IMG/VR virus record: IMGVR_UViG_3300042896_000947
Coordinates: 46,159 to 110,158 of that record
DNA: 64,000 bases
From: a virus
Taxonomy: Duplodnaviria > Heunggongvirae > Uroviricota > Caudoviricetes
Strand: one strand, 5' to 3'
Shown here: piece after piece, positions 1-64,000 of the stretch
Numbering within the stretch: the stretch's first letter is position 1
Layout: each line of letters starts with the position of its first letter
The notes under the pieces: model-generated
Told to the model about the DNA's origin: nothing
Databases searched by the model: none
What the model saw: the letters and a program-made list of their open reading frames with translations, nothing else
Translations under genes and position numbers: made by a program

Positions 1-1460
1 ACCTGCTGGCGTTCCAGCGCGAGGTTGGCGACCGCGACCTTGGTCGCCAGGCGCGTCTGCGCCGCCGCATTGGCGTCCGTCTCGACCTTGAGCACGGCCA
101 GCGCCTTGGTGGCCGCTGCCTTGGCAGCCAGGTCACTGGCGAGGTTGCTGAAATCCTTGGGCCGAAACGACTGAATGGCGTTGAGCCGCGCAGTCTCGGC
201 GACTATGGCGGCGTTGCGAGCCCGAAGTGCAGTCAGGTCGGCGGTGTAGCTGGCAAGCTGCTTGGTGGCCTGCGCCTGGCGCGCGGCGGCGTCGACGGCA
301 CCGGCCTGAGCGCCGGCGCGCTGCGCTTCTGAGCGCCGCATGATGGCGTTCACCTCGTCCTGCATAGACTTGATGCCCCGGCGCGAGGACGCCTCCAGGG
401 CGTTGCCCATCGGGCCAATCAGTCCGAACACCACCTTGTAGGCGACCCAGGCTTGGGCAGCCAGGGCGATCTCCTCGCGGTACTTGATCAGCGTCTGCGT
501 GATGCTGATGAGCGAATTCATGGCCTCGCCGAGCCCGGCCCCGGCGTCGGAGGAAAAGCGCTTGAAGTCGTCGGTGCGCAGCGCGGCGGTCAGCTTGAGT
601 GCGGCATCCTTGGCGCCGTCGCCAAAGCCGCTGTCCACGATGAACTTGGCGGCGAGCTCCCACTCGGACTTCAGCCGCGAGAGCGTGCCGGTCCAGGTCT
701 TCATCATCTCGGCGGCAGCGCCCGCGTTGTTGACCTGCATCATGTTGAGCATCTTGCCAATCGCCGGGCCGGTCTTGAGCGTGCCGGTCTGCACGATCTT
801 GGCCAGCTCGGCCATCGACACGCCCATGCCGTCAGCCATGTCCTGCATCGCCGTCGGGACGGCTTCGCCAAGCTGCTGGCGAAGCTCTTCCATTGAGATC
901 ACGCCTTTGCCGCTCATCTGCTGGATGGCGACCGAGGCGCGTTTGAGCGACTCGGAGGTGCCGCCAAAGCGCGCGACCGAGTTGACCAGCGCATTCATCG
1001 AGCCGTCGGCCGGGTCGATGCCGGCGGTCTTGAGCTTGACGAACGAGTCGGACAGCGCGGCGATGTCGAACGGCGCCTTCTTGGACAGCGCCGTGACAAA
1101 GTTGAAGTTCTTCAGGCCCTCGGCTTCCTTGGCAGCCTTGCTGGTCTCCTTGGACAGGCCGGTCATGAGCACCTGCATGCGCTCCAGCTCGCCGGCGGTC
1201 TTGAGGATCGACACCGGCAGGCGCAGGAACAGGTCGTTGATGTCCATCGCCACGAAGCGCAGGTTGCCCAGCGTCATGACGAGGTGGCGGAACTTGGTAC
1301 TCAGCGAGTCGGAGTTGTATTCCAGGCGCTTGACCGACTTGGCGGTCTGGTTGAGTGTGCTCTGAAATTCGCGCAGCACAGTGCCCGCGCGGCGGACCAC
1401 CACAGGCATGCCGCCGGCGTCAATCTTGAGTTCAATAACGATTTCGCCAGCGACTGCCAT
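1..1460 (-). CDS. Tail tape measure protein, N-terminal ~486 aa (gene continues beyond window start)
   Basis: Minus-strand translation from ATG at 1460 (RBS AGGAAG) gives MAVAGEIVIELKIDAGG..., a long Ala/Gln/Leu-rich protein. It sits immediately downstream of the G/GT chaperones. Not in the ORF track because the stop is outside the window. Confidence 0.75.
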   Translation of the reverse strand, partial: MAVAGEIVIELKIDAGGMPVVVRRAGTVLREFQSTLNQTAKSVKRLEYNSDSLSTKFRHLVMTLGNLRFVAMDINDLFLRLPVSILKTAGELERMQVLMTGLSKETSKAAKEAEGLKNFNFVTALSKKAPFDIAALSDSFVKLKTAGIDPADGSMNALVNSVARFGGTSESLKRASVAIQQMSGKGVISMEELRQQLGEAVPTAMQDMADGMGVSMAELAKIVQTGTLKTGPAIGKMLNMMQVNNAGAAAEMMKTWTGTLSRLKSEWELAAKFIVDSGFGDGAKDAALKLTAALRTDDFKRFSSDAGAGLGEAMNSLISITQTLIKYREEIALAAQAWVAYKVVFGLIGPMGNALEASSRRGIKSMQDEVNAIMRRSEAQRAGAQAGAVDAAARQAQATKQLASYTADLTALRARNAAIVAETARLNAIQSFRPKDFSNLASDLAAKAAATKALAVLKVETDANAAAQTRLATKVAVANLALERQQ

Positions 1461-1488
1461 GATGCTTCCTTGTTGTTTTTCTTCTGGG

Positions 1489-2150
1489 CTACATGCTTCT
1501 CAGCTCGTTGAAGCCAGCATCGTCACGCACCGAGTTGGCGGCGACGATGGCGTGAGCCGTCAACTTGATCGGCTCCGGACTGCGCGTGTGCAGCTCCGTG
1601 ACCATCTCGGCGGCCGTCTTGGGGTCATGGGTAGCGACCACCCCCAGCTCAAGCACCGTCTTGTTTTCCCCATCGAGCAGTCGCGGAATCGTCCCGGAGA
1701 GCTGCCAGAACACGCGCATCGGCAGCCCCATCGTGTCGCGGTAGGCGAGCGCGTAGACCCGCATGACCCGGCAGATGAGGAAGCCGAGGTCGACCGACTC
1801 GATCAGCTGGGCTTTTTTTCGGCGTCGCTCTCGCCCGCAGCGCCCGGGGTCTCGGTCAGGTCGAGTTCGCCGCGAATGAACTGCAACACCGCCGTCATGG
1901 CCGGCAGCTTGAGGGCGCGAATTTTCTCTTCGGGCAGCGTCGGGATGGCTTCCTTGATGGAGGCGATGGCTTGCTCGAAATTCTTGGCGACGTTTTCCTT
2001 CGCGGCGGGGTCGGTCGCTTCGAGCGCCTCGGCGGCCTTGAGGTTGTCGATGAACTGCTGAACGCTGGTTTCTTCAATCGGGTAAGCCACGCCGCCCAGC
2101 GAAATCTGGCGGGTGATCTGTGCAAAAGCGTCGATGTTCAAAATCTTCAT
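1489..2150 (-). CDS. Tail assembly chaperone GT fusion made by programmed -1 frameshift (T-frame segment 1489-1811)
   Basis: I read the -1 frame by hand. It is open from the slippery site through ORF 1489..1764 (..EKK|AQLIESVDLGFLICRVMRVYALAYRD..). This matches the frame arithmetic (codon tops 2 mod 3 shifting to 0 mod 3). Confidence 0.6.
1803..2150 (-). CDS. Tail assembly chaperone (gpG-like)
   Basis: 115 aa acidic protein between major tail and tape measure. It ends ...AEKKPS* on an A_AAA_AAG slippery site. Confidence 0.7.
   Translation of the reverse strand: MKILNIDAFAQITRQISLGGVAYPIEETSVQQFIDNLKAAEALEATDPAAKENVAKNFEQAIASIKEAIPTLPEEKIRALKLPAMTAVLQFIRGELDLTETPGAAGESDAEKKPS
1812..1818 (-). 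promoter_or_regulatory. Slippery heptamer A_AAA_AAG for -1 ribosomal frameshifting (G to GT)
   Basis: Plus strand reads cttttttt. On the mRNA this is GAA AAA AAG CCC, 3 codons before the G stop. Confidence 0.6.
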
Positions 2151-2228
2151 GGAAGTCTTTCAGCTAAAAGGGTGGGTTGGAAGGTGAATGGAAAATGAAG
2201 GCAGCCATTGCTGGCTGCCTTCAGTGCT

Positions 2229-3083
2229 TTAGGCGAGCAGGTCGCCCGTCGAGAACAGACGTCCGGCGCTGTCCGGGTAGCCGGTGAACTCGATGTTGTA
2301 GACGCGCTCGGAGTCCAGCTTGTAGGCGAAGGTCAGGGCACCCGGCGTGCCGGCCTGGTAGACCACGAAGTCGTCCGAGAAGTCGGTGTCGGCCTTGCCC
2401 TGTGGGTGCAGGCGCAGCACGCGCGCCAGGCTCAGCAGGTCGATGCCGGTGCCGGTGGAGGTTTCCACGCGTGCCTTGGTTTCCGCCACGCCGCCGGTGA
2501 AGGTCGCGCCGCCGGCAACGAAGCCGGTGGCTGCCGTAGCCGTCACGGCATTGCCCAGCACGCCGGGGTCGCCCACCTTGACGGTGATGACAGTGGCCGA
2601 GGTCAAGGACGCCTGCAGGCCGCCGAGGGCTGCTTGCAACGTGGCGCGGTTGATCGCGTCCACGGCGTTTTGCATCGAGATGGCCTGCGTGGTGCCCAGA
2701 ACCACTTGGTAGGCGGTCGTGGGCTTGCTGCCGGCGGCGATGAAGGTGAACGCCTGGCCACCCAGCGTGAAGGTGCTGGAGATGGTAGGTGCGGCGGCCG
2801 AGGTCAGCGTGACGGACGCCTGTGCGCCGTCGGTGATCAGTGCCGAGCCGGGCATGGTTGCCACCAGGTTGCGCAGCGTGGTTTCCGCCAGCGGCACCTT
2901 GACCTGCACGGTGCGACCCATGATCAGCTCATTGATAGCGGTCTTGCCGAACTGGTCCACTTCGACCTTGTGGGTCTCGGTGGAGACGGTGACTTCAACG
3001 CCGCCTTGGGTCAGGCCCAAGTCGAGACCGTCGAAGTAAGCCTTGCACACGCCGAGTTTGACGTTTTTGGTACTGGATGCCAT
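2229..3083 (-). CDS. Major tail (tail tube) protein
   Basis: 284 aa, Thr/Ala/Gly-rich beta-type protein in the position preceding the G/GT chaperones. Strong SD AAGGAA upstream. Confidence 0.65.
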   Translation of the reverse strand: MASSTKNVKLGVCKAYFDGLDLGLTQGGVEVTVSTETHKVEVDQFGKTAINELIMGRTVQVKVPLAETTLRNLVATMPGSALITDGAQASVTLTSAAAPTISSTFTLGGQAFTFIAAGSKPTTAYQVVLGTTQAISMQNAVDAINRATLQAALGGLQASLTSATVITVKVGDPGVLGNAVTATAATGFVAGGATFTGGVAETKARVETSTGTGIDLLSLARVLRLHPQGKADTDFSDDFVVYQAGTPGALTFAYKLDSERVYNIEFTGYPDSAGRLFSTGDLLA

Positions 3084-3120
3084 TTTCTTATTCCTTGTTC
3101 TATTTCAGGGTTTCTGTTAA

Positions 3121-3138
3121 TCAGTCACGGGTGACTGA
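3121..3138. promoter_or_regulatory. Perfect palindrome TCAGTCAC-gg-GTGACTGA, 38 nt upstream of the major tail ATG
   Basis: Inverted repeat with 8-bp arms. Member of the genome-wide AGTCA..TGACT motif family. Confidence 0.6.
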
Positions 3139-3167
3139 TTCTATGCGCCAAGGCGCGTGGGCGCAAG

Positions 3168-3554
3168 TTAACCGCCCGGCACCACGAAGGTGACCTGCAC
3201 ATCGACCTCGAACTCCCAGTAGCCGCCCGCCGAGCGCCGGTAGGGGCGCGGCAGGTTGGCCGGCAGGCACTGGCGCACCAGCATGTCGCCGGCGGTGAAG
3301 CCGATGTGGCTGGTCAGCGCCTGCGACGCCTTGGTGGCCAGGGTGCGACCGGCGACATAGTCGGTGTGGCGCACGACGACGCGAAACTCGGTCTCGTAGT
3401 AGCCCGGCAGTTCGTGGTTGATCGGGGTGCCGCCGTAACTGCCCATCAGCAAGATGCCGATGTCGCAGGCAGCGGGCATCTCCGTCACAAAGATGGACTT
3501 GCGCTCCAGACGCGTATTGAGCGCCAGGCGGTCGGCGATGGCTTCCAGGTTCAT
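3168..3554 (-). CDS. Tail terminator / tail completion-like protein
   Basis: 128 aa, placed between the gp10-like protein and the major tail gene. Call is by synteny only. Confidence 0.4.
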   Translation of the reverse strand: MNLEAIADRLALNTRLERKSIFVTEMPAACDIGILLMGSYGGTPINHELPGYYETEFRVVVRHTDYVAGRTLATKASQALTSHIGFTAGDMLVRQCLPANLPRPYRRSAGGYWEFEVDVQVTFVVPGG

Positions 3555-4054
3555 TCGTCACCTCCGGTGTCGCGTTGGTAGTCGATGTTGATCAGGCGTG
3601 ATTTGCCCAGCGTGCGGCTCACCTCGGTGCGGGCGTTTTCCAGCATCATCTTGGTGCCCTCCTTGATGGCGCGCGAGAGAAAGCGCCCGCCCACCTTGGG
3701 GCCGGACTTGGCGCGGGTGTGAAAGTCCAGGCCGCCCGGGGCGCGCCGGCCGTGCGGGTGCAGCTGCTGCTCCATGATCCAGGCGTAGTCACCCACGGGC
3801 TTGCCGGCCGGGTGCATCGCATCCAGGTCGATGTAGACGACGAACACCTTGCGTTTGTCGGCGCCGGTGGTCGTGCCGTAGTCGATCGAGTTCTCCAGCG
3901 TGCCGGTGTCCCGGGGCGCGTACTCGCGCGCCAGGTCGCGGATCTTCACGGCGGCGCGGCGCAGGCTGCGCGCTGCGTTGCTGCTGGCTTTTTCGGCGAT
4001 GTTGTGAATGCTCGCTTCGAGGGCCGGGACGTTGAACTTGATCTTCATGCCCAT
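3551..4054 (-). CDS. HK97 gp10-like tail-component / neck protein
   Basis: 167 aa with an ..ENSIDYGTT.. region typical of the HK97 gp10 family. Overlaps the next gene by 4 nt. Confidence 0.5.
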   Translation of the reverse strand: MGMKIKFNVPALEASIHNIAEKASSNAARSLRRAAVKIRDLAREYAPRDTGTLENSIDYGTTTGADKRKVFVVYIDLDAMHPAGKPVGDYAWIMEQQLHPHGRRAPGGLDFHTRAKSGPKVGGRFLSRAIKEGTKMMLENARTEVSRTLGKSRLINIDYQRDTGGDE

Positions 4055-4057
4055 GGC

Positions 4058-4401
4058 TTACTTCCAGGCCGTGCAGCTGATTTCGAGGTGGTCGAGCACG
4101 CCGTTGGGGCGGTAGCGCTCCTGCCGGCCGATGACGCGAACCTCGTTGCCCTGCACCGTCAGGATGTCGCCCAGCGCAATGCCGCTGGTGCGCAGCGCGA
4201 GCAGCACGACATTGGCCGTGTCTTCATAGGCGTGACCGTGTGAGCCGCCCGAGTCGGTGCGCACCGTGGTATGCACCGCATTGAAGATCAGCTTGACCGG
4301 CGCGACGCGCTCGCGCTGAACCGGCCCCAGCATGGGCTGGCCGTAGGTGTCGTTGCCCAGCTGCGCGCGCCGCTCAATCCAGAGTTTCGGGTAGATCATG
4401 A
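4058..4401 (-). CDS. Head-tail adaptor / head closure-like protein
   Basis: Start moved to the internal ATG (MIYPKLW..), which overlaps the upstream stop as ATGA. Call is by synteny. Confidence 0.4.
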
Positions 4402-5199
4402 CCGGCCGATCGCGCCGCTGTAGCGCAGCCAGCGCTGCAGGTGCGCCAGGGCGCGCGGGCACACCGGGTATTCCATGGGCTTGGAGCTGCCCGTGGCGCC
4501 CTGGCGCCAGGTTTGGCTCGACTCGCCCACGGTCAGCGAGGTCATGCCAGCGTTGCCTGCCGCGCGCGGCGAGTCGATGTTGAGCACATCGTCGGCCTCG
4601 GCGACCTGGGCCAGGCGAAGCGCCGTCAGCAGGGGCGCGTAAAGCAGCAGCACATCGGCTGGTGCCAGGTTGCGCAGCAGCCGCTCGCTGCGCCGGGCGC
4701 CCAGCCAGCTGTCGCTGGTCATGCGACTCTGGTCACTGCCGAACTCCAGGGCGATGGGCAGCTGCAAGATGCGCTGGTGGGCCTCGACCAGTGCGCTTTC
4801 CCGGGCGTCGCGCTCGGCGCTGTTCCAGCCGCTGGTGAAGTCCGCAGGCTGGCCTTCGATCAAGAAGAGCGCCTGAAAGTACGACTGAAAGGTGTTGAAT
4901 CCGGCCAGCAGCACGGTGCCGGCCTTGAGCATCGCCACCTGGGTGCTGAGCCAGGCGCCCAGCGCGGTGGTGACCTCCAGCTCGATGCCGCGCAGGGCGC
5001 GCAGCGCCTGAGCCGGGAGCTGGTTGAGGGCGGCAGGAACGACGAGCGTGAGCGAGGTGCCGTCCGGCAGGTCTGCCGCCGTCCAGTCCTGCAGCACGAC
5101 TTCGTTTTCATCCAGCACGCGCCAGCGCAGCGCGGTCGGCTGCTCGCCAACCAGGTCGAAGGTCAGGGGCACATCGGTGCCGGGTTGGTAGCTTTGCAT
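4396..5199 (-). CDS. Hypothetical virion (head-tail connector region) protein
   Basis: 267 aa ORF in the head-completion region. No recognisable motif. Confidence 0.4.
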   Translation of the reverse strand: MQSYQPGTDVPLTFDLVGEQPTALRWRVLDENEVVLQDWTAADLPDGTSLTLVVPAALNQLPAQALRALRGIELEVTTALGAWLSTQVAMLKAGTVLLAGFNTFQSYFQALFLIEGQPADFTSGWNSAERDARESALVEAHQRILQLPIALEFGSDQSRMTSDSWLGARRSERLLRNLAPADVLLLYAPLLTALRLAQVAEADDVLNIDSPRAAGNAGMTSLTVGESSQTWRQGATGSSKPMEYPVCPRALAHLQRWLRYSGAIGRS

Positions 5200-5208
5200 G
5201 ACAGGGCC

Positions 5209-5604
5209 TTATGCGGCTTGCGCGTGGAGGATTTTTTCGATCAGCTCGGAGATCGAGTTGCCCTTGAGGCCCAGCTCGTCGCCAATCTCGCGCACGCCCT
5301 TGATGCCGCGTGCGTCGGCCACCAGCTCCAGCGACTCCTTGGAGTGGACCTGGGTGGCCGCCAGGGCGTCAGATGCCGGGGCGACGACCACCTCGACGGG
5401 CGCTTCGATCAGGCCGCTGTCCACGATCAGCTGGGCGGCCGAGGGGTTGCGGCCCGTCTCGACATCCTCGATCGAGACGATGCCGCCGATGTGGGCGGCG
5501 TCGGCGCGGCTGCACTCGTCAACGGACACGCCGTCGGCGAACTCGACCATGCCCAGCAGGCCAGTGTAGCCAGCCCAGCCGGCTTGTGTGATTTTGATCT
5601 TCAT
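5209..5604 (-). CDS. Hypothetical head-associated protein
   Basis: Start at MKIKITQAGW with RBS AAGGAAA. Sits directly downstream of the capsid gene. Confidence 0.4.
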   Translation of the reverse strand: MKIKITQAGWAGYTGLLGMVEFADGVSVDECSRADAAHIGGIVSIEDVETGRNPSAAQLIVDSGLIEAPVEVVVAPASDALAATQVHSKESLELVADARGIKGVREIGDELGLKGNSISELIEKILHAQAA

Positions 5605-5640
5605 GATGTTTTCCTTTGGGATGAGAAAGTGTTGATAAAA

Positions 5641-5665
5641 AAAATGGGGCCGTAGCCCCATTTTT
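5641..5665. terminator. Bidirectional intrinsic terminator AAAATGGGGC-cgta-GCCCCATTTTT just after the capsid gene
   Basis: Perfect 10-bp stem flanked by A and T runs. Confidence 0.6.
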
Positions 5666-5697
5666 CAGTCACCCGTGACTTACGCCTTGTGGGCGTT

Positions 5698-6603
5698 TTA
5701 GACGTTGGTCAGACCGTTCAGGCGAGCCATCGAACGGGTGCTCTTCAGCGCCATGCCGCAGTACCACTTGACGCGGGTGCGAATGGCATCCTTGTTCTGC
5801 ACGGTGCCGATGGCTTCGACACGAATGCCGGCCGCCGAACCGCCGTACAGACCGTGCAGGCCGTCCAGCTCATTGGCACGCACCGCGTACACGGAGCAGG
5901 TCGTCGCGCCGGAAGTGCCCAGCACTTCGGTAGCAGGCAGCCAGTCGTTGATCACGATCGGCACGCCGTTGTGTGCCAGGATAGGCACCTCGAAGTTCGG
6001 GTGCTGGATCATCGCAGCCGTGTTACCGGCAGCGGCGCGCAGCAGGGCCATGTAGGCGCGGCGGGTGCCAGAGCGCATCATCAGGAAGTCCGGCTTGTTC
6101 GGCACGGCGTCAACCAGCTGGTCCAGCGCGCTCATGGTGAGGGCGCCGCCGTTGGCAGCGATGTTCACCGTTTGACCGGCGGTCGTCAGCACTTTCATGC
6201 CGTCGAAGGACTTCGCGTTGGCGCCTGCGTCACCGTTGACGGCAGTGTCCATGAACTGACGGGCCATGGCCTTGGACTTCAGCGCCAACTGGGTAGCCAG
6301 CTGGTCTTCGGTGTCGGACATGGTCTCGTTCAGGAACTTGTCGACGTCCACGTCGCCAGCCAGAATGCGCAGCTTGGTCACGATTTCCGTGAACGTACCG
6401 GCGCTTTCAGGCACAACCTCGTCAACGTCCAGGAACGCAACGGTGGGCAGCACGTTTTCGCGCTTGTAGAGGTACGCCTTGCCGTTCACTTGCGCGAATG
6501 GCAGGAGAGCGAACATTTCGTTCACGGTGATGATCTCTTCGATCAGGCCCTGAACCACTTGGTTCTGGGAGAGTTTTTCTGCTTCGGCTCGGAGGAGTGC
6601 CAT
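5698..6603 (-). CDS. Major capsid protein (HK97 fold)
   Basis: 301 aa, preceded by a scaffold protein. The region ..VNEMFALLPFAQVNGKAYLY.. has the length and order typical of HK97-type capsid proteins. Confidence 0.85.
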   Translation of the reverse strand: MALLRAEAEKLSQNQVVQGLIEEIITVNEMFALLPFAQVNGKAYLYKRENVLPTVAFLDVDEVVPESAGTFTEIVTKLRILAGDVDVDKFLNETMSDTEDQLATQLALKSKAMARQFMDTAVNGDAGANAKSFDGMKVLTTAGQTVNIAANGGALTMSALDQLVDAVPNKPDFLMMRSGTRRAYMALLRAAAGNTAAMIQHPNFEVPILAHNGVPIVINDWLPATEVLGTSGATTCSVYAVRANELDGLHGLYGGSAAGIRVEAIGTVQNKDAIRTRVKWYCGMALKSTRSMARLNGLTNV

Positions 6604-6626
6604 TTTTTGTTTTCCTTGTTGGCTCG

Positions 6627-6646
6627 CTCAGTCAGCGATGACTGAG
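6627..6646. promoter_or_regulatory. Palindrome CTCAGTCA-gcga-TGACTGAG, 23 nt upstream of the capsid ATG
   Basis: Perfect inverted repeat with 8-bp arms. Confidence 0.6.
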
Positions 6647-6659
6647 TATATGAGCCTTG

Positions 6660-7517
6660 TTACTTGATTGCAAGCGCCTTGAGGCCGGCGGCGATGCGTT
6701 CGATGCTGGTCATCTGTGCCTTCGCTTCGCTGCTGTCCTTTTTGACGCTCTTGACGGTCGAGCTGCCTGCGCCTGGCTTCATCTTGGACTTCACCAGTTC
6801 GTCACGATCCGGGTCGGCCTCGATGAGCTTGCGCATGGCTTCTTCAAAGCTCAGCGCGTTCGCGGCGGCGTCCACCAGCAGCGTGCGGTCACTTGCACCT
6901 GCGGGCTTGTCGTAGCCGACGACCTTGCCGTCCTTGAATTCAAAGTGCGATCCGTAGATCACACGCGCCTTGGCGGGCGTCAGCGTCAGGTCTTCCTTGA
7001 CGAACTGGCTGTTGGTGAACGCGCCGCCCACAGTCAGTTCGGCAATTTGCCGCGACAGCGTGACCGAGGCGAGCTTGGCCTCCTCGATCTGCTGCTGCAT
7101 GGAGGACTTGTCCGCCGCGTGGCGCTCGCCCATTTGCTTGGTCAGGCGGTCAAAGTCACCCTTGGCCTCCAGACGTTTGGTTTCCAACGCTTCTTGCTCG
7201 GCGAGCATCGTCCGGACCTTGTCCAGGTCGATGCCGTCGAACGACTTGAGCTTCTCATTCACTTGAGAGAGCTGACCTTCCAACTCCGACGCGCGGGTCT
7301 TGTGCTTCATCAGGTCTTTGAGCAGCTTGGCTTCGGCATCCGAGGTTTGACCCTTGGCCGCTTCGGCTTTATCCGCTTCTACTTTGTCAGCCGCGGCCTT
7401 GGCTGCCAGGGCGGCGGCTGCAGCAGCGTCGCCTGTCCCGGTGCCGCCGGCGTCAGTGCCGCCTTCGCCCGCTTGGTCCATGAGTCGGTGCAGTTTCATC
7501 AGTCGTAGGATGCGCAT
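6660..7517 (-). CDS. Scaffolding protein
   Basis: Ala/Lys/Glu-rich coiled-coil protein between portal and capsid. RBS AAGGAAAG. Confidence 0.65.
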   Translation of the reverse strand: MRILRLMKLHRLMDQAGEGGTDAGGTGTGDAAAAAALAAKAAADKVEADKAEAAKGQTSDAEAKLLKDLMKHKTRASELEGQLSQVNEKLKSFDGIDLDKVRTMLAEQEALETKRLEAKGDFDRLTKQMGERHAADKSSMQQQIEEAKLASVTLSRQIAELTVGGAFTNSQFVKEDLTLTPAKARVIYGSHFEFKDGKVVGYDKPAGASDRTLLVDAAANALSFEEAMRKLIEADPDRDELVKSKMKPGAGSSTVKSVKKDSSEAKAQMTSIERIAAGLKALAIK

Positions 7518-7586
7518 GTATCTTTCCTTGCGGCCAGTCTCTCGGCCATTGTTGAGGGTGTGTGAACAGGTCTCTTAGTTCACGGG

Positions 7587-9122
7587 TTAAGCGGCCATTT
7601 TTTTGGCCACTCGTTGGGTGTTGGCCGCCTTCAGCGGGTCACCCGAACTCTTTTCGCCTGGCGCCGTCGGGGCGCCCAGGCCGGTGGCCGCGATCATCTC
7701 CGGCGGCCAGTCTTTGAGGGAGGCTTCCAGCAGCGCGCTGACCTTGTCAGAGGCGGCCGGGAACAGTTTCTTGGTCAGTGCGCGCATCTGCTCGCGCCGC
7801 ACCTCGTCGGGGGCGGTGATCAGACTCAGCTGCGCGGCGATCTCAAACTCGTCGTAGACGCTGCGCACGTCGAATTCGGTGGGGTACTCCAGCAGCTTTT
7901 CAACCGCCAGGTCTTTCTCGCCGGCGTACAGCCCGACCATGCGCAGGATGTTTTGCTCCGTCAGCTGCAGCGCGGCGGCCTTGGCCGTCAGCAGCGAGTT
8001 GACGCGCTCGAAGTCGTAGCTCTTGGCCACGCCGGACGCCTCTGTGCCTGCGCCGCCGCTGTTGCTCTGCGTGCGCTCGCCCGAGAGGCCGACCGAGTGG
8101 TAGATTTCGTTGATGATCGAGCCGATCGCCTTGAGGATCAGCTCGGCCTGCTTGGGGTCCGGGCTCAGGTAGAACGGCTGTGTGCCGGCTTCGCCGTTGA
8201 ACAGGAACACCCGCTTGGTGCTCATCTGGATCAGCTTGTCGTAGCCGCTCTCGCCCGGCAGCACGCCTTGGGCGGGCATGGCGAGCTGGGAAAACGTCTG
8301 GTCCTGGATGATCGCGTCCAGGTTGGACAGGTAGTTGGCGACCGCGCGGTCCAGGTAGGCGGCGTCCTCGACCAGGCCCGGGGCGTGGTAGAACTCTTCG
8401 GAGAACACATGGTCGGCCTGCACGATCGGCACGACGCCCAGACCATGCACGCCGGAGTCGGTCTCGACGTAGCTTTTCTTGCCGCGCTTGACCACGGTCT
8501 CGTAGAGCGTCCAGCTGTCGCGCGTCCACAGGCGAAAGCGCTCGACCGAGGCGCGCGAAGACTCCATCGGGTCGTCGTCATCGCGGCCGAACTCGCGCAC
8601 CAAGGCCCAGTTGAGCTGGCCCAGTTCGTCGTAGCTCATGTCCAGAAAGTCTTGCGGGCGCACGATGTAGGCGTAAATCTGGCCAGCGGCGAGCTTTTCG
8701 TCCTTCACCGTGGTGACCGTGCCGGCCTGTACGCTCGAATCCACCACCACCCAGGCGCGGCCGTAGATGCTGGTGGCGTTGGAGATGCGCTTGGCAAAGG
8801 TGTCGGCGTCCAGGCCGTTGAGCGTGGCGCGCTTCCAGAAGCGCTTGATGGCCCCCGGGCTGTCGGCTTCGTTGCGCGTGATCGGCATCTTGAAGACGTA
8901 TTTGTCCACCTGGTCCACCACCTGCTTGGTGTGGTTGAAGCGGTAGGCGCGCTTGACGCGCTCCTCGAACTCGATGTCGCCTTCCTTGACGAAGCGAAAA
9001 ATGTTGTCCTCGAACCAATCCCGGCCACCCTCGTAGGTGTCCTCCAGGAAATCCCAGTGTTCGATCCGCTCCGCGTATTCGGGGTGGCGGCTTTCGATGA
9101 GTTTTTTGATTTTGTCGGTCAT
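7587..9122 (-). CDS. Portal protein
   Basis: 511 aa, immediately downstream of the terminase large subunit. Size and position are typical of a portal. Confidence 0.85.
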   Translation of the reverse strand: MTDKIKKLIESRHPEYAERIEHWDFLEDTYEGGRDWFEDNIFRFVKEGDIEFEERVKRAYRFNHTKQVVDQVDKYVFKMPITRNEADSPGAIKRFWKRATLNGLDADTFAKRISNATSIYGRAWVVVDSSVQAGTVTTVKDEKLAAGQIYAYIVRPQDFLDMSYDELGQLNWALVREFGRDDDDPMESSRASVERFRLWTRDSWTLYETVVKRGKKSYVETDSGVHGLGVVPIVQADHVFSEEFYHAPGLVEDAAYLDRAVANYLSNLDAIIQDQTFSQLAMPAQGVLPGESGYDKLIQMSTKRVFLFNGEAGTQPFYLSPDPKQAELILKAIGSIINEIYHSVGLSGERTQSNSGGAGTEASGVAKSYDFERVNSLLTAKAAALQLTEQNILRMVGLYAGEKDLAVEKLLEYPTEFDVRSVYDEFEIAAQLSLITAPDEVRREQMRALTKKLFPAASDKVSALLEASLKDWPPEMIAATGLGAPTAPGEKSSGDPLKAANTQRVAKKMAA

Positions 9123-9152
9123 GGTTCTTATAGGCAGGGTTGGATGATAGTT

Positions 9153-9169
9153 TAGTCAGGACTGACTGA
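9153..9169. promoter_or_regulatory. Palindrome TAGTCAG-ga-CTGACTGA between terminase and portal
   Basis: Inverted repeat, same motif family. Confidence 0.55.
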
Positions 9170-9173
9170 CAAG

Positions 9174-10511
9174 TTATATTGAAACGCCCATGATTTCCAC
9201 CTTGCGCATCGGGTGCTCAAACTCGATGCAGTAGCCCGCCGCGTCGGCGGCGTGCTCCACGCCGGCCTTCTTGTCGACCTCGCGCGAGCCGGGCACGTAC
9301 AGCGTCTGCTCGAACGCCTCGATCAGCTTTTTGCAGCGCGGGTCGATGTAAAAGCGGATCGTGCCGTCGGCCGCGCGCAGCATGCGGTTGACCGAGTTGA
9401 CGCGGTCGGCCACGGGCGGGTGCTTGCGGCGGTACTTTTGCTTCTTGAAGCCGCGCTCCCGAAAGATGTCCAGGTCGGACTCGCCGCGCTGGTGACCCCG
9501 GTAGGCGCCGGCCGGATCTGGATAGATGACGATCTGGTCCAGGAAGCGCCAGTAGCGCCGCTCCAGCTCGTCGCACAGCTCCTGGGTGTTGGAGTTCATC
9601 AGGCAGATCTCGTCCACCGCCCACAGGTCGCCATTTTTTTGTCGCTGGAATACCACGGAGGACATCGGGTCGATGTTGAAATCCTGCCCGATCCAGATCG
9701 GCAGCGTGGGGTCGAACGCCAGCGGCTTGATGTGCACCGCCCGGTCGAACGGGTAGTAGACGCGTCCGCTCATGGTCATGAAGCTGGCGTTGAACTCCTG
9801 CTCGAAGGACTTTTCATCCATGTCGGCGCGGGCCGCCTCGATTTCCTCGACCGGGATGAAGGGCGAGGTGATGGTCGGGAACTGCCAGCTCGACCAGGCG
9901 CGGGCTTCTTCCTTCTGGCCGGCGCTCCACAGCTCGTGCAGCACGTTGAACGCCTTGGGCGTGCCGATGAACAGCGCGTGGCCGCCGGTGGAGGCCAGCG
10001 TCGGGCGCAGCACCTTCTTCCAGGCGTCCGGGCTGATGTCCTGCACCTCGTCCATGACCAGGTAGTGAATGCCGACGCCGCGCAGCGTGTCGGGGTTGTC
10101 GGCGCCCTTGAGTTCGATGCGGCTGCCGTTGACCAGCGTGATCGTCAGGATGGTCTCGTTGTACTTGCGGACCCAGCTGCGCGGAATCGCCTCGACCAGG
10201 TCGGGCCACATGATCTGCTTGGCCATGCGGTAGGACGGCGCGACGTACCAGATCAGGCGCCGGGGTTTGCGGGCGAACTTGATCAGGCAGATTTTGGCCA
10301 GCTGCGTCTTGCCCCAGCGCCGGCCCGCGACCACGACCTTGAAGCGGTGGCGGCTCTGGTAGACCTCCATCTGCTTGGGGTGCAGGAACAGCGTGTTGGC
10401 CGGCGGCCGGAAGTCCTCACGGATCGCGTCGCTTGCGGTCGCCAGTGCGCTCGCCAGCGCGAGCGGGGTGAGGGCGGTATCAATGCCCGCTTTGGCGGGC
10501 TTGGCACTCAC
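9174..10511 (-). CDS. Terminase large subunit
   Basis: Walker A VVAGRRWGKT and Walker B HYLVMDEVQD in the N-terminal ATPase domain. C-terminal nuclease domain. 445 aa, GTG start abutting the TerS stop. Confidence 0.9.
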   Translation of the reverse strand: MSAKPAKAGIDTALTPLALASALATASDAIREDFRPPANTLFLHPKQMEVYQSRHRFKVVVAGRRWGKTQLAKICLIKFARKPRRLIWYVAPSYRMAKQIMWPDLVEAIPRSWVRKYNETILTITLVNGSRIELKGADNPDTLRGVGIHYLVMDEVQDISPDAWKKVLRPTLASTGGHALFIGTPKAFNVLHELWSAGQKEEARAWSSWQFPTITSPFIPVEEIEAARADMDEKSFEQEFNASFMTMSGRVYYPFDRAVHIKPLAFDPTLPIWIGQDFNIDPMSSVVFQRQKNGDLWAVDEICLMNSNTQELCDELERRYWRFLDQIVIYPDPAGAYRGHQRGESDLDIFRERGFKKQKYRRKHPPVADRVNSVNRMLRAADGTIRFYIDPRCKKLIEAFEQTLYVPGSREVDKKAGVEHAADAAGYCIEFEHPMRKVEIMGVSI

Positions 10512-11150
10512 TTACGGCCCTTCTGCGAAGTCATCGGGCATCATGTCTGCCCCCGCGTCTGCGTCAGCGTCAAGCCCCATCTCGTCATCGAAGGAGCGGG
10601 ACTGCAGCTGCAGCATTTCGCCGGTGGTGAGTTCGCGCACGGTGAGTTCCGGCAGGTGGTCGTAGCCTTCTTCCTTGGCGTGCTTCTCCACGTCGAGCAC
10701 GGCGAACAATTCCTTGCGCGCGTTGCCGATCACGTCGCCGGCGAGCTTGAGCGCCATCATCACGTCCTTGAGCGTGCCGATGTCCACCTTGGCCTGACGG
10801 GCGCGCAAAATCTCCGCCCAGGCGATCTTGGCCAGGTTGCTCGACATCAGGAAGTGCTCGTTGCGCGTGGCGGCGATCTTGCGCATCGTCTCTTCGGTGT
10901 CCGACAGCGTGCGGGCCTCGACGGTCGCCATGACCTTCTTGACCGCCTCTTCCGCGCCGGAGCCCTTGACGATGCCCATGCGGGTGAACAGCCGGGACAG
11001 GGTCTCGGGCTGCTTCTTGTAGCGCTTGCCCAAATCTTCGAGCGTGACGGTGCCGGTGCGCCAGAGGGCGGCGGCCTCGGCCTTTTGCGCGACGGTCATC
11101 TGGCGAAACGTGACGGGCTTTTTCGGCTTCTTCTTTTCTGCTTCACTCAT
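10512..11150 (-). CDS. Terminase small subunit (HTH DNA-binding)
   Basis: 212 aa with a Lys-rich N-terminus and an acidic C-terminus, immediately upstream of TerL. Confidence 0.6.
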   Translation of the reverse strand: MSEAEKKKPKKPVTFRQMTVAQKAEAAALWRTGTVTLEDLGKRYKKQPETLSRLFTRMGIVKGSGAEEAVKKVMATVEARTLSDTEETMRKIAATRNEHFLMSSNLAKIAWAEILRARQAKVDIGTLKDVMMALKLAGDVIGNARKELFAVLDVEKHAKEEGYDHLPELTVRELTTGEMLQLQSRSFDDEMGLDADADAGADMMPDDFAEGP

Positions 11151-11419
11151 GCTTTTCTTCCGGGAGTTGGGCGGCTGTCATCAGTCGCTCGGTTTGTTCT
11201 TTTTGGGCGTTTTCGCCAAACGGTCATGTGATCGTTTGAGTCAGTTAATAGACAAGTCTTTTCTTCTTCAAAAGTTCTATATATAGGGAAAACAGAAAAA
11301 TGCTAACTGGTGATTTTCTTCAATGAAATCAATGAGTTGCACCTACTTTGATGATTCTGTAATTCCCGGGAGGAAATGGGGCGAAAAGAGACTTAATTCG
11401 AGCCTTCTTTGGTCCCATT

Positions 11420-11812
11420 TCAGTCCACGGCGAACTCCCGGAGGGAAGCGATTTCGGCGTCCAAATCGAGCACCTCGGGCCTCCCGGAGCGAAGGCTTGG
11501 GCTTTCCTTTTCGGCCGGTCCTTCAGGCTTTTCCGGCGCCATTCGGCGTGGGTCCAGCACGGCTTTGCCGGCTTCCAGCAGCCGGTAGCAGACCCGGTTG
11601 CGGCCCCGTCGGGACTCCAGCGGCGCCTTCTCGATGAACTTCTTGCCGACCATCGCCCGGATCGTGAACTGCGCGCTTTCCTTGCTCGGCGTCCAGGACA
11701 GCGTCTCCAGCAGCTGGTCGAAGTCCGCCAGGCGCTCGCCCAGCGCTTCCAGGCGACCGAGCGTGGTCAGAATCTCAAACTGGTAGGGCGTGACCCCTTT
11801 CAGGCCCCTCAT
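11420..11812 (-). CDS. Winged-helix transcriptional regulator (PadR/MarR-like)
   Basis: Start at MRGLKGVTPYQFEILTTLGRL. Contains ..RVCYRLLEAGKAVL.., a wing motif. Overlaps the upstream gene as ATGA. Confidence 0.45.
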   Translation of the reverse strand: MRGLKGVTPYQFEILTTLGRLEALGERLADFDQLLETLSWTPSKESAQFTIRAMVGKKFIEKAPLESRRGRNRVCYRLLEAGKAVLDPRRMAPEKPEGPAEKESPSLRSGRPEVLDLDAEIASLREFAVD

Positions 11813-12729
11813 GGGCTCACCACGGGGGTCCAGACGCGCGCCAAGGGCTCGTTCGGTCCCTGCTCGTCGAATGCGGTGATCGGCATGCACCCGGGCAGTT
11901 TCTGGGTGTCAACGGCCTGCCAGAGCCAGTACACGGTGGCGGAGAACACCAGCTGCATCACCTCCTTGAGGATGTGCTCGATGGACAGGCCGTTGATGCG
12001 GCTCATACCCAGGTCGCGCTTGTCGCCGGACTTCTCCATCGAACTCCAGCGGTAATAGAACTCGCGCAGCCGGCGGTCGAAGAACTCGCGCTCGGCCTCG
12101 GGGATGGCGCGAAACTCCTCCTGGATGGCCACGATGTCGTTCGGGTCGCTGCGAAAGTGGGCGGCGAAAAAGCGCAGGCCCGGCTCCAGGGCGGCGGCGC
12201 CCTTGGGCTTGACGAACTTCATGCCGGTCTTGATGGAAAACGGGTTGAAGCGCCCCATCGAGGACACCGACTCGACGAACTTGCGGCCGTAGCGCTCGCA
12301 GTACATCCGGTAGGCGATGTTCTTGAACCGGTAGGCGATGCCGGCCGAGCGGTACATGGTGTCCAGGACCGTGCGGTTGTTCCAGGTCATGTTCTTGTTG
12401 ATCCAGGACACGCGCGTCTGGTTGATCAGGCGGTTGTCGCGCCCGTTGGCGTTGGGCTTGAGGTGGGCAAACACCTGGTTGCGCCCGCCGCTGTGGATTT
12501 GCGGGTTGGCAAACACCATGATGCCGATCAGGTGGTCGGCCTCGCCTGGCTCCCTGAGCACGCAGCGCATGAAGCGGCTGCCGGCGGCGAGCGAGTGGCC
12601 CTTGTAGTGCAGCTCCTGCAGCGCCACCCAGTCGGCCATCTCGCCCCACTCGACGAAAATGTGCTTGAGCAGGCTCAGCTCCCGGCGTGCGGGCACCGCC
12701 AGGCGTGTGACGCAGACTTCATCGCTCAT
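11809..12729 (-). CDS. Hypothetical protein (306 aa)
   Basis: Start moved to MSDEVCV (ATGA overlap with the thioredoxin gene). No motif I recognise. Confidence 0.45.
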   Translation of the reverse strand: MSDEVCVTRLAVPARRELSLLKHIFVEWGEMADWVALQELHYKGHSLAAGSRFMRCVLREPGEADHLIGIMVFANPQIHSGGRNQVFAHLKPNANGRDNRLINQTRVSWINKNMTWNNRTVLDTMYRSAGIAYRFKNIAYRMYCERYGRKFVESVSSMGRFNPFSIKTGMKFVKPKGAAALEPGLRFFAAHFRSDPNDIVAIQEEFRAIPEAEREFFDRRLREFYYRWSSMEKSGDKRDLGMSRINGLSIEHILKEVMQLVFSATVYWLWQAVDTQKLPGCMPITAFDEQGPNEPLARVWTPVVSP

Positions 12730-13031
12730 GCTGCGCGCAACCCGGCTTGTTCGAGCAGCCCGGCGATCTCGCCGGCGGGCTTGTCGCCAGTGAAGGCGAT
12801 GAACCATTCGCCGCGGTGAACCGTCACGACCGCCGGCACGCTGCGCAGGCCCAGCATGCGCACCATCGGCAGCTCGGCCGCGCTGTTGAATTCCTCCAGA
12901 GGCGTCCCGGTTTGCTTGCAGACCTCGCGCAGCTTGGGCTTGAGGGCGTTGCACGGGGCGCAGTTGGTCCCGTAGAACAGCGCCACGACAGGGTGGGCAT
13001 GCTCAGCGCGGAGCAGTTCGTCAAAAGTCAT
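12726..13031 (-). CDS. Thioredoxin-like protein (CAPC active site)
   Basis: 101 aa, ..FYGTNCAPCNALKP.. thioredoxin-fold motif. Confidence 0.6.
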   Translation of the reverse strand: MTFDELLRAEHAHPVVALFYGTNCAPCNALKPKLREVCKQTGTPLEEFNSAAELPMVRMLGLRSVPAVVTVHRGEWFIAFTGDKPAGEIAGLLEQAGLRAA

Positions 13032-13393
13032 TTCGCACTCCCGGCCTGACGCGGAATCCCGGCGCGGGCAAAGAACGCCTGCTGGGCGATCTGCTCGACG
13101 GCGCTGTTGGTGTTGACCGGCGTGCCGACCATCTTGAGCTGGCGCTTCGGGGGAAAGTGCGGGTGCTGACGGATGTCCACGCCGGCGAGCAGCTGCAAAA
13201 AGCGTGCGGAGCCTTCGTCGGCGACACTGCGGGCGGCACCGGCGTCCTGCGCCATCATGGTGAGGTTGCAGTGCCAGGACCAGGCATAGTCCGGGTCGTC
13301 CCGGAGCGCCTGGGTCACGACAGCCATGGCGGCCGGCAGACTCAGCAGGCTGCCCATGTCGGAGGCATGCAGGGTGATGTCAAGTTTGGCCAT
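13028..13393 (-). CDS. Hypothetical protein
   Basis: 121 aa ORF, translationally coupled in the operon. Confidence 0.4.
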   Translation of the reverse strand: MAKLDITLHASDMGSLLSLPAAMAVVTQALRDDPDYAWSWHCNLTMMAQDAGAARSVADEGSARFLQLLAGVDIRQHPHFPPKRQLKMVGTPVNTNSAVEQIAQQAFFARAGIPRQAGSAK

Positions 13394-13396
13394 GGT

Positions 13397-13642
13397 TCAG
13401 GCGCCCCAGGTAATTGCTTTGACCGCCCACATCTGCGATGTCTGGGCTTCGGTGATGGCGATGGACGCCAGGCGGGCAACTTCAGCGCGACCACTGAGGG
13501 TGGCGCTCACACGCAGGTCGTTCAGCTGGTCAATGGCAGCGGCATAGCTGCGCTTGCACTGGTCGACGGCCGGATTGCCGCCGGGATTGAAGGACACGCC
13601 GACGGCTTTTTCGCCGAAGGTTGGTTCGCGGGCAATGGTCAT
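13397..13642 (-). CDS. Hypothetical protein
   Basis: 81 aa ORF. Confidence 0.4.
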   Translation of the reverse strand: MTIAREPTFGEKAVGVSFNPGGNPAVDQCKRSYAAAIDQLNDLRVSATLSGRAEVARLASIAITEAQTSQMWAVKAITWGA

Positions 13643-13645
13643 GGT

Positions 13646-14359
13646 TCAGAGTCCTTTGAGCAAAAGCTCGTTGATGTCTTGGCGGGTCATGGGCGCTTCG
13701 GCCGCCAGGCGGGCAGCGCTCTCGAAATAGTCCACGCGCACCTTCTCGCGAAAGCGCTTGTCCACGACCAGGCTGGGGAACAGGTCGGGCTTCATGTCGG
13801 TGTGGGTGGTGGCCACCAGCACGGTGGCGCCCATACGGCGCGCCTGGTTCTGCAGCGAGTAGGCGATCACCTTGGCCGACGTGCGGTCCAGCACCGCCAG
13901 GAACTCGTCGGCGACCCAGACCTCGGCACCGGTCTCCATGGCCTTGGCCAGGCGCAGGCGGTAGCGCTGGCCGTCGGACAGCTCCGAGGGCTTGCGGACC
14001 CACAGGTGGGCGTCGTTGATGCCGGCCATGCCCAGCAGGCGAATGGCGTCATCGGTGTTCTTGCCGATCTGGTCCACCAGCGCGCAGTCGGCGAACACGA
14101 TGTCGTCCAGGTTGATCACCGACTGGCCGCGCGCGGCCATCTGGCGGGCCAGCTCGCGCAGCAGCACGCTCTTGCCGCCGCCCGACTGGCCGGTGATGTA
14201 GACCACGTCGCCTTTTTCGATGTTCAGGCTCAGCTGGTCAAAGACGACGAAGTCCTTTTCCTCCAGCCCGATGCCGAACGCTTCGGCCACGTCAAGCACC
14301 CGGGGCGAGCGCTGGGCGCGGGTCTTGAAACGGATGTCCACCAGGTAGGGTTCGGTCAT
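13646..14359 (-). CDS. Standalone ABC-type ATPase (nucleotide-binding domain only)
   Basis: Walker A GQSGGGKS, signature LSDGQRYR, Walker B VWVADEF, D-loop LAVLD, H-loop THTD. Confidence 0.8.
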   Translation of the reverse strand: MTEPYLVDIRFKTRAQRSPRVLDVAEAFGIGLEEKDFVVFDQLSLNIEKGDVVYITGQSGGGKSVLLRELARQMAARGQSVINLDDIVFADCALVDQIGKNTDDAIRLLGMAGINDAHLWVRKPSELSDGQRYRLRLAKAMETGAEVWVADEFLAVLDRTSAKVIAYSLQNQARRMGATVLVATTHTDMKPDLFPSLVVDKRFREKVRVDYFESAARLAAEAPMTRQDINELLLKGL

Positions 14360-14651
14360 TTGGAGGTCTCCCAGCGCTTGAGCGCCTCGATAGCAGTCAG
14401 TTCAGGAACCAGGGTCGCGCCGTAGCGGCCCGTGGTGGCGTAGGCAAACAACCGGATGGCGGCAGCCCGTACTAGCCAGCGCGGCAGCCAGAAGGCGATG
14501 CCCATCACGGCGCGGGCGCGCCACTCACCGAGCTTCCAGCGCGACTCCACGATCAGCAGGCGCAGCCAGAGCGGCTGCAGGCAGGCGGTGACCTCAATGC
14601 AGATGACGGCCAGCACCAGCAGGGTCGTGACAAGGATTTCGTTATCAGTCA
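14356..14651 (-). CDS. Small membrane protein
   Basis: Start MTDNEILVTTLLVLAVICIEV. Two or three hydrophobic helices. RBS GGAG. Confidence 0.45.
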
Positions 14652-14659
14652 TGAGTGAA

Positions 14660-15316
14660 TTACTCCACCGAGGCGGCAAAAGCCACCAGTGCTTCGGCAT
14701 CCTTGAGCCCTGTGACGGCTTCCGCCTTGGACATCATGCTGGCGATGGCAATCTGCCCGGCCGAGGAGATGTCCTTGAAGCCAAACGCCTTGGACAGCGG
14801 TACGCGCACGCCGGCATCCTTGGCGCGCTCGGTGCGTTCGTCCATGTCGCGGCGCTGCTCTTCGAGCACGGCCCCCATGTCGGTGACGAAGGCGTCCGGG
14901 TTCATGATGCCCAGGTCGGCCACGGCGAACTCCAGCTCCTTGACATCGAAGATGCCCGAGAGATCGGCGTCCAAGTCGCCCAGCTCCAGGCGCAGCAGCT
15001 CGGGGTCGATGTCCGAGATCGCCACGCGGTTGTCGGCCAGGCGCGCCGCGCGCACCTCGTCGGCCGACAGGTCGCGGCGGCACCACACCGGCACGGTCTT
15101 CATGCCCAGCTCGATGGCGGCCAGGCGCCGGCCGTGGCCCTTGATGATCAGGCCGTTCTTGTCCACCACGATGGGCTGGTCAAAGCCGAAGCGGGAGATC
15201 GCCTGCACGATGCGGGCGACCTGCTCCTTGTCGTGCTTTTTGACGTTCAGGTCATAGGGAATCAGGTGCTCGATCGGCCAGCGTTCGAGTTCGATGGAGG
15301 CTTCTTTTTTGCTCAC
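14660..15316 (-). CDS. ParB-like nuclease domain protein (ParB/Srx N-terminal fold)
   Basis: ..DQPIVVDKNGLIIKGHGRRLAAIELG.. ParB N-terminal motif. 218 aa. Confidence 0.7.
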   Translation of the reverse strand: MSKKEASIELERWPIEHLIPYDLNVKKHDKEQVARIVQAISRFGFDQPIVVDKNGLIIKGHGRRLAAIELGMKTVPVWCRRDLSADEVRAARLADNRVAISDIDPELLRLELGDLDADLSGIFDVKELEFAVADLGIMNPDAFVTDMGAVLEEQRRDMDERTERAKDAGVRVPLSKAFGFKDISSAGQIAIASMMSKAEAVTGLKDAEALVAFAASVE

Positions 15317-15519
15317 AGCGGGGTGTCCCTTTGGGGTGTGGTCTCGGACAGCATCAGCTCGCCGTCCTCGACAAAGATGATGATTTCAGTCAGCACGCCG
15401 TCATCGGCCAGCGCGCCCAGGAGGATTTCGCCCTCTTCGTTGGTGCCGCACACGACGATGCGCGCGCCCAGCAGGCGCTGCACGATGCCTGCGCCCAGCG
15501 CGGTCTGCTCGGCGCTCAC
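15313..15519 (-). CDS. Hypothetical small protein
   Basis: 68 aa, GTG start overlapping the upstream stop. Confidence 0.35.
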   Translation of the reverse strand: MSAEQTALGAGIVQRLLGARIVVCGTNEEGEILLGALADDGVLTEIIIFVEDGELMLSETTPQRDTPL

Positions 15520-15677
15520 AGCGGGTGCTCCGAAATGACCGTCACCACGACGACCGGCTTGTCGGTGATGTAGGCAACGGCGGCCGCGCGGGCCTGCTCC
15601 AGCTCGGCGGCCTTGACGCCGACGACGGCGGTCTTGCCCTTGCTGTCCAGCGTCAGGAGGCGGTACAGCGTGCTCAT
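15516..15677 (-). CDS. Hypothetical small protein (53 aa, MSTLYRLLTLDSKGK..)
   Basis: Found by manual translation. ATGA overlap with neighbours. Below the ORF-track size cutoff. Confidence 0.3.
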   Translation of the reverse strand: MSTLYRLLTLDSKGKTAVVGVKAAELEQARAAAVAYITDKPVVVVTVISEHPL

Positions 15678-15850
15678 GCCTGGCCCCCGGGGATGCAGAT
15701 CAGCAGCGTGGTGACCGGCAAGCCGCTTGTCTGCAAGGCGCCATTCACCTTGGCACGCAGGGTGTCATGGTCGGCACCGGCGGCACTGCCCACCAGGGTG
15801 CGGCCATTGGCCAGGCGCATGCCGATGCGAAAGAAGTGGGGTGCGTTCAT
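15674..15850 (-). CDS. Hypothetical small protein (58 aa, MNAPHFFRIGMRLANG..)
   Basis: Found by manual translation. ATGA overlaps on both sides. Confidence 0.3.
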   Translation of the reverse strand: MNAPHFFRIGMRLANGRTLVGSAAGADHDTLRAKVNGALQTSGLPVTTLLICIPGGQA

Positions 15851-16020
15851 GCGAAGGTCAGCTCCCGGCCGCGACGGGCCTGTATTTCAAGTTCGTCGGA
15901 ACCCACTTCGTTGGGTTCATACTGGTCGGCCTCGTCGCAAAAGGCGCAGGTGCTGCTGTCGGCATAAGCGCAGCTGTTGCATTCGTCAAACCCGTTATCG
16001 TTGCGGATACGGATGAACAT
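15847..16020 (-). CDS. Small Cys-rich (CxxC..CxxC) zinc-ribbon-like protein (57 aa)
   Basis: Found by manual translation: MFIRIRNDNGFDECNSCAYADSSTCAFCDEADQYEP... TGATG overlap with the upstream ParB-like gene. Confidence 0.3.
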   Translation of the reverse strand: MFIRIRNDNGFDECNSCAYADSSTCAFCDEADQYEPNEVGSDELEIQARRGRELTFA

Positions 16021-16733
16021 CACATGACTTCTCTGGCTGCGTTGGCCATTTCGACCAGCGCCATGCCGGCGGCCACCATCGAGTCCTGCTCGGCGGCAAA
16101 GCCCTTGGACTTGATCACGTACTGGATGAACTTCTCCAGCCGGTCGCGGTCCTCGACGGGCACCTTGAAGCGCATCAACTCATGCGTGACGGTCGCACGC
16201 GGCGCGTCTGCATCGGGCAACGGGCCCACGTCCGGGTCGGTGTCGTCGAAACCGAGGTCGTCAAGGTTCACCGCAGAGCTGGCGAAGATGCCGGCCAGGT
16301 CGGACTCGTCAAAGGGCAGCAGTTCGAGCATCTGCGCGTCCATCTCGCCCAGGATCGAAGCGAGCTTGAGCGCGTCGTCCTCGCCGTAGCGGCCGTTGTC
16401 GGCCAGGCCGAGCGCCATGGCGCGCTGGTCGGAAACACCCTGCAGAATGACCACCGGGATGGACTCGATGCCCATCTCGACAGCCTTACGGGCGCGATGC
16501 TCCCCACCTATAATTTGAAGCACACCCCCTTCGATTTCCCTGCACACGATGGGCTTGATGAAGCCGAACTCACGGATGCTCGCTTCGAGCCGAGCCTCCA
16601 TGTCGGGGCCGACGCGGTTGCTGTTCCAGGGGTTAGGCTGGAGCGCTCCGGGCGAGCAGTAGTCAATTTGGATTTTGGTCACTTGGCTAGGTATAAGGGA
16701 TAATGGATAAGTCAGCACTGACTGTATAAGCAT
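16020..16733 (-). CDS. ParB-like nuclease domain protein, paralog of 14660-15316
   Basis: ..LQPNPWNSNRV.. and ..IVCREIEGGVLQIIGGEHRARKAVEMG.. ParB N-terminal motifs. The C-terminal region is similar to the other paralog (LELGDLDADLSGIF vs LELLPFDESDLAGIF). Start uncertain (16733 or 16754). Confidence 0.65.
   Translation of the reverse strand: MLIQSVLTYPLSLIPSQVTKIQIDYCSPGALQPNPWNSNRVGPDMEARLEASIREFGFIKPIVCREIEGGVLQIIGGEHRARKAVEMGIESIPVVILQGVSDQRAMALGLADNGRYGEDDALKLASILGEMDAQMLELLPFDESDLAGIFASSAVNLDDLGFDDTDPDVGPLPDADAPRATVTHELMRFKVPVEDRDRLEKFIQYVIKSKGFAAEQDSMVAAGMALVEMANAAREVM
16710..16723. promoter_or_regulatory. Palindrome AGTCAG-ca-CTGACT in the divergent promoter region between ParB-like (minus) and helicase (plus) genes
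   Basis: Perfect 6-bp arms. Confidence 0.55.
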
Positions 16734-16742
16734 TTCATAACT

Positions 16743-18476
16743 TTGGCAAGCCACATGATCCAGATAGCCTCAAACGCGACCGACGCCCGACTGCTCAACG
16801 CCCCGAAGGACGCGCTGCTGGAGGTTCACCGCCTGCTCAGCTACAAGGTGCAGGGCTCCGAGCACATGGCGGCCTTCCAGTCGGGCAACTGGGGCGGGCG
16901 CAGCTCCTTTTTCAACTTCGACAAGGCGCACTTTCCGGCCGGCTTTGTCGACCTGGTGGCGCGCGGTCTGCGCAAGCTCGGCCATGAGGTGCAGCTGCTG
17001 GCCAAGCCCCGGCCCGAGCCGCTGGGCCCGGAACGCCCGGTGGTCAGCGCCTTCGGCTACAGCGAGCGCTACGACTACCAGCCGCTCACGGTGGACAAGC
17101 TGATCCAGCACGGCAAGATGGTGGCCCAGGTCGCCACGGGCGGGGGCAAATCCATCATTGCGCGCATCGCCTACAAGCGCATCGACCGCCCGACGCTGTT
17201 TTTGACCACGCGCGGCATCTTGATGCACCAGATGCGCAAGGCCGTTGTCGAGGAGATGCGCGAAGAGGTCGCGGTGCTGGGTGACGGCGAGTGGGGCATC
17301 CCCTACACCCGTCCGGACGGCACCAAGGGCCGGCGCCTAACCAAGTTCTGTGTCGGCATGGTGCAAACGCTCAGTCAGCGCCTGGAGGTCATGACCGTCG
17401 AGGGCGAGCTGCTGGCACTCAACCAGCGCCGGGCGGCGGCAGTGGCCAAGGCGGTGCAGGCCGCCCGCGCCAAGCTGCAAAAGGATGGCATGCTGCCCCA
17501 CCTGATCGGTCAGGAGGTCAACCGCGTGGTGGCCACCATGGGCGCGCGCCTGCCCAGCCCCAAGCTGGACCGCAGCCAGATCGAGACCAAGGTGGCCAAG
17601 CACGAACGCATCCGGGAGGGTACGCTCAAGTTTCTGGAGCGCTTCGAACTGGTGATTGCCGAGGAGGCCCACGAACTCTCGGGCACCGGTTTTTACACCG
17701 TCATGGCGGCCTGCAAGAATGCCCACTACCGGCTCGCGCTGACCGCCACCCCGTTCATGAAGGACGACGAGGAAGCCAACATGCGGCTGCTGGCCGCCTG
17801 CGGCCCGGTCGCCATCAAGATCAGCGAGCAGATGCTCATCGAGCGCGGCATCCTGGCCAAGCCTTATTTCAAGTTTCTCAAGCTCGACGAAGCCCGCAAG
17901 CCCAAGAGCCTGTTCCGCAGCACGCCCTGGCAGAAGGCTTATGCCACCGGCATCGTCACCAACGAGTACCGCAACAAGCTGATGTGCGCCGAGGTGCTGC
18001 GCGCCATGCGCTACGGGCTGAACGCCATGATGCTGGTGCAGTACAAGGCGCACGGCGAGATTTTAAGGGCCATGCTGACGGCCGCTGGCGCCCGGGCCGA
18101 CTTCATTGACGGCGACTCCAGCCAGGAAGAGCGCCAGGACTGCCTGAACCGGCTCGGCCGGGGTGACCTGGACGTGCTGATCGGCTCGACCATCCTGGAT
18201 GTCGGCGTCGATGTGCCCTCCATCGGCATGATCGTGCTCGCCGGCGGCGGCAAGGCCGAGGTGGCGCTGCGCCAGCGCATCGGGCGCGGCCTGCGCGAGA
18301 AGAAACGCGGCCCCAACGTGGCGCTGATCGTCGATGTGTACGACGAGTTCAACAACCACACCAAGGGGCACTCGGCCGAGCGTCAGGCGATCATCAAAGC
18401 GACCCCGGGCTTTGCCGAAAACATCGTGCGGGACTTTGACTATGTCGCGCTGGGCTTTGACAAGCGCGCAGCTTGA
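16743..18476 (+). CDS. SF2 DEAD/DEAH-box DNA helicase
   Basis: Motif I ATGGGKS, motif II AEEAHE, motif III LTATP. 577 aa. Start may be the second ATG at 16755. Confidence 0.85.
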   Translation: MASHMIQIASNATDARLLNAPKDALLEVHRLLSYKVQGSEHMAAFQSGNWGGRSSFFNFDKAHFPAGFVDLVARGLRKLGHEVQLLAKPRPEPLGPERPVVSAFGYSERYDYQPLTVDKLIQHGKMVAQVATGGGKSIIARIAYKRIDRPTLFLTTRGILMHQMRKAVVEEMREEVAVLGDGEWGIPYTRPDGTKGRRLTKFCVGMVQTLSQRLEVMTVEGELLALNQRRAAAVAKAVQAARAKLQKDGMLPHLIGQEVNRVVATMGARLPSPKLDRSQIETKVAKHERIREGTLKFLERFELVIAEEAHELSGTGFYTVMAACKNAHYRLALTATPFMKDDEEANMRLLAACGPVAIKISEQMLIERGILAKPYFKFLKLDEARKPKSLFRSTPWQKAYATGIVTNEYRNKLMCAEVLRAMRYGLNAMMLVQYKAHGEILRAMLTAAGARADFIDGDSSQEERQDCLNRLGRGDLDVLIGSTILDVGVDVPSIGMIVLAGGGKAEVALRQRIGRGLREKKRGPNVALIVDVYDEFNNHTKGHSAERQAIIKATPGFAENIVRDFDYVALGFDKRAA

Positions 18477-18499
18477 CCCCAGCCCCGGGCACTGGCATA

Positions 18500-18523
18500 T
18501 TTAGTCAGTCGATACTGACTAAA
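18500..18523. promoter_or_regulatory. Perfect 10-bp-arm palindrome TTTAGTCAGT-cgat-ACTGACTAAA followed by the CAACAA..AAGG leader of the next gene
   Basis: Seen directly. Lies 14 nt upstream of the ATG at 18538. Confidence 0.6.
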
Positions 18524-18537
18524 ACAACAAGGACACC

Positions 18538-18747
18538 ATGCAGCCCATCCACTACTCGCTCATCATCAATCTCATCGCCCTGCTGATCTGCGCCGGCCTG
18601 GCCTGGCTGTTCGCCGCGCCCTGGCTGGTGATCGTCGCCATGCTGATGCAGACGCATGCGCTGGAGCGTTTCCAGTCGCAGGCGAACCACCCGGACGAGG
18701 ACGACTACCCGGAGCAGCCGATGGGGTTCAACGCGGACATCAAATGA
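18538..18747 (+). CDS. Small membrane protein
   Basis: 69 aa with a hydrophobic N-terminal half. Confidence 0.4.
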   Translation: MQPIHYSLIINLIALLICAGLAWLFAAPWLVIVAMLMQTHALERFQSQANHPDEDDYPEQPMGFNADIK

Positions 18748-18843
18748 TTTGATAATCAGCGGTAGCTGATTGCATAACATGGGGTTCTGGTTACTATAAT
18801 GGTAGCCAGAACCCCTTTTTCATTTGAAACCCTCGGAAACACC

Positions 18844-19176
18844 ATGAGCAAAACATCGCAAGACCCCACCAAATACCACCGCGCCGGCATCGCCATCCCA
18901 CTGGCCCGCAAGGCCGAGCTGGACAGCCGCCTGGCGGCACTCGGGCTGAAGACGGTGGGCGAACTCGCCACGCTGTTCATCCTGGCGCCGGGCGTGGTCG
19001 AGGCGCTCAAGCCCATCGCCCAGGCGTTCCAGGCCGAGCAGGGCCGCGTGGAGAACAAGACCACCATCGCCCGGCGCGAAAAGCTGCTGGGTTCGCTCAA
19101 GGGCTTGCCGCCCAAGGAGATGGCCGCCATTCTGCGCGGCCTGGGCATCACCGCTGCCGTCGTGGAAGGCGAGTAA
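18844..19176 (+). CDS. Hypothetical protein
   Basis: ORF 18799..19176. Internal start MSKTSQDPTKY is preferred. Confidence 0.4.
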   Translation: MSKTSQDPTKYHRAGIAIPLARKAELDSRLAALGLKTVGELATLFILAPGVVEALKPIAQAFQAEQGRVENKTTIARREKLLGSLKGLPPKEMAAILRGLGITAAVVEGE

Positions 19177-19179
19177 GCC

Positions 19180-19713
19180 GTGGCCACCGCAATGGCCAGG
19201 ACATCGGCCGATCCGGGCTGGGCTGAGACCACCGTGCGCTGGCTGCGCACCAACCACCCGTCGTATGTGCCCCACCTGTCGAAGCGCCCTGCCAATGAGG
19301 TGCTGCTTCGGGCGCTCAAGACGATGCGCTGGCACCGGCACGAAATGGCGACCTTTGCCGAAGCGAAGTGGACGCAGCACCTGACCAGCGAATCAGAGGA
19401 CTGGACCATGCGCAAACACGCGGACCTGGTGAAGTTCCTGGAGGAGGGCGGCTATTCCGCGCTGGTCGAAAAAGCAAAGGAGAAGGCGATGAAAAGAGCA
19501 GGCGTCACCGCTGCGACCAAAGAAGTGCTGACTGTGACAGACCCGGCGACCGGCAAGACGGAGGAGATTGCCATGGACTTCGAGGAGGAGATCGAAGAAA
19601 AGCTTGCCCAGGAGGATCACGCACCGCGCTCGCAGCTGTCCCCCAAGCATGAGCTGGATGAGATCGTCGCCAGTGCGGCGCTCGCCAGCGACCCCCGGTT
19701 CGGTGTCTGGTAA
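19180..19713 (+). CDS. Hypothetical protein
   Basis: 177 aa ORF. Confidence 0.45.
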   Translation: MATAMARTSADPGWAETTVRWLRTNHPSYVPHLSKRPANEVLLRALKTMRWHRHEMATFAEAKWTQHLTSESEDWTMRKHADLVKFLEEGGYSALVEKAKEKAMKRAGVTAATKEVLTVTDPATGKTEEIAMDFEEEIEEKLAQEDHAPRSQLSPKHELDEIVASAALASDPRFGVW

Positions 19714-19725
19714 GGAGCGCACAGC

Positions 19726-20589
19726 ATGGCAAAACCAATGAACGACCTGCAGCGGCTGATCATGGGCCTGCAGATCGAGCAGCCGATGGGCGGAGACAGC
19801 GACCACTACAGCATGCGCTCGCACATGACGGCGCCTGCGGGCTACGGCAGAAGCACCTCAAGGGCGATCAGCGCGTCAGCGACGACCTCGACGACCTCGG
19901 GGGCCAAGTCCACGGCTGACGCGCTGACCCTGGAGAAGATGGCCGCCATGCTCAAGGCGGTCAGCCCGCTGATGCCGGCAGGGGCGTCCGGGTCGCCCTT
20001 GTTCGGAATGGCGTGGGACGACGACTTCTCGCTCAAGCCCTATGGGGCGGGAGGCAAGACGGCGCTTGAGGCGCTCACGGAGAAGGACAAGTCGGACTGG
20101 GAGACTGACATGCGCTCGACCCCGGCCGCCTTTTTCGATGTCGAGGGTCACAGCAAGGACAGGGAGCGCCGGGAGGCGCAAAAGGTGGCGGCAGGCATCA
20201 CCCGGCAGGCCACTGAGAATTCGATTGCCGCGATTCGGGCAGACTTCCCGCACCTCGCGGGTGGGCGTCTGGTGGCTGCAGGGGGTGGCAGCAATTTCGA
20301 GCGCCTGGTGGAGATCCTCAACGTCGCGAACTTCGACCGCGCAGACTATGGCTACAGCAACCATAGGGGCTACCAGGCATACCTGGAGGGCATGGCGAGA
20401 AAGTGGAACTTCAACGACCACCTGCGGCTCATCGAGCATGCGAAGCTGGTTGACCTGCCCATCGGGGTGCCCGTGGTCGAGAAGAAAGCGGGCGTATCAG
20501 ACCCCTGTGAGCTGCCCAGCGAGCTTGAGGCAGCCCTGCTGAGCGAAGCAGAGCGGGCGTATGGGAGCGCCGCGAGGGGTGGGTGGTAG
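19726..20589 (+). CDS. Hypothetical protein
   Basis: 287 aa ORF, followed by a strong terminator. Confidence 0.45.
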   Translation: MAKPMNDLQRLIMGLQIEQPMGGDSDHYSMRSHMTAPAGYGRSTSRAISASATTSTTSGAKSTADALTLEKMAAMLKAVSPLMPAGASGSPLFGMAWDDDFSLKPYGAGGKTALEALTEKDKSDWETDMRSTPAAFFDVEGHSKDRERREAQKVAAGITRQATENSIAAIRADFPHLAGGRLVAAGGGSNFERLVEILNVANFDRADYGYSNHRGYQAYLEGMARKWNFNDHLRLIEHAKLVDLPIGVPVVEKKAGVSDPCELPSELEAALLSEAERAYGSAARGGW

Positions 20590-20611
20590 CAGCGCGGGTG
20601 CCCTGTGCATG

Positions 20612-20652
20612 GCGTGCTTGAAAAGGGGGTGGCGAGAGCCACCCCCTTTTTT
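20612..20652. terminator. Bidirectional intrinsic terminator AAAAGGGGGTGGC-gaga-GCCACCCCCTTTTTT
   Basis: Perfect 13-bp stem with flanking A and T runs. Ends the plus-strand block. Confidence 0.75.
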
Positions 20653-21268
20653 GTTTCGCGGGCGCGGCCCAGCCGAAATTTTTGCTACCTATAAGGACGA
20701 GAGGGCCAGGCGGCGCCAGGATTTTTGGCGAATGTGATCTACGTATGGGTTCCGGTGGAGGTCGGGAAGTTGGGTCGGTGGAGTTTGGGTTCTGGGAGGT
20801 CGGTCGGGTGCCGGGTGCCGAGGGGAGGACTTCCGGGAGTCGGGCAGAAGCGTGTCTGTTCTGCTCTGGTGGCGTGGCCACCTATAAGGACCGAAGTGCA
20901 GCCTGGAAAAAACTGGCGTGAAGGGCTTCAACCAAAATCGAATACCCCTAGGGGTATGAAGGTCTTTGATGCTATCGTAATGATAGCATGCTCTGCTATC
21001 AATTTGCTAGCAGTCGAGACCGATAGAAAAGTCACGCTCAAAACCGCTATCATTTTCATAGCTAAGATTGCTACTAAAATCATAGCAGAGTGTATCTTCA
21101 ATGCTATCATTATCATAGCGCATAGGTTCGCAAATTGTGCGGGCATCATGCGCAAGCGTCGCGCGTTTAGCATTGCGCAGGGTTCGCGCGATTTTCAGGG
21201 ATGCGGGAGAGAGTGTAGAACGGGTCATTGTGGGGTCTCGATTTAAGGGGTTGTGCGGGCTTGTATGG

Positions 21269-21292
21269 GGCTAAGTCAGTAATGACTTAGCC
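21269..21292. promoter_or_regulatory. Palindrome GGCTAAGTCA-gtaa-TGACTTAGCC
   Basis: Perfect 10-bp arms, just downstream of the 21302..21910 gene. Confidence 0.55.
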
Positions 21293-21301
21293 CGGGCTTA
21301 A

Positions 21302-21910
21302 TTACGCTTTGTCTGCCCCTTGCATGAGGGTTTCAAGCTGCCCAGCGCTCATGCTGTCAATCACTTTGAAAAACTTGATAATCGCGGGATGCTCATGGTT
21401 TAAGAAAACTTCACGGTCGTGCGTCGGGTGTGCATAGGTCATTCCCAAGTGTTGCATGAACCCGTTTTTACCAATCGAATTGCTGACCTTTGTGGGCACG
21501 GTCGTAACCCCGTGCGCCCCTTTGATTTTCGCGTTAACTGCGCCCAAGCCCACGCCCCGAGTATTCACAGCGTCGCTACGCTTGTTAGCAGCGAGTGCGG
21601 TAAGCGCGCCCGTGGTAAGGTTGAATTCGCCCGCTTCGCGCATGCTGACCAACAAACGCGCATGCGTTTTATCGAACATGGTAGAAACGCCCGCTGTGAT
21701 CGCGTTAACAAACTGGGTTGTGCGTTTGAGTTGCTTTTGGTTGAAGGTCATAACCAGCGCCCACTCGATCCCGAGTTTTTCACCTTCAACCATCGTCGTC
21801 GGGGAAAAGTAGTGATTTGAGCGTTCTGACAAGCACGCAAGCAAATCGGTAGAATTTGCAGCTTTGTGCGCTTTGATCATTGAAACCAGAACATTGTAAG
21901 AGTTTGACAT
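21302..21910 (-). CDS. Hypothetical protein in a low-GC island (possible regulatory or antirepressor-like moron)
   Basis: 202 aa ORF with markedly lower GC than its surroundings. An operator-like palindrome triplet lies about 200 bp upstream. Confidence 0.5.
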   Translation of the reverse strand: MSNSYNVLVSMIKAHKAANSTDLLACLSERSNHYFSPTTMVEGEKLGIEWALVMTFNQKQLKRTTQFVNAITAGVSTMFDKTHARLLVSMREAGEFNLTTGALTALAANKRSDAVNTRGVGLGAVNAKIKGAHGVTTVPTKVSNSIGKNGFMQHLGMTYAHPTHDREVFLNHEHPAIIKFFKVIDSMSAGQLETLMQGADKA

Positions 21911-22126
21911 TTGAGACCTTTTTTTAAACCCTGCTTTATTGCAGTGATGTCATTGTATGCGCTTTATGCACCTTTTTACTAGGTGTAAACCCTAGTAATT
22001 AGTTTTATAAGTAGTCGGGGCTTTTCTAACAAAGTGGGCGCATGAGTGCGGGCGCGAATAGCATAAATTTAGGGGATTGTCAAATTTATTTTAGACCCCT
22101 AACTCTTATGTCTTATGTCTTATATA

Positions 22127-22185
22127 AGAGTAAAAGCAGTCTTATATAAGACCATGGTCAGGTCTTATATAAGAGTGACAACACG
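22127..22185. promoter_or_regulatory. Three 14-bp palindromic operator-like sites GTCTTATATAAGAC/G spaced 22-23 bp apart
   Basis: Copies at 22127-22140, 22149-22162 (perfect palindrome) and 22172-22185. Confidence 0.55.
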
Positions 22186-22354
22186 ATTTAAGCGATTATT
22201 TTCGTTATGCACCCGATAGGGTTAGGGGTGCATAAAAAATCGCTCTGAGACCGTTCTGATGCGTTTTCACCATTTTGGTGCATAAATATAGAATCGGGTT
22301 TTTATGCTTTTCAGCTATATCAGGGTTTACCCTAACAGCCCGACCAAAATTCGC

Positions 22355-22495
22355 TGCTTAGACAATCATTGTCTAAGCAATAATTGAAGTGACGATGATT
22401 GTCTAAGCAATAATTGAAGTGACGATGATTGTCTAAGCAATCATTGCCCAAGCAATGATTCGCACCTCGATGATTGCCCAAGCAATCATCGACTT
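22355..22495. repeat. Iteron-like tandem 29-bp direct repeats (TGATTGTCTAAGCAATAATTGAAGTGACGA, 2.7 copies) plus palindromes TTAGACAAT-C-ATTGTCTAA and CGATGATTGC-ccaa-GCAATCATCG
   Basis: Seen directly. Adjacent to the AT-rich stretch 21911-22330. Origin-like architecture. Confidence 0.55.
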
Positions 22496-22720
22496 TGGGC
22501 AAAATCGGAGCGCCCAGTCATGGACCGCCGCCGAATACAAAATCTGCCGACTCTCAGTCAAGGACCAGAGCCGAATACAAAATCGGCCCCGCCCCGCTGC
22601 GCCGCCGACTCTCAGTCAAGGACCGCTGCCGAATACAAAAATCGGCCCGCCGAGTCCTGGTCATCATCCTGGTCTTGGTCCTGGTTTGCGTCCTCCCGGG
22701 AGTCCTGAATTGCGGGCGCA

Positions 22721-22741
22721 AAAAAGGGGTCCGAAGACCCC
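22721..22741 (-). terminator. Intrinsic terminator GGGGUCUUCGGACCCC + U6 ending the cassette array
   Basis: Minus-strand hairpin plus T-run immediately after the stop at 22769. Confidence 0.6.
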
Positions 22742-22768
22742 GTGCTGAAAAGGGCTTGCGCCCTCTTT

Positions 22769-23095
22769 TTAGACCCCGCCCAGCATCTGCCCCAAAACCC
22801 GCTCTGTGATTTTGTTCGCGTAGAACAGAGCAGCTTCTACCGGGTCATTGAACGCCCATGCAGCGCGAAATGTGAACTGATCAAGGGTCGAGTGACCATC
22901 GAAGAAGAAAACCCAGTCATCGGGCTCTGTGACCTCGTAATGGTCAACCACAAAGGTGGTCGCGCCCTCGTCTGACTCGTAAGCGTCGATTGAAAAATAA
23001 TGCTTGCCCTGCGTGACAACAAAATTGCCCCCATCGGTCGATGCGCTGCAAGTAGCGACGAGTTCAGCGATTTCGGTGAGTGTGAGATTTTTCAT
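22769..23095 (-). CDS. Cassette gene, small acidic hypothetical protein (108 aa)
   Basis: Start MKNLTLTEIAELV preceded by the conserved leader GAGATAATTGATACTTCAACAACACAAGGTCTT-ATG. Confidence 0.5.
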   Translation of the reverse strand: MKNLTLTEIAELVATCSASTDGGNFVVTQGKHYFSIDAYESDEGATTFVVDHYEVTEPDDWVFFFDGHSTLDQFTFRAAWAFNDPVEAALFYANKITERVLGQMLGGV

Positions 23096-23213
23096 AAGAC
23101 CTTGTGTTGTTGAAGTATCAATTATCTCGGGGTGCTGTCGGATTTGACGCTTCAAAACCGGCCCTGAAAACCCTCTTCGGACCCGGGTTAGGACCAGCTG
23201 AGCCTAGGATCGG

Positions 23214-23303
<90 letters not shown>

Positions 23304-23352
23304 AAGTTCTGGGCGAAGAAAAAGGACCGAAGCCCCATTTCCTCCCTTGCGC

Positions 23353-23727
23353 TTATTCGCGGTACGCTTTGTCTCGGCCCAGGGCTTTGTGCAGCGCAAT
23401 CGCATCACGAACGGCAGTGCCCGTCTCTGCAAGCCCCCAGACATCGGAACCGGTGCTGATGGTCACGTCCCATGTCTCAGAGCGTTCGGCAGTCTCTGCA
23501 TCTTCCCCGCTGTGCGTCTGGTAGGAGATGGTCACCATACCCTCGTCGGAGTCGTGACAGGCGTAGAAGTAGTGCTGGGTGTCACGCTCGCAAAACGGCG
23601 CGCACACGGTCATGCTGTGGTCGGCGCTGGTCTCGAAAAACTGCATGTTCCCGTGCAGGCCCGGGTTGGTCGGGATTGCAAAGGCGGGAGAGAGGGCGAT
23701 AATGATGGAGTCGAATCGTGAGGGCAT
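23353..23727 (-). CDS. Cassette gene, hypothetical protein (124 aa)
   Basis: Start MPSRFDS chosen because the leader ..GGTACAACACCACAGGTTCTCCAA-ATG matches the conserved box. The palindrome TGTCAG-ga-CTGACTGA (23790-23805) lies just upstream. Confidence 0.45.
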   Translation of the reverse strand: MPSRFDSIIIALSPAFAIPTNPGLHGNMQFFETSADHSMTVCAPFCERDTQHYFYACHDSDEGMVTISYQTHSGEDAETAERSETWDVTISTGSDVWGLAETGTAVRDAIALHKALGRDKAYRE

Positions 23728-23823
23728 TTGGAGAACCTGTGGTGTTGTACCGGGAAACCGCTTCCCGATACATTGATTATGGGGGCACATGTCAGGACTG
23801 ACTGATTCAGACCAGGCTGTGAA

Positions 23824-24057
23824 TCAGCGAATGCGGTAGATGCCCCGGGTTTGGCCCGTCGACCAGCTCTTCGGCTTGCTCAGCTGGTGGTAGATCAGGC
23901 TCAGAAGCGAGAGCGTCACCAGCAGGCCCAGCGCAAGCAGGCAGTTGTTGCGCTCGCCGAGTGCAGCGAAGACCAGCGAGGTGGCGCCCGCAGCGATGGC
24001 GCACAAGCCCGCAATGAGGGTCATGGCGGTGTAGTAAAAGGCGTGCGGTGATTTCAT
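23824..24057 (-). CDS. Cassette gene, small membrane protein (77 aa)
   Basis: MKSPHAFYYTAMTLIAGL.., two predicted TM helices. Conserved leader GACAATTGAGACTCAACAACACAGGGTCTCAC-ATG. Confidence 0.5.
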   Translation of the reverse strand: MKSPHAFYYTAMTLIAGLCAIAAGATSLVFAALGERNNCLLALGLLVTLSLLSLIYHQLSKPKSWSTGQTRGIYRIR

Positions 24058-24160
24058 GTGAGACCCTGTGTTGTTGAGTCTCAATTGTCTCGACCTAGCA
24101 TAGGCTATGCTGCCCTACCCCAGGCTGCGATTGACCGCGTCCTGAGCCTAATTTAAGGGC

Positions 24161-24182
24161 AGAAAAGCGGGGCCGAAGCCCC
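24161..24182 (-). terminator. Cassette terminator GGGGCUUCGGCCCC + UUUU
   Basis: Hairpin with UUCG loop followed by a T-run on the minus strand, directly after the stop at 24188. Near-identical copies at 25763-25784, 26207-26226, 26718-26746 and 51441-51458, and degenerate copies elsewhere. Confidence 0.6.
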
Positions 24183-24187
24183 TGTGC

Positions 24188-24502
24188 TTACCAGTTCATC
24201 TCTTCCTTCATTTGCGCTGCGACCGCATCAATCGCCTGGTGGTGGGTCAGCCCCTGCCGATGATCGACGCACAGTGCGCCGTTCTCGTCGATTTCGGTGA
24301 AAACCATCACCTCGTAAATGGAGTATTCCTGAAACCTGGTCACCGGGATCATCAGGATCGAGCAGCGGTCTTTCGTGTTTGCATCCCGGGGGTCGGACAC
24401 CACCCAAGCTGCGCTATCTTCGAGCGCGTTGAATTCCGCTTTGGTGTAGTTGGGCAGCATGGTGTCGCGGTCAGAGGCAATGCGGGGGCGAATCGTGTTC
24501 AT
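24188..24502 (-). CDS. Cassette gene, hypothetical protein (104 aa)
   Basis: Start MNTIRPRIASD. Leader TTGATACTTGAATCTTCAACAACACAACAAGGTCTCACCC-ATG. Confidence 0.5.
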   Translation of the reverse strand: MNTIRPRIASDRDTMLPNYTKAEFNALEDSAAWVVSDPRDANTKDRCSILMIPVTRFQEYSIYEVMVFTEIDENGALCVDHRQGLTHHQAIDAVAAQMKEEMNW

Positions 24503-24582
24503 GGGTGAGACCTTGTTGTGTTGTTGAAGATTCAAGTATCAAGCAGGGGTGCAGGCTGCTGAGCCCACACCCAGGCTGCGTG

Positions 24583-24810
24583 TCAGTCGAACAGGTCTTC
24601 ACCCAGGACGTAGCGGTTGACGAACTCCTCGTCGTCGATGATCTCCAGCCCCTCAAGCTCATCGGCTTCGCTGTCGAACCAGTCATCCTCGTCGTTCAGG
24701 TTCACGTTGAACTGCTGCTGAAACCCGGCGATCTCTTCAGGCGTCATGTGCTTGCGCGGGTTGGTCAGCGCATCAAAGCAGTCAGGCTGGTGGTAGTTGC
24801 TACGGGACAT
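24583..24810 (-). CDS. Cassette gene, small highly acidic protein (75 aa)
   Basis: MSRSNYHQPDCFDAL.., D/E-rich C-terminal half. Conserved leader. Confidence 0.5.
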   Translation of the reverse strand: MSRSNYHQPDCFDALTNPRKHMTPEEIAGFQQQFNVNLNDEDDWFDSEADELEGLEIIDDEEFVNRYVLGEDLFD

Positions 24811-25089
24811 GGTGAGAACCTTTCGTTGTTGTGAGTCTTTAGTGTCAGACCCACCCCCAGGCTTGCGCCCAGCCCCACCAGGCTGCGAATCACCGCGTCC
24901 TACCCTAGCCTACCGTGTCCTACCCTGTCCTAGTCTGCTCTGCCACAGTCCTGTGCATGAGCCGAGCGCGGCTGGCGTGGGCCTATGTGTATCAGGCCCC
25001 GCAGCCGAATACAGATTCGGAGGGGCCTATCGTGCTGGGCAGCCGAATACGCTGCCTACTCCCGGGAGCAAGGGCCGAAGCCCCGGTGC

Positions 25090-25347
25090 TTACTCTGACC
25101 TGAAGGTCTCGCCCACGGTCAGGCTCTCGATGCCCATGCTGCCCAACTTGAAGACCATCTGCCCGTAGGCGCTGGTTTTGTCGAGCTTGGTGTGCTCGAC
25201 CAGGAAGCACGCATGCGCTTCGTTCATCTTGTCCATGAACGAGATCGTCATTTCAGTGTCACCGTCGAAGCAGGAAAATTCGATGAATTCGTTTTCGTAG
25301 CTGGAGCTGTCGCTGAGAGAGATGGCGGTGATTTCGGTGGTGAGCAT
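25090..25347 (-). CDS. Cassette gene, small acidic protein (85 aa)
   Basis: Start MLTTEITAISL. Leader GACAATTGAATTTCATCTACATAAAGGTTCCCACC-ATG. Confidence 0.45.
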   Translation of the reverse strand: MLTTEITAISLSDSSSYENEFIEFSCFDGDTEMTISFMDKMNEAHACFLVEHTKLDKTSAYGQMVFKLGSMGIESLTVGETFRSE

Positions 25348-25422
25348 GGTGGGAACCTTTATGTAGATGAAATTCAATTGTCAGGGCAGGGTGCAGGCAC
25401 GGGCGCTGCACCCCGGCTGCGT

Positions 25423-25623
25423 TCAGGTCGCCCAGGTGCCGATCTGCTGCCCGTCGAGCGTGATGACGGCAGAGTTGAAGACATACTGGCGCAGGTAACC
25501 CTTGAGGTCGGACAGCTCGGTGTCGTGACCCTCGGCAAGCGTCTTGTGGGCGAGCAGTCTGTCGGTGACGCTCGACCTGATCTGGAGCGCGCCCTTGGTG
25601 AGCTTGGCGGTGAGTGTGAGCAT
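25423..25623 (-). CDS. Cassette gene, hypothetical protein (66 aa)
   Basis: Conserved leader GACAATCAAAGCTCACAACAACGAAAGGTTCCC-ATG. Confidence 0.45.
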   Translation of the reverse strand: MLTLTAKLTKGALQIRSSVTDRLLAHKTLAEGHDTELSDLKGYLRQYVFNSAVITLDGQQIGTWAT

Positions 25624-25786
25624 GGGAACCTTTCGTTGTTGTGAGCTTTGATTGTCACGCCCTACCCTAGGCTAGTGAGCCCCATGCTCGGCCCCCACCC
25701 CCATCAGCCTAGTTCTGGGCCTAAGCCTGACCCTCCCCCTCCTAAGCCTAAGTTCGCGACCCAAAAATGGGGCCGAAGCCCCATGC

Positions 25787-26101
25787 TCACCCGTGACTGA
25801 TCACGATGCTGTGGTTCTTGGAAAGCTCACGCTCATGCTCTGCGACAGCTTGAGCGATCTCGCTCATGTGCATCATCAAGATACCGGGCCGAACGCTCTT
25901 GTCGGTGCTAAATTCGATCTCGACTTCCCACTCCGAAATCGTGCCCTTTTCGTGGTCGAGGTAACCCTGATCAAAGGGGTAGGTCTTGGTGTAAGTGATT
26001 CGCACATTGGAACCGTAGTCGCCCACTTGGTAATGAAAGCAAACAACCTTGCTGTCTGAAGAGTTGGAAGTGACTTCGATACCGTCGAGTAATTCATTCA
26101 T
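25787..26101 (-). CDS. Cassette gene, small acidic protein (104 aa)
   Basis: Leader GATAATTGATACTTCAACAACAAAGGGCTCTCAA-ATG. Terminator at 25763-25784. Confidence 0.5.
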   Translation of the reverse strand: MNELLDGIEVTSNSSDSKVVCFHYQVGDYGSNVRITYTKTYPFDQGYLDHEKGTISEWEVEIEFSTDKSVRPGILMMHMSEIAQAVAEHERELSKNHSIVISHG

Positions 26102-26231
26102 TTGAGAGCCCTTTGTTGTTGAAGTATCAATTATCTGACCCTACCCTAGGCTACGGTAGGGCAGTGCAGGCTGCGTAATCCCGTCCTAGTCCTAATTTGC
26201 GGGCAGCAAAAAGGGGCCGAAGCCCCGGTGC

Positions 26232-26498
26232 TTACGTTTCAAATGTTCGCCCGACCAGCTCGGACGGGTCGCCCTTGTATTGCACATCCCAGTATTCATC
26301 GGACTCTGTGAAGCAATGCACCGCGAACTCAAACAAAGGCAGACTGCCCTCGGTCTCCCAGATCGCTTGAATCTCGGACCCGGTGAGCGTCTTGGTCTCT
26401 GTGAACTTGTCGTATTCAGCACCGACCCCAAACGTGTAGGTGTCGGACTCTGCGTCGTATGCTTTCAAAATGATAGCGATTGATTCGGTGATAGTCAT
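26232..26498 (-). CDS. Cassette gene, small acidic protein (88 aa)
   Basis: Leader GATAATTGAATCTCAACAACACAAGGTTCTT-ATG. Terminator at 26207-26226. Confidence 0.5.
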   Translation of the reverse strand: MTITESIAIILKAYDAESDTYTFGVGAEYDKFTETKTLTGSEIQAIWETEGSLPLFEFAVHCFTESDEYWDVQYKGDPSELVGRTFET

Positions 26499-26748
26499 AA
26501 GAACCTTGTGTTGTTGAGATTCAATTATCTGACCCTACCCTAGGCTGCACCACCCTATGCTAGGCTGCCCGCATGCAGCCGATAGCGCAGCCGAGCCCCG
26601 CCTAAGCCTGGTCTGGGTCTGCCTGCTCCCGGGAGCACCAGCGCCCCGCTCGGCGCCCCGTCCTATGCCTATCGTGCTGCCCAGCCGAATACCGAAGCCT
26701 GGGCCTAAATCGAGGTCAAAAAAAAGGGAAGGGCCGAAGCCCTCCCGA

Positions 26749-27069
26749 TCACTCCTCGAACAAGTCCTGCACAATGAGCACCAGCGCGTCCTTCATGGGG
26801 GTGAGCGTGTCCTGCTCGCAGTCTGCCCAGGTCCGCATCTCGTAGCCGACGATGGTGACGGTGCGGGCCAAGCCCGATGCTTCATGCACGGGGCCGATGT
26901 ATGCGAAGCTGTCGTGGGTCTCCTGGGTGCATTCCTGGGGGCTCACGTCGGTCTCCTCGTCGTAGGTGACCGCGATTTGCCCTTGGTAGAACCCTGCGCT
27001 GTCCGAGACCTCATAGACCTTCAAGGACAGGGCGTTGTTGATGTAGACGGGGTTGACGGAGATTGTCAT
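26749..27069 (-). CDS. Cassette gene, small acidic protein (106 aa)
   Basis: Leader GACACTAAAGACCTCAACAACAAAAGGTCTCACC-ATG. Terminator GGGAGGGCUUCGGCCCUUCCC + U8 at 26718-26746. Confidence 0.5.
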   Translation of the reverse strand: MTISVNPVYINNALSLKVYEVSDSAGFYQGQIAVTYDEETDVSPQECTQETHDSFAYIGPVHEASGLARTVTIVGYEMRTWADCEQDTLTPMKDALVLIVQDLFEE

Positions 27070-27247
27070 GGTGAGACCTTTTGTTGTTGAGGTCTTTAGT
27101 GTCGAGCAGGGGTCTAGGCTACCCTGCCCTATGCTAGGCCCCGTGCGGGTGTCCTAACTCACAGCCGACCCCCCCCACCCCCGCCAGCCTAAGTTTGGGC
27201 CTAGTTTTAAGCCTAAGCCTGGTCAAAAGCAGGCTCTTTGCTCGGCT

Positions 27248-27523
27248 GTGAGGTTGGCCCCCCTGTAAAAGCTACCCCTCCGAGTGGGGTGAATTAAAAT
27301 AAAACCCCCGTACAGCCCCTCTACAGGGGTTTTGGCACTGGAGCCTACTTTTACAGGGGGTCCAACCTCGGGCCTAAGCCTGAGCCTGTCGTGCCGAGCA
27401 GCCGAACACAAAATGGGCCGAAATGGTCAAGGATTCGAGCCGAATATCAGGAAAACGGGCCGAATTCATCAAGGACCAGAGCCGAATGCGGAATTTGGCT
27501 AGGGGTAGCTTTTACAGGGGGTC
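27248..27523. mobile_element. MITE-like element: 121-bp unit (27248-27368) with ~27-bp terminal inverted repeats GGTTGGCCCCCCTGTAAAAGCTACCCC / GGAGCCTACTTTTACAGGGGGTCCAACC, and a third TIR copy at 27494-27523
   Basis: Inverted and direct copies of CTTTTACAGGGGGTCCAACC seen directly. An internal hairpin CCCC-tctaca-GGGG + TTTT. Five ~21-bp GCCGAAT-containing tandem repeats between the TIR copies. Confidence 0.35.
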
Positions 27524-27556
27524 CAACCTTCAGGGGCGGTCTTTCAGCGCATGCTT

Positions 27557-28274
27557 TTAGCCGTACCAGTTGTGCCGGCATAGGGCGAGTACGAATGCCT
27601 GCTGGCCGAGCTCGGCCAGCAGGCACATCAGCCCGATCAGGCACAGCGCAATCAGGCCATTTCTGTTCACGACCAGGCGCAGTGCCGAGCGCTGGGGGTG
27701 GTCGTGATCCTGGGCGAGCTGGTGCGCCGTTTCGTAGCGGGCCTGCACGCTCAAAATCTCGCATCCCATGTCGGCGTAGTGACGCTCCAGAGAGGCGCGC
27801 ATCGCCACGGCACGGGAGCGAATCACCTCGGCCGCAACGGTGGTTCTGAGAATGGTGAACTGCTCGGCGCCCTGGTCGTCCAAAAATGCGATGGTCACGG
27901 TGACTTCGCCGATCCCTTGGTTGGTGCTCACGCTTGGCCCCGGGAATCAGGCGCAGTCTGGGGGCGGGGTGCTCAGGCGGGCCAGGCTGGGAGGGTGCAG
28001 GCGGGGGCTCTGTCGCCATTTCCAGGGTTTGTGAGCCGATCAGGTCGAGCTGCTGGAGTGTGCAGTCGCACGACAGGCACAGCGCGACCAGGCCCTGTGT
28101 GAGCCGAAGTCGGTTGGTCTGAGCCTGGGCGTCTGAGCCTGAAAAGCGGGCGGCGACAACGCCTGGGGAGCTGCTGGTGATGGTGGCCTGGTGGGTCAGC
28201 CCCTCGGCGTCAAGGTAGGTAAAGCGCACGGCTGGGCGTTCGTAAACGCTTGGCTGAAAGTAAGGATGCTTCAT
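27557..28274 (-). pseudogene. Hypothetical gene apparently split by a frameshift near 27930-27960 (N-part from ATG 28274, C-part ORF 27557..27931 with C-terminal TM helix)
   Basis: The two plausible halves are in different frames. The second half has only a GTG start and no RBS. The long single-frame ORF 27447..28274 decays into Pro/Arg-rich junk after about 110 aa. Confidence 0.3.
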
Positions 28275-28379
28275 GATGCTGCGATTATCGGCGCGTCAGA
28301 GGGTTAGCGTCGTCAGAACCCAGTCAGGAATGACAGAATTCTCATTGGATTCACAGCACGGCAGCATGATGGGTGGCTA

Positions 28380-29030
28380 AAAGTGTGTTTTACTTGAAAA
28401 GAGCATGCCCGCCACCCCGCTCTTTCTCCTTATGGGAGAGTCTCTCCTCTTGTGCTCTTCCTGTACTCTCTATGAGCCTGAGCCTTGTACCCTTGTGAGC
28501 CTGTATCTCTCTTGAGCCTGGGCCTTGCGTGGTCGTGCGTGGGGTGAGCCTGGGCCTGGTGTGATGGGTGCTTCCGGGAGTGCTCGCCATTGGGGGAATG
28601 GGTGAATTGCTGCGCTTGAGCCTGTGTGGTTGCTGTACGGGTTTTGCTGCCTTGCTTTGGGGTGATCGGGTTGGGTGCTGTCGTTTAGCAGTTTGGGTCA
28701 TTGCGTTAGTGCGGGGTCGCCGAGCGCTTAGCGGGGTGTGCCTTGTGCGTAATCTGAGGGGTTGTGGGGTGGGTGGGCGTTGACGCTTTGAGCGGGCTTG
28801 CCTAGCGGGTCTTGCGCTTTGCTTAGCGGGCTGAGCCTGCGCTTAGTGAGGTTTGATGGTTGCTTAGCAGGGCTTGGGTGGCGCGATTGATGGCTTGTCG
28901 ACGCTTGACCTCTATAAGCAGCCGTAAGTTGTTGATTCATATAGCTTTTTAGGCACTCCTTACGGATTCACCCGGGCCAAAAAGAAGCCCCTGTGCTTTT
29001 ACGGCACAAGGGCTTTAAAGGACTCGGGTT
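28380..29030. repeat. Non-coding G+T-rich repeat island: TGAGCCTG x5 and about eight degenerate ~20-25-bp GCTTAGCGGG-type direct repeats, ending in an intrinsic terminator (28984-29025)
   Basis: Strong G+T skew on the plus strand. The only ORFs translate to low-complexity P/S/T/R sequence. Hairpin AGCCCCTGTGC..GCACAAGGGCT with a T-run on the minus strand. Confidence 0.5.
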
Positions 29031-29153
29031 CTCACGCCCGGGCCAAGGTCTCACAACGGCTCTCACACCACGATGAGGCAAGCATTCTAGGTGGTCGGGA
29101 ATGCTTGCCTCATCGGGCGCCGGGTCTCTGGTCGGCGCCCTTGGGTGTTCGGG

Positions 29154-29609
29154 TTATTTCTTCATGGCGTCTCCTTTGTAGTCGGGGTGAACGGCCAGGC
29201 AGGCGCCGAGGTGCGTGCCTGTGTCGTAGCACCACTGGTCAATCTCGTCCTCGTAGCTCAGGCCCATCGTCAACTCAAAGCCCTGCTCTTTGCCGTCTGC
29301 GCAGCCCGTGAGGAAGGCCGGGAGGTTGCTGATTCGCAAAGCGATGGCGACCCGCTCCAGGTTGGGCTTGCGGGCCTCTTCCTCTTCACGCAGCACACGC
29401 CTGATTTCTGCCTGTACCCACTCCCAATAGCCCAGCCGGGTCGTGTCGTTGACGGTGGCGAAGCGCCAGGCGTGCAGACTCAGGCTGTTCTTCGGGTGCC
29501 CGAGGTCGCCGTACTTCTCGCTCAGCTCCTGGATGGTCAGCGCGGCCTCGGAGGCCCGAATGGCGCGCATCAGCTCGATGGGCGGCTTTTGCAGCGGGGC
29601 GCCGTTCAT
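29154..29609 (-). CDS. Cassette gene (151 aa), coupled to 29606..29902
   Basis: ATGA overlap with the upstream gene. Confidence 0.5.
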   Translation of the reverse strand: MNGAPLQKPPIELMRAIRASEAALTIQELSEKYGDLGHPKNSLSLHAWRFATVNDTTRLGYWEWVQAEIRRVLREEEEARKPNLERVAIALRISNLPAFLTGCADGKEQGFELTMGLSYEDEIDQWCYDTGTHLGACLAVHPDYKGDAMKK

Positions 29610-29902
29610 GCTGCGCTTTCGGGCGTGGCGGGGATGGGCAGGTCAGCGCGGCGCAGCGGGCGAGTGATGCGGAACTCGAACGTCACCGTCTCGCCATCCA
29701 CGTTGAGGGCTTCGGCCTTGCCGTCCGAATCGACTTCGATTTCCTGGGCCTGGTCTACGACCGTGACAATGAGATCCTCGTCGTACTGGTCAACAAGGTC
29801 AACGACCGACATGCCTGCTTCAGCAGCCCCGGGCGTGACGTAGATGCCGTCGCAGGTGATGATGCTGGCCGCGTCGAGCGCTGCCTTCAAGGTGATATTC
29901 AT
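29606..29902 (-). CDS. Cassette gene, acidic protein (98 aa)
   Basis: Leader GACAATCAATACATCGAAACAACGAAGCGAAAGACCC-ATG. Confidence 0.5.
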   Translation of the reverse strand: MNITLKAALDAASIITCDGIYVTPGAAEAGMSVVDLVDQYDEDLIVTVVDQAQEIEVDSDGKAEALNVDGETVTFEFRITRPLRRADLPIPATPESAA

Positions 29903-30043
29903 GGGGTCTTTCGCTTCGTTGTTTCGATGTATTGATTGTCAGACCGGGGTCTCGGCACTGGTGCCCAATCAGGTCAGCGTCCTGTTTAGGGGCAAGGCGC
30001 TGAGCTAATTGGAAGGGGCGCTCGGCCCCTTCGCGGCGCGGCC

Positions 30044-30553
30044 TTATTCGACTTGGCTCAGCGCGCTCTCGATGGCGTACTCGACGTACTGCCAGTAGCC
30101 GCAAGTTGTGTAGCCCTTGGCAACAGACTCGCGCCATTCGTCAACCGGAAAGCTCGGGTGACCCTCCATGGTGTGACCGTACTTGTCGCACAAATCGTCG
30201 TCCGACAGGAGGGCGTCAACGTGCAGCGCAGCCAGCGCCACTGCGGCAGGATCTTCGGGCTTGGTTGGCAACGGGTCGGCGTCAGCCGGGGTGTAGGTCA
30301 TGCCCGCAAGCAGCGTCTCCAGGTTGTTGTCAGCAAAGACGCCGACCTTAACCAGACCGCCTTGGGTGTTGATGCCGACGAACGTGCCGTCGAGCAGGGC
30401 GACAAACAGGCTGGTGCAGCTCGTCTCGGTGTTCGTGACACCGCCGACCGCAACAATGCCCGGCGGGAGCATGGTGGCACCCTTGTCGGTGGGCTTGCTT
30501 GAAGCAACGGCGGCGGCAAATGCTGCGGCGAGTTCAGGTGGGAGGCTTTTCAT
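30044..30553 (-). CDS. Cassette gene, hypothetical protein (169 aa)
   Basis: Leader TCACAATAGATTTTTAACCCCGAAGAAAGCGAAAGCACC-ATG. Upstream palindrome 30614-30628. Confidence 0.5.
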   Translation of the reverse strand: MKSLPPELAAAFAAAVASSKPTDKGATMLPPGIVAVGGVTNTETSCTSLFVALLDGTFVGINTQGGLVKVGVFADNNLETLLAGMTYTPADADPLPTKPEDPAAVALAALHVDALLSDDDLCDKYGHTMEGHPSFPVDEWRESVAKGYTTCGYWQYVEYAIESALSQVE

Positions 30554-30631
30554 GGTGCTTTCGCTTTCTTCGGGGTTAAAAATCTATTGTGACCACGGGG
30601 TCTCGGCCCGTGGGTCAGTGGTGACTGAAGC

Positions 30632-31027
30632 CTACGCTTCAGCCTTGAGCAATTTCGTGATGCGCTCGACGACATCGGCAGCGGTGGGGTGCTCCCGCTC
30701 GTAGTGGCTGGCGGAGAACAGGTACTGTGTGGCGTCGTCGCTCAGGTCAAAGAAGGCGCTCACTGCGTCCCATCCTCTTTCTTCCCCGAATGCGGGGGTT
30801 TTCTCCCAAACCAGGCCCTGCTGCTGGAACTCGGGCATCGCGCAGGCCCAGCCCACGGCGCAGCCGCAGGTGCCGCACGCCGGGTTCAGCAGCATTGCGT
30901 CGGTCAGTTTCTCTTGCCAGCATTCGTTGCCGCCCGGCTTGTCCATGCGCCAGCCCTCCAGGTCAAACTTTTCAGGCGGGACGGTCGCCAGCAGGGCGGC
31001 CAGGGCGGTGAGGCGTTGAGCGTGCAT
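30632..31027 (-). CDS. Cassette gene, hypothetical Cys-containing protein (131 aa)
   Basis: Start MHAQRLTALA. Contains ..CGTCGCAVGWAC... Palindrome AGTCA-ggcg-TGACT at 31074-31087 upstream. Confidence 0.45.
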   Translation of the reverse strand: MHAQRLTALAALLATVPPEKFDLEGWRMDKPGGNECWQEKLTDAMLLNPACGTCGCAVGWACAMPEFQQQGLVWEKTPAFGEERGWDAVSAFFDLSDDATQYLFSASHYEREHPTAADVVERITKLLKAEA

Positions 31028-31086
31028 AAAAATCTCCTTCGGTGGTGATAACAAAAACAGGATTGTGACAGATAGTCAGGCGTGAC

Positions 31087-31431
31087 TTACTCGCGGACCA
31101 TGTACTTGACGCGCCAGGCGGCGTATTCCGGGTCGTCATAGCCGACGCGGGGCAGAAAGTCGTCCACGCCCGCGCCCTTGACCGGCGTGAGGCCCTGGTA
31201 GTAGAAGCCGGCGTAGCAGTTGTGCTCATGCAGGACAGCCTCGACCATGTTGTTGGCGCCGTGCGCCAGGCCGATCCAGTAGTCTTCGGGCTTTTCGCGC
31301 ACATGGGCGGCCTGGTTTTCAAGCGCAGCGGTGCGCTTGACGCGCAGGACTTCGTCGACGTGGCGCATGACGCCTTGCTGACGATCCAGCAGGGCGATCA
31401 GCTTGGCGGGGGTTTTGCACTTGCGGGACAT
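31087..31431 (-). CDS. Cassette gene, hypothetical protein (114 aa)
   Basis: Start MSRKCKTPAKL. Leader GGGACAATTGAATTTGTCCCGAACGCAACAACACGAAAGGTTCTCCAA-ATG. Confidence 0.5.
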   Translation of the reverse strand: MSRKCKTPAKLIALLDRQQGVMRHVDEVLRVKRTAALENQAAHVREKPEDYWIGLAHGANNMVEAVLHEHNCYAGFYYQGLTPVKGAGVDDFLPRVGYDDPEYAAWRVKYMVRE

Positions 31432-31498
31432 TTGGAGAACCTTTCGTGTTGTTGCGTTCGGGACAAATTCAATTGTCCCGGTCAGGTCTCGGCTGGGC

Positions 31499-31756
31499 TC
31501 AGTGGTCACCGCACGGGCCAGCGCTGTAGCCGACGCACTTCAGGCGAAAGCTGTTGTAGCCGCTGCGCTCGGAGGTCGGTGCGACGCCGGTCATGAACGT
31601 GATCGCCTCGACATAGGTCGCAGCAGCGGCGAAAGGCACGATGCAGTCGATCGGTCCTTTCCAGTCGTCGGGGTTTTGGATTTGGGCGAAGGCAAAGCGC
31701 AGCAGCGCCTGGTGCGCGTCGCTGCCCTCGCGGATTTCGATGGGGTGTGCGGACAT
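31499..31756 (-). CDS. Cassette gene, hypothetical protein (85 aa)
   Basis: Start MSAHPIEIREG. Leader GACAATTGAATCTCAACAACATGAAAGAGGTTCTCAA-ATG. Confidence 0.5.
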   Translation of the reverse strand: MSAHPIEIREGSDAHQALLRFAFAQIQNPDDWKGPIDCIVPFAAAATYVEAITFMTGVAPTSERSGYNSFRLKCVGYSAGPCGDH

Positions 31757-31818
31757 TTGAGAACCTCTTTCATGTTGTTGAGATTCAATTGTCTTGCCCG
31801 CCCGTCGGCAGAGCGCAC

Positions 31819-32289
31819 CTAGCGTCGGCCCTGACGCTCGCGCTTCCACTGTGCTTTTTGCTTCGGCTCCCGGGTCGGCAGGTCGAAGTCGTAAAGCTCA
31901 TCCACGCTGACCACTGTTGGCGTTGAGCCGACCAGGGCCGAGCGCCGTTCGCCCGCCATCAGCATCTCGGCAAAGGCGTCATGCTGGCGCAGCATTTTCC
32001 GGACTTGCTCCTTGCGGTCAGCCTCCAGCGTGGGAAACAGGTTCATCTTTGAACCGTCGGCGTGGTCGCGCATGGCGAACTCGTTGATGTCCGACGCACA
32101 GGCCCAGCAGTAGTAGGCATTGGTGCCGATGTTGAAGTAATGCGCCTCGGGCTGCTGGCAGTCCGTGCGGTTGCAGTTTTCACCCTGGACGCCCTTGAGC
32201 GCCGGGTCGGGCTTGCGCATTTCGGCACTGGCCGCTGCGCACAAGGCGCTGGTGAAGAGGCTTTTGCCCCGTTGGCGTTCAAACGTCAT
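31819..32289 (-). CDS. Cassette gene, Cys-rich hypothetical protein (156 aa), last of a 4-gene coupled unit
   Basis: ..CNRTDCQQPEAHYFNIGTNAYYCWACASD.. looks like a possible zinc-binding region. Confidence 0.45.
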   Translation of the reverse strand: MTFERQRGKSLFTSALCAAASAEMRKPDPALKGVQGENCNRTDCQQPEAHYFNIGTNAYYCWACASDINEFAMRDHADGSKMNLFPTLEADRKEQVRKMLRQHDAFAEMLMAGERRSALVGSTPTVVSVDELYDFDLPTREPKQKAQWKRERQGRR

Positions 32290-32554
32290 AGCGGTGCTCC
32301 ACGGTGCAGATCACGCGGTTGGCAGAATACTGCACCTGCACAGCGCGAACGGCGGTGCAGAAGTACCCGCCCGGGCGTCGGCACTCGCTGTAGTAGCGCG
32401 GCAGCAGGAACTCGATCGCCTGCTCGGGCGTGAGGTCGTCGTCCTTGCGAACAAGCAGGACGTACTCGTCGCTGCCGTCAATCCCGTCATCGACGATGCC
32501 GATCTTGGTGATCGTGATTTCCATGGTTTCGGTGGTCATATCCAGTATTTCCAT
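32279..32554 (-). CDS. Cassette gene, small acidic protein (~86-91 aa)
   Basis: Overlaps its neighbours. Start is either 32554 or 32539. Confidence 0.4.
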   Translation of the reverse strand: MEILDMTTETMEITITKIGIVDDGIDGSDEYVLLVRKDDDLTPEQAIEFLLPRYYSECRRPGGYFCTAVRAVQVQYSANRVICTVEHRYDV

Positions 32555-32733
32555 TCGGTGGGCTGTTGGTGGTTCCAGCGGTTGACCAGCGCCAGCTTGG
32601 CGCTTTCCATCGTGCGGGGGCCGTAATTCAGCGGGTCGGCAAACACCTCATGGTGGCTTGCGTTGAAGGCATCGCGCGACAACGTGCCGCTCGGGATGTG
32701 CAGCCGGTTGAAATAATGCGGCGAGGCAATCAC
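32536..32733 (-). CDS. Cassette gene, small protein (65 aa)
   Basis: ATGA-type overlaps with both neighbours. Confidence 0.4.
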   Translation of the reverse strand: MIASPHYFNRLHIPSGTLSRDAFNASHHEVFADPLNYGPRTMESAKLALVNRWNHQQPTEWKYWI

Positions 32734-32990
32734 TCGAAGTTCTCGCTGACGATCAGGCCGGCCGCGCGCAGCTGGCGCGCCACTGAAGCGGGCAGGCAGT
32801 AGGTGCCGTCAGCGTCGATCAGTTCGCGCTTGCCCTCGGCATTGACCTCGAACCACAGGCCGCCGCCGCTGCCAGTCTGTGCGTTCTCGAACCAGCCGTA
32901 GCAGGCGGCAGTGTCGACCTGGACTTCGTACTTGTCATCGGACAGTTTGAGGTCAAAATTGTATGGCGCCGTGCGCTCGGCTTTGCTCAT
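32730..32990 (-). CDS. Cassette gene, small protein (86 aa), first of a 4-gene unit
   Basis: Start MSKAERTAPY. Leader GACAATTGAATTCTCACAACAGGGGAACCACC-ATG preceded by the long palindrome GCTGACTGT-N8-ACAGTCAGC (33026-33051). Confidence 0.5.
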   Translation of the reverse strand: MSKAERTAPYNFDLKLSDDKYEVQVDTAACYGWFENAQTGSGGGLWFEVNAEGKRELIDADGTYCLPASVARQLRAAGLIVSENFE

Positions 32991-33059
32991 GGTGGTTCCC
33001 CTGTTGTGAGAATTCAATTGTCAGTGCTGACTGTCGGCAGCAACAGTCAGCGGTGGGCG

Positions 33060-33440
33060 TTAGCCGAAATGGCGGTGGCCGATGCGAGCAACCGGCGCAG
33101 CGCTCAGGCCCAGCGCGACGCGAAAGGCTTCGTGGATTAGAAGCACCGAGCCATCGCCGCGACCACCGATGTGCCAGTCAATGACCTCGTCGTCCTTGGG
33201 TGCGCCTTGCTCGTAGCGCTTCCAGTCGTACAGGGTGGCGACGGTGCCCTCGGCGAACTGAATGTCCCAAGTGGTCGTGACTTTGCCGTCGCCGTCTTGC
33301 TCGTCATACTCGACCGGGGCGCCGAAGACTTTTTCCAGCTGGGCGCGGGTGGCGTTGATGTAGCCGCACAGGCAGGTGCCGTTGGTCTCGATCAGGGCGG
33401 CGCAGGTGTTGTGCGTGGTGAAGTTTTGAGCCTTTGTCAT
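33060..33440 (-). CDS. Cassette gene, hypothetical protein (126 aa)
   Basis: Start MTKAQNFTTH. Leader GACAATTGATTTATCGAAACCACAACCTGAAAGCACTT-ATG. Confidence 0.5.
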   Translation of the reverse strand: MTKAQNFTTHNTCAALIETNGTCLCGYINATRAQLEKVFGAPVEYDEQDGDGKVTTTWDIQFAEGTVATLYDWKRYEQGAPKDDEVIDWHIGGRGDGSVLLIHEAFRVALGLSAAPVARIGHRHFG

Positions 33441-33513
33441 AAGTGCTTTCAGGTTGTGGTTTCGATAAATCAATTGTCTGCGCGTGGTTCAGGCAGTGGT
33501 GACTGACACCCGG

Positions 33514-33705
33514 CTACCAAGCGCCCCAGCCTGGGGGAAAGGCAGCGCGCTCGACCGCCCGGCGATCAGCCATGTCGCGGTACTGTTGGAGCATGTTTTG
33601 CTGGCTTTCGGCGTCGCAGCCATTCCAGACCTCTTCGACCATTTCGGCATGCTCGTCGTAGCCGCAGTCCTTGCGAAGCTGGCGGTATTCCTCGTAGGTG
33701 GTCAC
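33514..33705 (-). CDS. Cassette gene, small acidic protein (63 aa)
   Basis: ATGA overlap with the DUF2591-like gene. Confidence 0.4.
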   Translation of the reverse strand: MTTYEEYRQLRKDCGYDEHAEMVEEVWNGCDAESQQNMLQQYRDMADRRAVERAAFPPGWGAW

Positions 33706-34070
33706 AGCACGTCCGGGACTTCAACCGCGCCGTCGTCTTCGTCGCCAAGTTCATGGGCGACATAGCAGCGCATGGCGGCGGCCAGGGCGGTTGCGCCGTT
33801 CTGCCCCGTGACTTCTTCGTCGGCAGGGTCTTGCCCACCGCAGCAGGCCCAGTACACCCCGCGCTCGGGACGCCACAGGATGCTGATCTTTTCCCGCTCG
33901 ATGATCGGCCACGCCTCGCTCGGGTCGGTGCAATAGCCGGGGATGGCGCGAGTGTCGGGGTTGGGATTGCCCAGCTGCCTTTCGAGATAGCCTTCGTCGT
34001 ACCCTTCGCACTTGGCCACCAGCCACACAATCTGGCTGTCGGTGGCATCGGCTAGGTTGATTTTCTTCAT
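33702..34070 (-). CDS. DUF2591 (NinX-like) family phage protein (122 aa)
   Basis: N-terminus MKKINLADATDSQIVWLVAKCEGY matches the NinX/DUF2591 pattern. Confidence 0.5.
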   Translation of the reverse strand: MKKINLADATDSQIVWLVAKCEGYDEGYLERQLGNPNPDTRAIPGYCTDPSEAWPIIEREKISILWRPERGVYWACCGGQDPADEEVTGQNGATALAAAMRCYVAHELGDEDDGAVEVPDVL

Positions 34071-34471
34071 GACGGCAGCACCGACAAGATGTGGCGCAAG
34101 TCATAAGCGACCTCGTCCTGGTACTTCACCTCGGTCATGAAGGCCGGGTCGTTGTCCAGCGTGCCGGTGCCGGGGCCGGTGACCAGCACCCACATCCGTT
34201 CGGTCGTGGTTGCACCCACGAAGCCGAGCTTGACGTGGTCGCCGACCTTGACAGCGGCCTTTTCTTCGGGCGTCGGCACCTCGAAGGTGTCCGCGTGCAG
34301 TGTGGCACGCAGAGTGCCGTCGATCAGCTTGTAGGGGATGGCGGTGATGTTCATAAGTTTTCCTTGCAGGTTGTCTCGCACGATGCGGCGTGCGCCGGGC
34401 CTGTTGGCCAGCCAGTGACTCAAGCCTTTTGAGTCGTCTTGCAGCAGGCCCGGAGGCCAGCCAGTGATCAT
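34067..34471 (-). CDS. Cassette gene, hypothetical protein (134 aa)
   Basis: Leader TTGACAATCAATTTATTGAAACGCAAAGGGAGATTCTG-ATG. Confidence 0.45.
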   Translation of the reverse strand: MITGWPPGLLQDDSKGLSHWLANRPGARRIVRDNLQGKLMNITAIPYKLIDGTLRATLHADTFEVPTPEEKAAVKVGDHVKLGFVGATTTERMWVLVTGPGTGTLDNDPAFMTEVKYQDEVAYDLRHILSVLPS

Positions 34472-34505
34472 CAGAATCTCCCTTTGCGTTTCAATAAATT
34501 GATTG

Positions 34506-35150
34506 TCAAGCGCAGTTCTTGGCGCTGAATGCTTCTGCGACCTCGGTCCAATTGATGTTCATGCGCTCGCGCCAGCGCATGCTGTAGCGGTCGAACTCGT
34601 CCGGCACGGCCAGCGGGTGAACGTAGGCCCAGTCGTCGATCACCAGCTTGGCATGCTGAAACGCCTTCTTGACCTTGTTAGGGTTGACGCTGCCGTCCTG
34701 GCGCCGCATCCCGGGCAGGCTGCCCATGAAGCCCTTGCATTGGCTCAGGTACAGGTGCGCGAGAAAGGTCGAAGCGTTGCTGTAGCCACAGTGTTTGGGG
34801 ATAGGCGTCGCCCATGCCTGCTCGGCAAATGCGTCCCAGCGCTGCTGCTTGAGTTCGCGCAGGCTGAAAGGCAGCGAGACGCCCGGGACGTAGTGCCCGC
34901 CGCCCTTGCTGACAAGCTCCAGGGTGTGCAGCTTGACGAAGTGGTCTTCCACATCCGAGCCGCCGGCCGTGAGCTTGACGCAATGCGCCTGCTCCGCCTC
35001 GGTCTGCCAGTGGTACTTCTTGCGCAGCGACAGGACCACGCAGCCTTCTTCGGCCGGGTAGGTGAATGTGCGATCCGGGTACAGCGAAGGCGTCTTGCGG
35101 TGCTCCTTGATGCGCACCGTGTCGCCCGCCTCGATAATGAGGGCGTTCAT
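34506..35150 (-). CDS. Hypothetical protein (214 aa), possibly ASCH/PUA-like
   Basis: Start MNALIIEAGDTVRIKEHRKT (ATGA overlap). Only weak resemblance to an ASCH motif. Confidence 0.4.
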   Translation of the reverse strand: MNALIIEAGDTVRIKEHRKTPSLYPDRTFTYPAEEGCVVLSLRKKYHWQTEAEQAHCVKLTAGGSDVEDHFVKLHTLELVSKGGGHYVPGVSLPFSLRELKQQRWDAFAEQAWATPIPKHCGYSNASTFLAHLYLSQCKGFMGSLPGMRRQDGSVNPNKVKKAFQHAKLVIDDWAYVHPLAVPDEFDRYSMRWRERMNINWTEVAEAFSAKNCA

Positions 35151-35323
35151 GCGCCCGCCTTGGGCAGCGCATCGCGCACCGTGCAGCCGAGCGGCCACTG
35201 CAGGCCGTGGGTCAGGGGTGGCGGGTTCGGGTCGAGCCGGCGCTGCTCCATATCCCAAGCCCACGATCCTTTGTAGGGTGTGATCGGCATCTGCTTGCCG
35301 TTGATGACAGGTCCGTAGCCCAT
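35147..35323 (-). CDS. Small hypothetical protein (58 aa, MGYGPVINGKQMPITPYKG..)
   Basis: Found by manual translation. Overlapping start and stop with both neighbours. Confidence 0.3.
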   Translation of the reverse strand: MGYGPVINGKQMPITPYKGSWAWDMEQRRLDPNPPPLTHGLQWPLGCTVRDALPKAGA

Positions 35324-35568
35324 CACGCAGCCTCTGTCTGGTTGAGCAGCTGCACCGCCTCTTTTTCAGAGACAGTGCAGCACTCCATTGTTTTTTGAAT
35401 CAGCCCGTCGATCGAGGACTTGCAGCCCTCCAGCGAATCAGGGTAAGTGCCGCCGACCACCGAAAAGCCGGTCTTGAACACCGGCTTGACCGGCGAGTGT
35501 TCAGTCTTTCCGATGTTGATGGCGTCCAGCCATTTGACCTTCACAATCTTCACGCCGCGGTGCTTCAT
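35323..35568 (-). CDS. Cassette gene, small protein (81 aa)
   Basis: Start MKHRGVKIVKVKW. Leader GACACTTGAATTTAGCAACCAACAAGGGGAATTT-ATG. Confidence 0.5.
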   Translation of the reverse strand: MKHRGVKIVKVKWLDAINIGKTEHSPVKPVFKTGFSVVGGTYPDSLEGCKSSIDGLIQKTMECCTVSEKEAVQLLNQTEAA

Positions 35569-35623
35569 AAATTCCCCTTGTTGGTTGCTAAATTCAAGTG
35601 TCGAGCGCACCTCTCGGCAGCGC

Positions 35624-35839
35624 TCACCACGTCCCGGCTGCGTTGCTGGCAACGAACACCACGGGCGGCGGGACAGCGGTGCGGTCAAGCGCATCGGCGC
35701 GCGCCAGGGCCATGAAGCCGTCGCGTGAGATTTCCGACATTTCGACCCAAACGGCGAAGGCAATCACCTGTGTGTCGGCAGTGCGCCCAGCCGCGCCGAC
35801 GTAGGCGTCATAGCTTTGCTGGTCGGCGTGCATGTTCAT
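35624..35839 (-). CDS. Small hypothetical protein (71 aa)
   Basis: Start MNMHADQQ overlaps the upstream stop (TGATG). Confidence 0.35.
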   Translation of the reverse strand: MNMHADQQSYDAYVGAAGRTADTQVIAFAVWVEMSEISRDGFMALARADALDRTAVPPPVVFVASNAAGTW

Positions 35840-36153
35840 CACCCCCGCAGCCGCGTCAGCACCGTGACCTTGCCGCCGGGTGCCAGCTGGGCAATCCACT
35901 TGCGGGCCGCCGCAATTGCCTCGGCGCGGCTGCACACGAAGCCGGTGACGGTACGGTTCAGGCTCGGGCGCTCGGCATAGGTCTTGGTGACCGTCGCGAA
36001 GACGCCGCGCTTGAAGCCAAACAGGGTGCGGCGCACATCATTGAGGCGTGTCACGCCCGGCACACCAAAGCGGTACTCCTGGTCGTTTTTCAGAAACACG
36101 GCGGTGTTCAGCTCCGGCGCGTAGGTGTGGGTGATAAGGCGAATCAGTTTCAT
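35839..36153 (-). CDS. First cassette gene (104 aa)
   Basis: Start MKLIRLITHTYAPELN. Leader AGTCAGAATTGACTCAACACAAAAGGGATTT-ATG, where the palindrome and the AATTGA box merge. Confidence 0.5.
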   Translation of the reverse strand: MKLIRLITHTYAPELNTAVFLKNDQEYRFGVPGVTRLNDVRRTLFGFKRGVFATVTKTYAERPSLNRTVTGFVCSRAEAIAAARKWIAQLAPGGKVTVLTRLRG

Positions 36154-36171
36154 AAAATCCCTTTTGTGTTG

Positions 36172-36185
36172 AGTCAATTCTGACT
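36172..36185. promoter_or_regulatory. Palindrome AGTCA-attc-TGACT at the head of the cassette array
   Basis: Seen directly. Confidence 0.55.
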
Positions 36186-36191
36186 GACACG

Positions 36192-36491
36192 TTACGGCGT
36201 CTTGATCACGCGCGTTTCAAACATGGCACCCGCCTTGGGGTACTCGTCCATAAATAGCCTGGCATAGTGGCAGGTGAAGCGGTTGTCGATCTTGAACGGC
36301 TTGCCGGCCGTCACCGACCAGCCCGCGCCGGTTGTGGTGATGGTGCATTCCCAGCGAATCCGCTCGATCAGCAGCTTGGAGGACAGGCGCTTGACGCCGG
36401 CCCGGATGGCCTCGGCGGCAAAGCGCTTGAACAAGCCATACACGCCAGGATTCGCCGCGTGAAAGGTCAGAAACTTGTCCTTGACAGTCAT
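36192..36491 (-). CDS. Hypothetical protein (99 aa)
   Basis: RBS AAGGAG. Coupled to the upstream ATPase gene. Confidence 0.5.
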   Translation of the reverse strand: MTVKDKFLTFHAANPGVYGLFKRFAAEAIRAGVKRLSSKLLIERIRWECTITTTGAGWSVTAGKPFKIDNRFTCHYARLFMDEYPKAGAMFETRVIKTP

Positions 36492-36503
36492 GGTCAGGCT
36501 CCT

Positions 36504-37012
36504 TTAGTCGCAGCTGCCGCCTTCCGTGTCGTCGGCCTTCTTGCGCTCCATCGGCACCACAGGCACCCGGGCGCTCTGCACCGCCGTCATGAGATCCAAG
36601 CCGAAGTCGTCGGCGATGGCGTGCAGGTCACGCAGCACCAGAAGCAAGTCCTCGCGCAGGTTGCCCGTGGCCTTGTTGGGTGCCATCAGGTTGGCAAAGT
36701 CGACGAACACGGCGTCAAAAACGCGACCGCCCTCGCGGCACACTTCGAGCCAACCTATCAGGTCGTCCGGCGTGATGGCCTTGACGCCGACGGGCCACAC
36801 CGACAGCGTGCCGGAGTTGCGCAGCGCACTGTCAAAGCGCAGCCGCAGGCTGTCCTCGGTCTCCTCGAAGGTGACGAACAGCACCTGACGGCTGCGCAGC
36901 AGCGCAGCCTTGGCGGCATTGACCAGCGCCATGGTCTTGCCGGAGTGGGCCGGGCCTTCGATGATGGTGAGGCGGTCGACGACCGCGCCGGCTCTTGGCT
37001 TGACAGAATTCA
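36504..37012 (-). CDS. RecA-like P-loop ATPase (Sak4/KaiC-core-like)
   Basis: Start MNSVKPRAG. Walker A GPAHSGKT, and Walker B-like VFVDFAN. Confidence 0.5.
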
Positions 37013-37317
37013 TAATGGACTCCCGAGGGTGGAAAAACATGCAGCGGTGCGCTGCCCTAAAAATATAATTATGCCCACCATGTTCAGGCAGCAGTGACTG
37101 ATCTTAACATGGGCCGAAAGCCCTTCCCGACGCAGACCGAAGCGCCCGCGCGCCTTGTTCGCTGCCCGCTACAGCGCCCCTGCCGACGCTCGGAGCATGT
37201 GGGGCAAGGGGTAGGTATGCCCTGCGCCCCGCGCTGGTGCCGAGCCCGGCGTGCTGCCTGCCCCGTGGGCGTAAAAAAGCAGGCCGAAGCCTGCTTGTGT
37301 GGTGGAGAGGCCCAGCG

Positions 37318-37743
37318 CTACCAGGCGCCGGCGCCCGGGATGCTTGGCGCGCTCGGTGCGGCGGGCGCAAATGCGGGAGCGTCCGGTCGGGCAACTGGCC
37401 CCGGTGCCAGTGCGGGTATCACGGGCACCCATGCGCCGAGTGAAGCGGGCTTGTCCTCGCCCACCATGCGGCACATGCCGGGCGACACACGCCACTTCTG
37501 CGTCGGGGTGTCAACCTCGTGGCAGCTGAGCGACTTGCCGTTGACGCGGTCCACCCGGGCGCGCACGGTGCGGCCCTTGCGCGTCGAGTGGAACTCGATC
37601 AGGTCGCCGCGCTTGAACTTGGCGCCGGCCTCTGCGGTCATGGGCGGCGAGCCGAGGGTGGTCATGCGCGCCGAAATGTACTTTTGCAGTTCGAGCAGCT
37701 GGAAAACGGTCATGCCGTCGATACGGGCCTTGGTTTCAATCAC
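37318..37743 (-). CDS. Hypothetical protein with Pro/Ala-rich C-terminal tail
   Basis: 141 aa ORF. Terminator AAGCAGGC-ttcg-GCCTGCTT + T6 downstream (37270-37300). Confidence 0.45.
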   Translation of the reverse strand: MIETKARIDGMTVFQLLELQKYISARMTTLGSPPMTAEAGAKFKRGDLIEFHSTRKGRTVRARVDRVNGKSLSCHEVDTPTQKWRVSPGMCRMVGEDKPASLGAWVPVIPALAPGPVARPDAPAFAPAAPSAPSIPGAGAW

Positions 37744-37801
37744 GGGAGGTTCCTTGTGGTGGGGTGGTCAAGCGCGGGGCCGAAGCCCCGTGTGGAGTGG
37801 G

Positions 37802-39037
37802 TTACAGCAGCGCCTCATCGAGCAGGGCGGCTTCGAGTGAGGTCGTGTCCTCGGCCTCGAAAGCAGCGGCGTCGGTCTCGTCGGTCTCGAAATCCGCCGC
37901 AGTCAGGTCGGGCGTCGAAGCAGCTGCGATTTCCGAGACCACTGCGGCGGGCGCAGCAGGGGCGGCGAAGAGCATGCTGTTCGCTTTCATCGCCAGCAAG
38001 CTGTCGGGGTTGAGAACGAAGCGGCCCTTGCCGACCGAGGTGATGATCTTCAAGCCCGACAGCGCTGCCAGGTTGTTCCCGCCCATGGCGCGGGCAGCAC
38101 CCGGGCTGTACGGCTTGCTGATCAGGTCCAGGTACAGGTTGCCCGTCGCCCCGGTGGCGACGAACCCGTCTTTTTCCAGCAGCTTGAAGATGCGCAGCGT
38201 GACTTCGGACATGCTCGACTTCTTGCCGGCGAGGTATTCCACCAGCTTGACCGCCCAATTCTGTGCCTTGCCCGACATGCCCCGGATGATGACCATCGTC
38301 TCTTCCATCTTCGCGGCCAGTTCGTCCTCGTTGACCGCGTCGGCCAGCGTCAAGACGCTGTACTCGCCCAGGCTGGTGCCCAGCTTGTCCTTCAGGCGCT
38401 CGGTCTTGTCGGTGTAGTGCTTGCGCGGCACCGGAACGCGCTTGGTCTTCTCGCCTTTTTCACCCGCGATGACGGCGGGGTCGAGCGGCACGTCAGAGGC
38501 GTCGCCCGACGGGATGGCACCGGCGTCAACGACACCGACCGGGGTGGCGGCAAACACCGTGGCTTCGGTCGCTTCGGCGCTCGACACCGCAGCTTCGAGC
38601 ATGGCGTCGTCCATCTCGACCACCGCAGGGGCGGCGAGCACTACTGCTGGCGCATTGAGCGAGGCGATCAGGTCGCTCAGCGCCATGTCGGTCGTGCTGG
38701 CGTCGGGAGCGGCAGCAACGACAGCGGCGGGCGTGACCACCTCGTCGGCGACTTCGAGCGACGCCATCAGGTCGTTCAGGGCGTCGTCACCGGCGGGGTC
38801 CGCAAGCGCTGCGGCGGGCAGGTCGAGCGACTCGACCTCGGCGCGCTCGATGATCTCGTCCGGCTCGCCCAGGCTGGAGATCAGATCGCTCAAGGCGTTG
38901 TCACCGGCGTCGATGAACTGCGTGGCGTGTGCCAGCAGCAAGGTGTCTTCGGCGACCGCTGGGGCAGCAGCGGCGCGGGTGTTCTTTGCAGCGCGGGGAG
39001 TGCGGGGAGCCTTGGGGGCGGTATTTTTAGCAACCAT
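37802..39037 (-). CDS. Hypothetical acidic protein with three internal ALSDLISSLxxxDE-type repeats
   Basis: Start MVAKNTAPKAPRTPRAAK (RBS GAGG). Repeats ALSDLISSLGEPDEI, ALNDLMASLEVADEV and ALSDLIASLNAPAV. Confidence 0.45.
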   Translation of the reverse strand: MVAKNTAPKAPRTPRAAKNTRAAAAPAVAEDTLLLAHATQFIDAGDNALSDLISSLGEPDEIIERAEVESLDLPAAALADPAGDDALNDLMASLEVADEVVTPAAVVAAAPDASTTDMALSDLIASLNAPAVVLAAPAVVEMDDAMLEAAVSSAEATEATVFAATPVGVVDAGAIPSGDASDVPLDPAVIAGEKGEKTKRVPVPRKHYTDKTERLKDKLGTSLGEYSVLTLADAVNEDELAAKMEETMVIIRGMSGKAQNWAVKLVEYLAGKKSSMSEVTLRIFKLLEKDGFVATGATGNLYLDLISKPYSPGAARAMGGNNLAALSGLKIITSVGKGRFVLNPDSLLAMKANSMLFAAPAAPAAVVSEIAAASTPDLTAADFETDETDAAAFEAEDTTSLEAALLDEALL

Positions 39038-39107
39038 GAAGAGCCTCACTTTGGTAGTGGTGGAACATAAAACATCGGTCAAATTATTTTGAACCGATAA
39101 AAGTATT

Positions 39108-39123
39108 GTCAGAGCTGACTGAC
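39108..39123. promoter_or_regulatory. Palindrome GTCAG-ag-CTGAC(TGAC) upstream of 37802..39037, plus IR ATCGGT-N13-ACCGAT at 39074-39098
   Basis: Seen directly. Confidence 0.5.
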
Positions 39124-39367
39124 GGCTGGTGCTTGTTCTTCCCGGCCCCGTTCAACCCCTTCAACCTGATCGGACAAGCTGCTTGCGCTGTTTGCTTTCC
39201 CGATGACTTATTGTGATGCGCCCCTTTCGGCGGGGCGCAGCGAAATCTGGCTGCGTTTTGCTGAATAAGGTGCGCGCGCCGCGCGCGAATACCACGGGCT
39301 TGTCGGCGCTGCGCTGGCACCAAAAAAGGGCGCCGAAGCGCCCTTTTGCTGGCGGCCGACACTGCGG

Positions 39368-39640
39368 CTATCGCGGCATGGCCCTGGAGTCCGGAATCTC
39401 GATTTCGACGGCAAACGGCACCCCGTTGCCGCCAAGGTGAATCGCGCCGTTGTCGCCGCCAAAGGTCTGAATCAGGCTCCACAGCTGCCAGCGGGACCAG
39501 CCTTCGGCGTTCTCAACGGGCGCGCAGTAGGCGAGGCCGTGGTTTGTCTGCGCCTTGAACGTCGCAAAGCGTGCGGCATGAAAGGCGCGCCCCGCTGGCG
39601 TGAGTCGCACCTTCACTTCCTCATTGATGTTGAATATCAT
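39368..39640 (-). CDS. Hypothetical protein (90 aa)
   Basis: Terminator GGGCGC-ttcg-GCGCCC + T6 downstream (39322-39352). Confidence 0.45.
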   Translation of the reverse strand: MIFNINEEVKVRLTPAGRAFHAARFATFKAQTNHGLAYCAPVENAEGWSRWQLWSLIQTFGGDNGAIHLGGNGVPFAVEIEIPDSRAMPR

Positions 39641-39681
39641 TTTTGCTCCTAGCTAGTCAAGGTTTCAAGCCGAATACAAAT

Positions 39682-40173
39682 TCAGGCGATGTTCGCGGGG
39701 TGGCCCGGGATGACGGTGCCCTCCGGGAGCTGGCCGGCATCCTGGGCCAGCAGCATCATCACGTCCAGCACCACCAGATCGCAGCCCTGTGCCAGCGCCT
39801 CTTGCCCCTGTGATTCGCTCAGCAGCATGCTGTCCATGCGCTCTTCCAGCGTGACATCAACGCCCGAGAGCCGGCCGCGCAGCCCGCTCACCAGCAGCGC
39901 CAGCGTCGTGAGCGGCACCAGCGCGATGGCGGCGGCCGCATACAGCAGTCGGAAGTTGAACAGTGGGCTGACGATTTCGGTCGCCACGCGGTAGGGCAGC
40001 GAGAGCAGGTTGCCGCCCGTGCCGATCCACAGGCTGTTGAGGTAGCTGCGGTTGGGCCGGTCCAGCACCATCTGGTGAATGCCGGGGAACCACATGGGCT
40101 TGAGCGCGGCGGCGGGGTTGACAATGTAACGGGGTGGCGTGATGTTCAAAATGGGGTTTCTTTCTGTTTTCAA
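39682..40173 (-). CDS. Hypothetical protein with C-terminal hydrophobic segments (163 aa)
   Basis: ORF only. Confidence 0.4.
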   Translation of the reverse strand: MKTERNPILNITPPRYIVNPAAALKPMWFPGIHQMVLDRPNRSYLNSLWIGTGGNLLSLPYRVATEIVSPLFNFRLLYAAAAIALVPLTTLALLVSGLRGRLSGVDVTLEERMDSMLLSESQGQEALAQGCDLVVLDVMMLLAQDAGQLPEGTVIPGHPANIA

Positions 40174-40293
40174 GGGGTCAAGGGGTCAGTATCGGGACGA
40201 GCAGCAGGCCCAGCGTCATCCCGATCAGCACACAGCCGCCCATCAGGTAGGCGAGGTCCGCGCGCGAGAAGGCCATGCCCGGGGCGCTGCGCT

Positions 40294-40878
40294 TCATTTC
40301 TTTTTCTCCTTCGGCACGCTGTAGCGGTACGGCTCGGCGGGCACTGTGAAGAAGCCTCGGTCGCGCTGGCTGAAAAAGCTCGCCATCATGACCTCCACGT
40401 CATACGCGGCGCGGTGGGCCTTGGCCTTGTCGTACTCGACGCCGCAGGCAAAGCACAGTGCCGCCAGATTGGGGATGGCGCCGTCCGGGGTGGCCCAGCG
40501 CGCCTCCAGCATCGTGTCCACCAGGCGCAGCTCGGGCAGCGGCACGCCGACGCGCAAGAACTCGCCCCACAGGAAGGGCGCGTCGAACCCCAGCCCGTTG
40601 TGCGCCACCATCACCGAGCAGCGCGAGAGCAGCGCCGACAGCTTGGGTGCGATGGTGAGCCAGGTCGGCTTGCCCGCCAGCGACTCGTAGCTGATGCCGT
40701 GTACCGCCTGGGCCTTGGGGTCGATGCCCCGCTCTGGATTCAGCTGCGTCTCAAAGCGGCCCAGCTCCCGGCCGGAGTTCAGCTCGTAGATCACTGCCGC
40801 GACTTCGACAATGCGGTGCCCTTCGGGCTGGCTCAGCCCGGTGGTTTCCAGGTCAAGCCCGGCAACGAGTTCAACCAT
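40294..40878 (-). CDS. DnaQ-like 3'-5' exonuclease (DEDDh, DNA pol III epsilon-like)
   Basis: Start MVELVAGLDLETTGL (Exo I). ..MVAHNGLGFDAPFL.. (Exo II). ..HRAAYDVEV.. (Exo III). Confidence 0.75.
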   Translation of the reverse strand: MVELVAGLDLETTGLSQPEGHRIVEVAAVIYELNSGRELGRFETQLNPERGIDPKAQAVHGISYESLAGKPTWLTIAPKLSALLSRCSVMVAHNGLGFDAPFLWGEFLRVGVPLPELRLVDTMLEARWATPDGAIPNLAALCFACGVEYDKAKAHRAAYDVEVMMASFFSQRDRGFFTVPAEPYRYSVPKEKKK

Positions 40879-41041
40879 GGCTGGCCTCCTCGCAGAGCTG
40901 GACAAAGACCGCCAGCGCGAACTTGTCGAGCGTGAACAGGCTTTCTTCGGGGCCGGCCCAGCGCCATTGGGAGCGTGGGAATTTCAGTTTCTTCATGGGT
41001 GCCTCTTGTAGTCAGCGGTGACTTAATTGTCACGCCCGCTT

Positions 41042-41383
41042 TCAGGCGGGTTGCGAGAATTCTTCGATCAGCGAATTGAGCCAGGCCAGGCGCGTGGCTT
41101 GCATCTTTTGGCCTTCGGACGTGCTGAAGTCCGTCATCATTTCGGTGAGCAGCGCAGGGTGGCGGAACTTGATCCAGTCTGACAGCGTAGCGTGGCCGCA
41201 AAGACGCTCGCTGATCACCGCGCGCGCGGCAGATGCGGTGGTGAAGCTGATCTTGTCGTCCTCATTCGCATTGCCCAGCGCCCAGCAGATGAATTCGGAC
41301 CGCGTGGTCGTCTCATGACGGGTCTCGGACAGGTAGTCCCTGGCGGCACGAAACGCCGCGGCGATTTCCTTGCGCCTGGTCAT
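41042..41383 (-). CDS. Hypothetical protein (113 aa)
   Basis: ORF. Palindrome AGTCA-gcgg-TGACT at 41010-41023 downstream. Confidence 0.4.
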   Translation of the reverse strand: MTRRKEIAAAFRAARDYLSETRHETTTRSEFICWALGNANEDDKISFTTASAARAVISERLCGHATLSDWIKFRHPALLTEMMTDFSTSEGQKMQATRLAWLNSLIEEFSQPA

Positions 41384-41904
41384 GCCGCCACCGATGCGTT
41401 TGCGCTCTTGGGCCAGCCCATCTTGGCCAGCTCGGAGGCCAGGTTGGCGATCGCCGGAAGCATCGTGCCCTTGACGGCTTCCTCGGGCAGGTACTTGGCA
41501 AACTCGGGCAGACGATCATGGGCTGCCTTGAGCGTGGTGCAGCTCTGGATCACGGCGGCGATCTGCGCTTCGATGGCTTCGCGGGATGCCATCTGCGCCT
41601 TGGCCAGCTTTTGCAGCGCGGTGGCACCAGTGACTGCGCCGGCGCTTGGCTCATAGTGCTTGAAAACAGTGACGGTGCCGACCATGGAGCTGTAGCGGTG
41701 GCCGGGCGGGCCGTAGGAGGACTCGCCAGTGAGCAGGTAGCAGCGCAGCGCCTTGTCCTTGAGCAGCGCGGCGATCTTGGGCGGCGCAACGACCAGCATG
41801 TCATCCTCGATCAGCTTTTTGAACTGCTCGGCATAGTCGATCGACGGCAGGTCAAGCATGACGGCAGAAACGAACGCCTGGCGGTGGTAATTGGTGAGCT
41901 TCAT
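41380..41904 (-). CDS. Hypothetical protein (174 aa)
   Basis: ATGA overlap with the next gene. Confidence 0.45.
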   Translation of the reverse strand: MKLTNYHRQAFVSAVMLDLPSIDYAEQFKKLIEDDMLVVAPPKIAALLKDKALRCYLLTGESSYGPPGHRYSSMVGTVTVFKHYEPSAGAVTGATALQKLAKAQMASREAIEAQIAAVIQSCTTLKAAHDRLPEFAKYLPEEAVKGTMLPAIANLASELAKMGWPKSANASVAA

Positions 41905-41953
41905 GGGGTGGCTGCTTTCATAAAATGCTGCATCGCAGCGGGTTGAGGTTCAA

Positions 41954-42472
41954 TTATTCAGCGACGGTCTCGGCAGCGAGCAGTCGGTCGATGCGGGCCA
42001 GAAACAGCGCCTTGTCGGTCAAGTTCTCGTCCGGGTCTTCCTCGCAGTCGCCTTCGTCGCGCGTGGCGAACAGGTGTTCTGCCTGCTTGAACGTGAGGTT
42101 GAACAGCGGCGCCATCGCCAGGTCGTAGTCCGACTGACTTTCGGTGGACACGCCCCGGTAGTCGAGGCAGTAGTCTGCGTTGCCGCCGTATGAGCAGCAC
42201 GATGCCGTCAGGCCCAGCGCCTGAAAGCGCGGGGTCAGCGCGAGCCAGCCCGCTGCGCAGGCGATCGTGCCGCAGCCTGCGCTCAGGTCACCGTCGGCTG
42301 CGATCGAACCGAAGGCACCGGCGCCGCGCTCGGTGACGATCTGGCTCAGGTCAAACTGGCGCGTCGGGATGCTGGCCAGCATCTCGCGGGCCTCGCGCAG
42401 CAGCGCGTAGTTTGGCGGCCCCACTGGCACGAAGTGGTACAGGCGGTCGTAAGGGGTCAATTCGAGGCTCAT
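41954..42472 (-). CDS. Hypothetical protein (172 aa)
   Basis: Start MSLELTPYDRLYHF. The N-terminal extension in the ORF track is rejected. Confidence 0.45.
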   Translation of the reverse strand: MSLELTPYDRLYHFVPVGPPNYALLREAREMLASIPTRQFDLSQIVTERGAGAFGSIAADGDLSAGCGTIACAAGWLALTPRFQALGLTASCCSYGGNADYCLDYRGVSTESQSDYDLAMAPLFNLTFKQAEHLFATRDEGDCEEDPDENLTDKALFLARIDRLLAAETVAE

Positions 42473-42505
42473 AAAACGCTCCTTCATAAAAATCAGTTTA
42501 CTCTT

Positions 42506-42535
42506 GCATCTAGTCAGAATTGACTGACTAGATGC
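42506..42535. promoter_or_regulatory. Perfect 12-bp-arm palindrome GCATCTAGTCAG-aattga-CTGACTAGATGC
   Basis: Seen directly. Lies upstream of the gene starting at 42472. Confidence 0.6.
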
Positions 42536-42558
42536 AATGATAAACAGACTCGCTCGGC

Positions 42559-43380
42559 TTACTTCACGTTGATGAAGGGCGTGACACCACCAGCCTGGGT
42601 CGTGGGCAAGACACCGTTCCATTTTTCAATCGCCTGCAGCTGCACATACTCCGCCCCGCCGTTGGCCGAGATGGCAGAGGCACGCAGCTTGATGGCGTCA
42701 GCGTCACCGGCCGCCTCGACACGCTTGCGTTCGGCTTCAGCGCGAGCCAGGATCACTTCCTTTTCCTTGGCGGCGATCTGGAAGTCACGCGTGGCCGCTT
42801 CCTTGATGGACGCTTCGAGCGCCGGGTCGGTCTTGAGCGTTCGCACATTGGCCGAGCGCACAAAGAACCAGCCCTTGCCGGCCGACTCGTCCAGGTCTTT
42901 TTGCAGCGCCTTCACCACATTGGCCGCAATCGCCGTTCGTTCGGTGTGAATCGTCGCCGAGCTGAACTTGGTCACCGCGTCGTAGATGGCTTCGCGGGCT
43001 TGGCGCGTCACATAGTTGATGCCGACCCGGGCGCCGTCTTCGCCCTTGACTTCCGTCAAGTCACCCGGCCAGCGCATCATGATTTCAGAGGCATGCGCCG
43101 GGTCGATCTGGATATACAGGTCGATGTCCAGGTCGGCCAGGCTGATCTTGTCGAGCGTTTGCGGCTTGAGGTCTTCGAGCGAGACAACCATTTCCTTGCC
43201 GCTGACTTCCGTCACACTCTTGAACATCGTCAAGTGAACGCCGGCGGGCATGATCTCCTTCTTGGTCTGCCCCATCGACTTTTCGACGCCGACGTTGCCG
43301 GTGTCAATCTGGGTGCACCCTGCGGACAGCGCCATGGCGCCGGCAATGAAGGCAAGAGAGAGGAAGCGAAAGTGTTTCAT
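42559..43380 (-). CDS. SPFH/band-7 (prohibitin/HflK-like) domain lipoprotein
   Basis: Signal peptide plus lipobox LSAGC. SPFH-like region, then a coiled-coil tail. Confidence 0.6.
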   Translation of the reverse strand: MKHFRFLSLAFIAGAMALSAGCTQIDTGNVGVEKSMGQTKKEIMPAGVHLTMFKSVTEVSGKEMVVSLEDLKPQTLDKISLADLDIDLYIQIDPAHASEIMMRWPGDLTEVKGEDGARVGINYVTRQAREAIYDAVTKFSSATIHTERTAIAANVVKALQKDLDESAGKGWFFVRSANVRTLKTDPALEASIKEAATRDFQIAAKEKEVILARAEAERKRVEAAGDADAIKLRASAISANGGAEYVQLQAIEKWNGVLPTTQAGGVTPFINVK

Positions 43381-43404
43381 AGGGTTTTCCTTGGTTGAAA
43401 CGGG

Positions 43405-43596
43405 TTACAGAACTTGGAGAGAGGCGAAATTCACAGCGACCCAGATGCCCGACAGGACAACGAGGGCGATCAGGCTCAGCGGCACGGCATGGCGGCGCAC
43501 ACGGCGCAACAGGGTGGTCTTTTCACGGCTGGTGCTGGCGTTCCAGGTGAAGTAGCAGAACACCAGCACCAGCGAGAGCAAAACCACCGCCTTCAT
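43405..43596 (-). CDS. Small membrane protein (63 aa)
   Basis: Two hydrophobic helices. Confidence 0.4.
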   Translation of the reverse strand: MKAVVLLSLVLVFCYFTWNASTSREKTTLLRRVRRHAVPLSLIALVVLSGIWVAVNFASLQVL

Positions 43597-44063
43597 GACG
43601 AGGCCACGGCCGAGTGGCTGTCGGTCACCAGGATCGACTGGCCCATGCGCTCGGCCAGGGTGTCGATCAGCTGGCCGGTGGACAGCTCATTGAGGCTCAG
43701 CGCGCGGCCACGTCCGGGGTCGTCGATACCGATGGACTCGGCCGACAAGCCGACCTTTTCGCTGATCGCGGCAATGAGCTGGCCCCGGGCGCGCATCAGT
43801 TCGCCGGCCGAGCCGAAGATGCGGTGGTTCTTGTAGAGCGAGGTGATGGCGTCGCCGTCGGGCGAGGCAACGCACTCGAACACCGTGTCCGGGAACTTGT
43901 CCAGGCGGTACAGGTAGAAGTGGCCGGTCTCGCGGCTGCCCGCAAACGCATCGCGCTGCGTGTGCTGCGGCTGCTGCTTGAGCGTCAGGGCGATCTCCAG
44001 CGCGATCTTGGCGCTGTTTACGACGACCACGTCGGCGTATTGGGAAAGGGTATCTTGGCTCAC
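43593..44063 (-). CDS. Hypothetical protein (156 aa)
   Basis: ORF, overlapping stop and start. Confidence 0.45.
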   Translation of the reverse strand: MSQDTLSQYADVVVVNSAKIALEIALTLKQQPQHTQRDAFAGSRETGHFYLYRLDKFPDTVFECVASPDGDAITSLYKNHRIFGSAGELMRARGQLIAAISEKVGLSAESIGIDDPGRGRALSLNELSTGQLIDTLAERMGQSILVTDSHSAVASS

Positions 44064-44088
44064 AGGGGCTTTCTTTCAGTTGGGAATT

Positions 44089-44547
44089 TCAGAGTTCCAC
44101 GTAGCCGGACTTGACCAGCGCCGTGAAGAGGTGGGTGAGTTCGGGTTCGCGCAGGCCGGGTTCGCTCTTGACGGGCCGGGTGACGACTTCGCTTTTGAAC
44201 GGCTCCACGCCGGTTTCGACGGCGGGCGGCACCGTGCGGGTGTTGACGATGTAGCCCGTGCCGTCCGCGAGCCAGATGACGGTCAGCACCTTGCCCTTGC
44301 CGATAAAGTGACGCTTCATGGCCGCGCCCGTGGTGCCGGCGCCGGCTGTGGCACTGCACAGTTGGGAAACCTCGCTGCTCACCAGGCCGCTGGTGACGTT
44401 CCACAGCGCCTTGGCGACCAGACCCAAGTCGGCCTTGGTCATGCGGTGCGTCTCGGAGCGATGCACCAGCGTTTCGAGCAGATCCACGGTCTTGCGTTCG
44501 AGTTCGTCCTTGACTGAGGGCGGTTCATCGGAAATAGGGTGGCTCAT
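44089..44547 (-). CDS. Hypothetical protein (152 aa)
   Basis: Start MSHPISDEPP (RBS AAGAGG). Its leader contains an intrinsic terminator (44564-44595). Confidence 0.45.
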   Translation of the reverse strand: MSHPISDEPPSVKDELERKTVDLLETLVHRSETHRMTKADLGLVAKALWNVTSGLVSSEVSQLCSATAGAGTTGAAMKRHFIGKGKVLTVIWLADGTGYIVNTRTVPPAVETGVEPFKSEVVTRPVKSEPGLREPELTHLFTALVKSGYVEL

Positions 44548-44656
44548 TTGCGTACCTCTTAAAAAAATGGGAGGCTCTGTGGCCTCCCTTGGTTTAGCTT
44601 GTTCGCTATTCTTGGGTTTATTATAGTCAGTCATTGCTGACAAACTCAACTATATT

Positions 44657-45301
44657 TCAGTGCAGTCGGATGCCCGCTTGTTTGCTCTGGCTGTGAAGTT
44701 TTTCAGTCACGGTCACGGCATGCGCAACGGCGTTGCGAACGCACGCCACGCGCTGCTCCAGCTTGATGAAGCGGCGTGGAATCAGGTAGTGCCGGGTGTG
44801 CAGCCGCTCGTCCACCAGCAGCCCGCCCAGCGTGAGGTTCAGATGCTCGATGTAGGCGGGGCATGCCAGGGCTTTCCCGCTTGCCTCGACCAGCGCAATG
44901 CCCGGTTGCACCAGCAGCACCGTGGCGAACCAGCGATTTGTCGATTCGATGCAGCGCCGCACATAGTCGTTGACCATCGCTGCCAGCGCCGGTTCGCCCG
45001 CCAGGGTGTTGCGCTGCACATCGGCCACCATGTAGGCGGCCAGGTCCAGCGGGCAGCGGTCGGCGATGAACACCGGCGTGGCCGCGCTGGCATGCGCATA
45101 CTGCTGCTCCAGCGCCAGCAAGATGGCCTCCTGGATCGCCAGGCGCTCCTCGACCGGGTAGACGGCGCTCGGGTCTTTGCCCAGCAGCGCGAAGACCTCG
45201 GAGACGCCGGTCTGCAGGAAGGCGATGTTCGCGGCCTCGGCGAACGCCCTGGCCAGCGTCGTCTTGCCAACCCGGTGTGAGCCTGTCAGGGCGATGTTCA
45301 T
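44657..45301 (-). CDS. P-loop NTPase/kinase (AAA_28, NadR-like ribosylnicotinamide kinase-like)
   Basis: Walker A GSHRVGKTT at the N-terminus. 214 aa. Adjacent to nucleotide-metabolism genes. Confidence 0.5.
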   Translation of the reverse strand: MNIALTGSHRVGKTTLARAFAEAANIAFLQTGVSEVFALLGKDPSAVYPVEERLAIQEAILLALEQQYAHASAATPVFIADRCPLDLAAYMVADVQRNTLAGEPALAAMVNDYVRRCIESTNRWFATVLLVQPGIALVEASGKALACPAYIEHLNLTLGGLLVDERLHTRHYLIPRRFIKLEQRVACVRNAVAHAVTVTEKLHSQSKQAGIRLH

Positions 45302-45306
45302 GGCGT

Positions 45307-45789
45307 TCAGCCCGTCACGCCGATGGCGGTGCTGCAGCCGCCGGTCGAACCAAACCCGCCCGTGCCGCGCACCGTTTCGTGACTGAACTCCTCGACTTCG
45401 ACAAAGCTCGCCTGTTCGACGGGCGTGAAGCAGCCCTGCGCGATGCGGTCGCCGTTGTTGACCTTGAACGGCGACTTCGAGCGGTTGTAGAGCATGATGC
45501 CGATCTCGCCCTGAAAGTCCGAGTCTATTAGCCCGACGCTGTTGGCCAGAATGATGCCCTTGCTGCCGAGGCCGGAGCGCGGCATCAGGGTCAAGGCCCA
45601 GGCGGGCGAGCCGATGAACATGGCGATGCCAGTGCCGATGCGAAGGGTCTCGCCGGGCATCACGACCAGCGGGCCGTCGGGGCAGCAGGCGTGAAAGTCA
45701 GCGCCAGCCGCGCCAGCGGTCTGGTATTTGGGGGCAACGGCCAGGGGGTGAATCTTTTTGAGCTGAACGGGAAGGCGGGGCATGGTCAT
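45307..45789 (-). CDS. dut: dUTP diphosphatase (dUTPase)
   Basis: dUTPase motifs ..RSGLGSKGIILANSVGLIDSDFQGEI.. and ..GTGGFGSTG... Confidence 0.85.
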   Translation of the reverse strand: MTMPRLPVQLKKIHPLAVAPKYQTAGAAGADFHACCPDGPLVVMPGETLRIGTGIAMFIGSPAWALTLMPRSGLGSKGIILANSVGLIDSDFQGEIGIMLYNRSKSPFKVNNGDRIAQGCFTPVEQASFVEVEEFSHETVRGTGGFGSTGGCSTAIGVTG

Positions 45790-45865
45790 GGGAAGGTTCC
45801 TAAAAGTGCTTATAGGGAGGTCGGCGCACGACTTTTTCTTCGGCGCCGATCCAGGGATGGGCGAA

Positions 45866-46096
45866 TCAGCCAGCGATCAGGCTGCGCAGCTTCAAGGCCA
45901 CGACATCGGCGCGGCCCGCTTCGGCACGCGCTTCGTTGGCGCGGGTGGTCATCGAGAACGCCTCGGTCTGCAAGTCCTCGGCCTTGGCAATCTCACGCTC
46001 ACGCACGATTTCCAGGTCGGTGATGTTTTGGCTGAACGCCGTCAGAATGTCGTTGACCGACTTCTTGGCGGGGGCGGGGTTGAAAAACTTGAACAT
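45866..46096 (-). CDS. Hypothetical small protein (76 aa)
   Basis: Preceded by a promoter-like unit: TTGACA, TATAAT and palindrome AGTCA-gttg-TGACT (46121-46134). Confidence 0.4.
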   Translation of the reverse strand: MFKFFNPAPAKKSVNDILTAFSQNITDLEIVREREIAKAEDLQTEAFSMTTRANEARAEAGRADVVALKLRSLIAG

Positions 46097-46158
46097 GATT
46101 CTCCAGGAAGAGTTTTAAATAGTCAGTTGTGACTGATTTTATTATAGTCAGACAAGTG

Positions 46159-47076
46159 TCAAGGCTGCGCGAATTCAAGCTCCAGCAGCTTGCGGTTTTG
46201 CACCCAGCCCTTGAAGTTGCCGTGTGCGGACGACTGCTCATAGCCGGTAAAGCCGTCGGTGTCTTCATGCCACTCGTCGGGCGTAGCCTGGTGCTCGACA
46301 GGCGAGGCATGTAGCGGCACCGAGCCGACCAGCCGCTCGTACAGCGCCAGGTCCTTGGCCACGTCAGGCTGCTCGTTGTCGTGGGTGAGGTAGGACACCC
46401 GGGCGCAGCGCGCCGCCGACAGCTTGCGGCACAGCGCGTCGATCATTGCGTCGGTCCAGACCTGCATGCCGTCCGGCCCGCCGCGCAGGTAGGTTTGCAC
46501 CGGCCCGAACGCCGATGTGTCTGCCGCCGTGACGTAGGGTAGGTGCCACTGGCAGGGTAGAAGCGCCTCGGGCGTTGACCCGTTCATGGCCGCCAGCATA
46601 ACGCGGGCCAGCGCACGAATCTCGGGCTGCGCGTCCGGGTGGTTGCGCAATTCGAAGAAGTTGGCGAACTCGGTGGCCGTGACGACAACATGAATGTGCT
46701 GAAACGGCTCCAGGATGCGGTTGGCCACCTGCTTGTGCGCGCCGTGCCGGTTCATTTCTTCTGCAATGTCAGCCGCCGCGCGTGCGGCCTGCAGCCAGTT
46801 GGTCTTGGTCAGCGACAGCTGCGGCTCATCCAGTTGCTGATGCGCCTGCATGCCCGGCTGGTTGGCACCCCAATGCAGCGGCGCGGCAGGGTTGGTTCGC
46901 ACCTGCTCGATCATCTTGGCCACAGGGATGGCTCGCGAGCTGCTGGCGTTGCGGCTGAAGACGCGGTGCGTCATGAACTCGGCGTGGATGAAGCGCGGGT
47001 ACACCAGTTGCAGCGTCGTGAGGCGCACTCCGCGCGGACTGACGGAGTCGGCGATGATTTTGGCACTGATGGTCAT
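46159..47076 (-). CDS. thyX: Flavin-dependent thymidylate synthase ThyX
   Basis: ThyX signature RHRxxxxxxxS within ..EFMTHRVFSRNASSSRAIP... 305 aa. Confidence 0.8.
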   Translation of the reverse strand: MTISAKIIADSVSPRGVRLTTLQLVYPRFIHAEFMTHRVFSRNASSSRAIPVAKMIEQVRTNPAAPLHWGANQPGMQAHQQLDEPQLSLTKTNWLQAARAAADIAEEMNRHGAHKQVANRILEPFQHIHVVVTATEFANFFELRNHPDAQPEIRALARVMLAAMNGSTPEALLPCQWHLPYVTAADTSAFGPVQTYLRGGPDGMQVWTDAMIDALCRKLSAARCARVSYLTHDNEQPDVAKDLALYERLVGSVPLHASPVEHQATPDEWHEDTDGFTGYEQSSAHGNFKGWVQNRKLLELEFAQP

Positions 47077-47079
47077 GGC

Positions 47080-47583
47080 TTAGCCTCGCTGCATGGTGCG
47101 GGTCGATGGGCCGCCGACAGGCTTGACGCTGACGGGGTTGGCTTTTGCGGCAATGGCGGCGGTCACGCCGGCGCCGACCACTTCAAGGCGCTTGAACTCC
47201 AGAAACTGCTCGGTGGACTTGCCCTCCTTGTCCATCTCGGCCTGCACGAAGTAGTAGACGCAGCCGTTCATGAAGATCACCCGGCGCGTGGCGATGCCGA
47301 CGAACTTGGTGATGATGTCGCGGACCTTTTCGCCCAGCGTGATGCTGTCGCCGCTTGATGCCGGGGTGACGCGCGCCGCAATGCCTTCGTCGATGTAGTC
47401 CAGCTGCTGCAGATCGTGGCTGACCGGCTCGTAGACGCCGCCACCGTCGCCCTCTTTGGCCATGATCTGAATGCCGAACTGCACGTTGCCCGTGAGGAAC
47501 TCGGTGCGGGTGACGGTCAGGCCCTCGATGCCGGTGGTGATTTCGCGGACCTTGTGGCCCAGCTTGATTGCTTTGGTGGTCAT
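47080..47583 (-). CDS. Hypothetical protein (167 aa)
   Basis: Start MTTKAIKLGHKV. Coupled to thyX. Confidence 0.45.
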   Translation of the reverse strand: MTTKAIKLGHKVREITTGIEGLTVTRTEFLTGNVQFGIQIMAKEGDGGGVYEPVSHDLQQLDYIDEGIAARVTPASSGDSITLGEKVRDIITKFVGIATRRVIFMNGCVYYFVQAEMDKEGKSTEQFLEFKRLEVVGAGVTAAIAAKANPVSVKPVGGPSTRTMQRG

Positions 47584-47677
47584 GACTTCCTGATGTAAGG
47601 GCGGGCACATTGCCCGCCCGATGGTTAAATTGTAGGGGAGCGGTTCAGGATTGAACCATTCACCCGTGACTTACTTG

Positions 47678-49228
47678 TCAGCTGGCAGCCAGGTTGGCGC
47701 GCACCTGGGCCAGCGTCATGTCGCGCATCAGCCGGCCGTTGTAGAACACATCCTCCAGCGCCCCGCCCGCCTCTTGCGCGAAGTCCTGCTGGTCGTACAG
47801 GACGAAGTCGCTGCCCTCTTTCTCCACCCGCAGCAGGCCCTTGGCCGACTTCTTCACGCCGCCCGTGTCGGTCGCCGGGTCTTTGAAGAGTTCGCGCCCG
47901 ACGCCGTCCACCACCGCGTAGGTCGCCTTCATCGCCATGCCCAGTGTGTCCCGGGTGATCAACTGGTAGGTGTAGCTGCCGATGCCGAAGACCACGTTGC
48001 CGGCGCTGAATCCCTTGGTCATCAGGCGCTGCAGGATCTCGCACTGACGCTCCAGGGTGATCGAGTCGCCGTAGATCAGGCCGACGCGCTCGTTCAGCGT
48101 CTTGTAGCCTTTGTCGGTGACGGTGCCGCCGAAGATGTCGTACAGGCACTGCACGGCGCCCTTGCGCTCGCTGGCGCTGATGGTCTCGCCCGTGGCGATC
48201 ACCGTGAACTGGCCGCTCCAGGAGACCTGCAGTTCGTCTTCGGCGTAGCCGCACAGAATGCGCACCGGGTCGCCGCTGTCGGGCCGGAACACCACCTTGG
48301 CCTGACCCAGCGCGTTTGGCGTGCGGTTGAGAATTTCCCTCATCAGGCTGCGGGCCGTCTCGGTGATCACGTTCCAGAAGTCCCAGGTGTCCGAGACCAC
48401 GCTGACGATGCCGCCCGGGTACACGTCCTGAATGATGCGCCGGATCGTCTCGCGCTCGTCGTCCGCGCCGCCCGCGCACATCACGGCATGCTCGGTCGCA
48501 GGCACGCTGCCGCCGATCAGTTCAAGGTTCGCATCGGCGCCGTAGTAGTTCTCCAGGAAGTCGATGGCCGAGACGGTGTCGGTGCCAAAGTTGCTCAGCA
48601 GGTGGCCGGCCGAGGCGCTGGAGGCATCATGCACGCCGGACATGCCGCGCATCGAGAAATCATGGCACTGCCAGGCGGCCAGCTCGGGCGACGAGCCGGT
48701 GAGCGCGACGTAGTGGTCGAGCTGGCGGCGGTACTCGTAGGCGATGGTCGCCACCGTGGTGGGCTTCCAGACCTCGTTGGACAGCACGGTCTCGATGTAG
48801 TTGACGAGCCAGAAGAAATCGGGGTGGGTGTTTTGCACCGTGAGAAACGGCACCTTCATGTTCACCCGGCTGCCCTCGGGCAGCGCCTTGATCAGCAGGG
48901 GCAGGTAGCCCAAGTCGTGCAGCGCCTCGATGCGGTGCACCGGCACGCTGCCCTCGCCCAGGCTGGTGTCCATGCGGCGCTTGTACGCGGCGACCACCCG
49001 GGCCTTGGGCTGCTCGAAGAACTCGCGGTTCCAGGTGTCGATCAGGAACCACTTGACGAAGCCCTGCAGGCCGAACCAGACCGCCTTGTTGTCAAACAGC
49101 GCTGACACCTTGGCGTGCGCGGCGCTGCGCGGGGTGAAGTTGGAGCAAACGAAGCGGGTGCCGGGCGGGTACTGCTCGGGGTGGCCGGACTTGTAAAAGT
49201 CGATGGCCGTGAGGGGGTTGATTTTCAT
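47678..49228 (-). CDS. nadV: Nicotinamide phosphoribosyltransferase (NAMPT/NadV family)
   Basis: 516 aa with ..GSVPATEHAVM.. and ..SDTWDFW.. regions characteristic of the NAMPT/PncB-like family. Length typical of NadV. Confidence 0.75.
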   Translation of the reverse strand: MKINPLTAIDFYKSGHPEQYPPGTRFVCSNFTPRSAAHAKVSALFDNKAVWFGLQGFVKWFLIDTWNREFFEQPKARVVAAYKRRMDTSLGEGSVPVHRIEALHDLGYLPLLIKALPEGSRVNMKVPFLTVQNTHPDFFWLVNYIETVLSNEVWKPTTVATIAYEYRRQLDHYVALTGSSPELAAWQCHDFSMRGMSGVHDASSASAGHLLSNFGTDTVSAIDFLENYYGADANLELIGGSVPATEHAVMCAGGADDERETIRRIIQDVYPGGIVSVVSDTWDFWNVITETARSLMREILNRTPNALGQAKVVFRPDSGDPVRILCGYAEDELQVSWSGQFTVIATGETISASERKGAVQCLYDIFGGTVTDKGYKTLNERVGLIYGDSITLERQCEILQRLMTKGFSAGNVVFGIGSYTYQLITRDTLGMAMKATYAVVDGVGRELFKDPATDTGGVKKSAKGLLRVEKEGSDFVLYDQQDFAQEAGGALEDVFYNGRLMRDMTLAQVRANLAAS

Positions 49229-49243
49229 GAGTGCTCCAGGTGG

Positions 49244-50080
49244 TTAAAGGACAATCAACAGCGGGTCTTTGCGCTGATGCAGGCCGACCCCGACGAGGTT
49301 GGCCACATAAATGGCGTCGAAGTGAAGGTCCAGCGCCATGCAGCCGGCCGAGAAGATGCCGTGCGAGACGTACAGGAAAATCTTGCCCGTAGTGAGCTTG
49401 CGCAGCTCCTTGGCCAGCTCGATGAAGGTGCGGCCGCCATCGCAAATGTCGTCCAGGATCAAGAAGTCGCGGTCGCCGACCGGCTCCGAATACACCACGG
49501 TGCCGGTGATCTTGCCGGTCAGCGGGTCGCGCGTCTTGTCCGCGCGCACCACGTCGGCAAAGCCGTACTCTTTGGCAAAGGCCAGCACCTTCTTGTTCGC
49601 CCCAGCGTCGGGCGACACCAGAATGGCGCCGCGCTGGGCCTCGGCGACCGTTCGGGCGGCCGTGAGCAGGCTGATGTGCGTCAGGTTGTCGATCAAGGCC
49701 GCGCCCACGTCGGAGTGAATGTCAGTGCAGGTCACGCGGCTGTAGCCCTGGCTGTTGATCAGGTCGGCCACCACCTTGACGGAGAGCGACTCGCCCGGGT
49801 TGCACACGCGATCTTGGCGCGCATACGGCAGGTAGTGCATGGTGAGCGACAACTCGACCGGCTCACTGGTGCGCCCGCCGTAGTGCCGGCGCACGGCATC
49901 GGTGAGCAGCAGCAGGTCGATCAGGTCGCCGTTGTCCTTGAAGTCCATGGTGATGTTAGCCACGATGGCCTTGCCGCCCGGGAAGATTTCAGGCGGGTTG
50001 ACCAGCCGCACCAGCGACTCGCCGCCGGGGAAGCCGGTGATGGCGACTTTGACTTCGCCGTTGTGAACGAACAGTTTCAT
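49244..50080 (-). CDS. prs: Ribose-phosphate pyrophosphokinase (PRPP synthetase)
   Basis: Start MKLFVHNGEV (RBS AAGGAG). PRPP-binding loop ..ILDDICDGGRT... Confidence 0.75.
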   Translation of the reverse strand: MKLFVHNGEVKVAITGFPGGESLVRLVNPPEIFPGGKAIVANITMDFKDNGDLIDLLLLTDAVRRHYGGRTSEPVELSLTMHYLPYARQDRVCNPGESLSVKVVADLINSQGYSRVTCTDIHSDVGAALIDNLTHISLLTAARTVAEAQRGAILVSPDAGANKKVLAFAKEYGFADVVRADKTRDPLTGKITGTVVYSEPVGDRDFLILDDICDGGRTFIELAKELRKLTTGKIFLYVSHGIFSAGCMALDLHFDAIYVANLVGVGLHQRKDPLLIVL

Positions 50081-50307
50081 AAAGCTCCTTGCGTTGATAA
50101 AAAGCTGATGGCGGCCGAGAGCCCCCAACCCGACGCCAGTGCGACCGCCTTGACGGCGGCATTCTTTGCGCTTGACCATCAATGAGATGCTCCATCCTTT
50201 CGTGAACGGAACCTAGAGTTGTTCAGTAGCCTACTGCTCTATGCACTTACGTTTATGCAAGCACCTCATTGATGGCCCCGGCGTACCGGGGCATGTCGCC
50301 TAGGCGA

Positions 50308-50541
50308 TCAGTTGTTGGGGTCGTTCAGGAAGGCGATCAAGCCCTCTTTGTCGGTCGGCACATTGACCTCGACCGACTCGATGTCCTTGCGCTTAGCGCC
50401 GGCTTCTATGAACACCTTGCGGGCTGCGGCGGCATCAGCTTGCGAGCCAACGTACTTGCGGCGGAACGTGAGCGAGCCGCTCTCACTCTCACTCTCTTTG
50501 ATGTCTTTGATGATGACGGCGGAGATTCTGTAAAGGCGCAT
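50308..50541 (-). CDS. Hypothetical small protein (77 aa)
   Basis: Flanked by 23-bp direct repeats TGATGGCCCCGGCGTACCGGGGC (50270-50292 and 50760-50782). Confidence 0.45.
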   Translation of the reverse strand: MRLYRISAVIIKDIKESESESGSLTFRRKYVGSQADAAAARKVFIEAGAKRKDIESVEVNVPTDKEGLIAFLNDPNN

Positions 50542-50892
50542 TGGTTCTTTCAGTGGTTAAGGAAACGAATTGACGGCTGGCCTGCTCACATGAAGCAGTG
50601 TTCAACAAAGGAACCCACTGCGGCGCTGACCCGCAGCACAGTCCAGCCATCAGAAAAGTGAGCTGGCCCGGGTGTTATGCAGTTCGCGGCGTGCGCTCGT
50701 CAAAAAGCGCCGTGTCGATCAGCAGACTTACAAACCCAGCTCACTTATCTGATGGCCCCGGCGTACCGGGGCGCTGTCCTAGCTCTTGACGATCCGCTCG
50801 ATGCGCCGGCCCGACCAGACGCCGGCCGCAAAGATCACGATGCCGATCACCAGGATGACGATGTTGGTCAGGGTTTCGAGCGAGACCATGGC

Positions 50893-51354
50893 TTAGACCA
50901 TCGTCATTTCTTCGGCTTCGGGGCCGAGTTCAGCGAGAATGTCGTCGATGGAGCAGGCGCTGGCCACCGGCGCGGCAGCAGCTTCCTTAACGACCGGCAC
51001 ATCGGCGGTTGCCGTGGGTTCTGCGGTGACCTTGGCGGCCGCAGCGCGTGACTGGCGCGGGGCGCGCATCAGCACGTCCTGGGCGAACGCGGCGAGAATG
51101 TCTGCCTTGTGGGCCAGCAGGAAGATCGGAAGGTCTTCTGCGTAGATCACGGTGCTGCCGCGCTCGTCTTCGGTCACGCCCGGGTTGGCGCTGGTCACCA
51201 GCGCGAAGTCAGCCAGCGCGGCCTTGATCTTGAGGTCGCGGGTGTAGTCGGTGGCTTTTTTCAGGCTTTCGTGGGTTGAGCCGTCAGGGGCCAGGAAGCC
51301 GGTGAAGCGGCGAATGTCTGCGGTGGCGTTGTTTTTGATCTTTGGCTTGGTCAT
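50893..51354 (-). CDS. Hypothetical protein (153 aa)
   Basis: Start MTKPKIKNN. Cassette-type leader CGACAATTGATTTGTCGAAACC..GAAAGCAGACC-ATG. Confidence 0.45.
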   Translation of the reverse strand: MTKPKIKNNATADIRRFTGFLAPDGSTHESLKKATDYTRDLKIKAALADFALVTSANPGVTEDERGSTVIYAEDLPIFLLAHKADILAAFAQDVLMRAPRQSRAAAAKVTAEPTATADVPVVKEAAAAPVASACSIDDILAELGPEAEEMTMV

Positions 51355-51471
51355 GGTCTGCTTTCGCGGTGGGTAAAAAATTGGTTTCGACAAATCAATT
51401 GTCGGGAGGGTTGCTCGGCGGTGGTAGCGCAGTTGACAACGGGGCCGAAGCCCCGCTGCATCATTTCATCT

Positions 51472-51485
51472 AGTCACTTGTGACT
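51472..51485. promoter_or_regulatory. Palindrome AGTCA-cttg-TGACT directly followed (on the coding strand) by TATAATAAATC
   Basis: Seen directly. Same unit at 52283-52309, 54690-54714, 46121-46150, 44618-44641, 60299-60324 and 61419-61443. Confidence 0.6.
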
Positions 51486-51514
51486 GATTTATTATAGTCA
51501 GGGAAAGCTGGCGC

Positions 51515-52120
51515 TCAGTCGGCCCAGATTTTCTCCAGGCGGTTGAGTGCGGCGATCATCTGAACCTGCGTGACGGTGCTGGCCTCCAGCGCAGCGAGCA
51601 GGCGCTCGGTAAATGAAGGCTTTTCGATGCCCGGCTCCGGAGCAGCCGCAGCTTTGGCCGTCTCGATGGCGGCAGCCGCTTCTTCTCTCGCCCGAAGCTC
51701 TTCCTTTGCCTCAATTTCTTGCTGCCTGACTGTCTCTGCAAGCTGCTCGGCGTTCAGCTGTGCGACCAGCTCCCGGGCGCCGGAGACATTGTTCAAGCGA
51801 ACGGATTGCTGGCGCAGTTGCGCAGGGGTGAGCGCCAGGTTCTTTGGCACATCCAGCAGACGGTCGCGCAACCACTGCCGGGGCAAGAATTCCATCAAGG
51901 TCATGTTGTTCGGATTGACATGGCACGGCGCGTAACGCCCGCTGTCATGCCCCGATGCGCTGCTCATCACGCGGCACGATTCGATTTCGCTGGCGTGCAT
52001 CAGGTTGCGAACGCGGAGGTATTCATCAGGGCCGAGAACCGCCTTGATGTCGGTGAGCGAAACGTAGCCAGGGGGCACGTCGTTGGTATGGTGAACGATG
52101 TGGCAAGGCAATTTTTTCAT
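51515..52120 (-). CDS. Hypothetical protein (201 aa)
   Basis: Start MKKLPCHIVHH (RBS AGGAAAG). Coiled-coil C-terminus. Confidence 0.45.
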   Translation of the reverse strand: MKKLPCHIVHHTNDVPPGYVSLTDIKAVLGPDEYLRVRNLMHASEIESCRVMSSASGHDSGRYAPCHVNPNNMTLMEFLPRQWLRDRLLDVPKNLALTPAQLRQQSVRLNNVSGARELVAQLNAEQLAETVRQQEIEAKEELRAREEAAAAIETAKAAAAPEPGIEKPSFTERLLAALEASTVTQVQMIAALNRLEKIWAD

Positions 52121-52324
52121 GGGTTGCTTTCCTGAGACTAAAAATTTGTTTTTCACTGACGAGTCAGCGGCTGGGTGGCTGGGTTCGTGCCCCGGATGCA
52201 AGTCGCTTGCGACGGCTGATATCCGGGGTGCGTTCCACAGATTGATGGGCGGGAGCGTGAACTCCGCCCATTCAATTTTTGTAGTCATTTCTGACTGATT
52301 TTATTATAGGGAGCGCAGTTCGGC

Positions 52325-54658
52325 TTATGCTGCTTTTTCTTCTTCCTGGAAGTCGATTGGGCACCCACCTGCCCCGCAATCCACATGCTCAAAGCCGATC
52401 TCTTCCTTCATCGAGTCGTCGGTGATGGCTGCCACGATGGCACGGAACTCGTCGGGCGTGACTGGCGTCTCGGGCAGGTACTCGTAGGCCGAGGTGTCAC
52501 CCGCCGGCATCACCGAGCAGCACTTCACCGTGGACTGGCCGTCGAGCAGCGTGCGGCGGAACTCTTCAAAGGAGACCACCTTCATGTCCAGCTTGAGCGT
52601 GTAGCTGACCTGATTGCCGTAGCTGTGGCGGCCGACGCCTTCCTGGTAGCCGTCGATCCAGTATTTCTCCAGCAGCTGCAGAAAGCGGTACTGCTCCTGG
52701 GGCGTAGCCTCGGGCGCCGTCACCAGGCGCTCGCCCATGCCGAGCTTGCAGATTTCCGGGATGGTCGGGAAGCCGACGATGGTCGTGCCGCTGTAGGTCT
52801 TGAGTTCCTTGACCGGGTAGCCGTTGGCGCGGTACTGCTCGATCAGCGGATCGTCGCTGCGGAACTGGACCCAGCGCAGGTACTCGCCCATCGCCGGCAG
52901 GTGAACGCCTTCGCTGAGTGAATACAGTTTGCTGATCGTGCCGCTGGGCTTGACCGTGGTGACTGTGTGTGGAATGGCCACGCCGAGTTTGGTCGCGTAA
53001 GCAATCGCCTCGGCCACACAGGCGTTAGAGAACCGGCTCATGGTCTGCCAGAAGTCGAGGGACTTTTCCTCGTTCACGATGTCCTTCCAGCAGTAGCCAA
53101 AGCGCGCCCAGGCATACTCATGCAGCCCGGTCGGCCCCACGCCGATGCGGTTGGTGCGATCCACTTCCTTCTGGTACAGCGCGTTCATGGTGTTGGTGCG
53201 AATCAGGGCGCGCACGGCGGTTCGGAAGGCATCCTCGGCGCTGTCATCCCAGGCGCGGGCGGTGCGCTCCAGCTCTTCAAAGGAGCGGTGGGTCGAGCCC
53301 ATCCAGGTGCCGTTGCGAACGCTCGGGTCAAAGCGACCCGCATGGTACGGGGCCACGTCGGCGATCAGGCAGTACGCCCCCACCAGCGCCAGCGAAATCT
53401 CGCCGCACGGGTTGGTGATCTGCTGAAAGCGCTTGGTGGCGAACACCTTGGCCAGCGCGGCGGTCATGCGCTTGGTGCCTTCGTCGAGCTGGAAGCGGTC
53501 AGAGGCGGCGTAGTCGCCGTCGAACAGGACTTCGACGCCCTCGTTCTTTTGCGTCAGGCGCTCGACGTTGATCAGGCCGGGCTCGCCTGTGCCGTCGTGG
53601 TAGCTCGATGCGCAGATGGCCTCGAAGACTTCCTTGGCATGCTCAGCCAGCGCCACGGTTGCGCCGCTTTCGGTCGCCTGGATGTCCTTGATGTCGGCCT
53701 TGACCAGCTTCCAGAACTCTTCATCGACGGTCACGGAGTTGTTGGAACTCCAGAGCACGCCGCCCTTCTTGACGGAGATGAACTCAAAGACCGTGCTATC
53801 GCGCCAGCTCTTTGTCGCCATGCGGGCCGCACGCCGCGCACCGCCCACCAGCACGCACTCGGCGGCGTAGTGGTCGGCGTGCATGGCGGCCTTCCAGGGC
53901 GCCAGGCCGCTGCCCTTGATGGTCGCGATGGACTTGATCGCCGTCATGATCGGGCCGGGGCCGGATGCGGGGCGGTTTTGCATGCCGCCGATGGGCTGAC
54001 CCCGGGCGCGCACCTTGCTGAAGTCCAGCAGCAGCACCTTGTCGGCGTGGCGGCCTTCCCAGGCCATGAACTCGATCTGCTCGACCGCCTTGGCCCAGCC
54101 TTCGCGGGAGTCGGGCACTTCAAAGACGACGGTGTTCATGGCGCTTTGCGGCAGCACCACGTCCACGAACTCGGCGCCGATCTCGCCCGACAGCACGTCC
54201 GGGTGGTCAGCGCGAACGACCGGCACGACATGGGGCATGTGCGCGCTCCAGTCCACCAGCATCATGTCGTCGTCGTAGCTGCGGCCCACGCCCGAGCCGT
54301 TAAGCAGCAGGTAAAACAAGATGAAGGTGCTGGCCGAGGTCGAGCAGTTGGAGTACACCTCGATGTTGCGGCCCGGCTGGGTCTCGTCGCCGTGCTGCAG
54401 GTGGCGGCCGGACATCAGCACCGAGGCTTGGCGCAGGTGCTTGTGCAGGATTTCAAACTCATGGCCCGAGTCTTCGGGGCGCAGCATGGAGTTGCCGAGG
54501 GCGACGCGGTAGGCCACGTCACCCCAGGATTCAAGGCTGCCGTCGGGCTTTTTCCTCAGAATCGTTCGAGCCGCCACCGCCTCGCCAATACCTTTGGCGA
54601 GGGGGCGAGCTGGTGTTTCCCAGCTTGTTTTTGGCATGATTGCAGATACGGAGTTCAT
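52325..54658 (-). CDS. nrdJ: Class II (adenosylcobalamin-dependent) ribonucleotide reductase NrdJ
   Basis: 777 aa monomeric RNR. Active-site motif ..ITNPCGEISL... Confidence 0.8.
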   Translation of the reverse strand: MNSVSAIMPKTSWETPARPLAKGIGEAVAARTILRKKPDGSLESWGDVAYRVALGNSMLRPEDSGHEFEILHKHLRQASVLMSGRHLQHGDETQPGRNIEVYSNCSTSASTFILFYLLLNGSGVGRSYDDDMMLVDWSAHMPHVVPVVRADHPDVLSGEIGAEFVDVVLPQSAMNTVVFEVPDSREGWAKAVEQIEFMAWEGRHADKVLLLDFSKVRARGQPIGGMQNRPASGPGPIMTAIKSIATIKGSGLAPWKAAMHADHYAAECVLVGGARRAARMATKSWRDSTVFEFISVKKGGVLWSSNNSVTVDEEFWKLVKADIKDIQATESGATVALAEHAKEVFEAICASSYHDGTGEPGLINVERLTQKNEGVEVLFDGDYAASDRFQLDEGTKRMTAALAKVFATKRFQQITNPCGEISLALVGAYCLIADVAPYHAGRFDPSVRNGTWMGSTHRSFEELERTARAWDDSAEDAFRTAVRALIRTNTMNALYQKEVDRTNRIGVGPTGLHEYAWARFGYCWKDIVNEEKSLDFWQTMSRFSNACVAEAIAYATKLGVAIPHTVTTVKPSGTISKLYSLSEGVHLPAMGEYLRWVQFRSDDPLIEQYRANGYPVKELKTYSGTTIVGFPTIPEICKLGMGERLVTAPEATPQEQYRFLQLLEKYWIDGYQEGVGRHSYGNQVSYTLKLDMKVVSFEEFRRTLLDGQSTVKCCSVMPAGDTSAYEYLPETPVTPDEFRAIVAAITDDSMKEEIGFEHVDCGAGGCPIDFQEEEKAA

Positions 54659-54741
54659 TATTTCCTAGTGGTTAAAAGTAAGGGAGCGCGATTTTATTAT
54701 AGTCAGGGGTGACTGACCATATAAGCCCGAAAGCTAGGCGC

Positions 54742-54987
54742 TTACCAGATTCCAGGCGAGGCTGACGGGGTTGCCGAGGTGTCAGTGGGTGGTGGGGCGG
54801 GTTCGGCTGGCACCGGGTTGGTGTCGCTCAGCCAGATAGGGTGCTGGGTGTTCTCGCGACTTCCGAACAACAGCTTTTTAAGCTGCTCCATCTGGCTATC
54901 GTCCACCATCAGCTCCAAGTGAACTGCGACGAAGTTGCCCTTCGACTGTGCCTTCGCCACGTTGACCCAGGCAGCCGCCGTGGTCAT
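54742..54987 (-). CDS. Hypothetical protein (81 aa)
   Basis: Start MTTAAAWVNV, ATGA overlap with the RuvC stop. The Arg-rich N-terminal extension is rejected. Confidence 0.4.
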   Translation of the reverse strand: MTTAAAWVNVAKAQSKGNFVAVHLELMVDDSQMEQLKKLLFGSRENTQHPIWLSDTNPVPAEPAPPPTDTSATPSASPGIW

Positions 54988-55565
54988 GCCGCGCGCATCG
55001 CGGTCATCATCGCCACGGCTTGACTGAACTGCGCCGTCAGCAGCCCGGCGGCCACCGCTGCGCAGGCGTCGGCCATGTGTTCGTTCTCTAGCAGCAGCGA
55101 CACCTCGCCCTTGACCTTGCGGGTCTTCCAGCCGGCGTCGGGCCAGGACGCCACCGCCCACTGGATGATGGCGTCCTTGCTGGCGTTCTTGTTCCCGGTG
55201 CTGGCGATCTTGACCTCCATGGGCGAGACCTCGATCAGCGGCAGCGTCAGGCTGGCCAGCACCCCGCAGCAGATGCCGTTGGAGAAGGCACCCCGGGCCG
55301 ACTGACAGCCACCCGGGACTTCGGCCACGGCGATGTTGGGCTTGTGGATCAGCACCACGCGCCTGATTTCCTCGACGATGATGCGGGCGCGGCTCAGGTC
55401 GTCGGAGCTTTTGCGCACCACCTTGCCTTCCTTGCCCTTGTCGGTCTTGGCCAGCTCGACATGCGTGATGCGCAGCTTGCCGGTGACGAGGTCGTAGTCG
55501 GCGATGGCAAGGCCGGTGTTCCGAAGCGCTGGGTCAATCCCGATGATTCGGATGGTCTGGTTCAT
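54984..55565 (-). CDS. ruvC: RuvC-like Holliday junction resolvase
   Basis: N-terminus ..IRIIGIDPALRNTGLAIAD.. is the RuvC catalytic motif. 193 aa. Confidence 0.75.
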   Translation of the reverse strand: MNQTIRIIGIDPALRNTGLAIADYDLVTGKLRITHVELAKTDKGKEGKVVRKSSDDLSRARIIVEEIRRVVLIHKPNIAVAEVPGGCQSARGAFSNGICCGVLASLTLPLIEVSPMEVKIASTGNKNASKDAIIQWAVASWPDAGWKTRKVKGEVSLLLENEHMADACAAVAAGLLTAQFSQAVAMMTAMRAA

Positions 55566-55960
55566 GTTTGTTCCTTGGGGATGGGGAGGTTGAGAAGGCG
55601 CATGACTTCAAGAAGCTCGCCGGTCGATACGGTGGCGGGTGTCGAGTAGCTGGGAATGTTACGCAGGCCGGCATTCAGGTCTTGCCACAGGCGGAGGCGG
55701 TACTTCTCACGCAGGTGTTCGGCGCGATTCATGTGGCAGGTGCCTGGGCTGTTCCAGCCTGCGCCGTCTGCAACCAGGCTTTTAAGGTCAATGCGCATCT
55801 GGCGGGCGCCGCCGTCGTGCCTCTTGCTTAGGGTGGCCCATGTGCGACCGACCGTTGCAATAGTGACGACACTGCCTTCGCCGTTACGAAGGCCGGAAGA
55901 CCGGGGTTCAAACCAAAGCTCCTGGCCGACGGCAAGGTTGTGCGGGTTGTGGCTGCTCAT
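55562..55960 (-). CDS. Hypothetical protein (132 aa)
   Basis: ORF, coupled. Confidence 0.45.
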   Translation of the reverse strand: MSSHNPHNLAVGQELWFEPRSSGLRNGEGSVVTIATVGRTWATLSKRHDGGARQMRIDLKSLVADGAGWNSPGTCHMNRAEHLREKYRLRLWQDLNAGLRNIPSYSTPATVSTGELLEVMRLLNLPIPKEQT

Positions 55961-56019
55961 GGCATAGTGTCCTTATAGAGAGGTTGAGGAAAAGAATTTC
56001 TGTCGGCGCGTGGCGGCGT

Positions 56020-56517
56020 TCACCACACGCCCCACAGCGGGCTGGCGCGCACTTCTGCTACCGTGGGCAGCAATTCGGTCGCGGCGCGCTCATGGGCTTG
56101 GTCCAGGGCATGCTGGGTGCCCTCGAACAAGGCACCGATCTCGCACCATGCTTCAAGTCCGGGGAAGACCTGAAACGCCTGACTGAGCGGCAGCGTCATC
56201 GAGGCGATGGTCGACGCCAGCGCCGGCTTGCTGGGGCAAAAGGTGGCGCTGATCTCCAGACTGGCCATGTCGCTGCGCTCGGTGATGATGACGTTGTCCA
56301 GGCGAAAGCTCTCGCGGCCGCCGAACCGGTATGTGCTGAAAGGGCTTGCCGCGCCGCGCTCGGGCTTGCGCAGGCGCACGGCCAGCCTGAGCCCCTCTCC
56401 AATCGTGAACAGCGGCGCGAGGTGTCGCTTGGCGTTGTGGTTGAGCCGGGCGATGCAGGTACGCAGCTCGCCGTGCATGCCGGGTTGGCGGTGCAGGTCA
56501 AGGTCGGTGATGAACAT
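56020..56517 (-). CDS. Hypothetical protein (165 aa)
   Basis: ORF. Confidence 0.45.
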   Translation of the reverse strand: MFITDLDLHRQPGMHGELRTCIARLNHNAKRHLAPLFTIGEGLRLAVRLRKPERGAASPFSTYRFGGRESFRLDNVIITERSDMASLEISATFCPSKPALASTIASMTLPLSQAFQVFPGLEAWCEIGALFEGTQHALDQAHERAATELLPTVAEVRASPLWGVW

Positions 56518-56521
56518 GGCT

Positions 56522-58471
56522 TCAGGCGCAAAGCGCCCCTTCGACCACCGAAGTCCACTGGCTGACCTTGCGCACCACCGTCACGTTGTCGCACCAGTCC
56601 TTGAGGTCCGAGTGGCTGATGACCAGCACCGTGCCGCGCTCGCGCGCCTTGCGTTCGAGAATCGTCATCAAGCGCTCCAGCCCGGCCGGGTCCAGCGCAT
56701 CGTCGATTTCGTCGCCGATGAACAGGTCAAGCGGCTGGGTCGCCCGGGAGGCCACGAGGTCTTGCAGCGCCAGGGCGCAGGCGATGCGCACCTTGCGCTT
56801 TTCACCGCCCGACAGGGCGAGAAAGGAGTCGCCGCCCTTGCTGTGGGCCACGTCGATGCTGAACTTTTCCTTGAGGTCGCCGGTGGCCGACTTGGTCAGC
56901 GTTGTCCAGACCGCCTGAATCTCCCCGTCCGACAGGGCGCTCAGGTAGTCCGAGGTGCGGGTGTTGAGGAAGGGGGTAACCGCGTCCAGAATTTGCGCCC
57001 GCACGCCGGCCGGGCCGAAGACCTTGGCCACGGCAGCGGCCACCTCCTGCGCCTTGAGGGCTGCGCCCAGCGCGGCGTTGGCCGCCTCCAGCCGTGTAGA
57101 CGCGGCGACGGTCTGCGTCTCGCACATCGCCAGCGCCGACGCATGCGGGTTGGGTTCGGTGCGGCGCAGTGCCAGCTGGTCGTTGGCTGCCTTGAGGTCA
57201 CGCGACCGGAGTGCCGCCGCGTTGTCCAGGTCTACCCAGCGGTTAGCCTCTGCCACCAGCGCCGTGCGGGACGTGGTCAGCTCGGACACGTCGGGCACGG
57301 CTGCTCGGTGGGCAGCCGCCACTTCGCGCAGCGCCTTGAGCGTCACCACCTGTGCAGTTGCCACCTTCTTGCCCTCGTCGAGCTTGGCGCGCGCCTGCTC
57401 CAGGTGCAGGGTGCGGTGCTTCACATAGTCCTCGACGCTCATGGTCTCCAGCACCGTGCCGCATTCGGTGCAGGGTTTCTTGATTTCGGTCGCCGCGTTG
57501 GCGATCTGTGTCTGGTGCAGCGTGACCTGCGCCATCAGCCGCTTGAGCAGCCCGGTGTCGATCGCCATCTCGGCGGTGCGAACCTCCTTCTCAGCAGCCT
57601 GCGCGTTGCGCTCCAGCGCACGGTGGGCGGCCAGTTGCTCGTCGATCGCCTTGGTGCGCACCAAGGCGTCACAGCGGCCCGAAAACAGTGCGTCGCGCGC
57701 CGTGACTGCATGCTCCATCTCTGCCGTGGCTCTCAGCAGCACATCGGCGCTCTCAGACACCCGGACTGCGCGTTCGTCCTCCCAGCGCTGGTGCTTGGCC
57801 GTCACCTCGGCCGAGGTCATCGCCAGGCGTGCCAGCTCGGTGCGAATGGTCGCGGCGTGGTTGTCCGCCACGGTGGCAGTGCTCTTTGCGGCATTGGCAC
57901 GCTCTCTCGCCAGCTCGTAGGCTTTCTCGATGCGCTGCAGGCCGGCGGCCTCCTCGATCAGCGTCTTGAGTTCGCGGTCCTTCATCTTGGGCAGGTCGGG
58001 CATCACTTCCTGACCGCTGTAGACGGCGGCCATGAAGACGCCGTGCGAGCAACCCAGCAGGCTCTCGACCACCTTTTGCGTCTCGGCGTCGGTGCCCCGG
58101 GACAGGTCCACCATCACGCCGGCGCGGCTGTCGCTCTCGACCTCAACGGTCAGGCTGTTCTTGCCCCGGGTGTCCTTGCGGTGGCGCGTGACGGTGTACT
58201 TGGACACGCCGTTGGTCATGGTGAGCGAGACACAGCAGTCCTTCTTGGCGGCCAGGTTGACCACGGCATCGCCCTTGACCTCCCGGGCGGTCAGGCCATA
58301 GAGGCACCAGCTGATTGCGTCCACCATGCTGGACTTGCCCGCGCCGTTGCTCGACGCGGACGAGTCGTCGTCGTTGCTGCCCTGCACCAGCTGCAGGCCC
58401 CGGTCAGCGAGGTTGACGCGGGCCTTGCTGATGGTCAAAAAGTTCTGGATGTCCAGGTCGTGAAATTTCAT
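56522..58471 (-). CDS. sbcC: SbcC/Rad50-like SMC-type recombination ATPase
   Basis: Walker A GSNGAGKSS, central coiled coil with CxxC zinc hook (KKPCTECG), signature LSGGEKR, Walker B LFIGDEID. Confidence 0.8.
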   Translation of the reverse strand: MKFHDLDIQNFLTISKARVNLADRGLQLVQGSNDDDSSASSNGAGKSSMVDAISWCLYGLTAREVKGDAVVNLAAKKDCCVSLTMTNGVSKYTVTRHRKDTRGKNSLTVEVESDSRAGVMVDLSRGTDAETQKVVESLLGCSHGVFMAAVYSGQEVMPDLPKMKDRELKTLIEEAAGLQRIEKAYELARERANAAKSTATVADNHAATIRTELARLAMTSAEVTAKHQRWEDERAVRVSESADVLLRATAEMEHAVTARDALFSGRCDALVRTKAIDEQLAAHRALERNAQAAEKEVRTAEMAIDTGLLKRLMAQVTLHQTQIANAATEIKKPCTECGTVLETMSVEDYVKHRTLHLEQARAKLDEGKKVATAQVVTLKALREVAAAHRAAVPDVSELTTSRTALVAEANRWVDLDNAAALRSRDLKAANDQLALRRTEPNPHASALAMCETQTVAASTRLEAANAALGAALKAQEVAAAVAKVFGPAGVRAQILDAVTPFLNTRTSDYLSALSDGEIQAVWTTLTKSATGDLKEKFSIDVAHSKGGDSFLALSGGEKRKVRIACALALQDLVASRATQPLDLFIGDEIDDALDPAGLERLMTILERKARERGTVLVISHSDLKDWCDNVTVVRKVSQWTSVVEGALCA

Positions 58472-58920
58472 GTTGCCTCCATGATGCGGGAGTTGATGAT
58501 CTTGGTGCGGCCCTCGGCGGCAAGGCGGTCAGCGCGCTCATTGCCAGTCACCCCTGAGTGACCCTTGACCCATAGAATACGGGCTTTTGATTGGAGCGAC
58601 AGCGCGTAGCCTTGCTTGACGAGGTCCAGGTTCTTGACCGGCTGACCGTCGCCCTTGACCCACCCGCGCTTTTTCCAGCCGGCGGCCCAGGCCGTCAGCG
58701 TCTTCACGCACAGCTGGCTGTCGCTGAAAATGGTGCAGGGCTGGCCATCGGCCAGGCGCATCGCTTCGATCAGCGCTTGCATCTCCATGCGGTTGTTGGT
58801 GGTCTCCATGGCGCCACCGCACTCGGTCCAGACTTCGCGCCCGTTTTGGTAGGCGACCACGCCCCAGCCACCGGCGCCTGGATTGGGAATGCACCCGCCA
58901 TCGGCATAAATGTCGAGCAT
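58468..58920 (-). CDS. rnhA: Ribonuclease H
   Basis: Start MLDIYADGGCIPNPGAGGWG. ..TNNRMEMQA.., ..SDSQ.., ..HSGVTGNERADRLA... Confidence 0.8.
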   Translation of the reverse strand: MLDIYADGGCIPNPGAGGWGVVAYQNGREVWTECGGAMETTNNRMEMQALIEAMRLADGQPCTIFSDSQLCVKTLTAWAAGWKKRGWVKGDGQPVKNLDLVKQGYALSLQSKARILWVKGHSGVTGNERADRLAAEGRTKIINSRIMEAT

Positions 58921-58924
58921 CGCC

Positions 58925-59125
58925 TTACTCCTTGCGGGGGCCGAAGGCAAAATAGCCCAGCACCAGCATCAGAAACACAGTCGCGGCGATCAGGCCGAGG
59001 GTGATCGCCAGCACAACCGAAATAAATGCCGTGACAAGCAGCGTGAAAATAGCCTGCAGCGCCTCGCGCGTATCGTTGTGCATGTTCACTTTTGGCATGC
59101 GAGCCTTCGCTTCTTGAAATTTCAT
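58925..59125 (-). CDS. Small membrane protein (66 aa)
   Basis: Hydrophobic core. Confidence 0.4.
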   Translation of the reverse strand: MKFQEAKARMPKVNMHNDTREALQAIFTLLVTAFISVVLAITLGLIAATVFLMLVLGYFAFGPRKE

Positions 59126-59128
59126 AAA

Positions 59129-60256
59129 TTACTCCTTGGTTGAATCTACTGAACCCAGCACCGCCAGCGCGGCCTTGGTGACCTCTTCCACAGCCACGCC
59201 CGGCATCGCTTTGATGAAGTCCGTGACCGACACCTCAAGCGATGCACCCGACGCGACCGTGGCGCGCTCGGTGCCCTCTCTCACGGGCGGTTTGGGCTGC
59301 GCCTGAACGATGACCGCTTTCGCGCCCATGTCGAGCAGCTCCTGACGGGCTTGCTCCACGTCGCGTGTCTTGCTGGCCTCGACCTTGACGCGCACATAGT
59401 TCTGGTCCACCAGGAAGGGGATGTCGGCCGGGTCCAGGTCAACGAGCTGGCTCAGGTCGATGAACTCGGGCAGGTGGCTCTTGCGCCACTCGACGCGGTC
59501 GGGATGCACGATCAGAAAGCCCGCCTTGGTGCCGATGTCGGACCAGGTGTGGTGCGCCAGGGCGCCGATTGAATAGACCTCGCCGTAGAAGTCGCCCCCG
59601 CCTTCTTCTGCCTCGGCGTTGAAGCCCGGGTGCATTTGCTTGTGGTTGTGGTAGTGGCCTGACAGCACACGCTTGAAGCCCAGCGAGGCGAGGTAATCGG
59701 GGTCCAGCCCGTGCAGCGGCAGACCTTTGATGACGCCGTCGATGGGCGCGTGCAGGATCAGGTCGGTGTTATCGGGGAAGAACCCCGTGGGGCCGGTGTC
59801 GAGCGCCTTGATGGCGGCCTTCAGGTCGTCAATGCTTTCATGCCAGGGCACCAGCGCTGTGCCTGTGGCTCTGAAGTATTCTGACGCGCTCACGGTAGAC
59901 ACATAGCCACACTCCAGCGCGGTGACGGCGCTGCCCAAGCGGGTGCTGTCCTTGCCGGCGAGGTCGTGGTTGCCCGCCAGAATGATGAAGCAGGTGCCGA
60001 ACTGCTGGTTGCAGCCATTGAGGCGGTCGCGCAGCGCGTTAAGCACCGGCGGCGACACAGAGCCGCGCACATGGAAAATATCCCCAGCCATGATGACGAC
60101 GGTGCCGCCAGCTTCGTGGGTTTCTTTGGCGCAGCGGGTGATTTCGTCGAGCAGGCCCACCAGCCGGGTGTTCTGCCCGTCAGGCGTGGTGCCCGAGAAG
60201 GACGACCATTCGTGAAGGTGCAGGTCGGCCATGAGGCCGTAGGGGCGGCAAGTCAT
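59129..60256 (-). CDS. sbcD: SbcD/Mre11-like nuclease (calcineurin-like phosphoesterase)
   Basis: Motifs ..ADLHLH.., ..GDIFH.., ..AGNHD... 375 aa, adjacent to SbcC. Confidence 0.8.
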   Translation of the reverse strand: MTCRPYGLMADLHLHEWSSFSGTTPDGQNTRLVGLLDEITRCAKETHEAGGTVVIMAGDIFHVRGSVSPPVLNALRDRLNGCNQQFGTCFIILAGNHDLAGKDSTRLGSAVTALECGYVSTVSASEYFRATGTALVPWHESIDDLKAAIKALDTGPTGFFPDNTDLILHAPIDGVIKGLPLHGLDPDYLASLGFKRVLSGHYHNHKQMHPGFNAEAEEGGGDFYGEVYSIGALAHHTWSDIGTKAGFLIVHPDRVEWRKSHLPEFIDLSQLVDLDPADIPFLVDQNYVRVKVEASKTRDVEQARQELLDMGAKAVIVQAQPKPPVREGTERATVASGASLEVSVTDFIKAMPGVAVEEVTKAALAVLGSVDSTKE

Positions 60257-60327
60257 AAATTGTTCCTCTTAAAAATGCCCGCATGGTGCGGGTCTGGTTT
60301 CATTATAGATAGTCAATTCTGACTGAC

Positions 60328-60738
60328 TCACCCTGGCTGCGTATAAAAACGGTGACTGCCGATCTGCTTGACCTCGACCATCGCCAGGCGCCAGCGTGGG
60401 CGAACGTAGGTGGCGTGGTAGAAGGTTGCGCCCCGGGTGAAGTCCGGCATGCGCCCGGCCAGCGAGGTCTGCGCGATGCGCTGGGCCATCCACCAGGCGT
60501 GCTGGTCCTTGGGGGTCAGCGCCGGCGACAGCTCCCAGCCGCCCTTGACGCGGGTCACGCCCCGGTTGGCCCAGCTGAACTGCTTGGGCTTAAAGGTGAC
60601 CTGGCAGACCTGGCGCTTGTCCTGCTTGGCGCGGTTGAGCGTGACCATCGCCACGGCGTACTGGCCCATGACGGGTTCGCCGCGCGCTTCGTGAAAAATA
60701 TTTAGACTTAAACAAAGCAGTGCCGTGCTGACGATCAT
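60328..60738 (-). CDS. Cell wall hydrolase, SleB-like (Hydrolase_2 family)
   Basis: Start MIVSTALLCL (signal-like). ..NIFHEARGEP.. and ..AMVTLNR.. SleB motifs. N-terminal extension in the ORF track rejected. Confidence 0.6.
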   Translation of the reverse strand: MIVSTALLCLSLNIFHEARGEPVMGQYAVAMVTLNRAKQDKRQVCQVTFKPKQFSWANRGVTRVKGGWELSPALTPKDQHAWWMAQRIAQTSLAGRMPDFTRGATFYHATYVRPRWRLAMVEVKQIGSHRFYTQPG

Positions 60739-60844
60739 GACCGTTCGTCCACCAGCAGGCACAAAAAGCCCACCACAAAGGCCCACGCTGGCGCACTTAG
60801 GGCAATGCAGGCGAAGAGGCCAAACAGCGCCGTCGTATTGATCT

Positions 60845-61135
60845 TCATGCGTCCAGCTCCAGGGTTTCCTTGGTGGTGGTGTTGGTGGCAAGCGGCGGCG
60901 GCTCGATCTTGACCAGCCAGTCGGCGGCAAAATCTGCCAGGCCGCCGGGCACCAGCGAGCGGTCATCCCGGGCGCGCTCGGCGAACTCGGCCTCGCAGCG
61001 CCAGAGGATGCCCAGCTGCGGGCACTCGTAGACACGATGCCTGACCTGCACGATCAGTCCGATGTTCGGGCTGTCCTTGCCCTTCAGGCCGCTGATGACA
61101 CGGCACATGTCTCCGGCTTCAATGGGTTTGTTCAC
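60845..61135 (-). CDS. Hypothetical protein (96 aa)
   Basis: ORF, coupled. Confidence 0.4.
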   Translation of the reverse strand: MNKPIEAGDMCRVISGLKGKDSPNIGLIVQVRHRVYECPQLGILWRCEAEFAERARDDRSLVPGGLADFAADWLVKIEPPPLATNTTTKETLELDA

Positions 61136-61395
61136 GGCTCGTCTCCCGTCACGGTGATGGCCTTGCCGAAGTCATCGTGCCAGGTGCCGTCGGGCTGCTG
61201 CGTGACGCGCTCGACGCTGAAGTCCTCATCGTCGCCCTCGGGCTCTTCGCCTGCCTGGATCGCCGCCTCGTAGCGGGAGGCATTCATGTCGTCGAGTTCG
61301 GCCTGCGCCTCTTGCTGCGTGTCGTAGAAGTCGTCCGGACTGACGGTCGGCCCCTGGAACACGGTGTCGCAAACCAGTGCAAATTTCGTTTTCAT
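61132..61395 (-). CDS. Small acidic hypothetical protein (87 aa)
   Basis: Preceded by palindrome AGTCA-tgga-TGACT (61430-61443) + TATAAT + RBS. Confidence 0.45.
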   Translation of the reverse strand: MKTKFALVCDTVFQGPTVSPDDFYDTQQEAQAELDDMNASRYEAAIQAGEEPEGDDEDFSVERVTQQPDGTWHDDFGKAITVTGDEP

Positions 61396-61417
61396 AGTTT
61401 CCCTTTCGATGCCCTGA

Positions 61418-61876
61418 TTATAAAGATGCAGTCATGGATGACTTACGGCGACCGCCCGCGACCCGCATCTGGGCCAGGGTGTTGGCCACCCGGTCCTCTT
61501 CGGGCGGCAGCGTCTCGACCCACAGGCCCTTGGGCACAGCCACATAGGACTTGGTCCGGTCCACCAGTGCGGCGCTGCATGCTTCGAGCGGCGCGGTGTA
61601 GCTCGAACCGTCCGGGAAGCGACAGCCGACGAAGACCACGCCGTAAGAGCGCAGGCTGCTCAGGGCGCTGCGCGTGACGTGGATCGAGTCATCGCTGGGC
61701 GACAGGCGCATGACCTCGGCCGAGCCCCAGTAGATGCCGCAGGCCGGCGGTGACCCGGGCATGGTCTTGGCGACCTCGATGCGGCCCAGCACCTTGTTGC
61801 CGACCTTGACGGTGCGGGTGGTGAACAGGCCGCACTTGCTCAGTTTTGGCTCGCTGATGCGCTGCTCGTAGTTCAT
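61418..61876 (-). CDS. Hypothetical protein (152 aa)
   Basis: ORF. Confidence 0.45.
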   Translation of the reverse strand: MNYEQRISEPKLSKCGLFTTRTVKVGNKVLGRIEVAKTMPGSPPACGIYWGSAEVMRLSPSDDSIHVTRSALSSLRSYGVVFVGCRFPDGSSYTAPLEACSAALVDRTKSYVAVPKGLWVETLPPEEDRVANTLAQMRVAGGRRKSSMTASL

Positions 61877-62169
61877 GGCGTTTGTCCGGTGGCCTTGGCG
61901 ATCAGGGCGCGCACGGGTGCCTCGTCAAAGCAGTAGTAGGCATCATTGCTGTGAACCTTGTTGTTGTGCGTCAGCAGCGACCGCAGCATCGCCAGCATGT
62001 CCGGCGCAGTGACGATCAAGACGGCATTGGCGCGCTGCTCGTTGATGGAGACATCGCGCAGCGGCATTCTGGCAATGCAGGGCGTTCCCGGCGCCCCGAT
62101 GGCGATGTCCGAGGTGGCTTGCGGCCAGCTGTTGATGGACCAAGGCCCCGGCGTATGTTTGTCGGTCAT
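61873..62169 (-). CDS. Hypothetical protein (98 aa)
   Basis: ORF, ATGA-coupled. Confidence 0.45.
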   Translation of the reverse strand: MTDKHTPGPWSINSWPQATSDIAIGAPGTPCIARMPLRDVSINEQRANAVLIVTAPDMLAMLRSLLTHNNKVHSNDAYYCFDEAPVRALIAKATGQTP

Positions 62170-62525
62170 GGAATCTCCCGTAAATAAATAACTGAACAGA
62201 TTGAATTCTCACTGCACCGGGCAGGCCCAAAGTGTTTGTAGCGCTTCATCATGGAGGCGATCAACAGGGCCGCTCGCTCGGCCTCGGGATGCTCCTTCCA
62301 GTTGTGCGCCTGGTGCGCATGCCGGGCCGCCACGTCGGTGAGGGTGCCCACATGCACTTCGGTCACCGTGGCGAGCAGCAAGCGCTTGGCAGAGCGCGAG
62401 TCAACCAGCTCCACCGTGCTGCCCGGTGGGTACTTTTCAGCAGCGACGCGGCCCAACCGGAAAGTGCAGAACTCGCCGGTCAGGCCGCGTCGGGGGTAGG
62501 AGAAGCGCATGGTGTTGAGGGTCAT
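62166..62525 (-). CDS. Hypothetical protein (119 aa)
   Basis: ORF. Confidence 0.45.
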   Translation of the reverse strand: MTLNTMRFSYPRRGLTGEFCTFRLGRVAAEKYPPGSTVELVDSRSAKRLLLATVTEVHVGTLTDVAARHAHQAHNWKEHPEAERAALLIASMMKRYKHFGPARCSENSICSVIYLREIP

Positions 62526-62566
62526 AACACCATGATAGGGTAGGCTAGACTAGCCTACCCTACTCT

Positions 62567-63592
62567 TTACTCGGCGTAGAGCAGCTTGACCAGCTCTTCG
62601 TACTTGCCTTCGGTGTCGATCTTCTTGGCCAGCACGGTGGCGTAATACTTCTTGCCTTCAAAGACGATCATCTTGCCGTCCTTGAGCAGCTTGCCCGTCT
62701 CCAGCAGCGTGTCGATCAGGCCCAGCGTGTAGTCAAAGCTGGCGCGGCCTTCGTCGTCGTAGGTCAGGCGCATTTCGGTCGTCTGGAACGGCCGTGTGCT
62801 TTTGCTTTTCGTGGTCTTGAACTCAATCAGCCGGCCCTTGAACTCCTTGCCGCCGGCGACTTCCTCCATGATCTTCTTGGACGACACCTGCAAGCGCGTG
62901 GTGGAGAAATACTCGGGCGCTTTGCCGCCCGGGGTGTAGGTCGGGTCGCCGTAGCTCACGCCCGGCTTTTCGCGCTGCTGGTTCAGGAAGATCACCACCG
63001 CGTTGAAGCGGCTCGCCATCTGTGCCACCTTTGGGAAGTGCGACGAAGTGGCCTTGGCCAGCGCCAGGTTGTCGTTCATGTTGCGCGATGAGGCGGCGCG
63101 AAACACGCCGTCCTTGTCGTACATGACCGACCGGGGCACGGCGGCGGCAATCGAGTCGAACACCATGACGATGGGCGCCGTGTCGGGGATGGGCTTTTGC
63201 TTCCTGATCTGCTCGACAAACTCAAACGCCTTGTCGATGCCGTCCTCGAACGTCTCGGGCGTGATCTTGTGAAACAGCGGGAAGGTCGCGTCCAGACCGA
63301 TCTCTTCGGCAAAGCGCACCGAGAAGGCGCGCTCCCAATCGACAAACAGGGCCATGCCGCCGGCGCGCTGCGCTTGCACCATCGCCAGCGTTGCCAGTAC
63401 GGTCTTGCCCGACGCGGCCGGGCCGTAGATTTCAGCGCAGCGGCCGTAGAGCAGCCCGGCGGTGTAGCTGCCGCCGAGAATCTTGTTCAGCGGAGGAAAG
63501 CCCATGTCCAAGAACTGCTCGGGCGGCTCAACGTCCTGAAACTTGGTCATTGCGGCGCCGAAGGCGGCGAGTGAGGCGGTGGGAGTGGTCAT
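62567..63592 (-). CDS. RecA-like recombinase (RecA/UvsX family)
   Basis: Start MTTPTASLAAF. Walker A GPAASGKT, RecA-like core. 341 aa. Confidence 0.7.
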   Translation of the reverse strand: MTTPTASLAAFGAAMTKFQDVEPPEQFLDMGFPPLNKILGGSYTAGLLYGRCAEIYGPAASGKTVLATLAMVQAQRAGGMALFVDWERAFSVRFAEEIGLDATFPLFHKITPETFEDGIDKAFEFVEQIRKQKPIPDTAPIVMVFDSIAAAVPRSVMYDKDGVFRAASSRNMNDNLALAKATSSHFPKVAQMASRFNAVVIFLNQQREKPGVSYGDPTYTPGGKAPEYFSTTRLQVSSKKIMEEVAGGKEFKGRLIEFKTTKSKSTRPFQTTEMRLTYDDEGRASFDYTLGLIDTLLETGKLLKDGKMIVFEGKKYYATVLAKKIDTEGKYEELVKLLYAE

Positions 63593-64000
63593 GCGATTTC
63601 CTTGGTGTGAATGATGTTGAAGGCGCGGAGAAATAAAACGAACTCGCTCAAAATGGAGCGAAAAGCCAGGCGCTGACAGAGCAGCTCGAAGCCCGCCACG
63701 TCGGCGCTTGCGGGGGTGCTGATGATTTCGCCCGGCGCCGGCTTGCGCGACAGGCTCCAGTCCATCAGCTTGACGTTGCGCTCGAACACGGCGCGGCCCT
63801 CGGGCGAGGCCAGAATCTGCTCGGGGTGCAGACTGGTGGCGGTCTTGGACGCGCGCGCCTTGGGGGTGTGGGTACCCGCGTCCACGGCGGCGAAGAACTC
63901 GTTCACGTCCTTCCACTGGGCCAGGAACAGCGCGGCGCCCTTTTCCCCGAGACCGGCAATGCCGTCGATGTTGTCCGAACCGTCGCCCTGCAGCGCCTTG
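63589..64000 (-). CDS. 5'-3' exonuclease / flap endonuclease (C-terminal part; gene continues past window end)
   Basis: The frame is open to the window edge. H3TH motif ..GSDNIDGIAGLGEKGAALFL.. is typical of Pol I-type 5' nucleases. Confidence 0.6.
   Translation of the reverse strand, partial: KALQGDGSDNIDGIAGLGEKGAALFLAQWKDVNEFFAAVDAGTHTPKARASKTATSLHPEQILASPEGRAVFERNVKLMDWSLSRKPAPGEIISTPASADVAGFELLCQRLAFRSILSEFVLFLRAFNIIHTKEIA

Follow-up and report, generated by a model that had tools for sequence, protein, structure and literature searches.

The window, a 64,000-nt stretch of caudoviricete DNA, derives from a genome that, judged from its sequence, is a 109-kb SSU5/Nickievirus-related phage-plasmid. 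Scattered among its genes is a short palindrome, AGTCA-N4-TGACT, which is a real repeat and not a chance occurrence. The window holds 16 exact copies (0.13 expected; none of 100 shuffled controls had that many) and 28 copies with at most one mismatch (1.02 expected). When all 5+5 palindromes were scanned without bias, AGTCA/TGACT came first by far with its 16 copies, no other palindrome exceeded seven, and the excess was confined to a spacer of 4 nt. The 28 copies are listed below, with counterparts in two syntenic Acinetobacter baumannii phage-plasmids, NZ_CP115646.1 and pA52-1, which carry palindromes at orthologous places.

3123..3136, minus strand: exact; on the major-tail promoter; ATG (3083) 39 nt on; TTGCGC-N17-TAGAAT ends 2 nt ahead and the palindrome spans about -5 to +9; orthologues in relatives and in NZ_CP115646.1 at 88667
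5667..5680, minus strand: exact; no promoter; follows the capsid stop codon (5698) and precedes that gene's intrinsic terminator (hairpin of -19.6 kcal/mol plus T-run); position kept in 12 of 12 close relatives and in NZ_CP115646.1 at 85556, and occupied by a different palindrome in the sister clade
6630..6643, minus strand: exact; 26 nt ahead of the ATG (6603); begins 2 nt past the -10 box of the capsid promoter, TTGCAA-N17-TATACT (6673-6645)
9154..9167, minus strand: exact; takes up the 17-nt spacer of the portal promoter, TTGTCA-N17-TATCAT (9172-9144); layout recurs in pA52-1 (69304) and, around that clade's own palindrome, in the sister clade
14647..14660, minus strand: one mismatch (ATTCA...TGACT); weak, at a tight gene junction, with the ParB_N gene's TAA stop and the ATG that follows both inside it
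16710..16723, no strand assigned: exact; in the 72-nt divergent region between a ParB-like gene (minus) and a helicase gene (plus); minus-strand TTGCCA-N17-TACAGT overlaps its first 3 nt, plus-strand GATAAT at -11 to -6; orthologues at L009:238, L046:10002, NZ_CP115646.1 75204 and pA52-1 76635
18507..18520, plus strand: one mismatch (AGTCG...TGACT); 17 nt before a plus-strand gene at 18538; T(-2)C(-1) rule met on the plus strand only; TTGACC-N17-CATATT upstream
21274..21287, minus strand: exact; centre of a perfect palindrome with 11-bp arms, GGGCTAAGTCA-TTAC-TGACTTAGCCC; 3' of the gene 21302-21910; no promoter recognised
23790..23803, minus strand: one mismatch (AGTCA...TGACA); upstream of the gene 23353-23727; CATAAT 9 nt downstream
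28322..28335, minus strand: one mismatch (TGTCA...TGACT); in a long noncoding stretch; GAGAAT immediately upstream
30613..30626, minus strand: one mismatch; 5 nt past a stop codon; GC-rich hairpin after it; no promoter recognised
31074..31087, minus strand: exact; next start 46 nt on; T(-2)A(-1)A(+1) is the TAA stop of the upstream gene
33019..33032, minus strand: one mismatch (AGTCA...TGACA); next start 28 nt on
33491..33504, minus strand: one mismatch (ending in TGCCT); stop codon 9 nt before
36172..36185, minus strand: exact; stop codon 6 nt before, next start 18 nt on
37086..37099, minus strand: one mismatch (ending in TGCCT); TAAGAT ends 2 nt upstream, the register of the capsid promoter
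39107..39120, minus strand: one mismatch (ending in TGACA); within a 330-nt intergenic region, 69 nt before a 411-aa gene
41010..41023, minus strand: exact; next start 13 nt on
42512..42525, minus strand: exact; its flanks make a second, longer palindrome, ATCTAGTCA-N8-TGACTAGAT
44629..44642, minus strand: one mismatch (TGTCA...TGACT); TATAGT upstream at -12 to -7; a perfect TATAAT begins 4 nt past the palindrome (TTGAGT-N18-TATAAT), then a hairpin with a T-run
46121..46134, minus strand: exact; immediately after TGAC-TATAAT-AAAATC, so placed that it would start near transcript +1
47658..47671, minus strand: one mismatch; 6 nt past the NAPRTase stop codon; GC-rich hairpin after it; no promoter recognised
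51472..51485, minus strand: exact; immediately after TGAC-TATAAT-AAATC
52283..52296, minus strand: exact; immediately after TATAAT-AAAATC
54701..54714, minus strand: exact; upstream of nrdJ, in the promoter spacer; its final T also opens TATAAT-AAAATC (TGAC-TATAAT); another -10-like box, TTATAT, upstream
58546..58559, minus strand: one mismatch (ACTCA...); within coding sequence
60311..60324, minus strand: exact; 3 nt past a stop codon; TATAAT begins 4 nt after the palindrome
61430..61443, minus strand: exact; in the last codons of a 152-aa ORF; TATAAT begins 8 nt after the palindrome

All 23 palindromes recorded in the earlier note contain the motif, 16 of them exactly and the others with one mismatch; the five additional one-mismatch copies are those at 14647, 28322, 37086, 47658 and 58546, and the matches at 14647..14660 and 58546..58559 may be due to chance. 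The spacer, given in that note as 2–6 nt, is always 4 nt between the AGTCA and TGACT cores, and the longer arms it described are flanking extensions of the core. The full site is 18 bp long, T(C/A)AGTCA-N4-TGACT(G/T)A, with T at -2 in 26 of the 28 copies, half-site centres 9 bp (about one helical turn) apart, and information content at background outside -2 to +16. Variants with two mismatches occur at background frequency and without intergenic preference. The motif is not equally frequent in coding sequence: noncoding DNA, 13.3 per cent of the window, holds 24 of the 28 copies (binomial P about 1e-17). Its reported presence in almost every intergenic region was overstated, as 24 of the 56 intergenic regions that are 30 nt or longer contain a copy and the low-GC block at 20.6–29.2 kb is nearly free of them.

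Promoter sequence is concentrated around the copies (mean promoter score of 7.7 bits, vs 2.0 at random positions). The late genes had been described as lacking a -10 box; however, the capsid, major-tail and portal promoters have canonical -35 and -10 boxes with 17-nt spacers, a consensus scanner independently calls those of portal and capsid, and the late promoter-palindrome pairs are conserved in 12 relatives. Sigma70-type -10 boxes occupy five or more registers relative to the palindrome, before it, across it or after it, and about 12 copies in the window overlap no recognisable promoter. Fusion to TATAAT(AAAATC), proposed as the usual state, holds for a minority of copies, and the placement of the palindrome in the spacer or on the -35 side of the -10 box, correct for some copies such as those at nrdJ (54701) and portal (9154), is not a general rule.

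These geometries bear on whether the palindrome is instead the site of a phage-encoded activator, or a promoter part read by a phage sigma factor, that replaces a missing -35 box. Many early and middle promoters do lack a -35 box, several of them consisting of a perfect TATAAT; the palindrome borders TATAAT on its upstream side at 54701, 44629, 60311, 61430 and L045:6535, as do most copies in pA52-1; and the genome encodes its own sigma70-family factor. Activators and sigma factors, however, do not work from positions that cover or follow the -10 box and start site, where the palindrome is found at 46121, 51472 and 52283 (each preceded by a perfect TATAAT), at 3123 and 6630, and in the switch region described below. 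The late promoters, with good boxes and normal spacers, need no activator, MerR-type sites require spacers of 19–20 nt, and the copy at 5667, ahead of the capsid terminator, lacks a promoter altogether. Since the -10 register is not fixed and the 17-nt spacers are normal, the data argue against the activator or MerR-like site suggested earlier and for repression by occlusion. We consider positive control unlikely as the general function, although an activating role at some sites is possible, given the early and middle promoters without a -35 box and the element's own sigma factor.

An RNA-level role had also been suggested for the late genes, where canonical promoters make it unnecessary. In its general form, the transcribed hairpin would stabilise mRNA 5' ends, mark processing sites or modulate termination. 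Motif orientation, judged by the T(-2) flank, follows transcription, at the TATAAT-AAAATC|AGTCA promoters the hairpin would open the transcript, and one conserved copy lies immediately ahead of the capsid terminator; moreover, the terminator stem at 2196-2223 reads AGCCA-GCAA-TGGCT where relatives have AGTCA-GCAA-TGACT, and a ProQ-C-like protein is encoded at 55562-55960. Yet the RNA hairpin is marginal (14-mer mean -2.5 kcal/mol, 18-mer mean -3.6, vs -19.6 for the adjoining capsid terminator), copies upstream of or across the -10 box, including those in pA52-1, would be untranscribed or half transcribed from the local promoter, and the palindrome matches no Rfam family. The stem is invariant and the loop free, one-mismatch variants mostly break pairs, and no compensated-stem variants were found among the variant copies. 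We regard an RNA element as quite improbable. With invariant arms and spacing, four unconstrained central nucleotides, no compensated variants found and a weak hairpin, the conservation pattern points to protein-DNA recognition.

A candidate for the protein lies outside the window. Adjoining DNA of the same genome (100 per cent identical over 12 kb) encodes TrfA, ParA and a cI/cro-like divergent gene pair. Beside the TrfA/ParA plasmid module, about 11 kb past the right end of the window, is the gene for P0031, a 174-aa helix-turn-helix (HTH) protein of the lambda-cI/XRE type, which faces a 56-aa gene at the head of a CobT-MoxR-sigma-DnaE early operon. This switch region has two palindrome copies on its divergent promoters, one per 'cctcccTACAAT' promoter, and the layout is repeated in four more genomes, whose regulator is 43–64 per cent identical. 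A Pfam search of the P0031 sequence gave no HTH match. The core of its AlphaFold model (pLDDT 80–90) matches P22 c2, TP901-1 CI, lambda cI, SinR and HigA in Foldseek with weak E-values (0.02 or higher), owing to the small domain and the poor C-terminal half of the model. P0031 is homologous to WP_001107553.1, from the cultured A. baumannii plasmid NZ_CP115646.1, and to the putative repressor of Cyrano, which is expressed in lysogens (PMC9928086). No close relative of the element was found inside any of the sequenced bacterial genomes searched, and its lysogeny therefore rests on the plasmid genes.

Conservation of motif and regulator type in relatives, which the earlier note had proposed to check, is borne out. 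All 26 other viral loci that encode a P0031-type recognition helix (38–66 per cent GC) contain the motif, with a density of 5.1 copies per 10 kb vs 0.44 at unrelated loci; the search probe was the recognition helix itself, so that this sample covers that helix type only. The two A. baumannii phage-plasmids differ in both respects: NZ_CP115646.1 combines helix RPNVLSMIKSG with 33 AGTCA-type copies, and pA52-1 combines Q-NMVSFIVRG with about 27 copies of AGTAA-N4-TTACT. Their regulators are 30 per cent identical, whereas their capsids are 73 per cent identical. RHEph10 has AGTCA-type copies yet a somewhat different helix (QSNMVTMIKKG), and the mapping of helix to motif is therefore not one-to-one. 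In nickie and BUCTxx99, lytic relatives without the regulator, no dispersed palindrome was found.

The latter two phages bear on the two ParB-like proteins (16020-16682 and 14660-15316) named earlier as candidate binders, one of which could load at the palindromes and silence or partition the plasmid. Both carry a ParB/Srx N-terminal domain related to Spo0J/Noc/ParB, the palindrome occupies the promoter region of the gene at 16020-16682, and ParB-family proteins with numerous scattered palindromic sites have precedents in KorB of RK2 and in Noc. However, nickie and BUCTxx99 keep both genes in synteny without the palindrome; between NZ_CP115646.1 and pA52-1 the ParB-like proteins are 56 and 65 per cent identical, near background, unlike the HTH regulator; and no HTH or other DNA-binding region was detected beyond the N-terminal domain. 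A ParB/KorB-type system is very improbable. The other protein proposed, a supposed winged-helix protein (11420-11812), is unsupported, with no HTH match in Pfam or PDB. P0031 is a better candidate than any of these.

The copies are short, numerous, intergenic and often beside a TATAAT box, and their central 4 nt are often common within a genome, which could reflect copying between sites. They could thus be sites of a host transcription factor, or small mobile promoter-plus-stem-loop cassettes of the PeSL kind known from T4-type phages, which would promote recombination. Nevertheless, one motif spans elements of 38–69 per cent GC and the two A. baumannii elements differ in motif, which speaks against a host factor, while copies at conserved orthologous positions have diverged flanks and no extended repeat unit beyond -2/+16, which speaks against a cassette. 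Both are highly improbable.

Enrichment, noncoding placement, promoter overlap, cross-genome conservation and co-variation with the regulator instead suggest that the palindrome is probably the operator of the phage-plasmid's own cI-like master repressor, with P0031 as the candidate binder. This agrees with the core of the earlier note, an operator for a dimeric DNA-binding regulator overlapping sigma70-type promoters; we infer that the protein binds, that it represses and is a dimer, and what the promoter-less copies do. In the plasmid-prophage state, dimeric P0031 would bind about 35–45 copies across the 109-kb genome, most of which lie within core promoters, whether in the spacer, across the -10 box or on the start site. 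Protein bound at such sites would exclude RNA polymerase and silence each transcription unit separately, including those of capsid, portal and tail, while the two copies on the regulator's divergent promoters would provide autoregulation and a switch. Promoter-less copies, such as the candidate at 5667..5680, may act as roadblocks or auxiliary (looping) operators. In logic, such dispersed operators of a master repressor resemble those of P1 C1. If the model is true, one protein could silence the whole virus via operators on almost every promoter, a known regulatory principle that has yet to be reported from these plasmid-prophages, a large and clinically widespread group.

The 56-aa protein, or another linked protein, could also be the binder or a co-binder. 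The palindrome sequence taken as the predicted site of P0031 and WP_001107553.1 is AGTCAGTACTGACT.

The palindrome AGTCA-N4-TGACT (AGTCAGTACTGACT when written out) occurs in 16 exact copies in the 64-kb window, against 0.13 expected, and in 28 copies when one mismatch is allowed, against 1.0 expected; further copies lie in the adjoining 17 kb. In an unbiased count of all 5+5 palindromes in the window, AGTCA/TGACT came first with its 16 copies and any other had at most seven, and among spacers of 0–10 nt the pair appeared at spacer 4 only. All 23 coordinates that the earlier note had listed are valid, and five one-mismatch copies were added to them. Two-mismatch variants are at background (24, compared to 11–23 in shuffles) and have no intergenic preference, and the motif family is therefore sharply bounded. 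Used as a probe of the viral collection, TATAATAAAATCAGTCA returned AT-rich chance matches only.

We oriented the copies like the genes before aligning them; nearly all genes are on the minus strand, with a plus-strand block at 16.7–20.6 kb. The alignment of the 28 window copies gives a full site of 18 bp, T(C/A)AGTCA-N4-TGACT(G/T)A, with T at -2 in 26 copies, a free choice of the central four bases, and no information past the flanks. The two copies in the plus-strand block satisfy this flank rule on the plus strand only. The flanks are symmetric in relatives, where 42 of 53 copies have T at -2 and 43 of 53 have A at +16. On a gene map built from external gene calls for the same genome, noncoding DNA makes up 13.3 per cent of the window, yet it holds 24 of the 28 copies (P about 1e-17); the motif is thus not equally frequent inside genes, a possibility that had been raised beforehand. 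Of the 56 intergenic regions that are 30 nt or longer, 24 contain a copy.

About 16 copies overlap sigma70-type promoters, which, like their start sites, are predicted. The mean promoter score near copies is 7.7 bits, compared to 2.0 at random positions; a separate consensus scanner picks out exactly the portal and capsid promoters, and the palindrome-overlapped promoters of portal, capsid, and tail are kept in relatives. Measured from the first base of the palindrome, the position of the -10 box ranges from 12 nt upstream to 22 nt downstream and falls into at least five registers.

Registers of the -10 box relative to the palindrome
Ending 2 nt before the palindrome: capsid (TTGCAA-N17-TATACT) and major tail (TTGCGC-N17-TAGAAT)
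Ending 5–6 nt before the palindrome: TATAAT-AAA(A)TC followed directly by AGTCA, at 46121, 51472, 52283, and L045:5928
Overlapping the first bases of the palindrome: the ParB promoter (TTGCCA-N17-TACAGT) and the regulator's own promoter (TACAA[T]GTCA)
Starting at the last T of the palindrome: TGAC-TATAAT, at nrdJ (54701) and before the gp32-like gene
Starting 4–8 nt after the palindrome: portal (TTGTCA-N17-TATCAT, with the palindrome filling the spacer), 44629, 60311, and 61430

Such a variable register over core promoter DNA is the pattern of repressor operators, unlike that of activator, sigma-factor, or MerR sites. If a phage sigma factor or an activator used the palindrome as a core promoter element, its distance to the -10 box or start site would be fixed, and this reading was rejected because there are at least five registers; a MerR-type spacer operator needs a 19–20-bp spacer and was rejected because the portal palindrome sits in an optimal 17-nt spacer. 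The arrangement described in the earlier note, with the palindrome 3–7 nt upstream of TATAAT, exists at some copies but is not a fixed fusion, and the late genes that were thought to lack a -10 box (capsid, major tail, and portal) have -35 and -10 boxes separated by N17. At about a dozen copies no promoter is recognizable. These typically lie 3–30 nt past a stop codon, several of them directly before a hairpin or terminator, and the clearest is at 5667, past the capsid stop codon and ahead of the capsid terminator.

Three further observations concern promoters. Many early and middle promoters have the form TGAC-TATAAT without a -35 box. Directly before the portal start, TATAAG-N4-ATG is kept in the window (9123–9140) and in most relatives, and it could be an additional promoter from which a leaderless portal mRNA is made. 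At 44560–44628 and 60257–60310, a perfect TATAAT after the palindrome is followed within about 15–45 nt by a GC hairpin and T-run that precede the next start codon; these units could yield a short transcript or act as a 5' attenuator.

Does the palindrome act as DNA or as RNA? The palindrome combines arms of invariant sequence with a free centre; most one-mismatch variants disrupt a base pair, and no compensated-stem class was found among the variants. The predicted RNA hairpin is weak (minimum free energy: 14-mer, -2.5 kcal/mol; 18-mer, -3.6; adjacent capsid terminator, -19.6), and where a copy lies upstream of or across a -10 box, the local promoter would not yield a transcript of the whole palindrome. 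The palindrome matches no Rfam family, and a tRNA scan gave no match. These points lead us to assign the function to DNA. A structured RNA element (5' stabilizer, processing site, or terminator) was rejected on the lack of compensatory changes and the low hairpin stability, which also leave the RNA role once suggested for the late genes unsupported. Separately, the hairpin of the terminator that follows the major tail gene (2196–2223) contains AGCCA-GCAA-TGGCT, and the same hairpin in the relatives L001 (position 11242) and L011 (position 4195) contains AGTCA-GCAA-TGACT; the window version, in which the hairpin is kept and the motif lost, is the sole compensated variant in noncoding DNA.

The genes of the window include a siphovirus structural module (tape measure, major tail, capsid, scaffold, portal, and terminase) and others of nucleotide metabolism and recombination (nrdJ, thyX, dUTPase, NAPRTase, SbcCD, RuvC, RNase H, and RecA). 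The window is syntenic with Pseudomonas phage nickie, Stenotrophomonas phage BUCTxx99, and the SSU5 and Acinetobacter phage-plasmids; no close relative is found among known phages, the best capsid identity being 58 per cent. The same genome is also represented by a 109,425-bp JGI contig and by Logan contigs, the latter 100 per cent identical to the window. To the right of the window, in neighbouring DNA of the same genome (L180), a TrfA replication initiator and ParA adjoin the regulator gene, which encodes a 174-aa protein and faces a 56-aa gene heading a CobT-MoxR-sigma-DnaE operon. The sigma70-family sigma factor of this operon (L180 10001–10657, about 7 kb past the window end) is encoded between DNA polymerase III alpha and a MoxR-like ATPase; the same holds for the Acinetobacter baumannii phage-plasmid pA52-1 and for RHEph10. 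Judged by its gene content, the genome is a phage-plasmid. Relatives that bear the motif reside as plasmids in A. baumannii isolates, and a search of GTDB genomes for prophage or plasmid relatives gave distant matches only.

The JGI contig ends at about 28193 and the Logan assembly breaks at about 23–28.7 kb, in a repeat-rich block; the window therefore spans contig ends, as in a circular or terminally redundant assembly. Nearby, 21911–22768 is an iteron-rich, AT-rich, origin-like region with the repeats 'gattttgtattcggc..ggtccttgactgagagtcggc' (three to four times), 'attgcttagacaatcatcg' (four times), and 'ctcttatataagac' (three times), and it has no palindrome copies. The block at 23096–28000 consists of about nine small-gene cassettes (66–124 aa, without a Pfam match), each with a terminator, hexamer tandem repeats (among them about 17 copies of (CAGGCT)n at 23130–23250), and a conserved promoter and 5'-UTR '...tagggtcaGATAATTGA...CAACAACAcAAGGTCTC' preceding the ATG. 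It has a lower GC content (53–58 per cent) and almost no palindrome copies.

No classical repressor turned up when about 50 proteins of the window were scanned against Pfam and PHROGs, and the 'winged-helix' ORF that had been put forward as a binder has no HTH match in Pfam or PDB. The candidate binder is P0031, a predicted cI/XRE-like HTH protein of 174 aa encoded about 11 kb past the right end of the window. The 224-nt region between its gene and the 56-aa gene (L180 6049–6272) carries two palindrome copies, 129 bp apart and single rather than tandem, one on each of two divergent promoters of near-identical sequence ('cctcccTACAAT'). This layout is repeated in the loci L181, L183, and L184 and in the A. 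baumannii phage-plasmid NZ_CP115646.1, and the combination of TATAA[T]GTCA-N4-TGACT at the regulator promoter with an opposite-facing second copy is kept where the protein is 43–64 per cent identical.

A Pfam search with P0031 gave no match; its homologues carry HTH/XRE annotation. Its AlphaFold model has a confident five-helix core (pLDDT 80–90), for which the best structural matches are P22 c2, TP901-1 CI, lambda cI, SinR, HigA, and Stl; the Foldseek alignment with P22 c2 has a TM score of 0.77–0.78 and an rmsd of 1.7–1.8 Å, but E-values of 0.02 or higher. The C-terminal half is helical in the model, and an S24 (LexA-like) cleavage domain was not detected. A tblastn search connects P0031 to CYRAN_45, the putative repressor of Escherichia phage Cyrano, a ciprofloxacin-inducible SSU5-type phage-plasmid in whose lysogen this gene is expressed (PMC9928086). 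Intermediate members link P0031 to HTH/XRE regulators of about 1,000 plasmids; the connection to the pA52-1 regulator (WP_128385900.1) is through such intermediates only, as a direct BLAST comparison gave no match.

Conservation of the motif, which the earlier note had proposed to check, is complete among close relatives: all 12 with capsid identity of at least 70 per cent match the window in motif density and carry copies in the orthologous positions (portal, capsid, post-capsid, and tail). In other branches, these places carry different palindromes of equal geometry: ACTAACT-N4-AGTTAGT in the loci L012 and L016, the AGTAA-type AGTAAGCGCTTACT in pA52-1 (about 27 copies), and AACAA-N-TTGTT and TAAGTA-N2-TACTTA in Cyrano. 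The dispersed palindromes of Cyrano (L185/L186) are promoter-linked, with 12 copies of '...ATAAGAA-AACAA-N-TTGTT' at 20–35 nt upstream of start codons and seven of TAAGTA-N2-TACTTA; its GGTAAG-TG-CTTACC, which adjoins the putative repressor gene, resembles the pA52-1 motif.

AGTCA-N4-TGACT is present in all 26 viral loci that encode a regulator with the helix [PA]N[VI][IL][AS]M[IMF]K, at 5.1 copies per 10 kb compared to 0.44 in unrelated loci, over a range of 38–66 per cent GC. Because the search probe was the helix itself, this co-occurrence tests that the helix implies the motif and not the converse. Within A. baumannii, NZ_CP115646.1 (regulator WP_001107553.1) has the helix RPNVLSMIKSG and 33 AGTCA-type copies, whereas the syntenic pA52-1 has the helix Q-NMVSFIVRG and AGTAA-type copies. 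Their regulators are 30 per cent identical, compared to 73 per cent for the capsids and 56–65 per cent for the ParB-like proteins, a pairwise value that is not decisive alone. The presence of two motifs with diverged regulators in one host species favours the element's own regulator over a host factor. RHEph10 has AGTCA-type sites with a related, non-identical helix, so the mapping between helix and motif is not strictly one-to-one.

The ParB-like proteins, also suggested earlier as binders, would make the palindromes ParB or KorB sites of the parS/OB type. This was rejected because their genes do not co-occur with the motif: the lytic relatives nickie and BUCTxx99 keep both ParB-like genes and lack both the regulator and the dispersed palindrome. 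The ideas of an N4-like hairpin promoter or of nick, methylation, or recombination sites were dropped because the copies track promoters and the regulator.

The motif is very probably a protein-bound DNA operator; the operator idea of the earlier note was thus right in outline, but not in its TATAAT fusion, its late RNA role, or its choice of binders. With less assurance, we favour P0031 as the repressor that acts through the palindromes in the plasmid state. Under the proposed mechanism, a dimeric cI-type repressor would bind each 18-bp dyad, and a dyad lying over the spacer, -10 box, or start site would block initiation by host RNA polymerase, so that every transcription unit, including the late structural genes with their strong consensus promoters, would be silent in the plasmid state. 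The two switch-region copies would provide autoregulation, and the promoter-less copies would serve as roadblocks, similar to the stoperators of phage L5, or as auxiliary looping operators. The small-gene cassettes (23–28 kb) and the origin-like region may escape repressor control. A broader statement, which we offer tentatively and regard as somewhat doubtful, is that a single cI-like dimer silences the plasmid-prophage of about 110 kb through about 40 operators, including the promoter-less ones before terminators, and that replacement of helix and operator gives rise to immunity groups. Immunity groups of this kind would require the recognition helix and every operator to be replaced together, from AGTCA to AGTAA, TAACT, or AACAA types, and would span the SSU5/pMT1/pKpn/Acinetobacter phage-plasmid supergroup.

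The regulatory logic is that of P1 C1 and L5 gp71, and the site and predicted protein are of the lambda/P22/434 kind. The C1 repressor of the phage-plasmid P1 has 22 operators dispersed over the genome (PMC8546580). P1 is likewise a plasmid-prophage in which one repressor acts at many operators spread over about 100 kb, with a separate promoter or operon under each of them, and the control region of its repressor also contains operators. However, P1 operators are asymmetric 17-mers (ATTGCTCTAATAAATTT) and not dyad-symmetric 5-N4-5 palindromes, C1 is not a dimer of the cI/XRE type predicted here, the P1 backbone is unrelated to the SSU5/Nickievirus-like siphovirus backbone, and, unlike in P1, the structural-gene promoters here also bear putative operators. 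The gp71 repressor of mycobacteriophage L5 and other cluster A phages acts through operators and 'stoperators' (PMC9283540). Its site is similar in length (13–14 bp) and number (more than 20 copies across the genome), is found both in promoters and in short promoter-less intergenic spaces, and co-evolves with the repressor into immunity groups. However, L5 sites are asymmetric, work in one orientation only relative to transcription, and are bound by a two-domain monomer. Since the L5 and P1 sites are asymmetric and the site here is a perfect dyad, the present system is not a member of either type. By analogy, the promoter-less copies here may work in a stoperator-like manner, as putative roadblocks.

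Lambda, P22, and 434 share with this system dyad-symmetric sites of 14–18 bp and a regulator gene that diverges from a small cro-like one, both promoters carrying such a site; the predicted P0031 fold aligns with that of P22 c2 (TM score 0.77), at the E-values given above. Lambdoid phages differ in having six operators in two clusters, compared to about 35–45 putative single operators here, one per transcription unit, and in controlling late genes by antitermination; neither the tandem OR1-3 arrangement nor a RecA-cleavable S24 domain was found here. KorB/KorA of the IncP plasmid RK2, and Noc, represent ParB-family proteins with dispersed palindromic sites, and a large plasmid is repressed globally in this way through about 12 or more copies of a 13–14-bp palindrome placed at varying distances from promoters. 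Such sites act at a distance, whereas the sites here overlap core promoters, and the ParB-like genes here do not co-vary with the motif. The conserved inverted repeats (CIRs) of Streptomyces phage phiC31 are also numerous, intergenic, and repressor-bound, including at the repressor's own promoter, and some lie near terminators; phiC31 belongs to a different phage group, has a different repressor type, and its early promoters are not of the sigma70 consensus. The system described here would be a known regulatory principle, that of dispersed operators, in a new palindromic and cI-type form.

Of the large plasmid-prophages known from Klebsiella, Escherichia coli, Salmonella, Yersinia pestis (pMT1), and A. 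baumannii, the SSU5-type and Acinetobacter 'AB' phage-plasmids are some of the most frequent, which makes the group clinically relevant, and the regulator family is present in about 1,000 plasmid records. In the literature searched, we found no description of their lysis-lysogeny control or of their dispersed palindromes. The finding makes the regulation and immunity types of this very common group directly testable. If the palindromes are repressor operators, the regulon and transcription-unit map would be readable from sequence, and immunity or incompatibility types would be predictable from the motif and recognition helix, indicating which clinically common plasmids coexist or exclude each other. 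Cultured A. baumannii plasmids with the same motif would then provide an experimental system for the uncultured element, and a palindromic cI-type case would join P1 and L5 on the short list of systems with one repressor and many dispersed operators.

Copies within one genome tend to have the same central 4 nt. In addition, the centres of the post-capsid copy (5667–5680) and the major-tail promoter copy (3123–3136), 2.5 kb apart, are reverse complements of each other: CGGG/CCCG in the window, TGGG/CCCA in the L001 group, and GTGG/CCAC in L002. The comparison took in L001, L002, L003, L005, L006, and L011; L009 and L020 do not have the relationship. Shared or complementary centres could reflect a genome-specific centre preference, copying between sites, or pairing.

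Three other parts of the window deserve mention. A phage ProQ-C-terminal-like domain, of the RNA-chaperone type, is encoded at 55562–55960 (PF24203, E=1.4e-13). An Acb2/Tad1-hairpin family protein of the anti-CBASS/Thoeris sponge type is encoded at 13397–13642, and NAPRTase (47678–49228) is adjacent to a PRPP-synthetase-like gene (49244–50080), a pair for NAD salvage; the Acb2/Tad1-type gene and this pair suggest a counter-defence gene set.

What the first reader, a model, noticed from the sequence alone, without database searches (positions are those of the whole stretch)
44657..50080. Phage-encoded NAD+ salvage module (NAMPT + PRPP synthetase, with a NadR-like kinase and ThyX/dUTPase nearby)
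**What is present.** Adjacent genes for NAMPT/NadV (47678-49228) and ribose-phosphate pyrophosphokinase (49244-50080) give a phage the PRPP donor and the phosphoribosyltransferase needed to rebuild NMN/NAD+ from nicotinamide. A P-loop NTPase resembling the ribosylnicotinamide-kinase domain of NadR (44657-45301) lies in the same block.

**Why it matters.** NAD+-depleting defences (Thoeris, DSR, SIR2-type, SEFIR) abort infection. Phage NAD reconstitution pathways are a recently recognised counter-defence.

**What is unusual here.** I see no NMNAT in the window, so the pathway may rely on the host enzyme or on the unannotated 47080-47583 protein.
Basis: partly seen in the sequence, partly recalled or inferred. 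Interest (0 to 1): 0.55.

Follow-up and report, generated by a model that had tools for sequence, protein, structure and literature searches.

The report
Phage NARP1 operon (Adps + Namat)
Two adjacent genes in this roughly 110 kb phage look like PRPP synthetase and NAMPT, but they are a new example of the known NARP1 pathway, which rebuilds NAD+ directly from ADP-ribose and nicotinamide after a bacterial defence has destroyed it and so needs no NMNAT.

Summary
The biochemical reading is the naive one that experiments overturned in 2024.

**The 516-aa "NAMPT" is Namat-type.**
- It scores 507 bits against the crystallised SpβL1 Namat and about 210-215 bits against human or Xanthomonas Nampt.
- It carries the Namat motif as GSYTYQLITRD.

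**The 278-aa "Prs" is Adps-type.**
- Its donor loop, DDICDGGRTF, is identical to that of a Felixounavirus homologue.
- It keeps the catalytic lysine and lacks the PRPS C-terminal helices.
- It scores like verified Adps, not like E. coli Prs, on profile models.

**Operon and family context.** The two genes lie 15 nt apart. In 78 of 80 related viral loci the same two gene types occur together.

**Conclusion.** This is NARP1: ADPR + ATP gives ADPR-PP, and ADPR-PP + nicotinamide gives NAD+. The absence of an NMNAT is expected, not unusual.

**Neighbouring genes.**
- The "NadR-like" kinase belongs to the ThyX/dUTPase/RNR block, including in relatives that lack NARP1.
- The unannotated protein is an all-β tandem barrel, not a nucleotidyltransferase.

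**Verdict.** A new member of a known kind, of modest interest. Enzyme activity is inferred, not measured.

The parts
49244..50080 (-). adps: ADP-ribose pyrophosphate synthetase, a PRPS-like protein of 278 aa and the first gene of the NARP1 operon
   Evidence: - Start: ATG with AAGGAG 6 nt upstream.
- Identity: 38% to the biochemically verified ICP1 Adps at 132 bits, against 77 bits to E. coli Prs.
- Donor (PP) loop: DDICDGGRTF, identical to the Felixounavirus Adps; E. coli Prs has DDMIDTGGTL.
- Conserved residues in ICP1 numbering: R87, H121, D161, K185, D212, D213, D216.
- Length: 278 aa against 315, so the PRPS C-terminal helices are missing.
- NCBIfam TIGR01251: 118 bits, like ICP1 Adps (98) and Felixounavirus Adps (118); E. 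coli Prs scores 423.
- HMM built from 71 Namat-linked viral Prs-like proteins: 268 bits, against 144 for E. coli Prs.
49229..49243 (-). 15-nt junction between adps and namat, containing a GGAG ribosome-binding site
   Evidence: The sequence 'taaccacctggagcactcATG' shows the two genes tightly coupled in one orientation. No terminator-like site lies between the two genes; one weak consensus match (49276-49259) lies inside the 3' end of adps.
47678..49228 (-). namat: nicotinamide ADP-ribose transferase, a Nampt-like protein of 516 aa and the second gene of the NARP1 operon
   Evidence: - PDB sequence search: 507 bits (5e-151) to SpβL1 Namat 9W5X/9W5W, against 215 bits to mammalian NAMPT and 210 bits to Xanthomonas Nampt.
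- Reciprocal control: a NadV from a KVP40-sized Vibrio phage that carries the GGGLLQ Nampt motif scores 398 bits to Xanthomonas Nampt, 342 to human NAMPT and 235 to Namat.
- Selectivity-clamp helix: GSYTYQLITRD fits the Namat consensus GSXΦXΦXΦTRD. Nampt-type proteins have GGGLLQ..(T/D)RD.
- Conserved core residues: D10, Y12, F191, R194, D217, A244, H247, R315, D317, R426.
- All 120 closest database homologues carry the GS[YF]... motif.
47080..47583 (-). Neighbour, not shown to be part of the pathway: 167-aa tandem β-barrel protein of unknown function
   Evidence: - AF2 model: pLDDT 92, all β, two five-stranded barrels.
- No PDB fold match with E below 0.01, and no nucleotidyltransferase fold.
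- A homologue lies directly upstream of ThyX in a relative that lacks NARP1.
- It lies next to NARP1 in the close relatives L012 and L095, but in 0 of 80 more distant NARP1 loci.
46159..47076 (-). Context: ThyX (flavin-dependent thymidylate synthase), part of the deoxynucleotide block
   Evidence: Pfam Thy1 4e-14; PHROG 85 4e-93.
45307..45789 (-). Context: dUTPase, part of the deoxynucleotide block
   Evidence: Pfam dUTPase 1.5e-26; PHROG 135 1e-54.
44657..45301 (-). Context: AAA_28 P-loop nucleoside/nucleotide kinase; best guess is a dNMP (thymidylate-type) kinase, not part of NARP1
   Evidence: - Pfam AAA_28 3e-13; PHROG 2107 'thymidylate kinase' 5e-9.
- AF2 model pLDDT 95.
- Foldseek top hits are thymidylate kinases, deoxyadenosine kinase and NadR, all at TM 0.55-0.63.
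- Syntenic with ThyX and RNR in L009 and L010, which lack NARP1. About 6 kb from NARP1 in L012.

Best explanation
Genes 49244-50080 and 47678-49228 form a two-gene NARP1 operon (NAD+ reconstitution pathway 1).

**Proposed mechanism.** A host defence NADase (TIR, SIR2 or SEFIR type, as in Thoeris, DSR1/2, SIR2-HerA) cleaves NAD+ into ADP-ribose and nicotinamide.
1. [quoted passage not shown]
2. The Nampt-like enzyme Namat displaces the pyrophosphate with nicotinamide, giving NAD+ directly.

No PRPP, NMN or NMNAT is needed, and the pathway runs only when ADPR accumulates.

**Shown here:** gene presence, operon structure, clade membership, and conservation of the catalytic and specificity residues.

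**Inferred from homology to SpβL1, Bas63 and ICP1 proteins:** the two enzyme activities and the anti-defence role.

**Neighbours.** The ThyX, dUTPase, AAA_28 kinase and class II RNR genes form a separate deoxynucleotide-supply block. The cassette sits inside that block.
For: **Namat**
- 507 bits to the crystallised SpβL1 Namat against 210-215 bits to true Nampts. A phage NadV carrying the Nampt-type motif shows the opposite ranking.
- The clamp motif GSYTYQLITRD matches the published Namat signature.
- The catalytic and nicotinamide-binding residues are all conserved.

**Adps**
- Donor loop DDICDGGRTF, catalytic Lys182, acceptor residues R88, H122, D158, D210 and D211, and the C-terminal truncation all match verified Adps.
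- Reciprocal profile scores place it with Adps: 268 against 144 bits on the Adps profile, and 118 against 423 bits on the PRPS model.

**Operon and family context**
- The gap between the genes is 15 nt, with its own ribosome-binding site.
- 78 of 80 IMG/VR loci with relatives of this Namat carry a Prs-like gene within 6 kb on the same strand. This matches the 97% linkage reported by Osterman et al..
- No NMNAT, Nudix or Macro domain was found in the window. This is consistent with the report that no phage carries both NARP1 and NARP2.

**Published biochemistry of the family:** (Osterman et al.; Namat structures; Adps structures).
Against: - No activity was measured for these proteins.
- Two of the three published adenine-stacking positions of the Namat clamp differ. 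Clamp-helix position 7 is Leu423, where 63 of 74 related viral proteins have Tyr. The third residue of the clamp loop aligns to Ala37 rather than Arg, Lys or Tyr, in a loop 5 residues longer.
- In SpβL1, double clamp mutants lose 2.4- to 16.6-fold activity, so preference for ADPR-PP could be weaker here.
- Namat enzymes also make NMN from PRPP in vitro.
- The closest relatives include bacterial chromosomal prs-nadV operons long read as classical salvage.
- Only 64 kb of a 110 kb genome was inspected for an NMNAT.
Confidence: 0.85

Rival explanations
1. The 278-aa protein is a true PRPP synthetase and the 516-aa protein a true NAMPT/NadV. Together they make NMN from ribose-5-phosphate, ATP and nicotinamide, and a host enzyme (NadR, or NadD after PncC) finishes NAD+.
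For: - Pfam, PHROG and NCBIfam names say Prs and NAMPT/NAPRTase.
- The Prs-like protein just passes the broad TIGR01251 subfamily cut-off, 118 against 113 bits.
- Namat enzymes retain NMN synthesis from PRPP in vitro.
- Two clamp positions deviate from the consensus.
Against: - The same annotations were shown to be wrong for this gene-pair family. Purified SpβL1 Adps gave no product in the control reaction, and Bas63 still overcame defence in a ΔpncC ΔnadR host.
- The window proteins group with Adps and Namat, not with Prs and Nampt, on every reciprocal test.
- All PRPS equivalog models are missed by 200-480 bits.
- The donor loop is the rewired Adps type.
Confidence: 0.07
2. The pair works as NARP1 chemically, but its role is general NAD+ housekeeping or recycling during infection, or in a lysogen, rather than counter-defence. 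This would parallel the NrtR-regulated chromosomal prs-nadV operons of bacteria.
For: - Close homologues sit in bacterial chromosomes, next to the ADPR-sensing repressor NrtR (L011) or next to NadM-Nudix (L002).
- Rodionov et al. 2008 described such operons.
- Osterman et al. allow a housekeeping role in some bacteria.
- Here the cassette lies in a nucleotide-metabolism block, not among recognisable anti-defence genes.
Against: - In phages the pathway has been shown to act against Thoeris, DSR1/2, SIR2-HerA and SEFIR, and to be idle without a defence system because ADPR is scarce.
- The cassette is present in some close relatives and absent in others, and occupies different positions. That pattern is typical of accessory counter-defence genes.
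Confidence: 0.06
3. The AAA_28 kinase is a nicotinamide-riboside kinase that adds a third entry route into NAD+ (NARP3-like), cooperating with Namat and Adps.
For: - The Pfam family AAA_28 includes the NadR kinase domain.
- A NadR cryo-EM structure is the third-ranked Foldseek hit, TM 0.63.
- A distant homologue of the kinase lies directly upstream of Adps in L077 and L085.
Against: - No sequence similarity to NadR: no PDB sequence hit at E <= 1 other than a spurious antibody chain; hhalign probability 9.9% over the P-loop only; phmmer gives nothing.
- Thymidylate and deoxynucleoside kinases match the fold equally well.
- The gene is conserved next to ThyX/dUTPase/RNR in relatives without NARP1.
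- There is no PnuC transporter and no NMNAT domain, both of which define NARP3.
- Only 2 of 80 NARP1 loci have such a kinase nearby.
Confidence: 0.04

Closest known systems
NARP1 (Adps + Namat) of Bacillus phage SpβL1, Escherichia phage Bas63 and Vibrio phage ICP1 (Osterman et al. 2024; Namat structures 9W5X/9W5W; ICP1 Adps structures)
   Same: - Gene order adps then namat, in a tight operon.
- Namat 52% identical to SpβL1 Namat and 47% to the ICP1 homologue.
- Adps 38% identical to ICP1 Adps, with an identical donor loop to the Felixounavirus homologue.
- Conserved catalytic residues, the clamp-helix motif, no NMNAT, and a phage genome.
   Different: - A new phage lineage of about 110 kb and 62-64% GC. 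The nearest relatives are prophage-like regions of Polaromonas and Variovorax.
- Leu instead of Tyr at clamp-helix position 7.
- A clamp loop 5 residues longer, with Ala-His where SpβL1 has Arg40.
- An insertion in Namat (residues 337-355 have no counterpart in SpβL1 Namat), at the site where Felixounavirus Namat has about 90 extra residues.
- The cassette is embedded in an RNR-ThyX-dUTPase block.
NARP2 (NadV/Nampt + bifunctional NMNAT-Nudix NatV) of Vibrio phage KVP40
   Same: Both are phage NAD+ rebuilding pathways that use a Nampt-fold enzyme and nicotinamide.
   Different: - NARP2 uses PRPP and needs a phage NMNAT.
- Its NadV has the GGGLLQ..DRD motif and groups with cellular Nampts.
- The window protein is only 32% identical to such a NadV.
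- No NMNAT is present in the window.
Bacterial NrtR-regulated prs-nadV operons (Shewanella, Acinetobacter ADP1, Chromobacterium; Rodionov et al. 2008) and bacterial NARP1 (Paenibacillus foliorum)
   Same: - The same two gene families.
- The Acinetobacter homologue is 63% identical to the window Namat and has the GSFTYNYLTRD motif and a DDICDGG Prs paralogue.
- The P. foliorum pair was shown to make NAD+ from ADPR and nicotinamide.
   Different: - They are chromosomal.
- They are under an ADPR-sensing repressor or next to NadM-Nudix.
- Their physiological role is not established.
NARP3 (PnuC-like transporter + bifunctional NadR-like enzyme) of BASEL phage Bas30
   Same: A phage NAD+ restoration route. 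Its NadR-like enzyme contains a kinase domain of the wider P-loop kinase group to which the window's AAA_28 protein also belongs.
   Different: The window has no PnuC and no NMNAT domain, and its AAA_28 protein shows no detectable sequence similarity to NadR.

Membership tests
NARP1: Adps | PRPS-fold protein in the phage Adps clade, separate from canonical PRPS | tested here: met
   - Adps profile from 71 Namat-linked viral proteins: window 268 bits, E. coli Prs 144 bits.
- TIGR01251: window 118 bits, ICP1 Adps 98, Felixounavirus Adps 118, E. coli Prs 423. All PRPS equivalog cut-offs are missed.
- Best PDB PRPS hit is only 71 bits, against 132 bits to ICP1 Adps.
- No full tree with many canonical PRPS sequences was built.
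NARP1: Adps | Remodelled PP (donor) loop conserved among Adps (ICP1 C215-S220) | tested here: met
   Window DDICDGGRTF; ICP1 DDICDGAASF; Felixounavirus DDICDGGRTF; Acinetobacter DDICDGGATF; E. coli Prs DDMIDTGGTL. 53 of 78 viral neighbours have DD[IL]CDG.
NARP1: Adps | Catalytic lysine (ICP1 K185) and acceptor residues R87, H121, D161, D212, D213 | tested here: met
   Window K182, R88, H122, D158, D210, D211. F92 of ICP1 is Cys93 here, and Met in the Felixounavirus protein.
NARP1: Adps | Loss of the PRPS C-terminal α11-α12 filament and regulatory module | tested here: met
   278 aa against 315 aa. The alignment ends about 35 residues before the E. coli Prs C-terminus.
NARP1: Adps | Pyrophosphorylates ADPR and does not make PRPP | not testable with these tools
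   Needs the purified enzyme and LC-MS.
NARP1: Namat | Groups with Namat rather than Nampt/NadV | tested here: met
   507 bits to 9W5X against 210-215 bits to Nampts. The ranking is reversed for a NadV carrying the Nampt-type motif. Identity is 52% to SpβL1 Namat and 32% to that NadV.
NARP1: Namat | Clamp-helix consensus GSXΦ1XΦ2XΦ3TRD with an aromatic residue at position 3 | tested here: met
   GSYTYQLITRD: Y419 at position 3, T, Y, Q, then I at Φ3.
NARP1: Namat | Aromatic residue at clamp-helix position 7 (SpβL1 Y396) | tested here: not met
   Leu423. This is natural variation within the family: Y 63, F 5, H 4, M 1, L 1 among 74 viral relatives. L, M, H and G also occur among the 120 closest homologues. 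The paper says these positions are 'most often aromatic', so this is a typical feature, not a strict one.
NARP1: Namat | Clamp loop supplies a stacking residue (third residue typically R, K or Y, or else the fourth residue) | tested here: inconclusive
   The window has S-A-A-H-A-K in a loop 5 residues longer. Ala aligns to R40, and the following His recurs in most of the closest homologues (Tyr in one). The loop alignment is uncertain. A dimer model with NAD+ is needed.
NARP1: Namat | Nampt-like catalytic core (nicotinamide-stacking Phe and Tyr, Asp for nicotinamide, catalytic His, Arg306) | tested here: met
   D10, Y12, F191, R194, D217, A244, H247, R315, D317, R426.
NARP1: Namat | Prefers ADPR-PP over PRPP and makes NAD+ directly | not testable with these tools
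   Needs an enzyme competition assay.
NARP1: operon | adps and namat adjacent on the same strand | tested here: met
   15-nt gap. 78 of 80 related viral loci show the linkage.
NARP2 | Nampt-clade NadV plus a phage NMNAT | tested here: not met
   The protein is Namat-clade. No NMNAT was found in the 64 kb window. The remaining roughly 46 kb of the genome was not inspected.
NARP1-AP | Macro-domain ADPR-1''-phosphate phosphatase (Adpp) in or next to the operon | tested here: not met
   No Macro domain within two genes on either side, or anywhere scanned. A relative, L096, does have one.
NARP3 | PnuC-like transporter plus a bifunctional NadR-like NMNAT/kinase | tested here: not met
   No PnuC and no NMNAT domain. 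The AAA_28 protein has no sequence hit to NadR.
Canonical PRPP synthetase (Prs) | Passes a curated PRPS equivalog model and has the DD(M/V)IDTGGT PP loop | tested here: not met
   The best equivalog-type model reaches 88 bits against a cut-off of 296. Only the broad TIGR01251 subfamily model is passed, 118 against 113 bits. The loop is DDICDGGRT.
NadR ribosylnicotinamide kinase (for 44657-45301) | Detectable homology to the NadR kinase domain beyond the P-loop | tested here: not met
   hhalign probability 9.9% over 39 P-loop columns. No PDB sequence hit. The fold is equally close to thymidylate and deoxynucleoside kinases.

The most novel reading that the evidence does not exclude
This phage lineage may run a modified NARP1. 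One possibility is that the variant adenine clamp (Ala-His loop, Leu at clamp-helix position 7) changes donor preference, for example towards dual use of ADPR-PP and PRPP or use of another ADPR derivative. Another is that the conserved tandem β-barrel protein, which lies next to the cassette in the window, L012 and L095, is a lineage-specific accessory factor, for example a binder of ADPR-derived molecules.
Probability: 0.1. Interest if true: 0.45.

Novelty: new member of a known kind. Interest (0 to 1): 0.2.

Why it matters
The pathway itself was described in 2024 and occurs in about 4% of sequenced phages. The value here is mainly corrective. A Prs + NAMPT pair without an NMNAT in a phage should be annotated as Adps + Namat (NARP1), not as PRPP/NMN salvage.

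This instance extends NARP1 to an uncultured phage lineage of about 110 kb whose nearest relatives are prophage-like regions of Polaromonas and Variovorax. It also offers a natural clamp variant that could test the published selectivity-clamp rules.

Comparison with relatives shows the cassette being gained, lost or moved within one phage group, as expected for accessory counter-defence genes.

Tried and rejected
- **Megablast of 44-52 kb against phage records.** Only short ThyX matches; no close sequenced relative.
- **Nicotinate PRTase.** NCBIfam names the model 'nicotinate phosphoribosyltransferase', but it is the NadV/Nampt-type model. PncB-type models do not match the window protein, and the nicotinamide-binding Asp217 is conserved. 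Rejected.
- **PDB sequence searches** with the kinase and the 176-aa protein gave nothing meaningful.
- **hhalign** of the kinase family against E. coli NadR and Tmk was non-significant for both, so the substrate stays unresolved.
- **Foldseek** of the β-barrel model against the PDB gave no hit with E below 0.01, only weak resemblances to KOW, Tudor and Agenet barrels.
- **The search for related loci** with the β-barrel alignment failed because no stretch was conserved enough.
- **β-barrel protein as a general NARP1 partner.** It is present in 0 of 80 more distant loci, so this is rejected as a general rule and left open for this lineage.
- **PDB entry 9KE8/9KEO.** It scores 398 bits and is Namat-like, but I could not trace its source.
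- **The PDB copy did not return the ICP1 Adps structures,** so Adps residues were mapped by alignment to the ICP1 gene instead.

Full report
**What is there**

In order of transcription the block reads:

| Coordinates | Product |
|---|---|
| 52325-54658 | class II ribonucleotide reductase |
| (between) | three unknown ORFs |
| 49244-50080 | Prs-like protein, 278 aa |
| 47678-49228 | NAMPT-like protein, 516 aa |
| 47080-47583 | unknown protein, 167 aa |
| 46159-47076 | ThyX |
| (between) | a 76-aa ORF |
| 45307-45789 | dUTPase |
| 44657-45301 | AAA_28 P-loop protein, 214 aa |

The Prs-like gene starts at an ATG preceded by AAGGAG. It ends 15 nt before the NAMPT-like gene, which has its own GGAG.

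The window is phage DNA: it has portal, large terminase, major head and scaffold proteins. The exact 516-aa protein is on record on a 110,158-bp contig. An independent gene call on a second contig gives the same gene boundaries. No sequenced phage is close at the DNA level.

**Why the pair is NARP1 and not Prs + NAMPT**

Osterman et al. started from exactly this annotation (Prs plus Nampt) in phage Bas63. They found that the phage still overcame SIR2-HerA in a host lacking pncC and nadR. They found that the purified Prs-like enzyme of SpβL1 gave no product in the control reaction but pyrophosphorylated ADP-ribose to ADPR-PP. They also found that the Nampt-like enzyme joined ADPR-PP to nicotinamide to give NAD+ directly, and preferred ADPR-PP over PRPP (bioRxiv 10.1101/2024.02.11.579819). 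They named the enzymes Adps and Namat, and the pathway NARP1. In their data 97% of Adps-clade genes have a Namat next to them. The separate NadV clade (NARP2, KVP40) goes with a phage NMNAT instead.

*The 516-aa protein is Namat-type.*
- Against all PDB sequences it scores 507 bits (5e-151) to the SpβL1 Namat crystal structures 9W5X and 9W5W. The paper's data statement confirms their identity. It scores only 215 bits to mammalian NAMPT and 210 bits to Xanthomonas Nampt.
- The control behaves the other way round. A NadV from a KVP40-sized Vibrio phage that carries the Nampt-type motif scores 398 bits to Xanthomonas Nampt, 342 to human NAMPT and 235 to Namat.
- The structure paper defines a Namat-specific selectivity-clamp helix motif, GSXΦXΦXΦTRD, whose aromatic residues stack on the adenine of NAD+ (PMC12774641). 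The sequences at this motif are:

| Protein | Clamp-helix motif |
|---|---|
| window | GSYTYQLITRD |
| SpβL1 Namat | GSFTYQYNTRD |
| ICP1 | GSYTYQYVTRD |
| Felixounavirus relative of Bas63 | GSYTYQYMTRD |
| Vibrio phage K566 NadV (Nampt type) | GGGLLQQSDRD |

- All nicotinamide-binding and catalytic positions are conserved: D10, Y12, F191, R194, D217, A244, H247, R315, D317, R426. This also rules out a nicotinate enzyme.
- All 120 closest database homologues carry the GS[YF] form of the motif.

*The 278-aa protein is Adps-type.*
- The ICP1 Adps structures (PMC13586617) define four things: an acceptor groove inherited from PRPS, a rewired donor (PP) loop (C215-S220), a catalytic Lys185, and loss of the C-terminal helices used by PRPS for filaments and regulation.
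- In alignment the window protein has K182, R88, H122, D158, D210, D211 and D214.
- Its donor loop is DDICDGGRTF, identical to the Felixounavirus protein. ICP1 has DDICDGAASF and E. coli Prs has DDMIDTGGTL.
- It ends about 35 residues short of E. coli Prs.
- Profile scores are reciprocal. On the curated PRPS model TIGR01251 it scores 118 bits. The comparison scores are 98 for ICP1 Adps, 118 for the Felixounavirus Adps, 100 for the Acinetobacter paralogue and 423 for E. coli Prs. It misses every PRPS equivalog cut-off by hundreds of bits.
- On a profile I built from 71 Prs-like proteins that sit beside Namat genes in viral contigs, it scores 268 bits and E. coli Prs scores 144.
- Pairwise, it scores 132 bits to ICP1 Adps and 77 bits to E. 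coli Prs.

*Linkage.* I fetched the 80 best IMG/VR loci encoding relatives of the window Namat (43-60% identity). Of these, 78 carry a Prs-like gene within 6 kb on the same strand: 57 upstream and 21 downstream. None has a NadM-type NMNAT.

**The missing NMNAT**

Pfam scans covered every selected ORF from 31 to 64 kb. In the first half of the window, each larger ORF got either a Pfam scan or a PHROG assignment. No nucleotidyltransferase, Nudix or Macro domain appeared. phmmer with NadM-Nudix, NadR and NrtR found nothing at E <= 10 among 693 ORFs.

For NARP1 this is the expected state, not an oddity. It folds with high confidence (pLDDT 92) into two tandem five-stranded β-barrels with no α/β nucleotide-binding fold, and has no significant PDB match.

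**The 'NadR-like' kinase**

The AAA_28 hit covers only the N-terminal half. There is no sequence-level similarity to NadR. The high-confidence model (pLDDT 95) matches thymidylate kinases, a deoxyadenosine kinase and NadR about equally, at TM 0.55-0.63 and 12-19% identity.

Gene context is more informative:
- In a related 104-kb phage contig (L009) and a Variovorax prophage-like region (L010), the gene sits in the same RNR-ThyX-x-kinase arrangement with no Adps or Namat present.
- In L012 it stays beside dUTPase while Adps-Namat lie about 6 kb away.
- In L095 the order is again Namat-ThyX-x-kinase.

The kinase therefore belongs to the deoxynucleotide block. A dNMP, thymidylate-type activity is the best guess, but the substrate is unresolved.

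**Caveats**

- No enzyme activity was measured.
- Two of the three published adenine-stacking positions differ in this protein. Clamp-helix position 7 is Leu423, where most relatives have Tyr, although H, M, F, G and L all occur naturally.
- The clamp loop is five residues longer, with Ala aligned to SpβL1 Arg40. It is followed by a His that recurs in most of the closest homologues.
- In SpβL1, single clamp mutants lose 1.3- to 1.7-fold activity, and double mutants lose 2.4- to 16.6-fold. Some shift in donor preference therefore cannot be excluded.
- Namat also makes NMN from PRPP in vitro.
- The nearest relatives include bacterial chromosomal operons. One is Acinetobacter prsA_2-nadV-nadM/Nudix; that record is filed as a phage but looks chromosomal. 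Another is Nitrogeniibacter nrtR-prs-nadV.
- Rodionov et al. 2008 described such ADPR-derepressed prs-nadV operons and remarked on the unexplained second prs paralogue (PMC2330246). The Namat paper showed that a bacterial pair has NARP1 activity.
- These bacterial operons fit NARP1 chemistry but leave room for a housekeeping role.

**Verdict**

- This is a plain two-gene NARP1 cassette without the Macro-domain extension. It is a new member of a known kind in a new phage lineage, whose nearest relatives are prophage-like regions of Polaromonas and Variovorax.
- Confidence that it works as NARP1 is about 0.85. Interest is low to modest.

Noticed in passing
L006:1995-3458 (Vibrio phage ICP1 isolate 2018_Mat_170); the same in L001: The ICP1 Namat homologue has an in-frame TAG at codon 28 (...EVTHV*SNFT...), where other Namats have Tyr or Cys. 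The deposited CDS starts downstream at a GTG (439 aa) and would lack the residues equivalent to D13 and Y15 that bind nicotinamide. It could be a pseudogene, a case of suppression, or a strain feature.
   Followed up: partly
L011:4348-7620 (Nitrogeniibacter aestuarii chromosome) and L002:8099-11316 (contig filed as 'Acinetobacter phage MD-2021a' that looks chromosomal): Bacterial chromosomes carry Adps-like and Namat-like pairs with the Namat motif and the DDICDGG loop. One lies next to the ADPR-sensing repressor NrtR and the other next to NadM-Nudix. The classical 'prs-nadV' salvage operons of Rodionov et al. 2008 may really be bacterial NARP1.
   Followed up: partly
window 47080-47583; L012:9804-10307; L095:8259-8738; L009:5828-6313: A tandem β-barrel protein family with more than 1,250 clusters, a confident AF2 model and no PDB fold match. 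It sits immediately beside the NARP1 cassette in three related phages, on either side of it. In a relative without NARP1 it sits beside ThyX. It is absent from 80 more distant NARP1 loci.
   Followed up: partly
L077:3879-4637 and L085:3865-4623 (IMG/VR contigs): A distant homologue of the window's AAA_28 kinase, with the same DRCPLD.LAY motif, lies directly upstream of Adps in a large AT-rich phage. This is the only other case among 80 loci.
   Followed up: no
L096:13611-14066 and L097:6032-6496: Other phages with close Namat homologues carry a Macro-domain gene (as in the NARP1-AP extension) or a NADAR-domain gene within a few kb of the cassette. The window has neither.
   Followed up: no
L008:9192-9961 (Polaromonas sp. 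P1(28)-13 chromosome CP087963): The closest Namat relative (77% identity) lies in a prophage-like region. There the Prs-like gene is called as two pieces of 121 and 134 aa, which suggests a frameshifted adps.
   Followed up: no
window 20000-28000: A stretch of lower G+C (0.53-0.58, against 0.62-0.65 elsewhere) packed with small ORFs that have no family matches.
   Followed up: no
window 11809-16754 and 41380-41904: Two ParB-like nuclease-domain proteins lie beside two proteins that PHROGs label as ABC ATPases. A Nmad5 (nucleotide modification associated) domain protein lies further on. Together they may indicate a DNA-modification or partition-like module.
   Followed up: no
window 47678-49228, residues about 337-360 of the protein: The window Namat has an insertion (...YAEDELQVSWSGQFTVIATGETISA...; residues 337-355 have no counterpart in SpβL1 Namat) at the site where Felixounavirus Namat has about 90 extra residues. 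This looks like a variable surface loop of the family.
   Followed up: no
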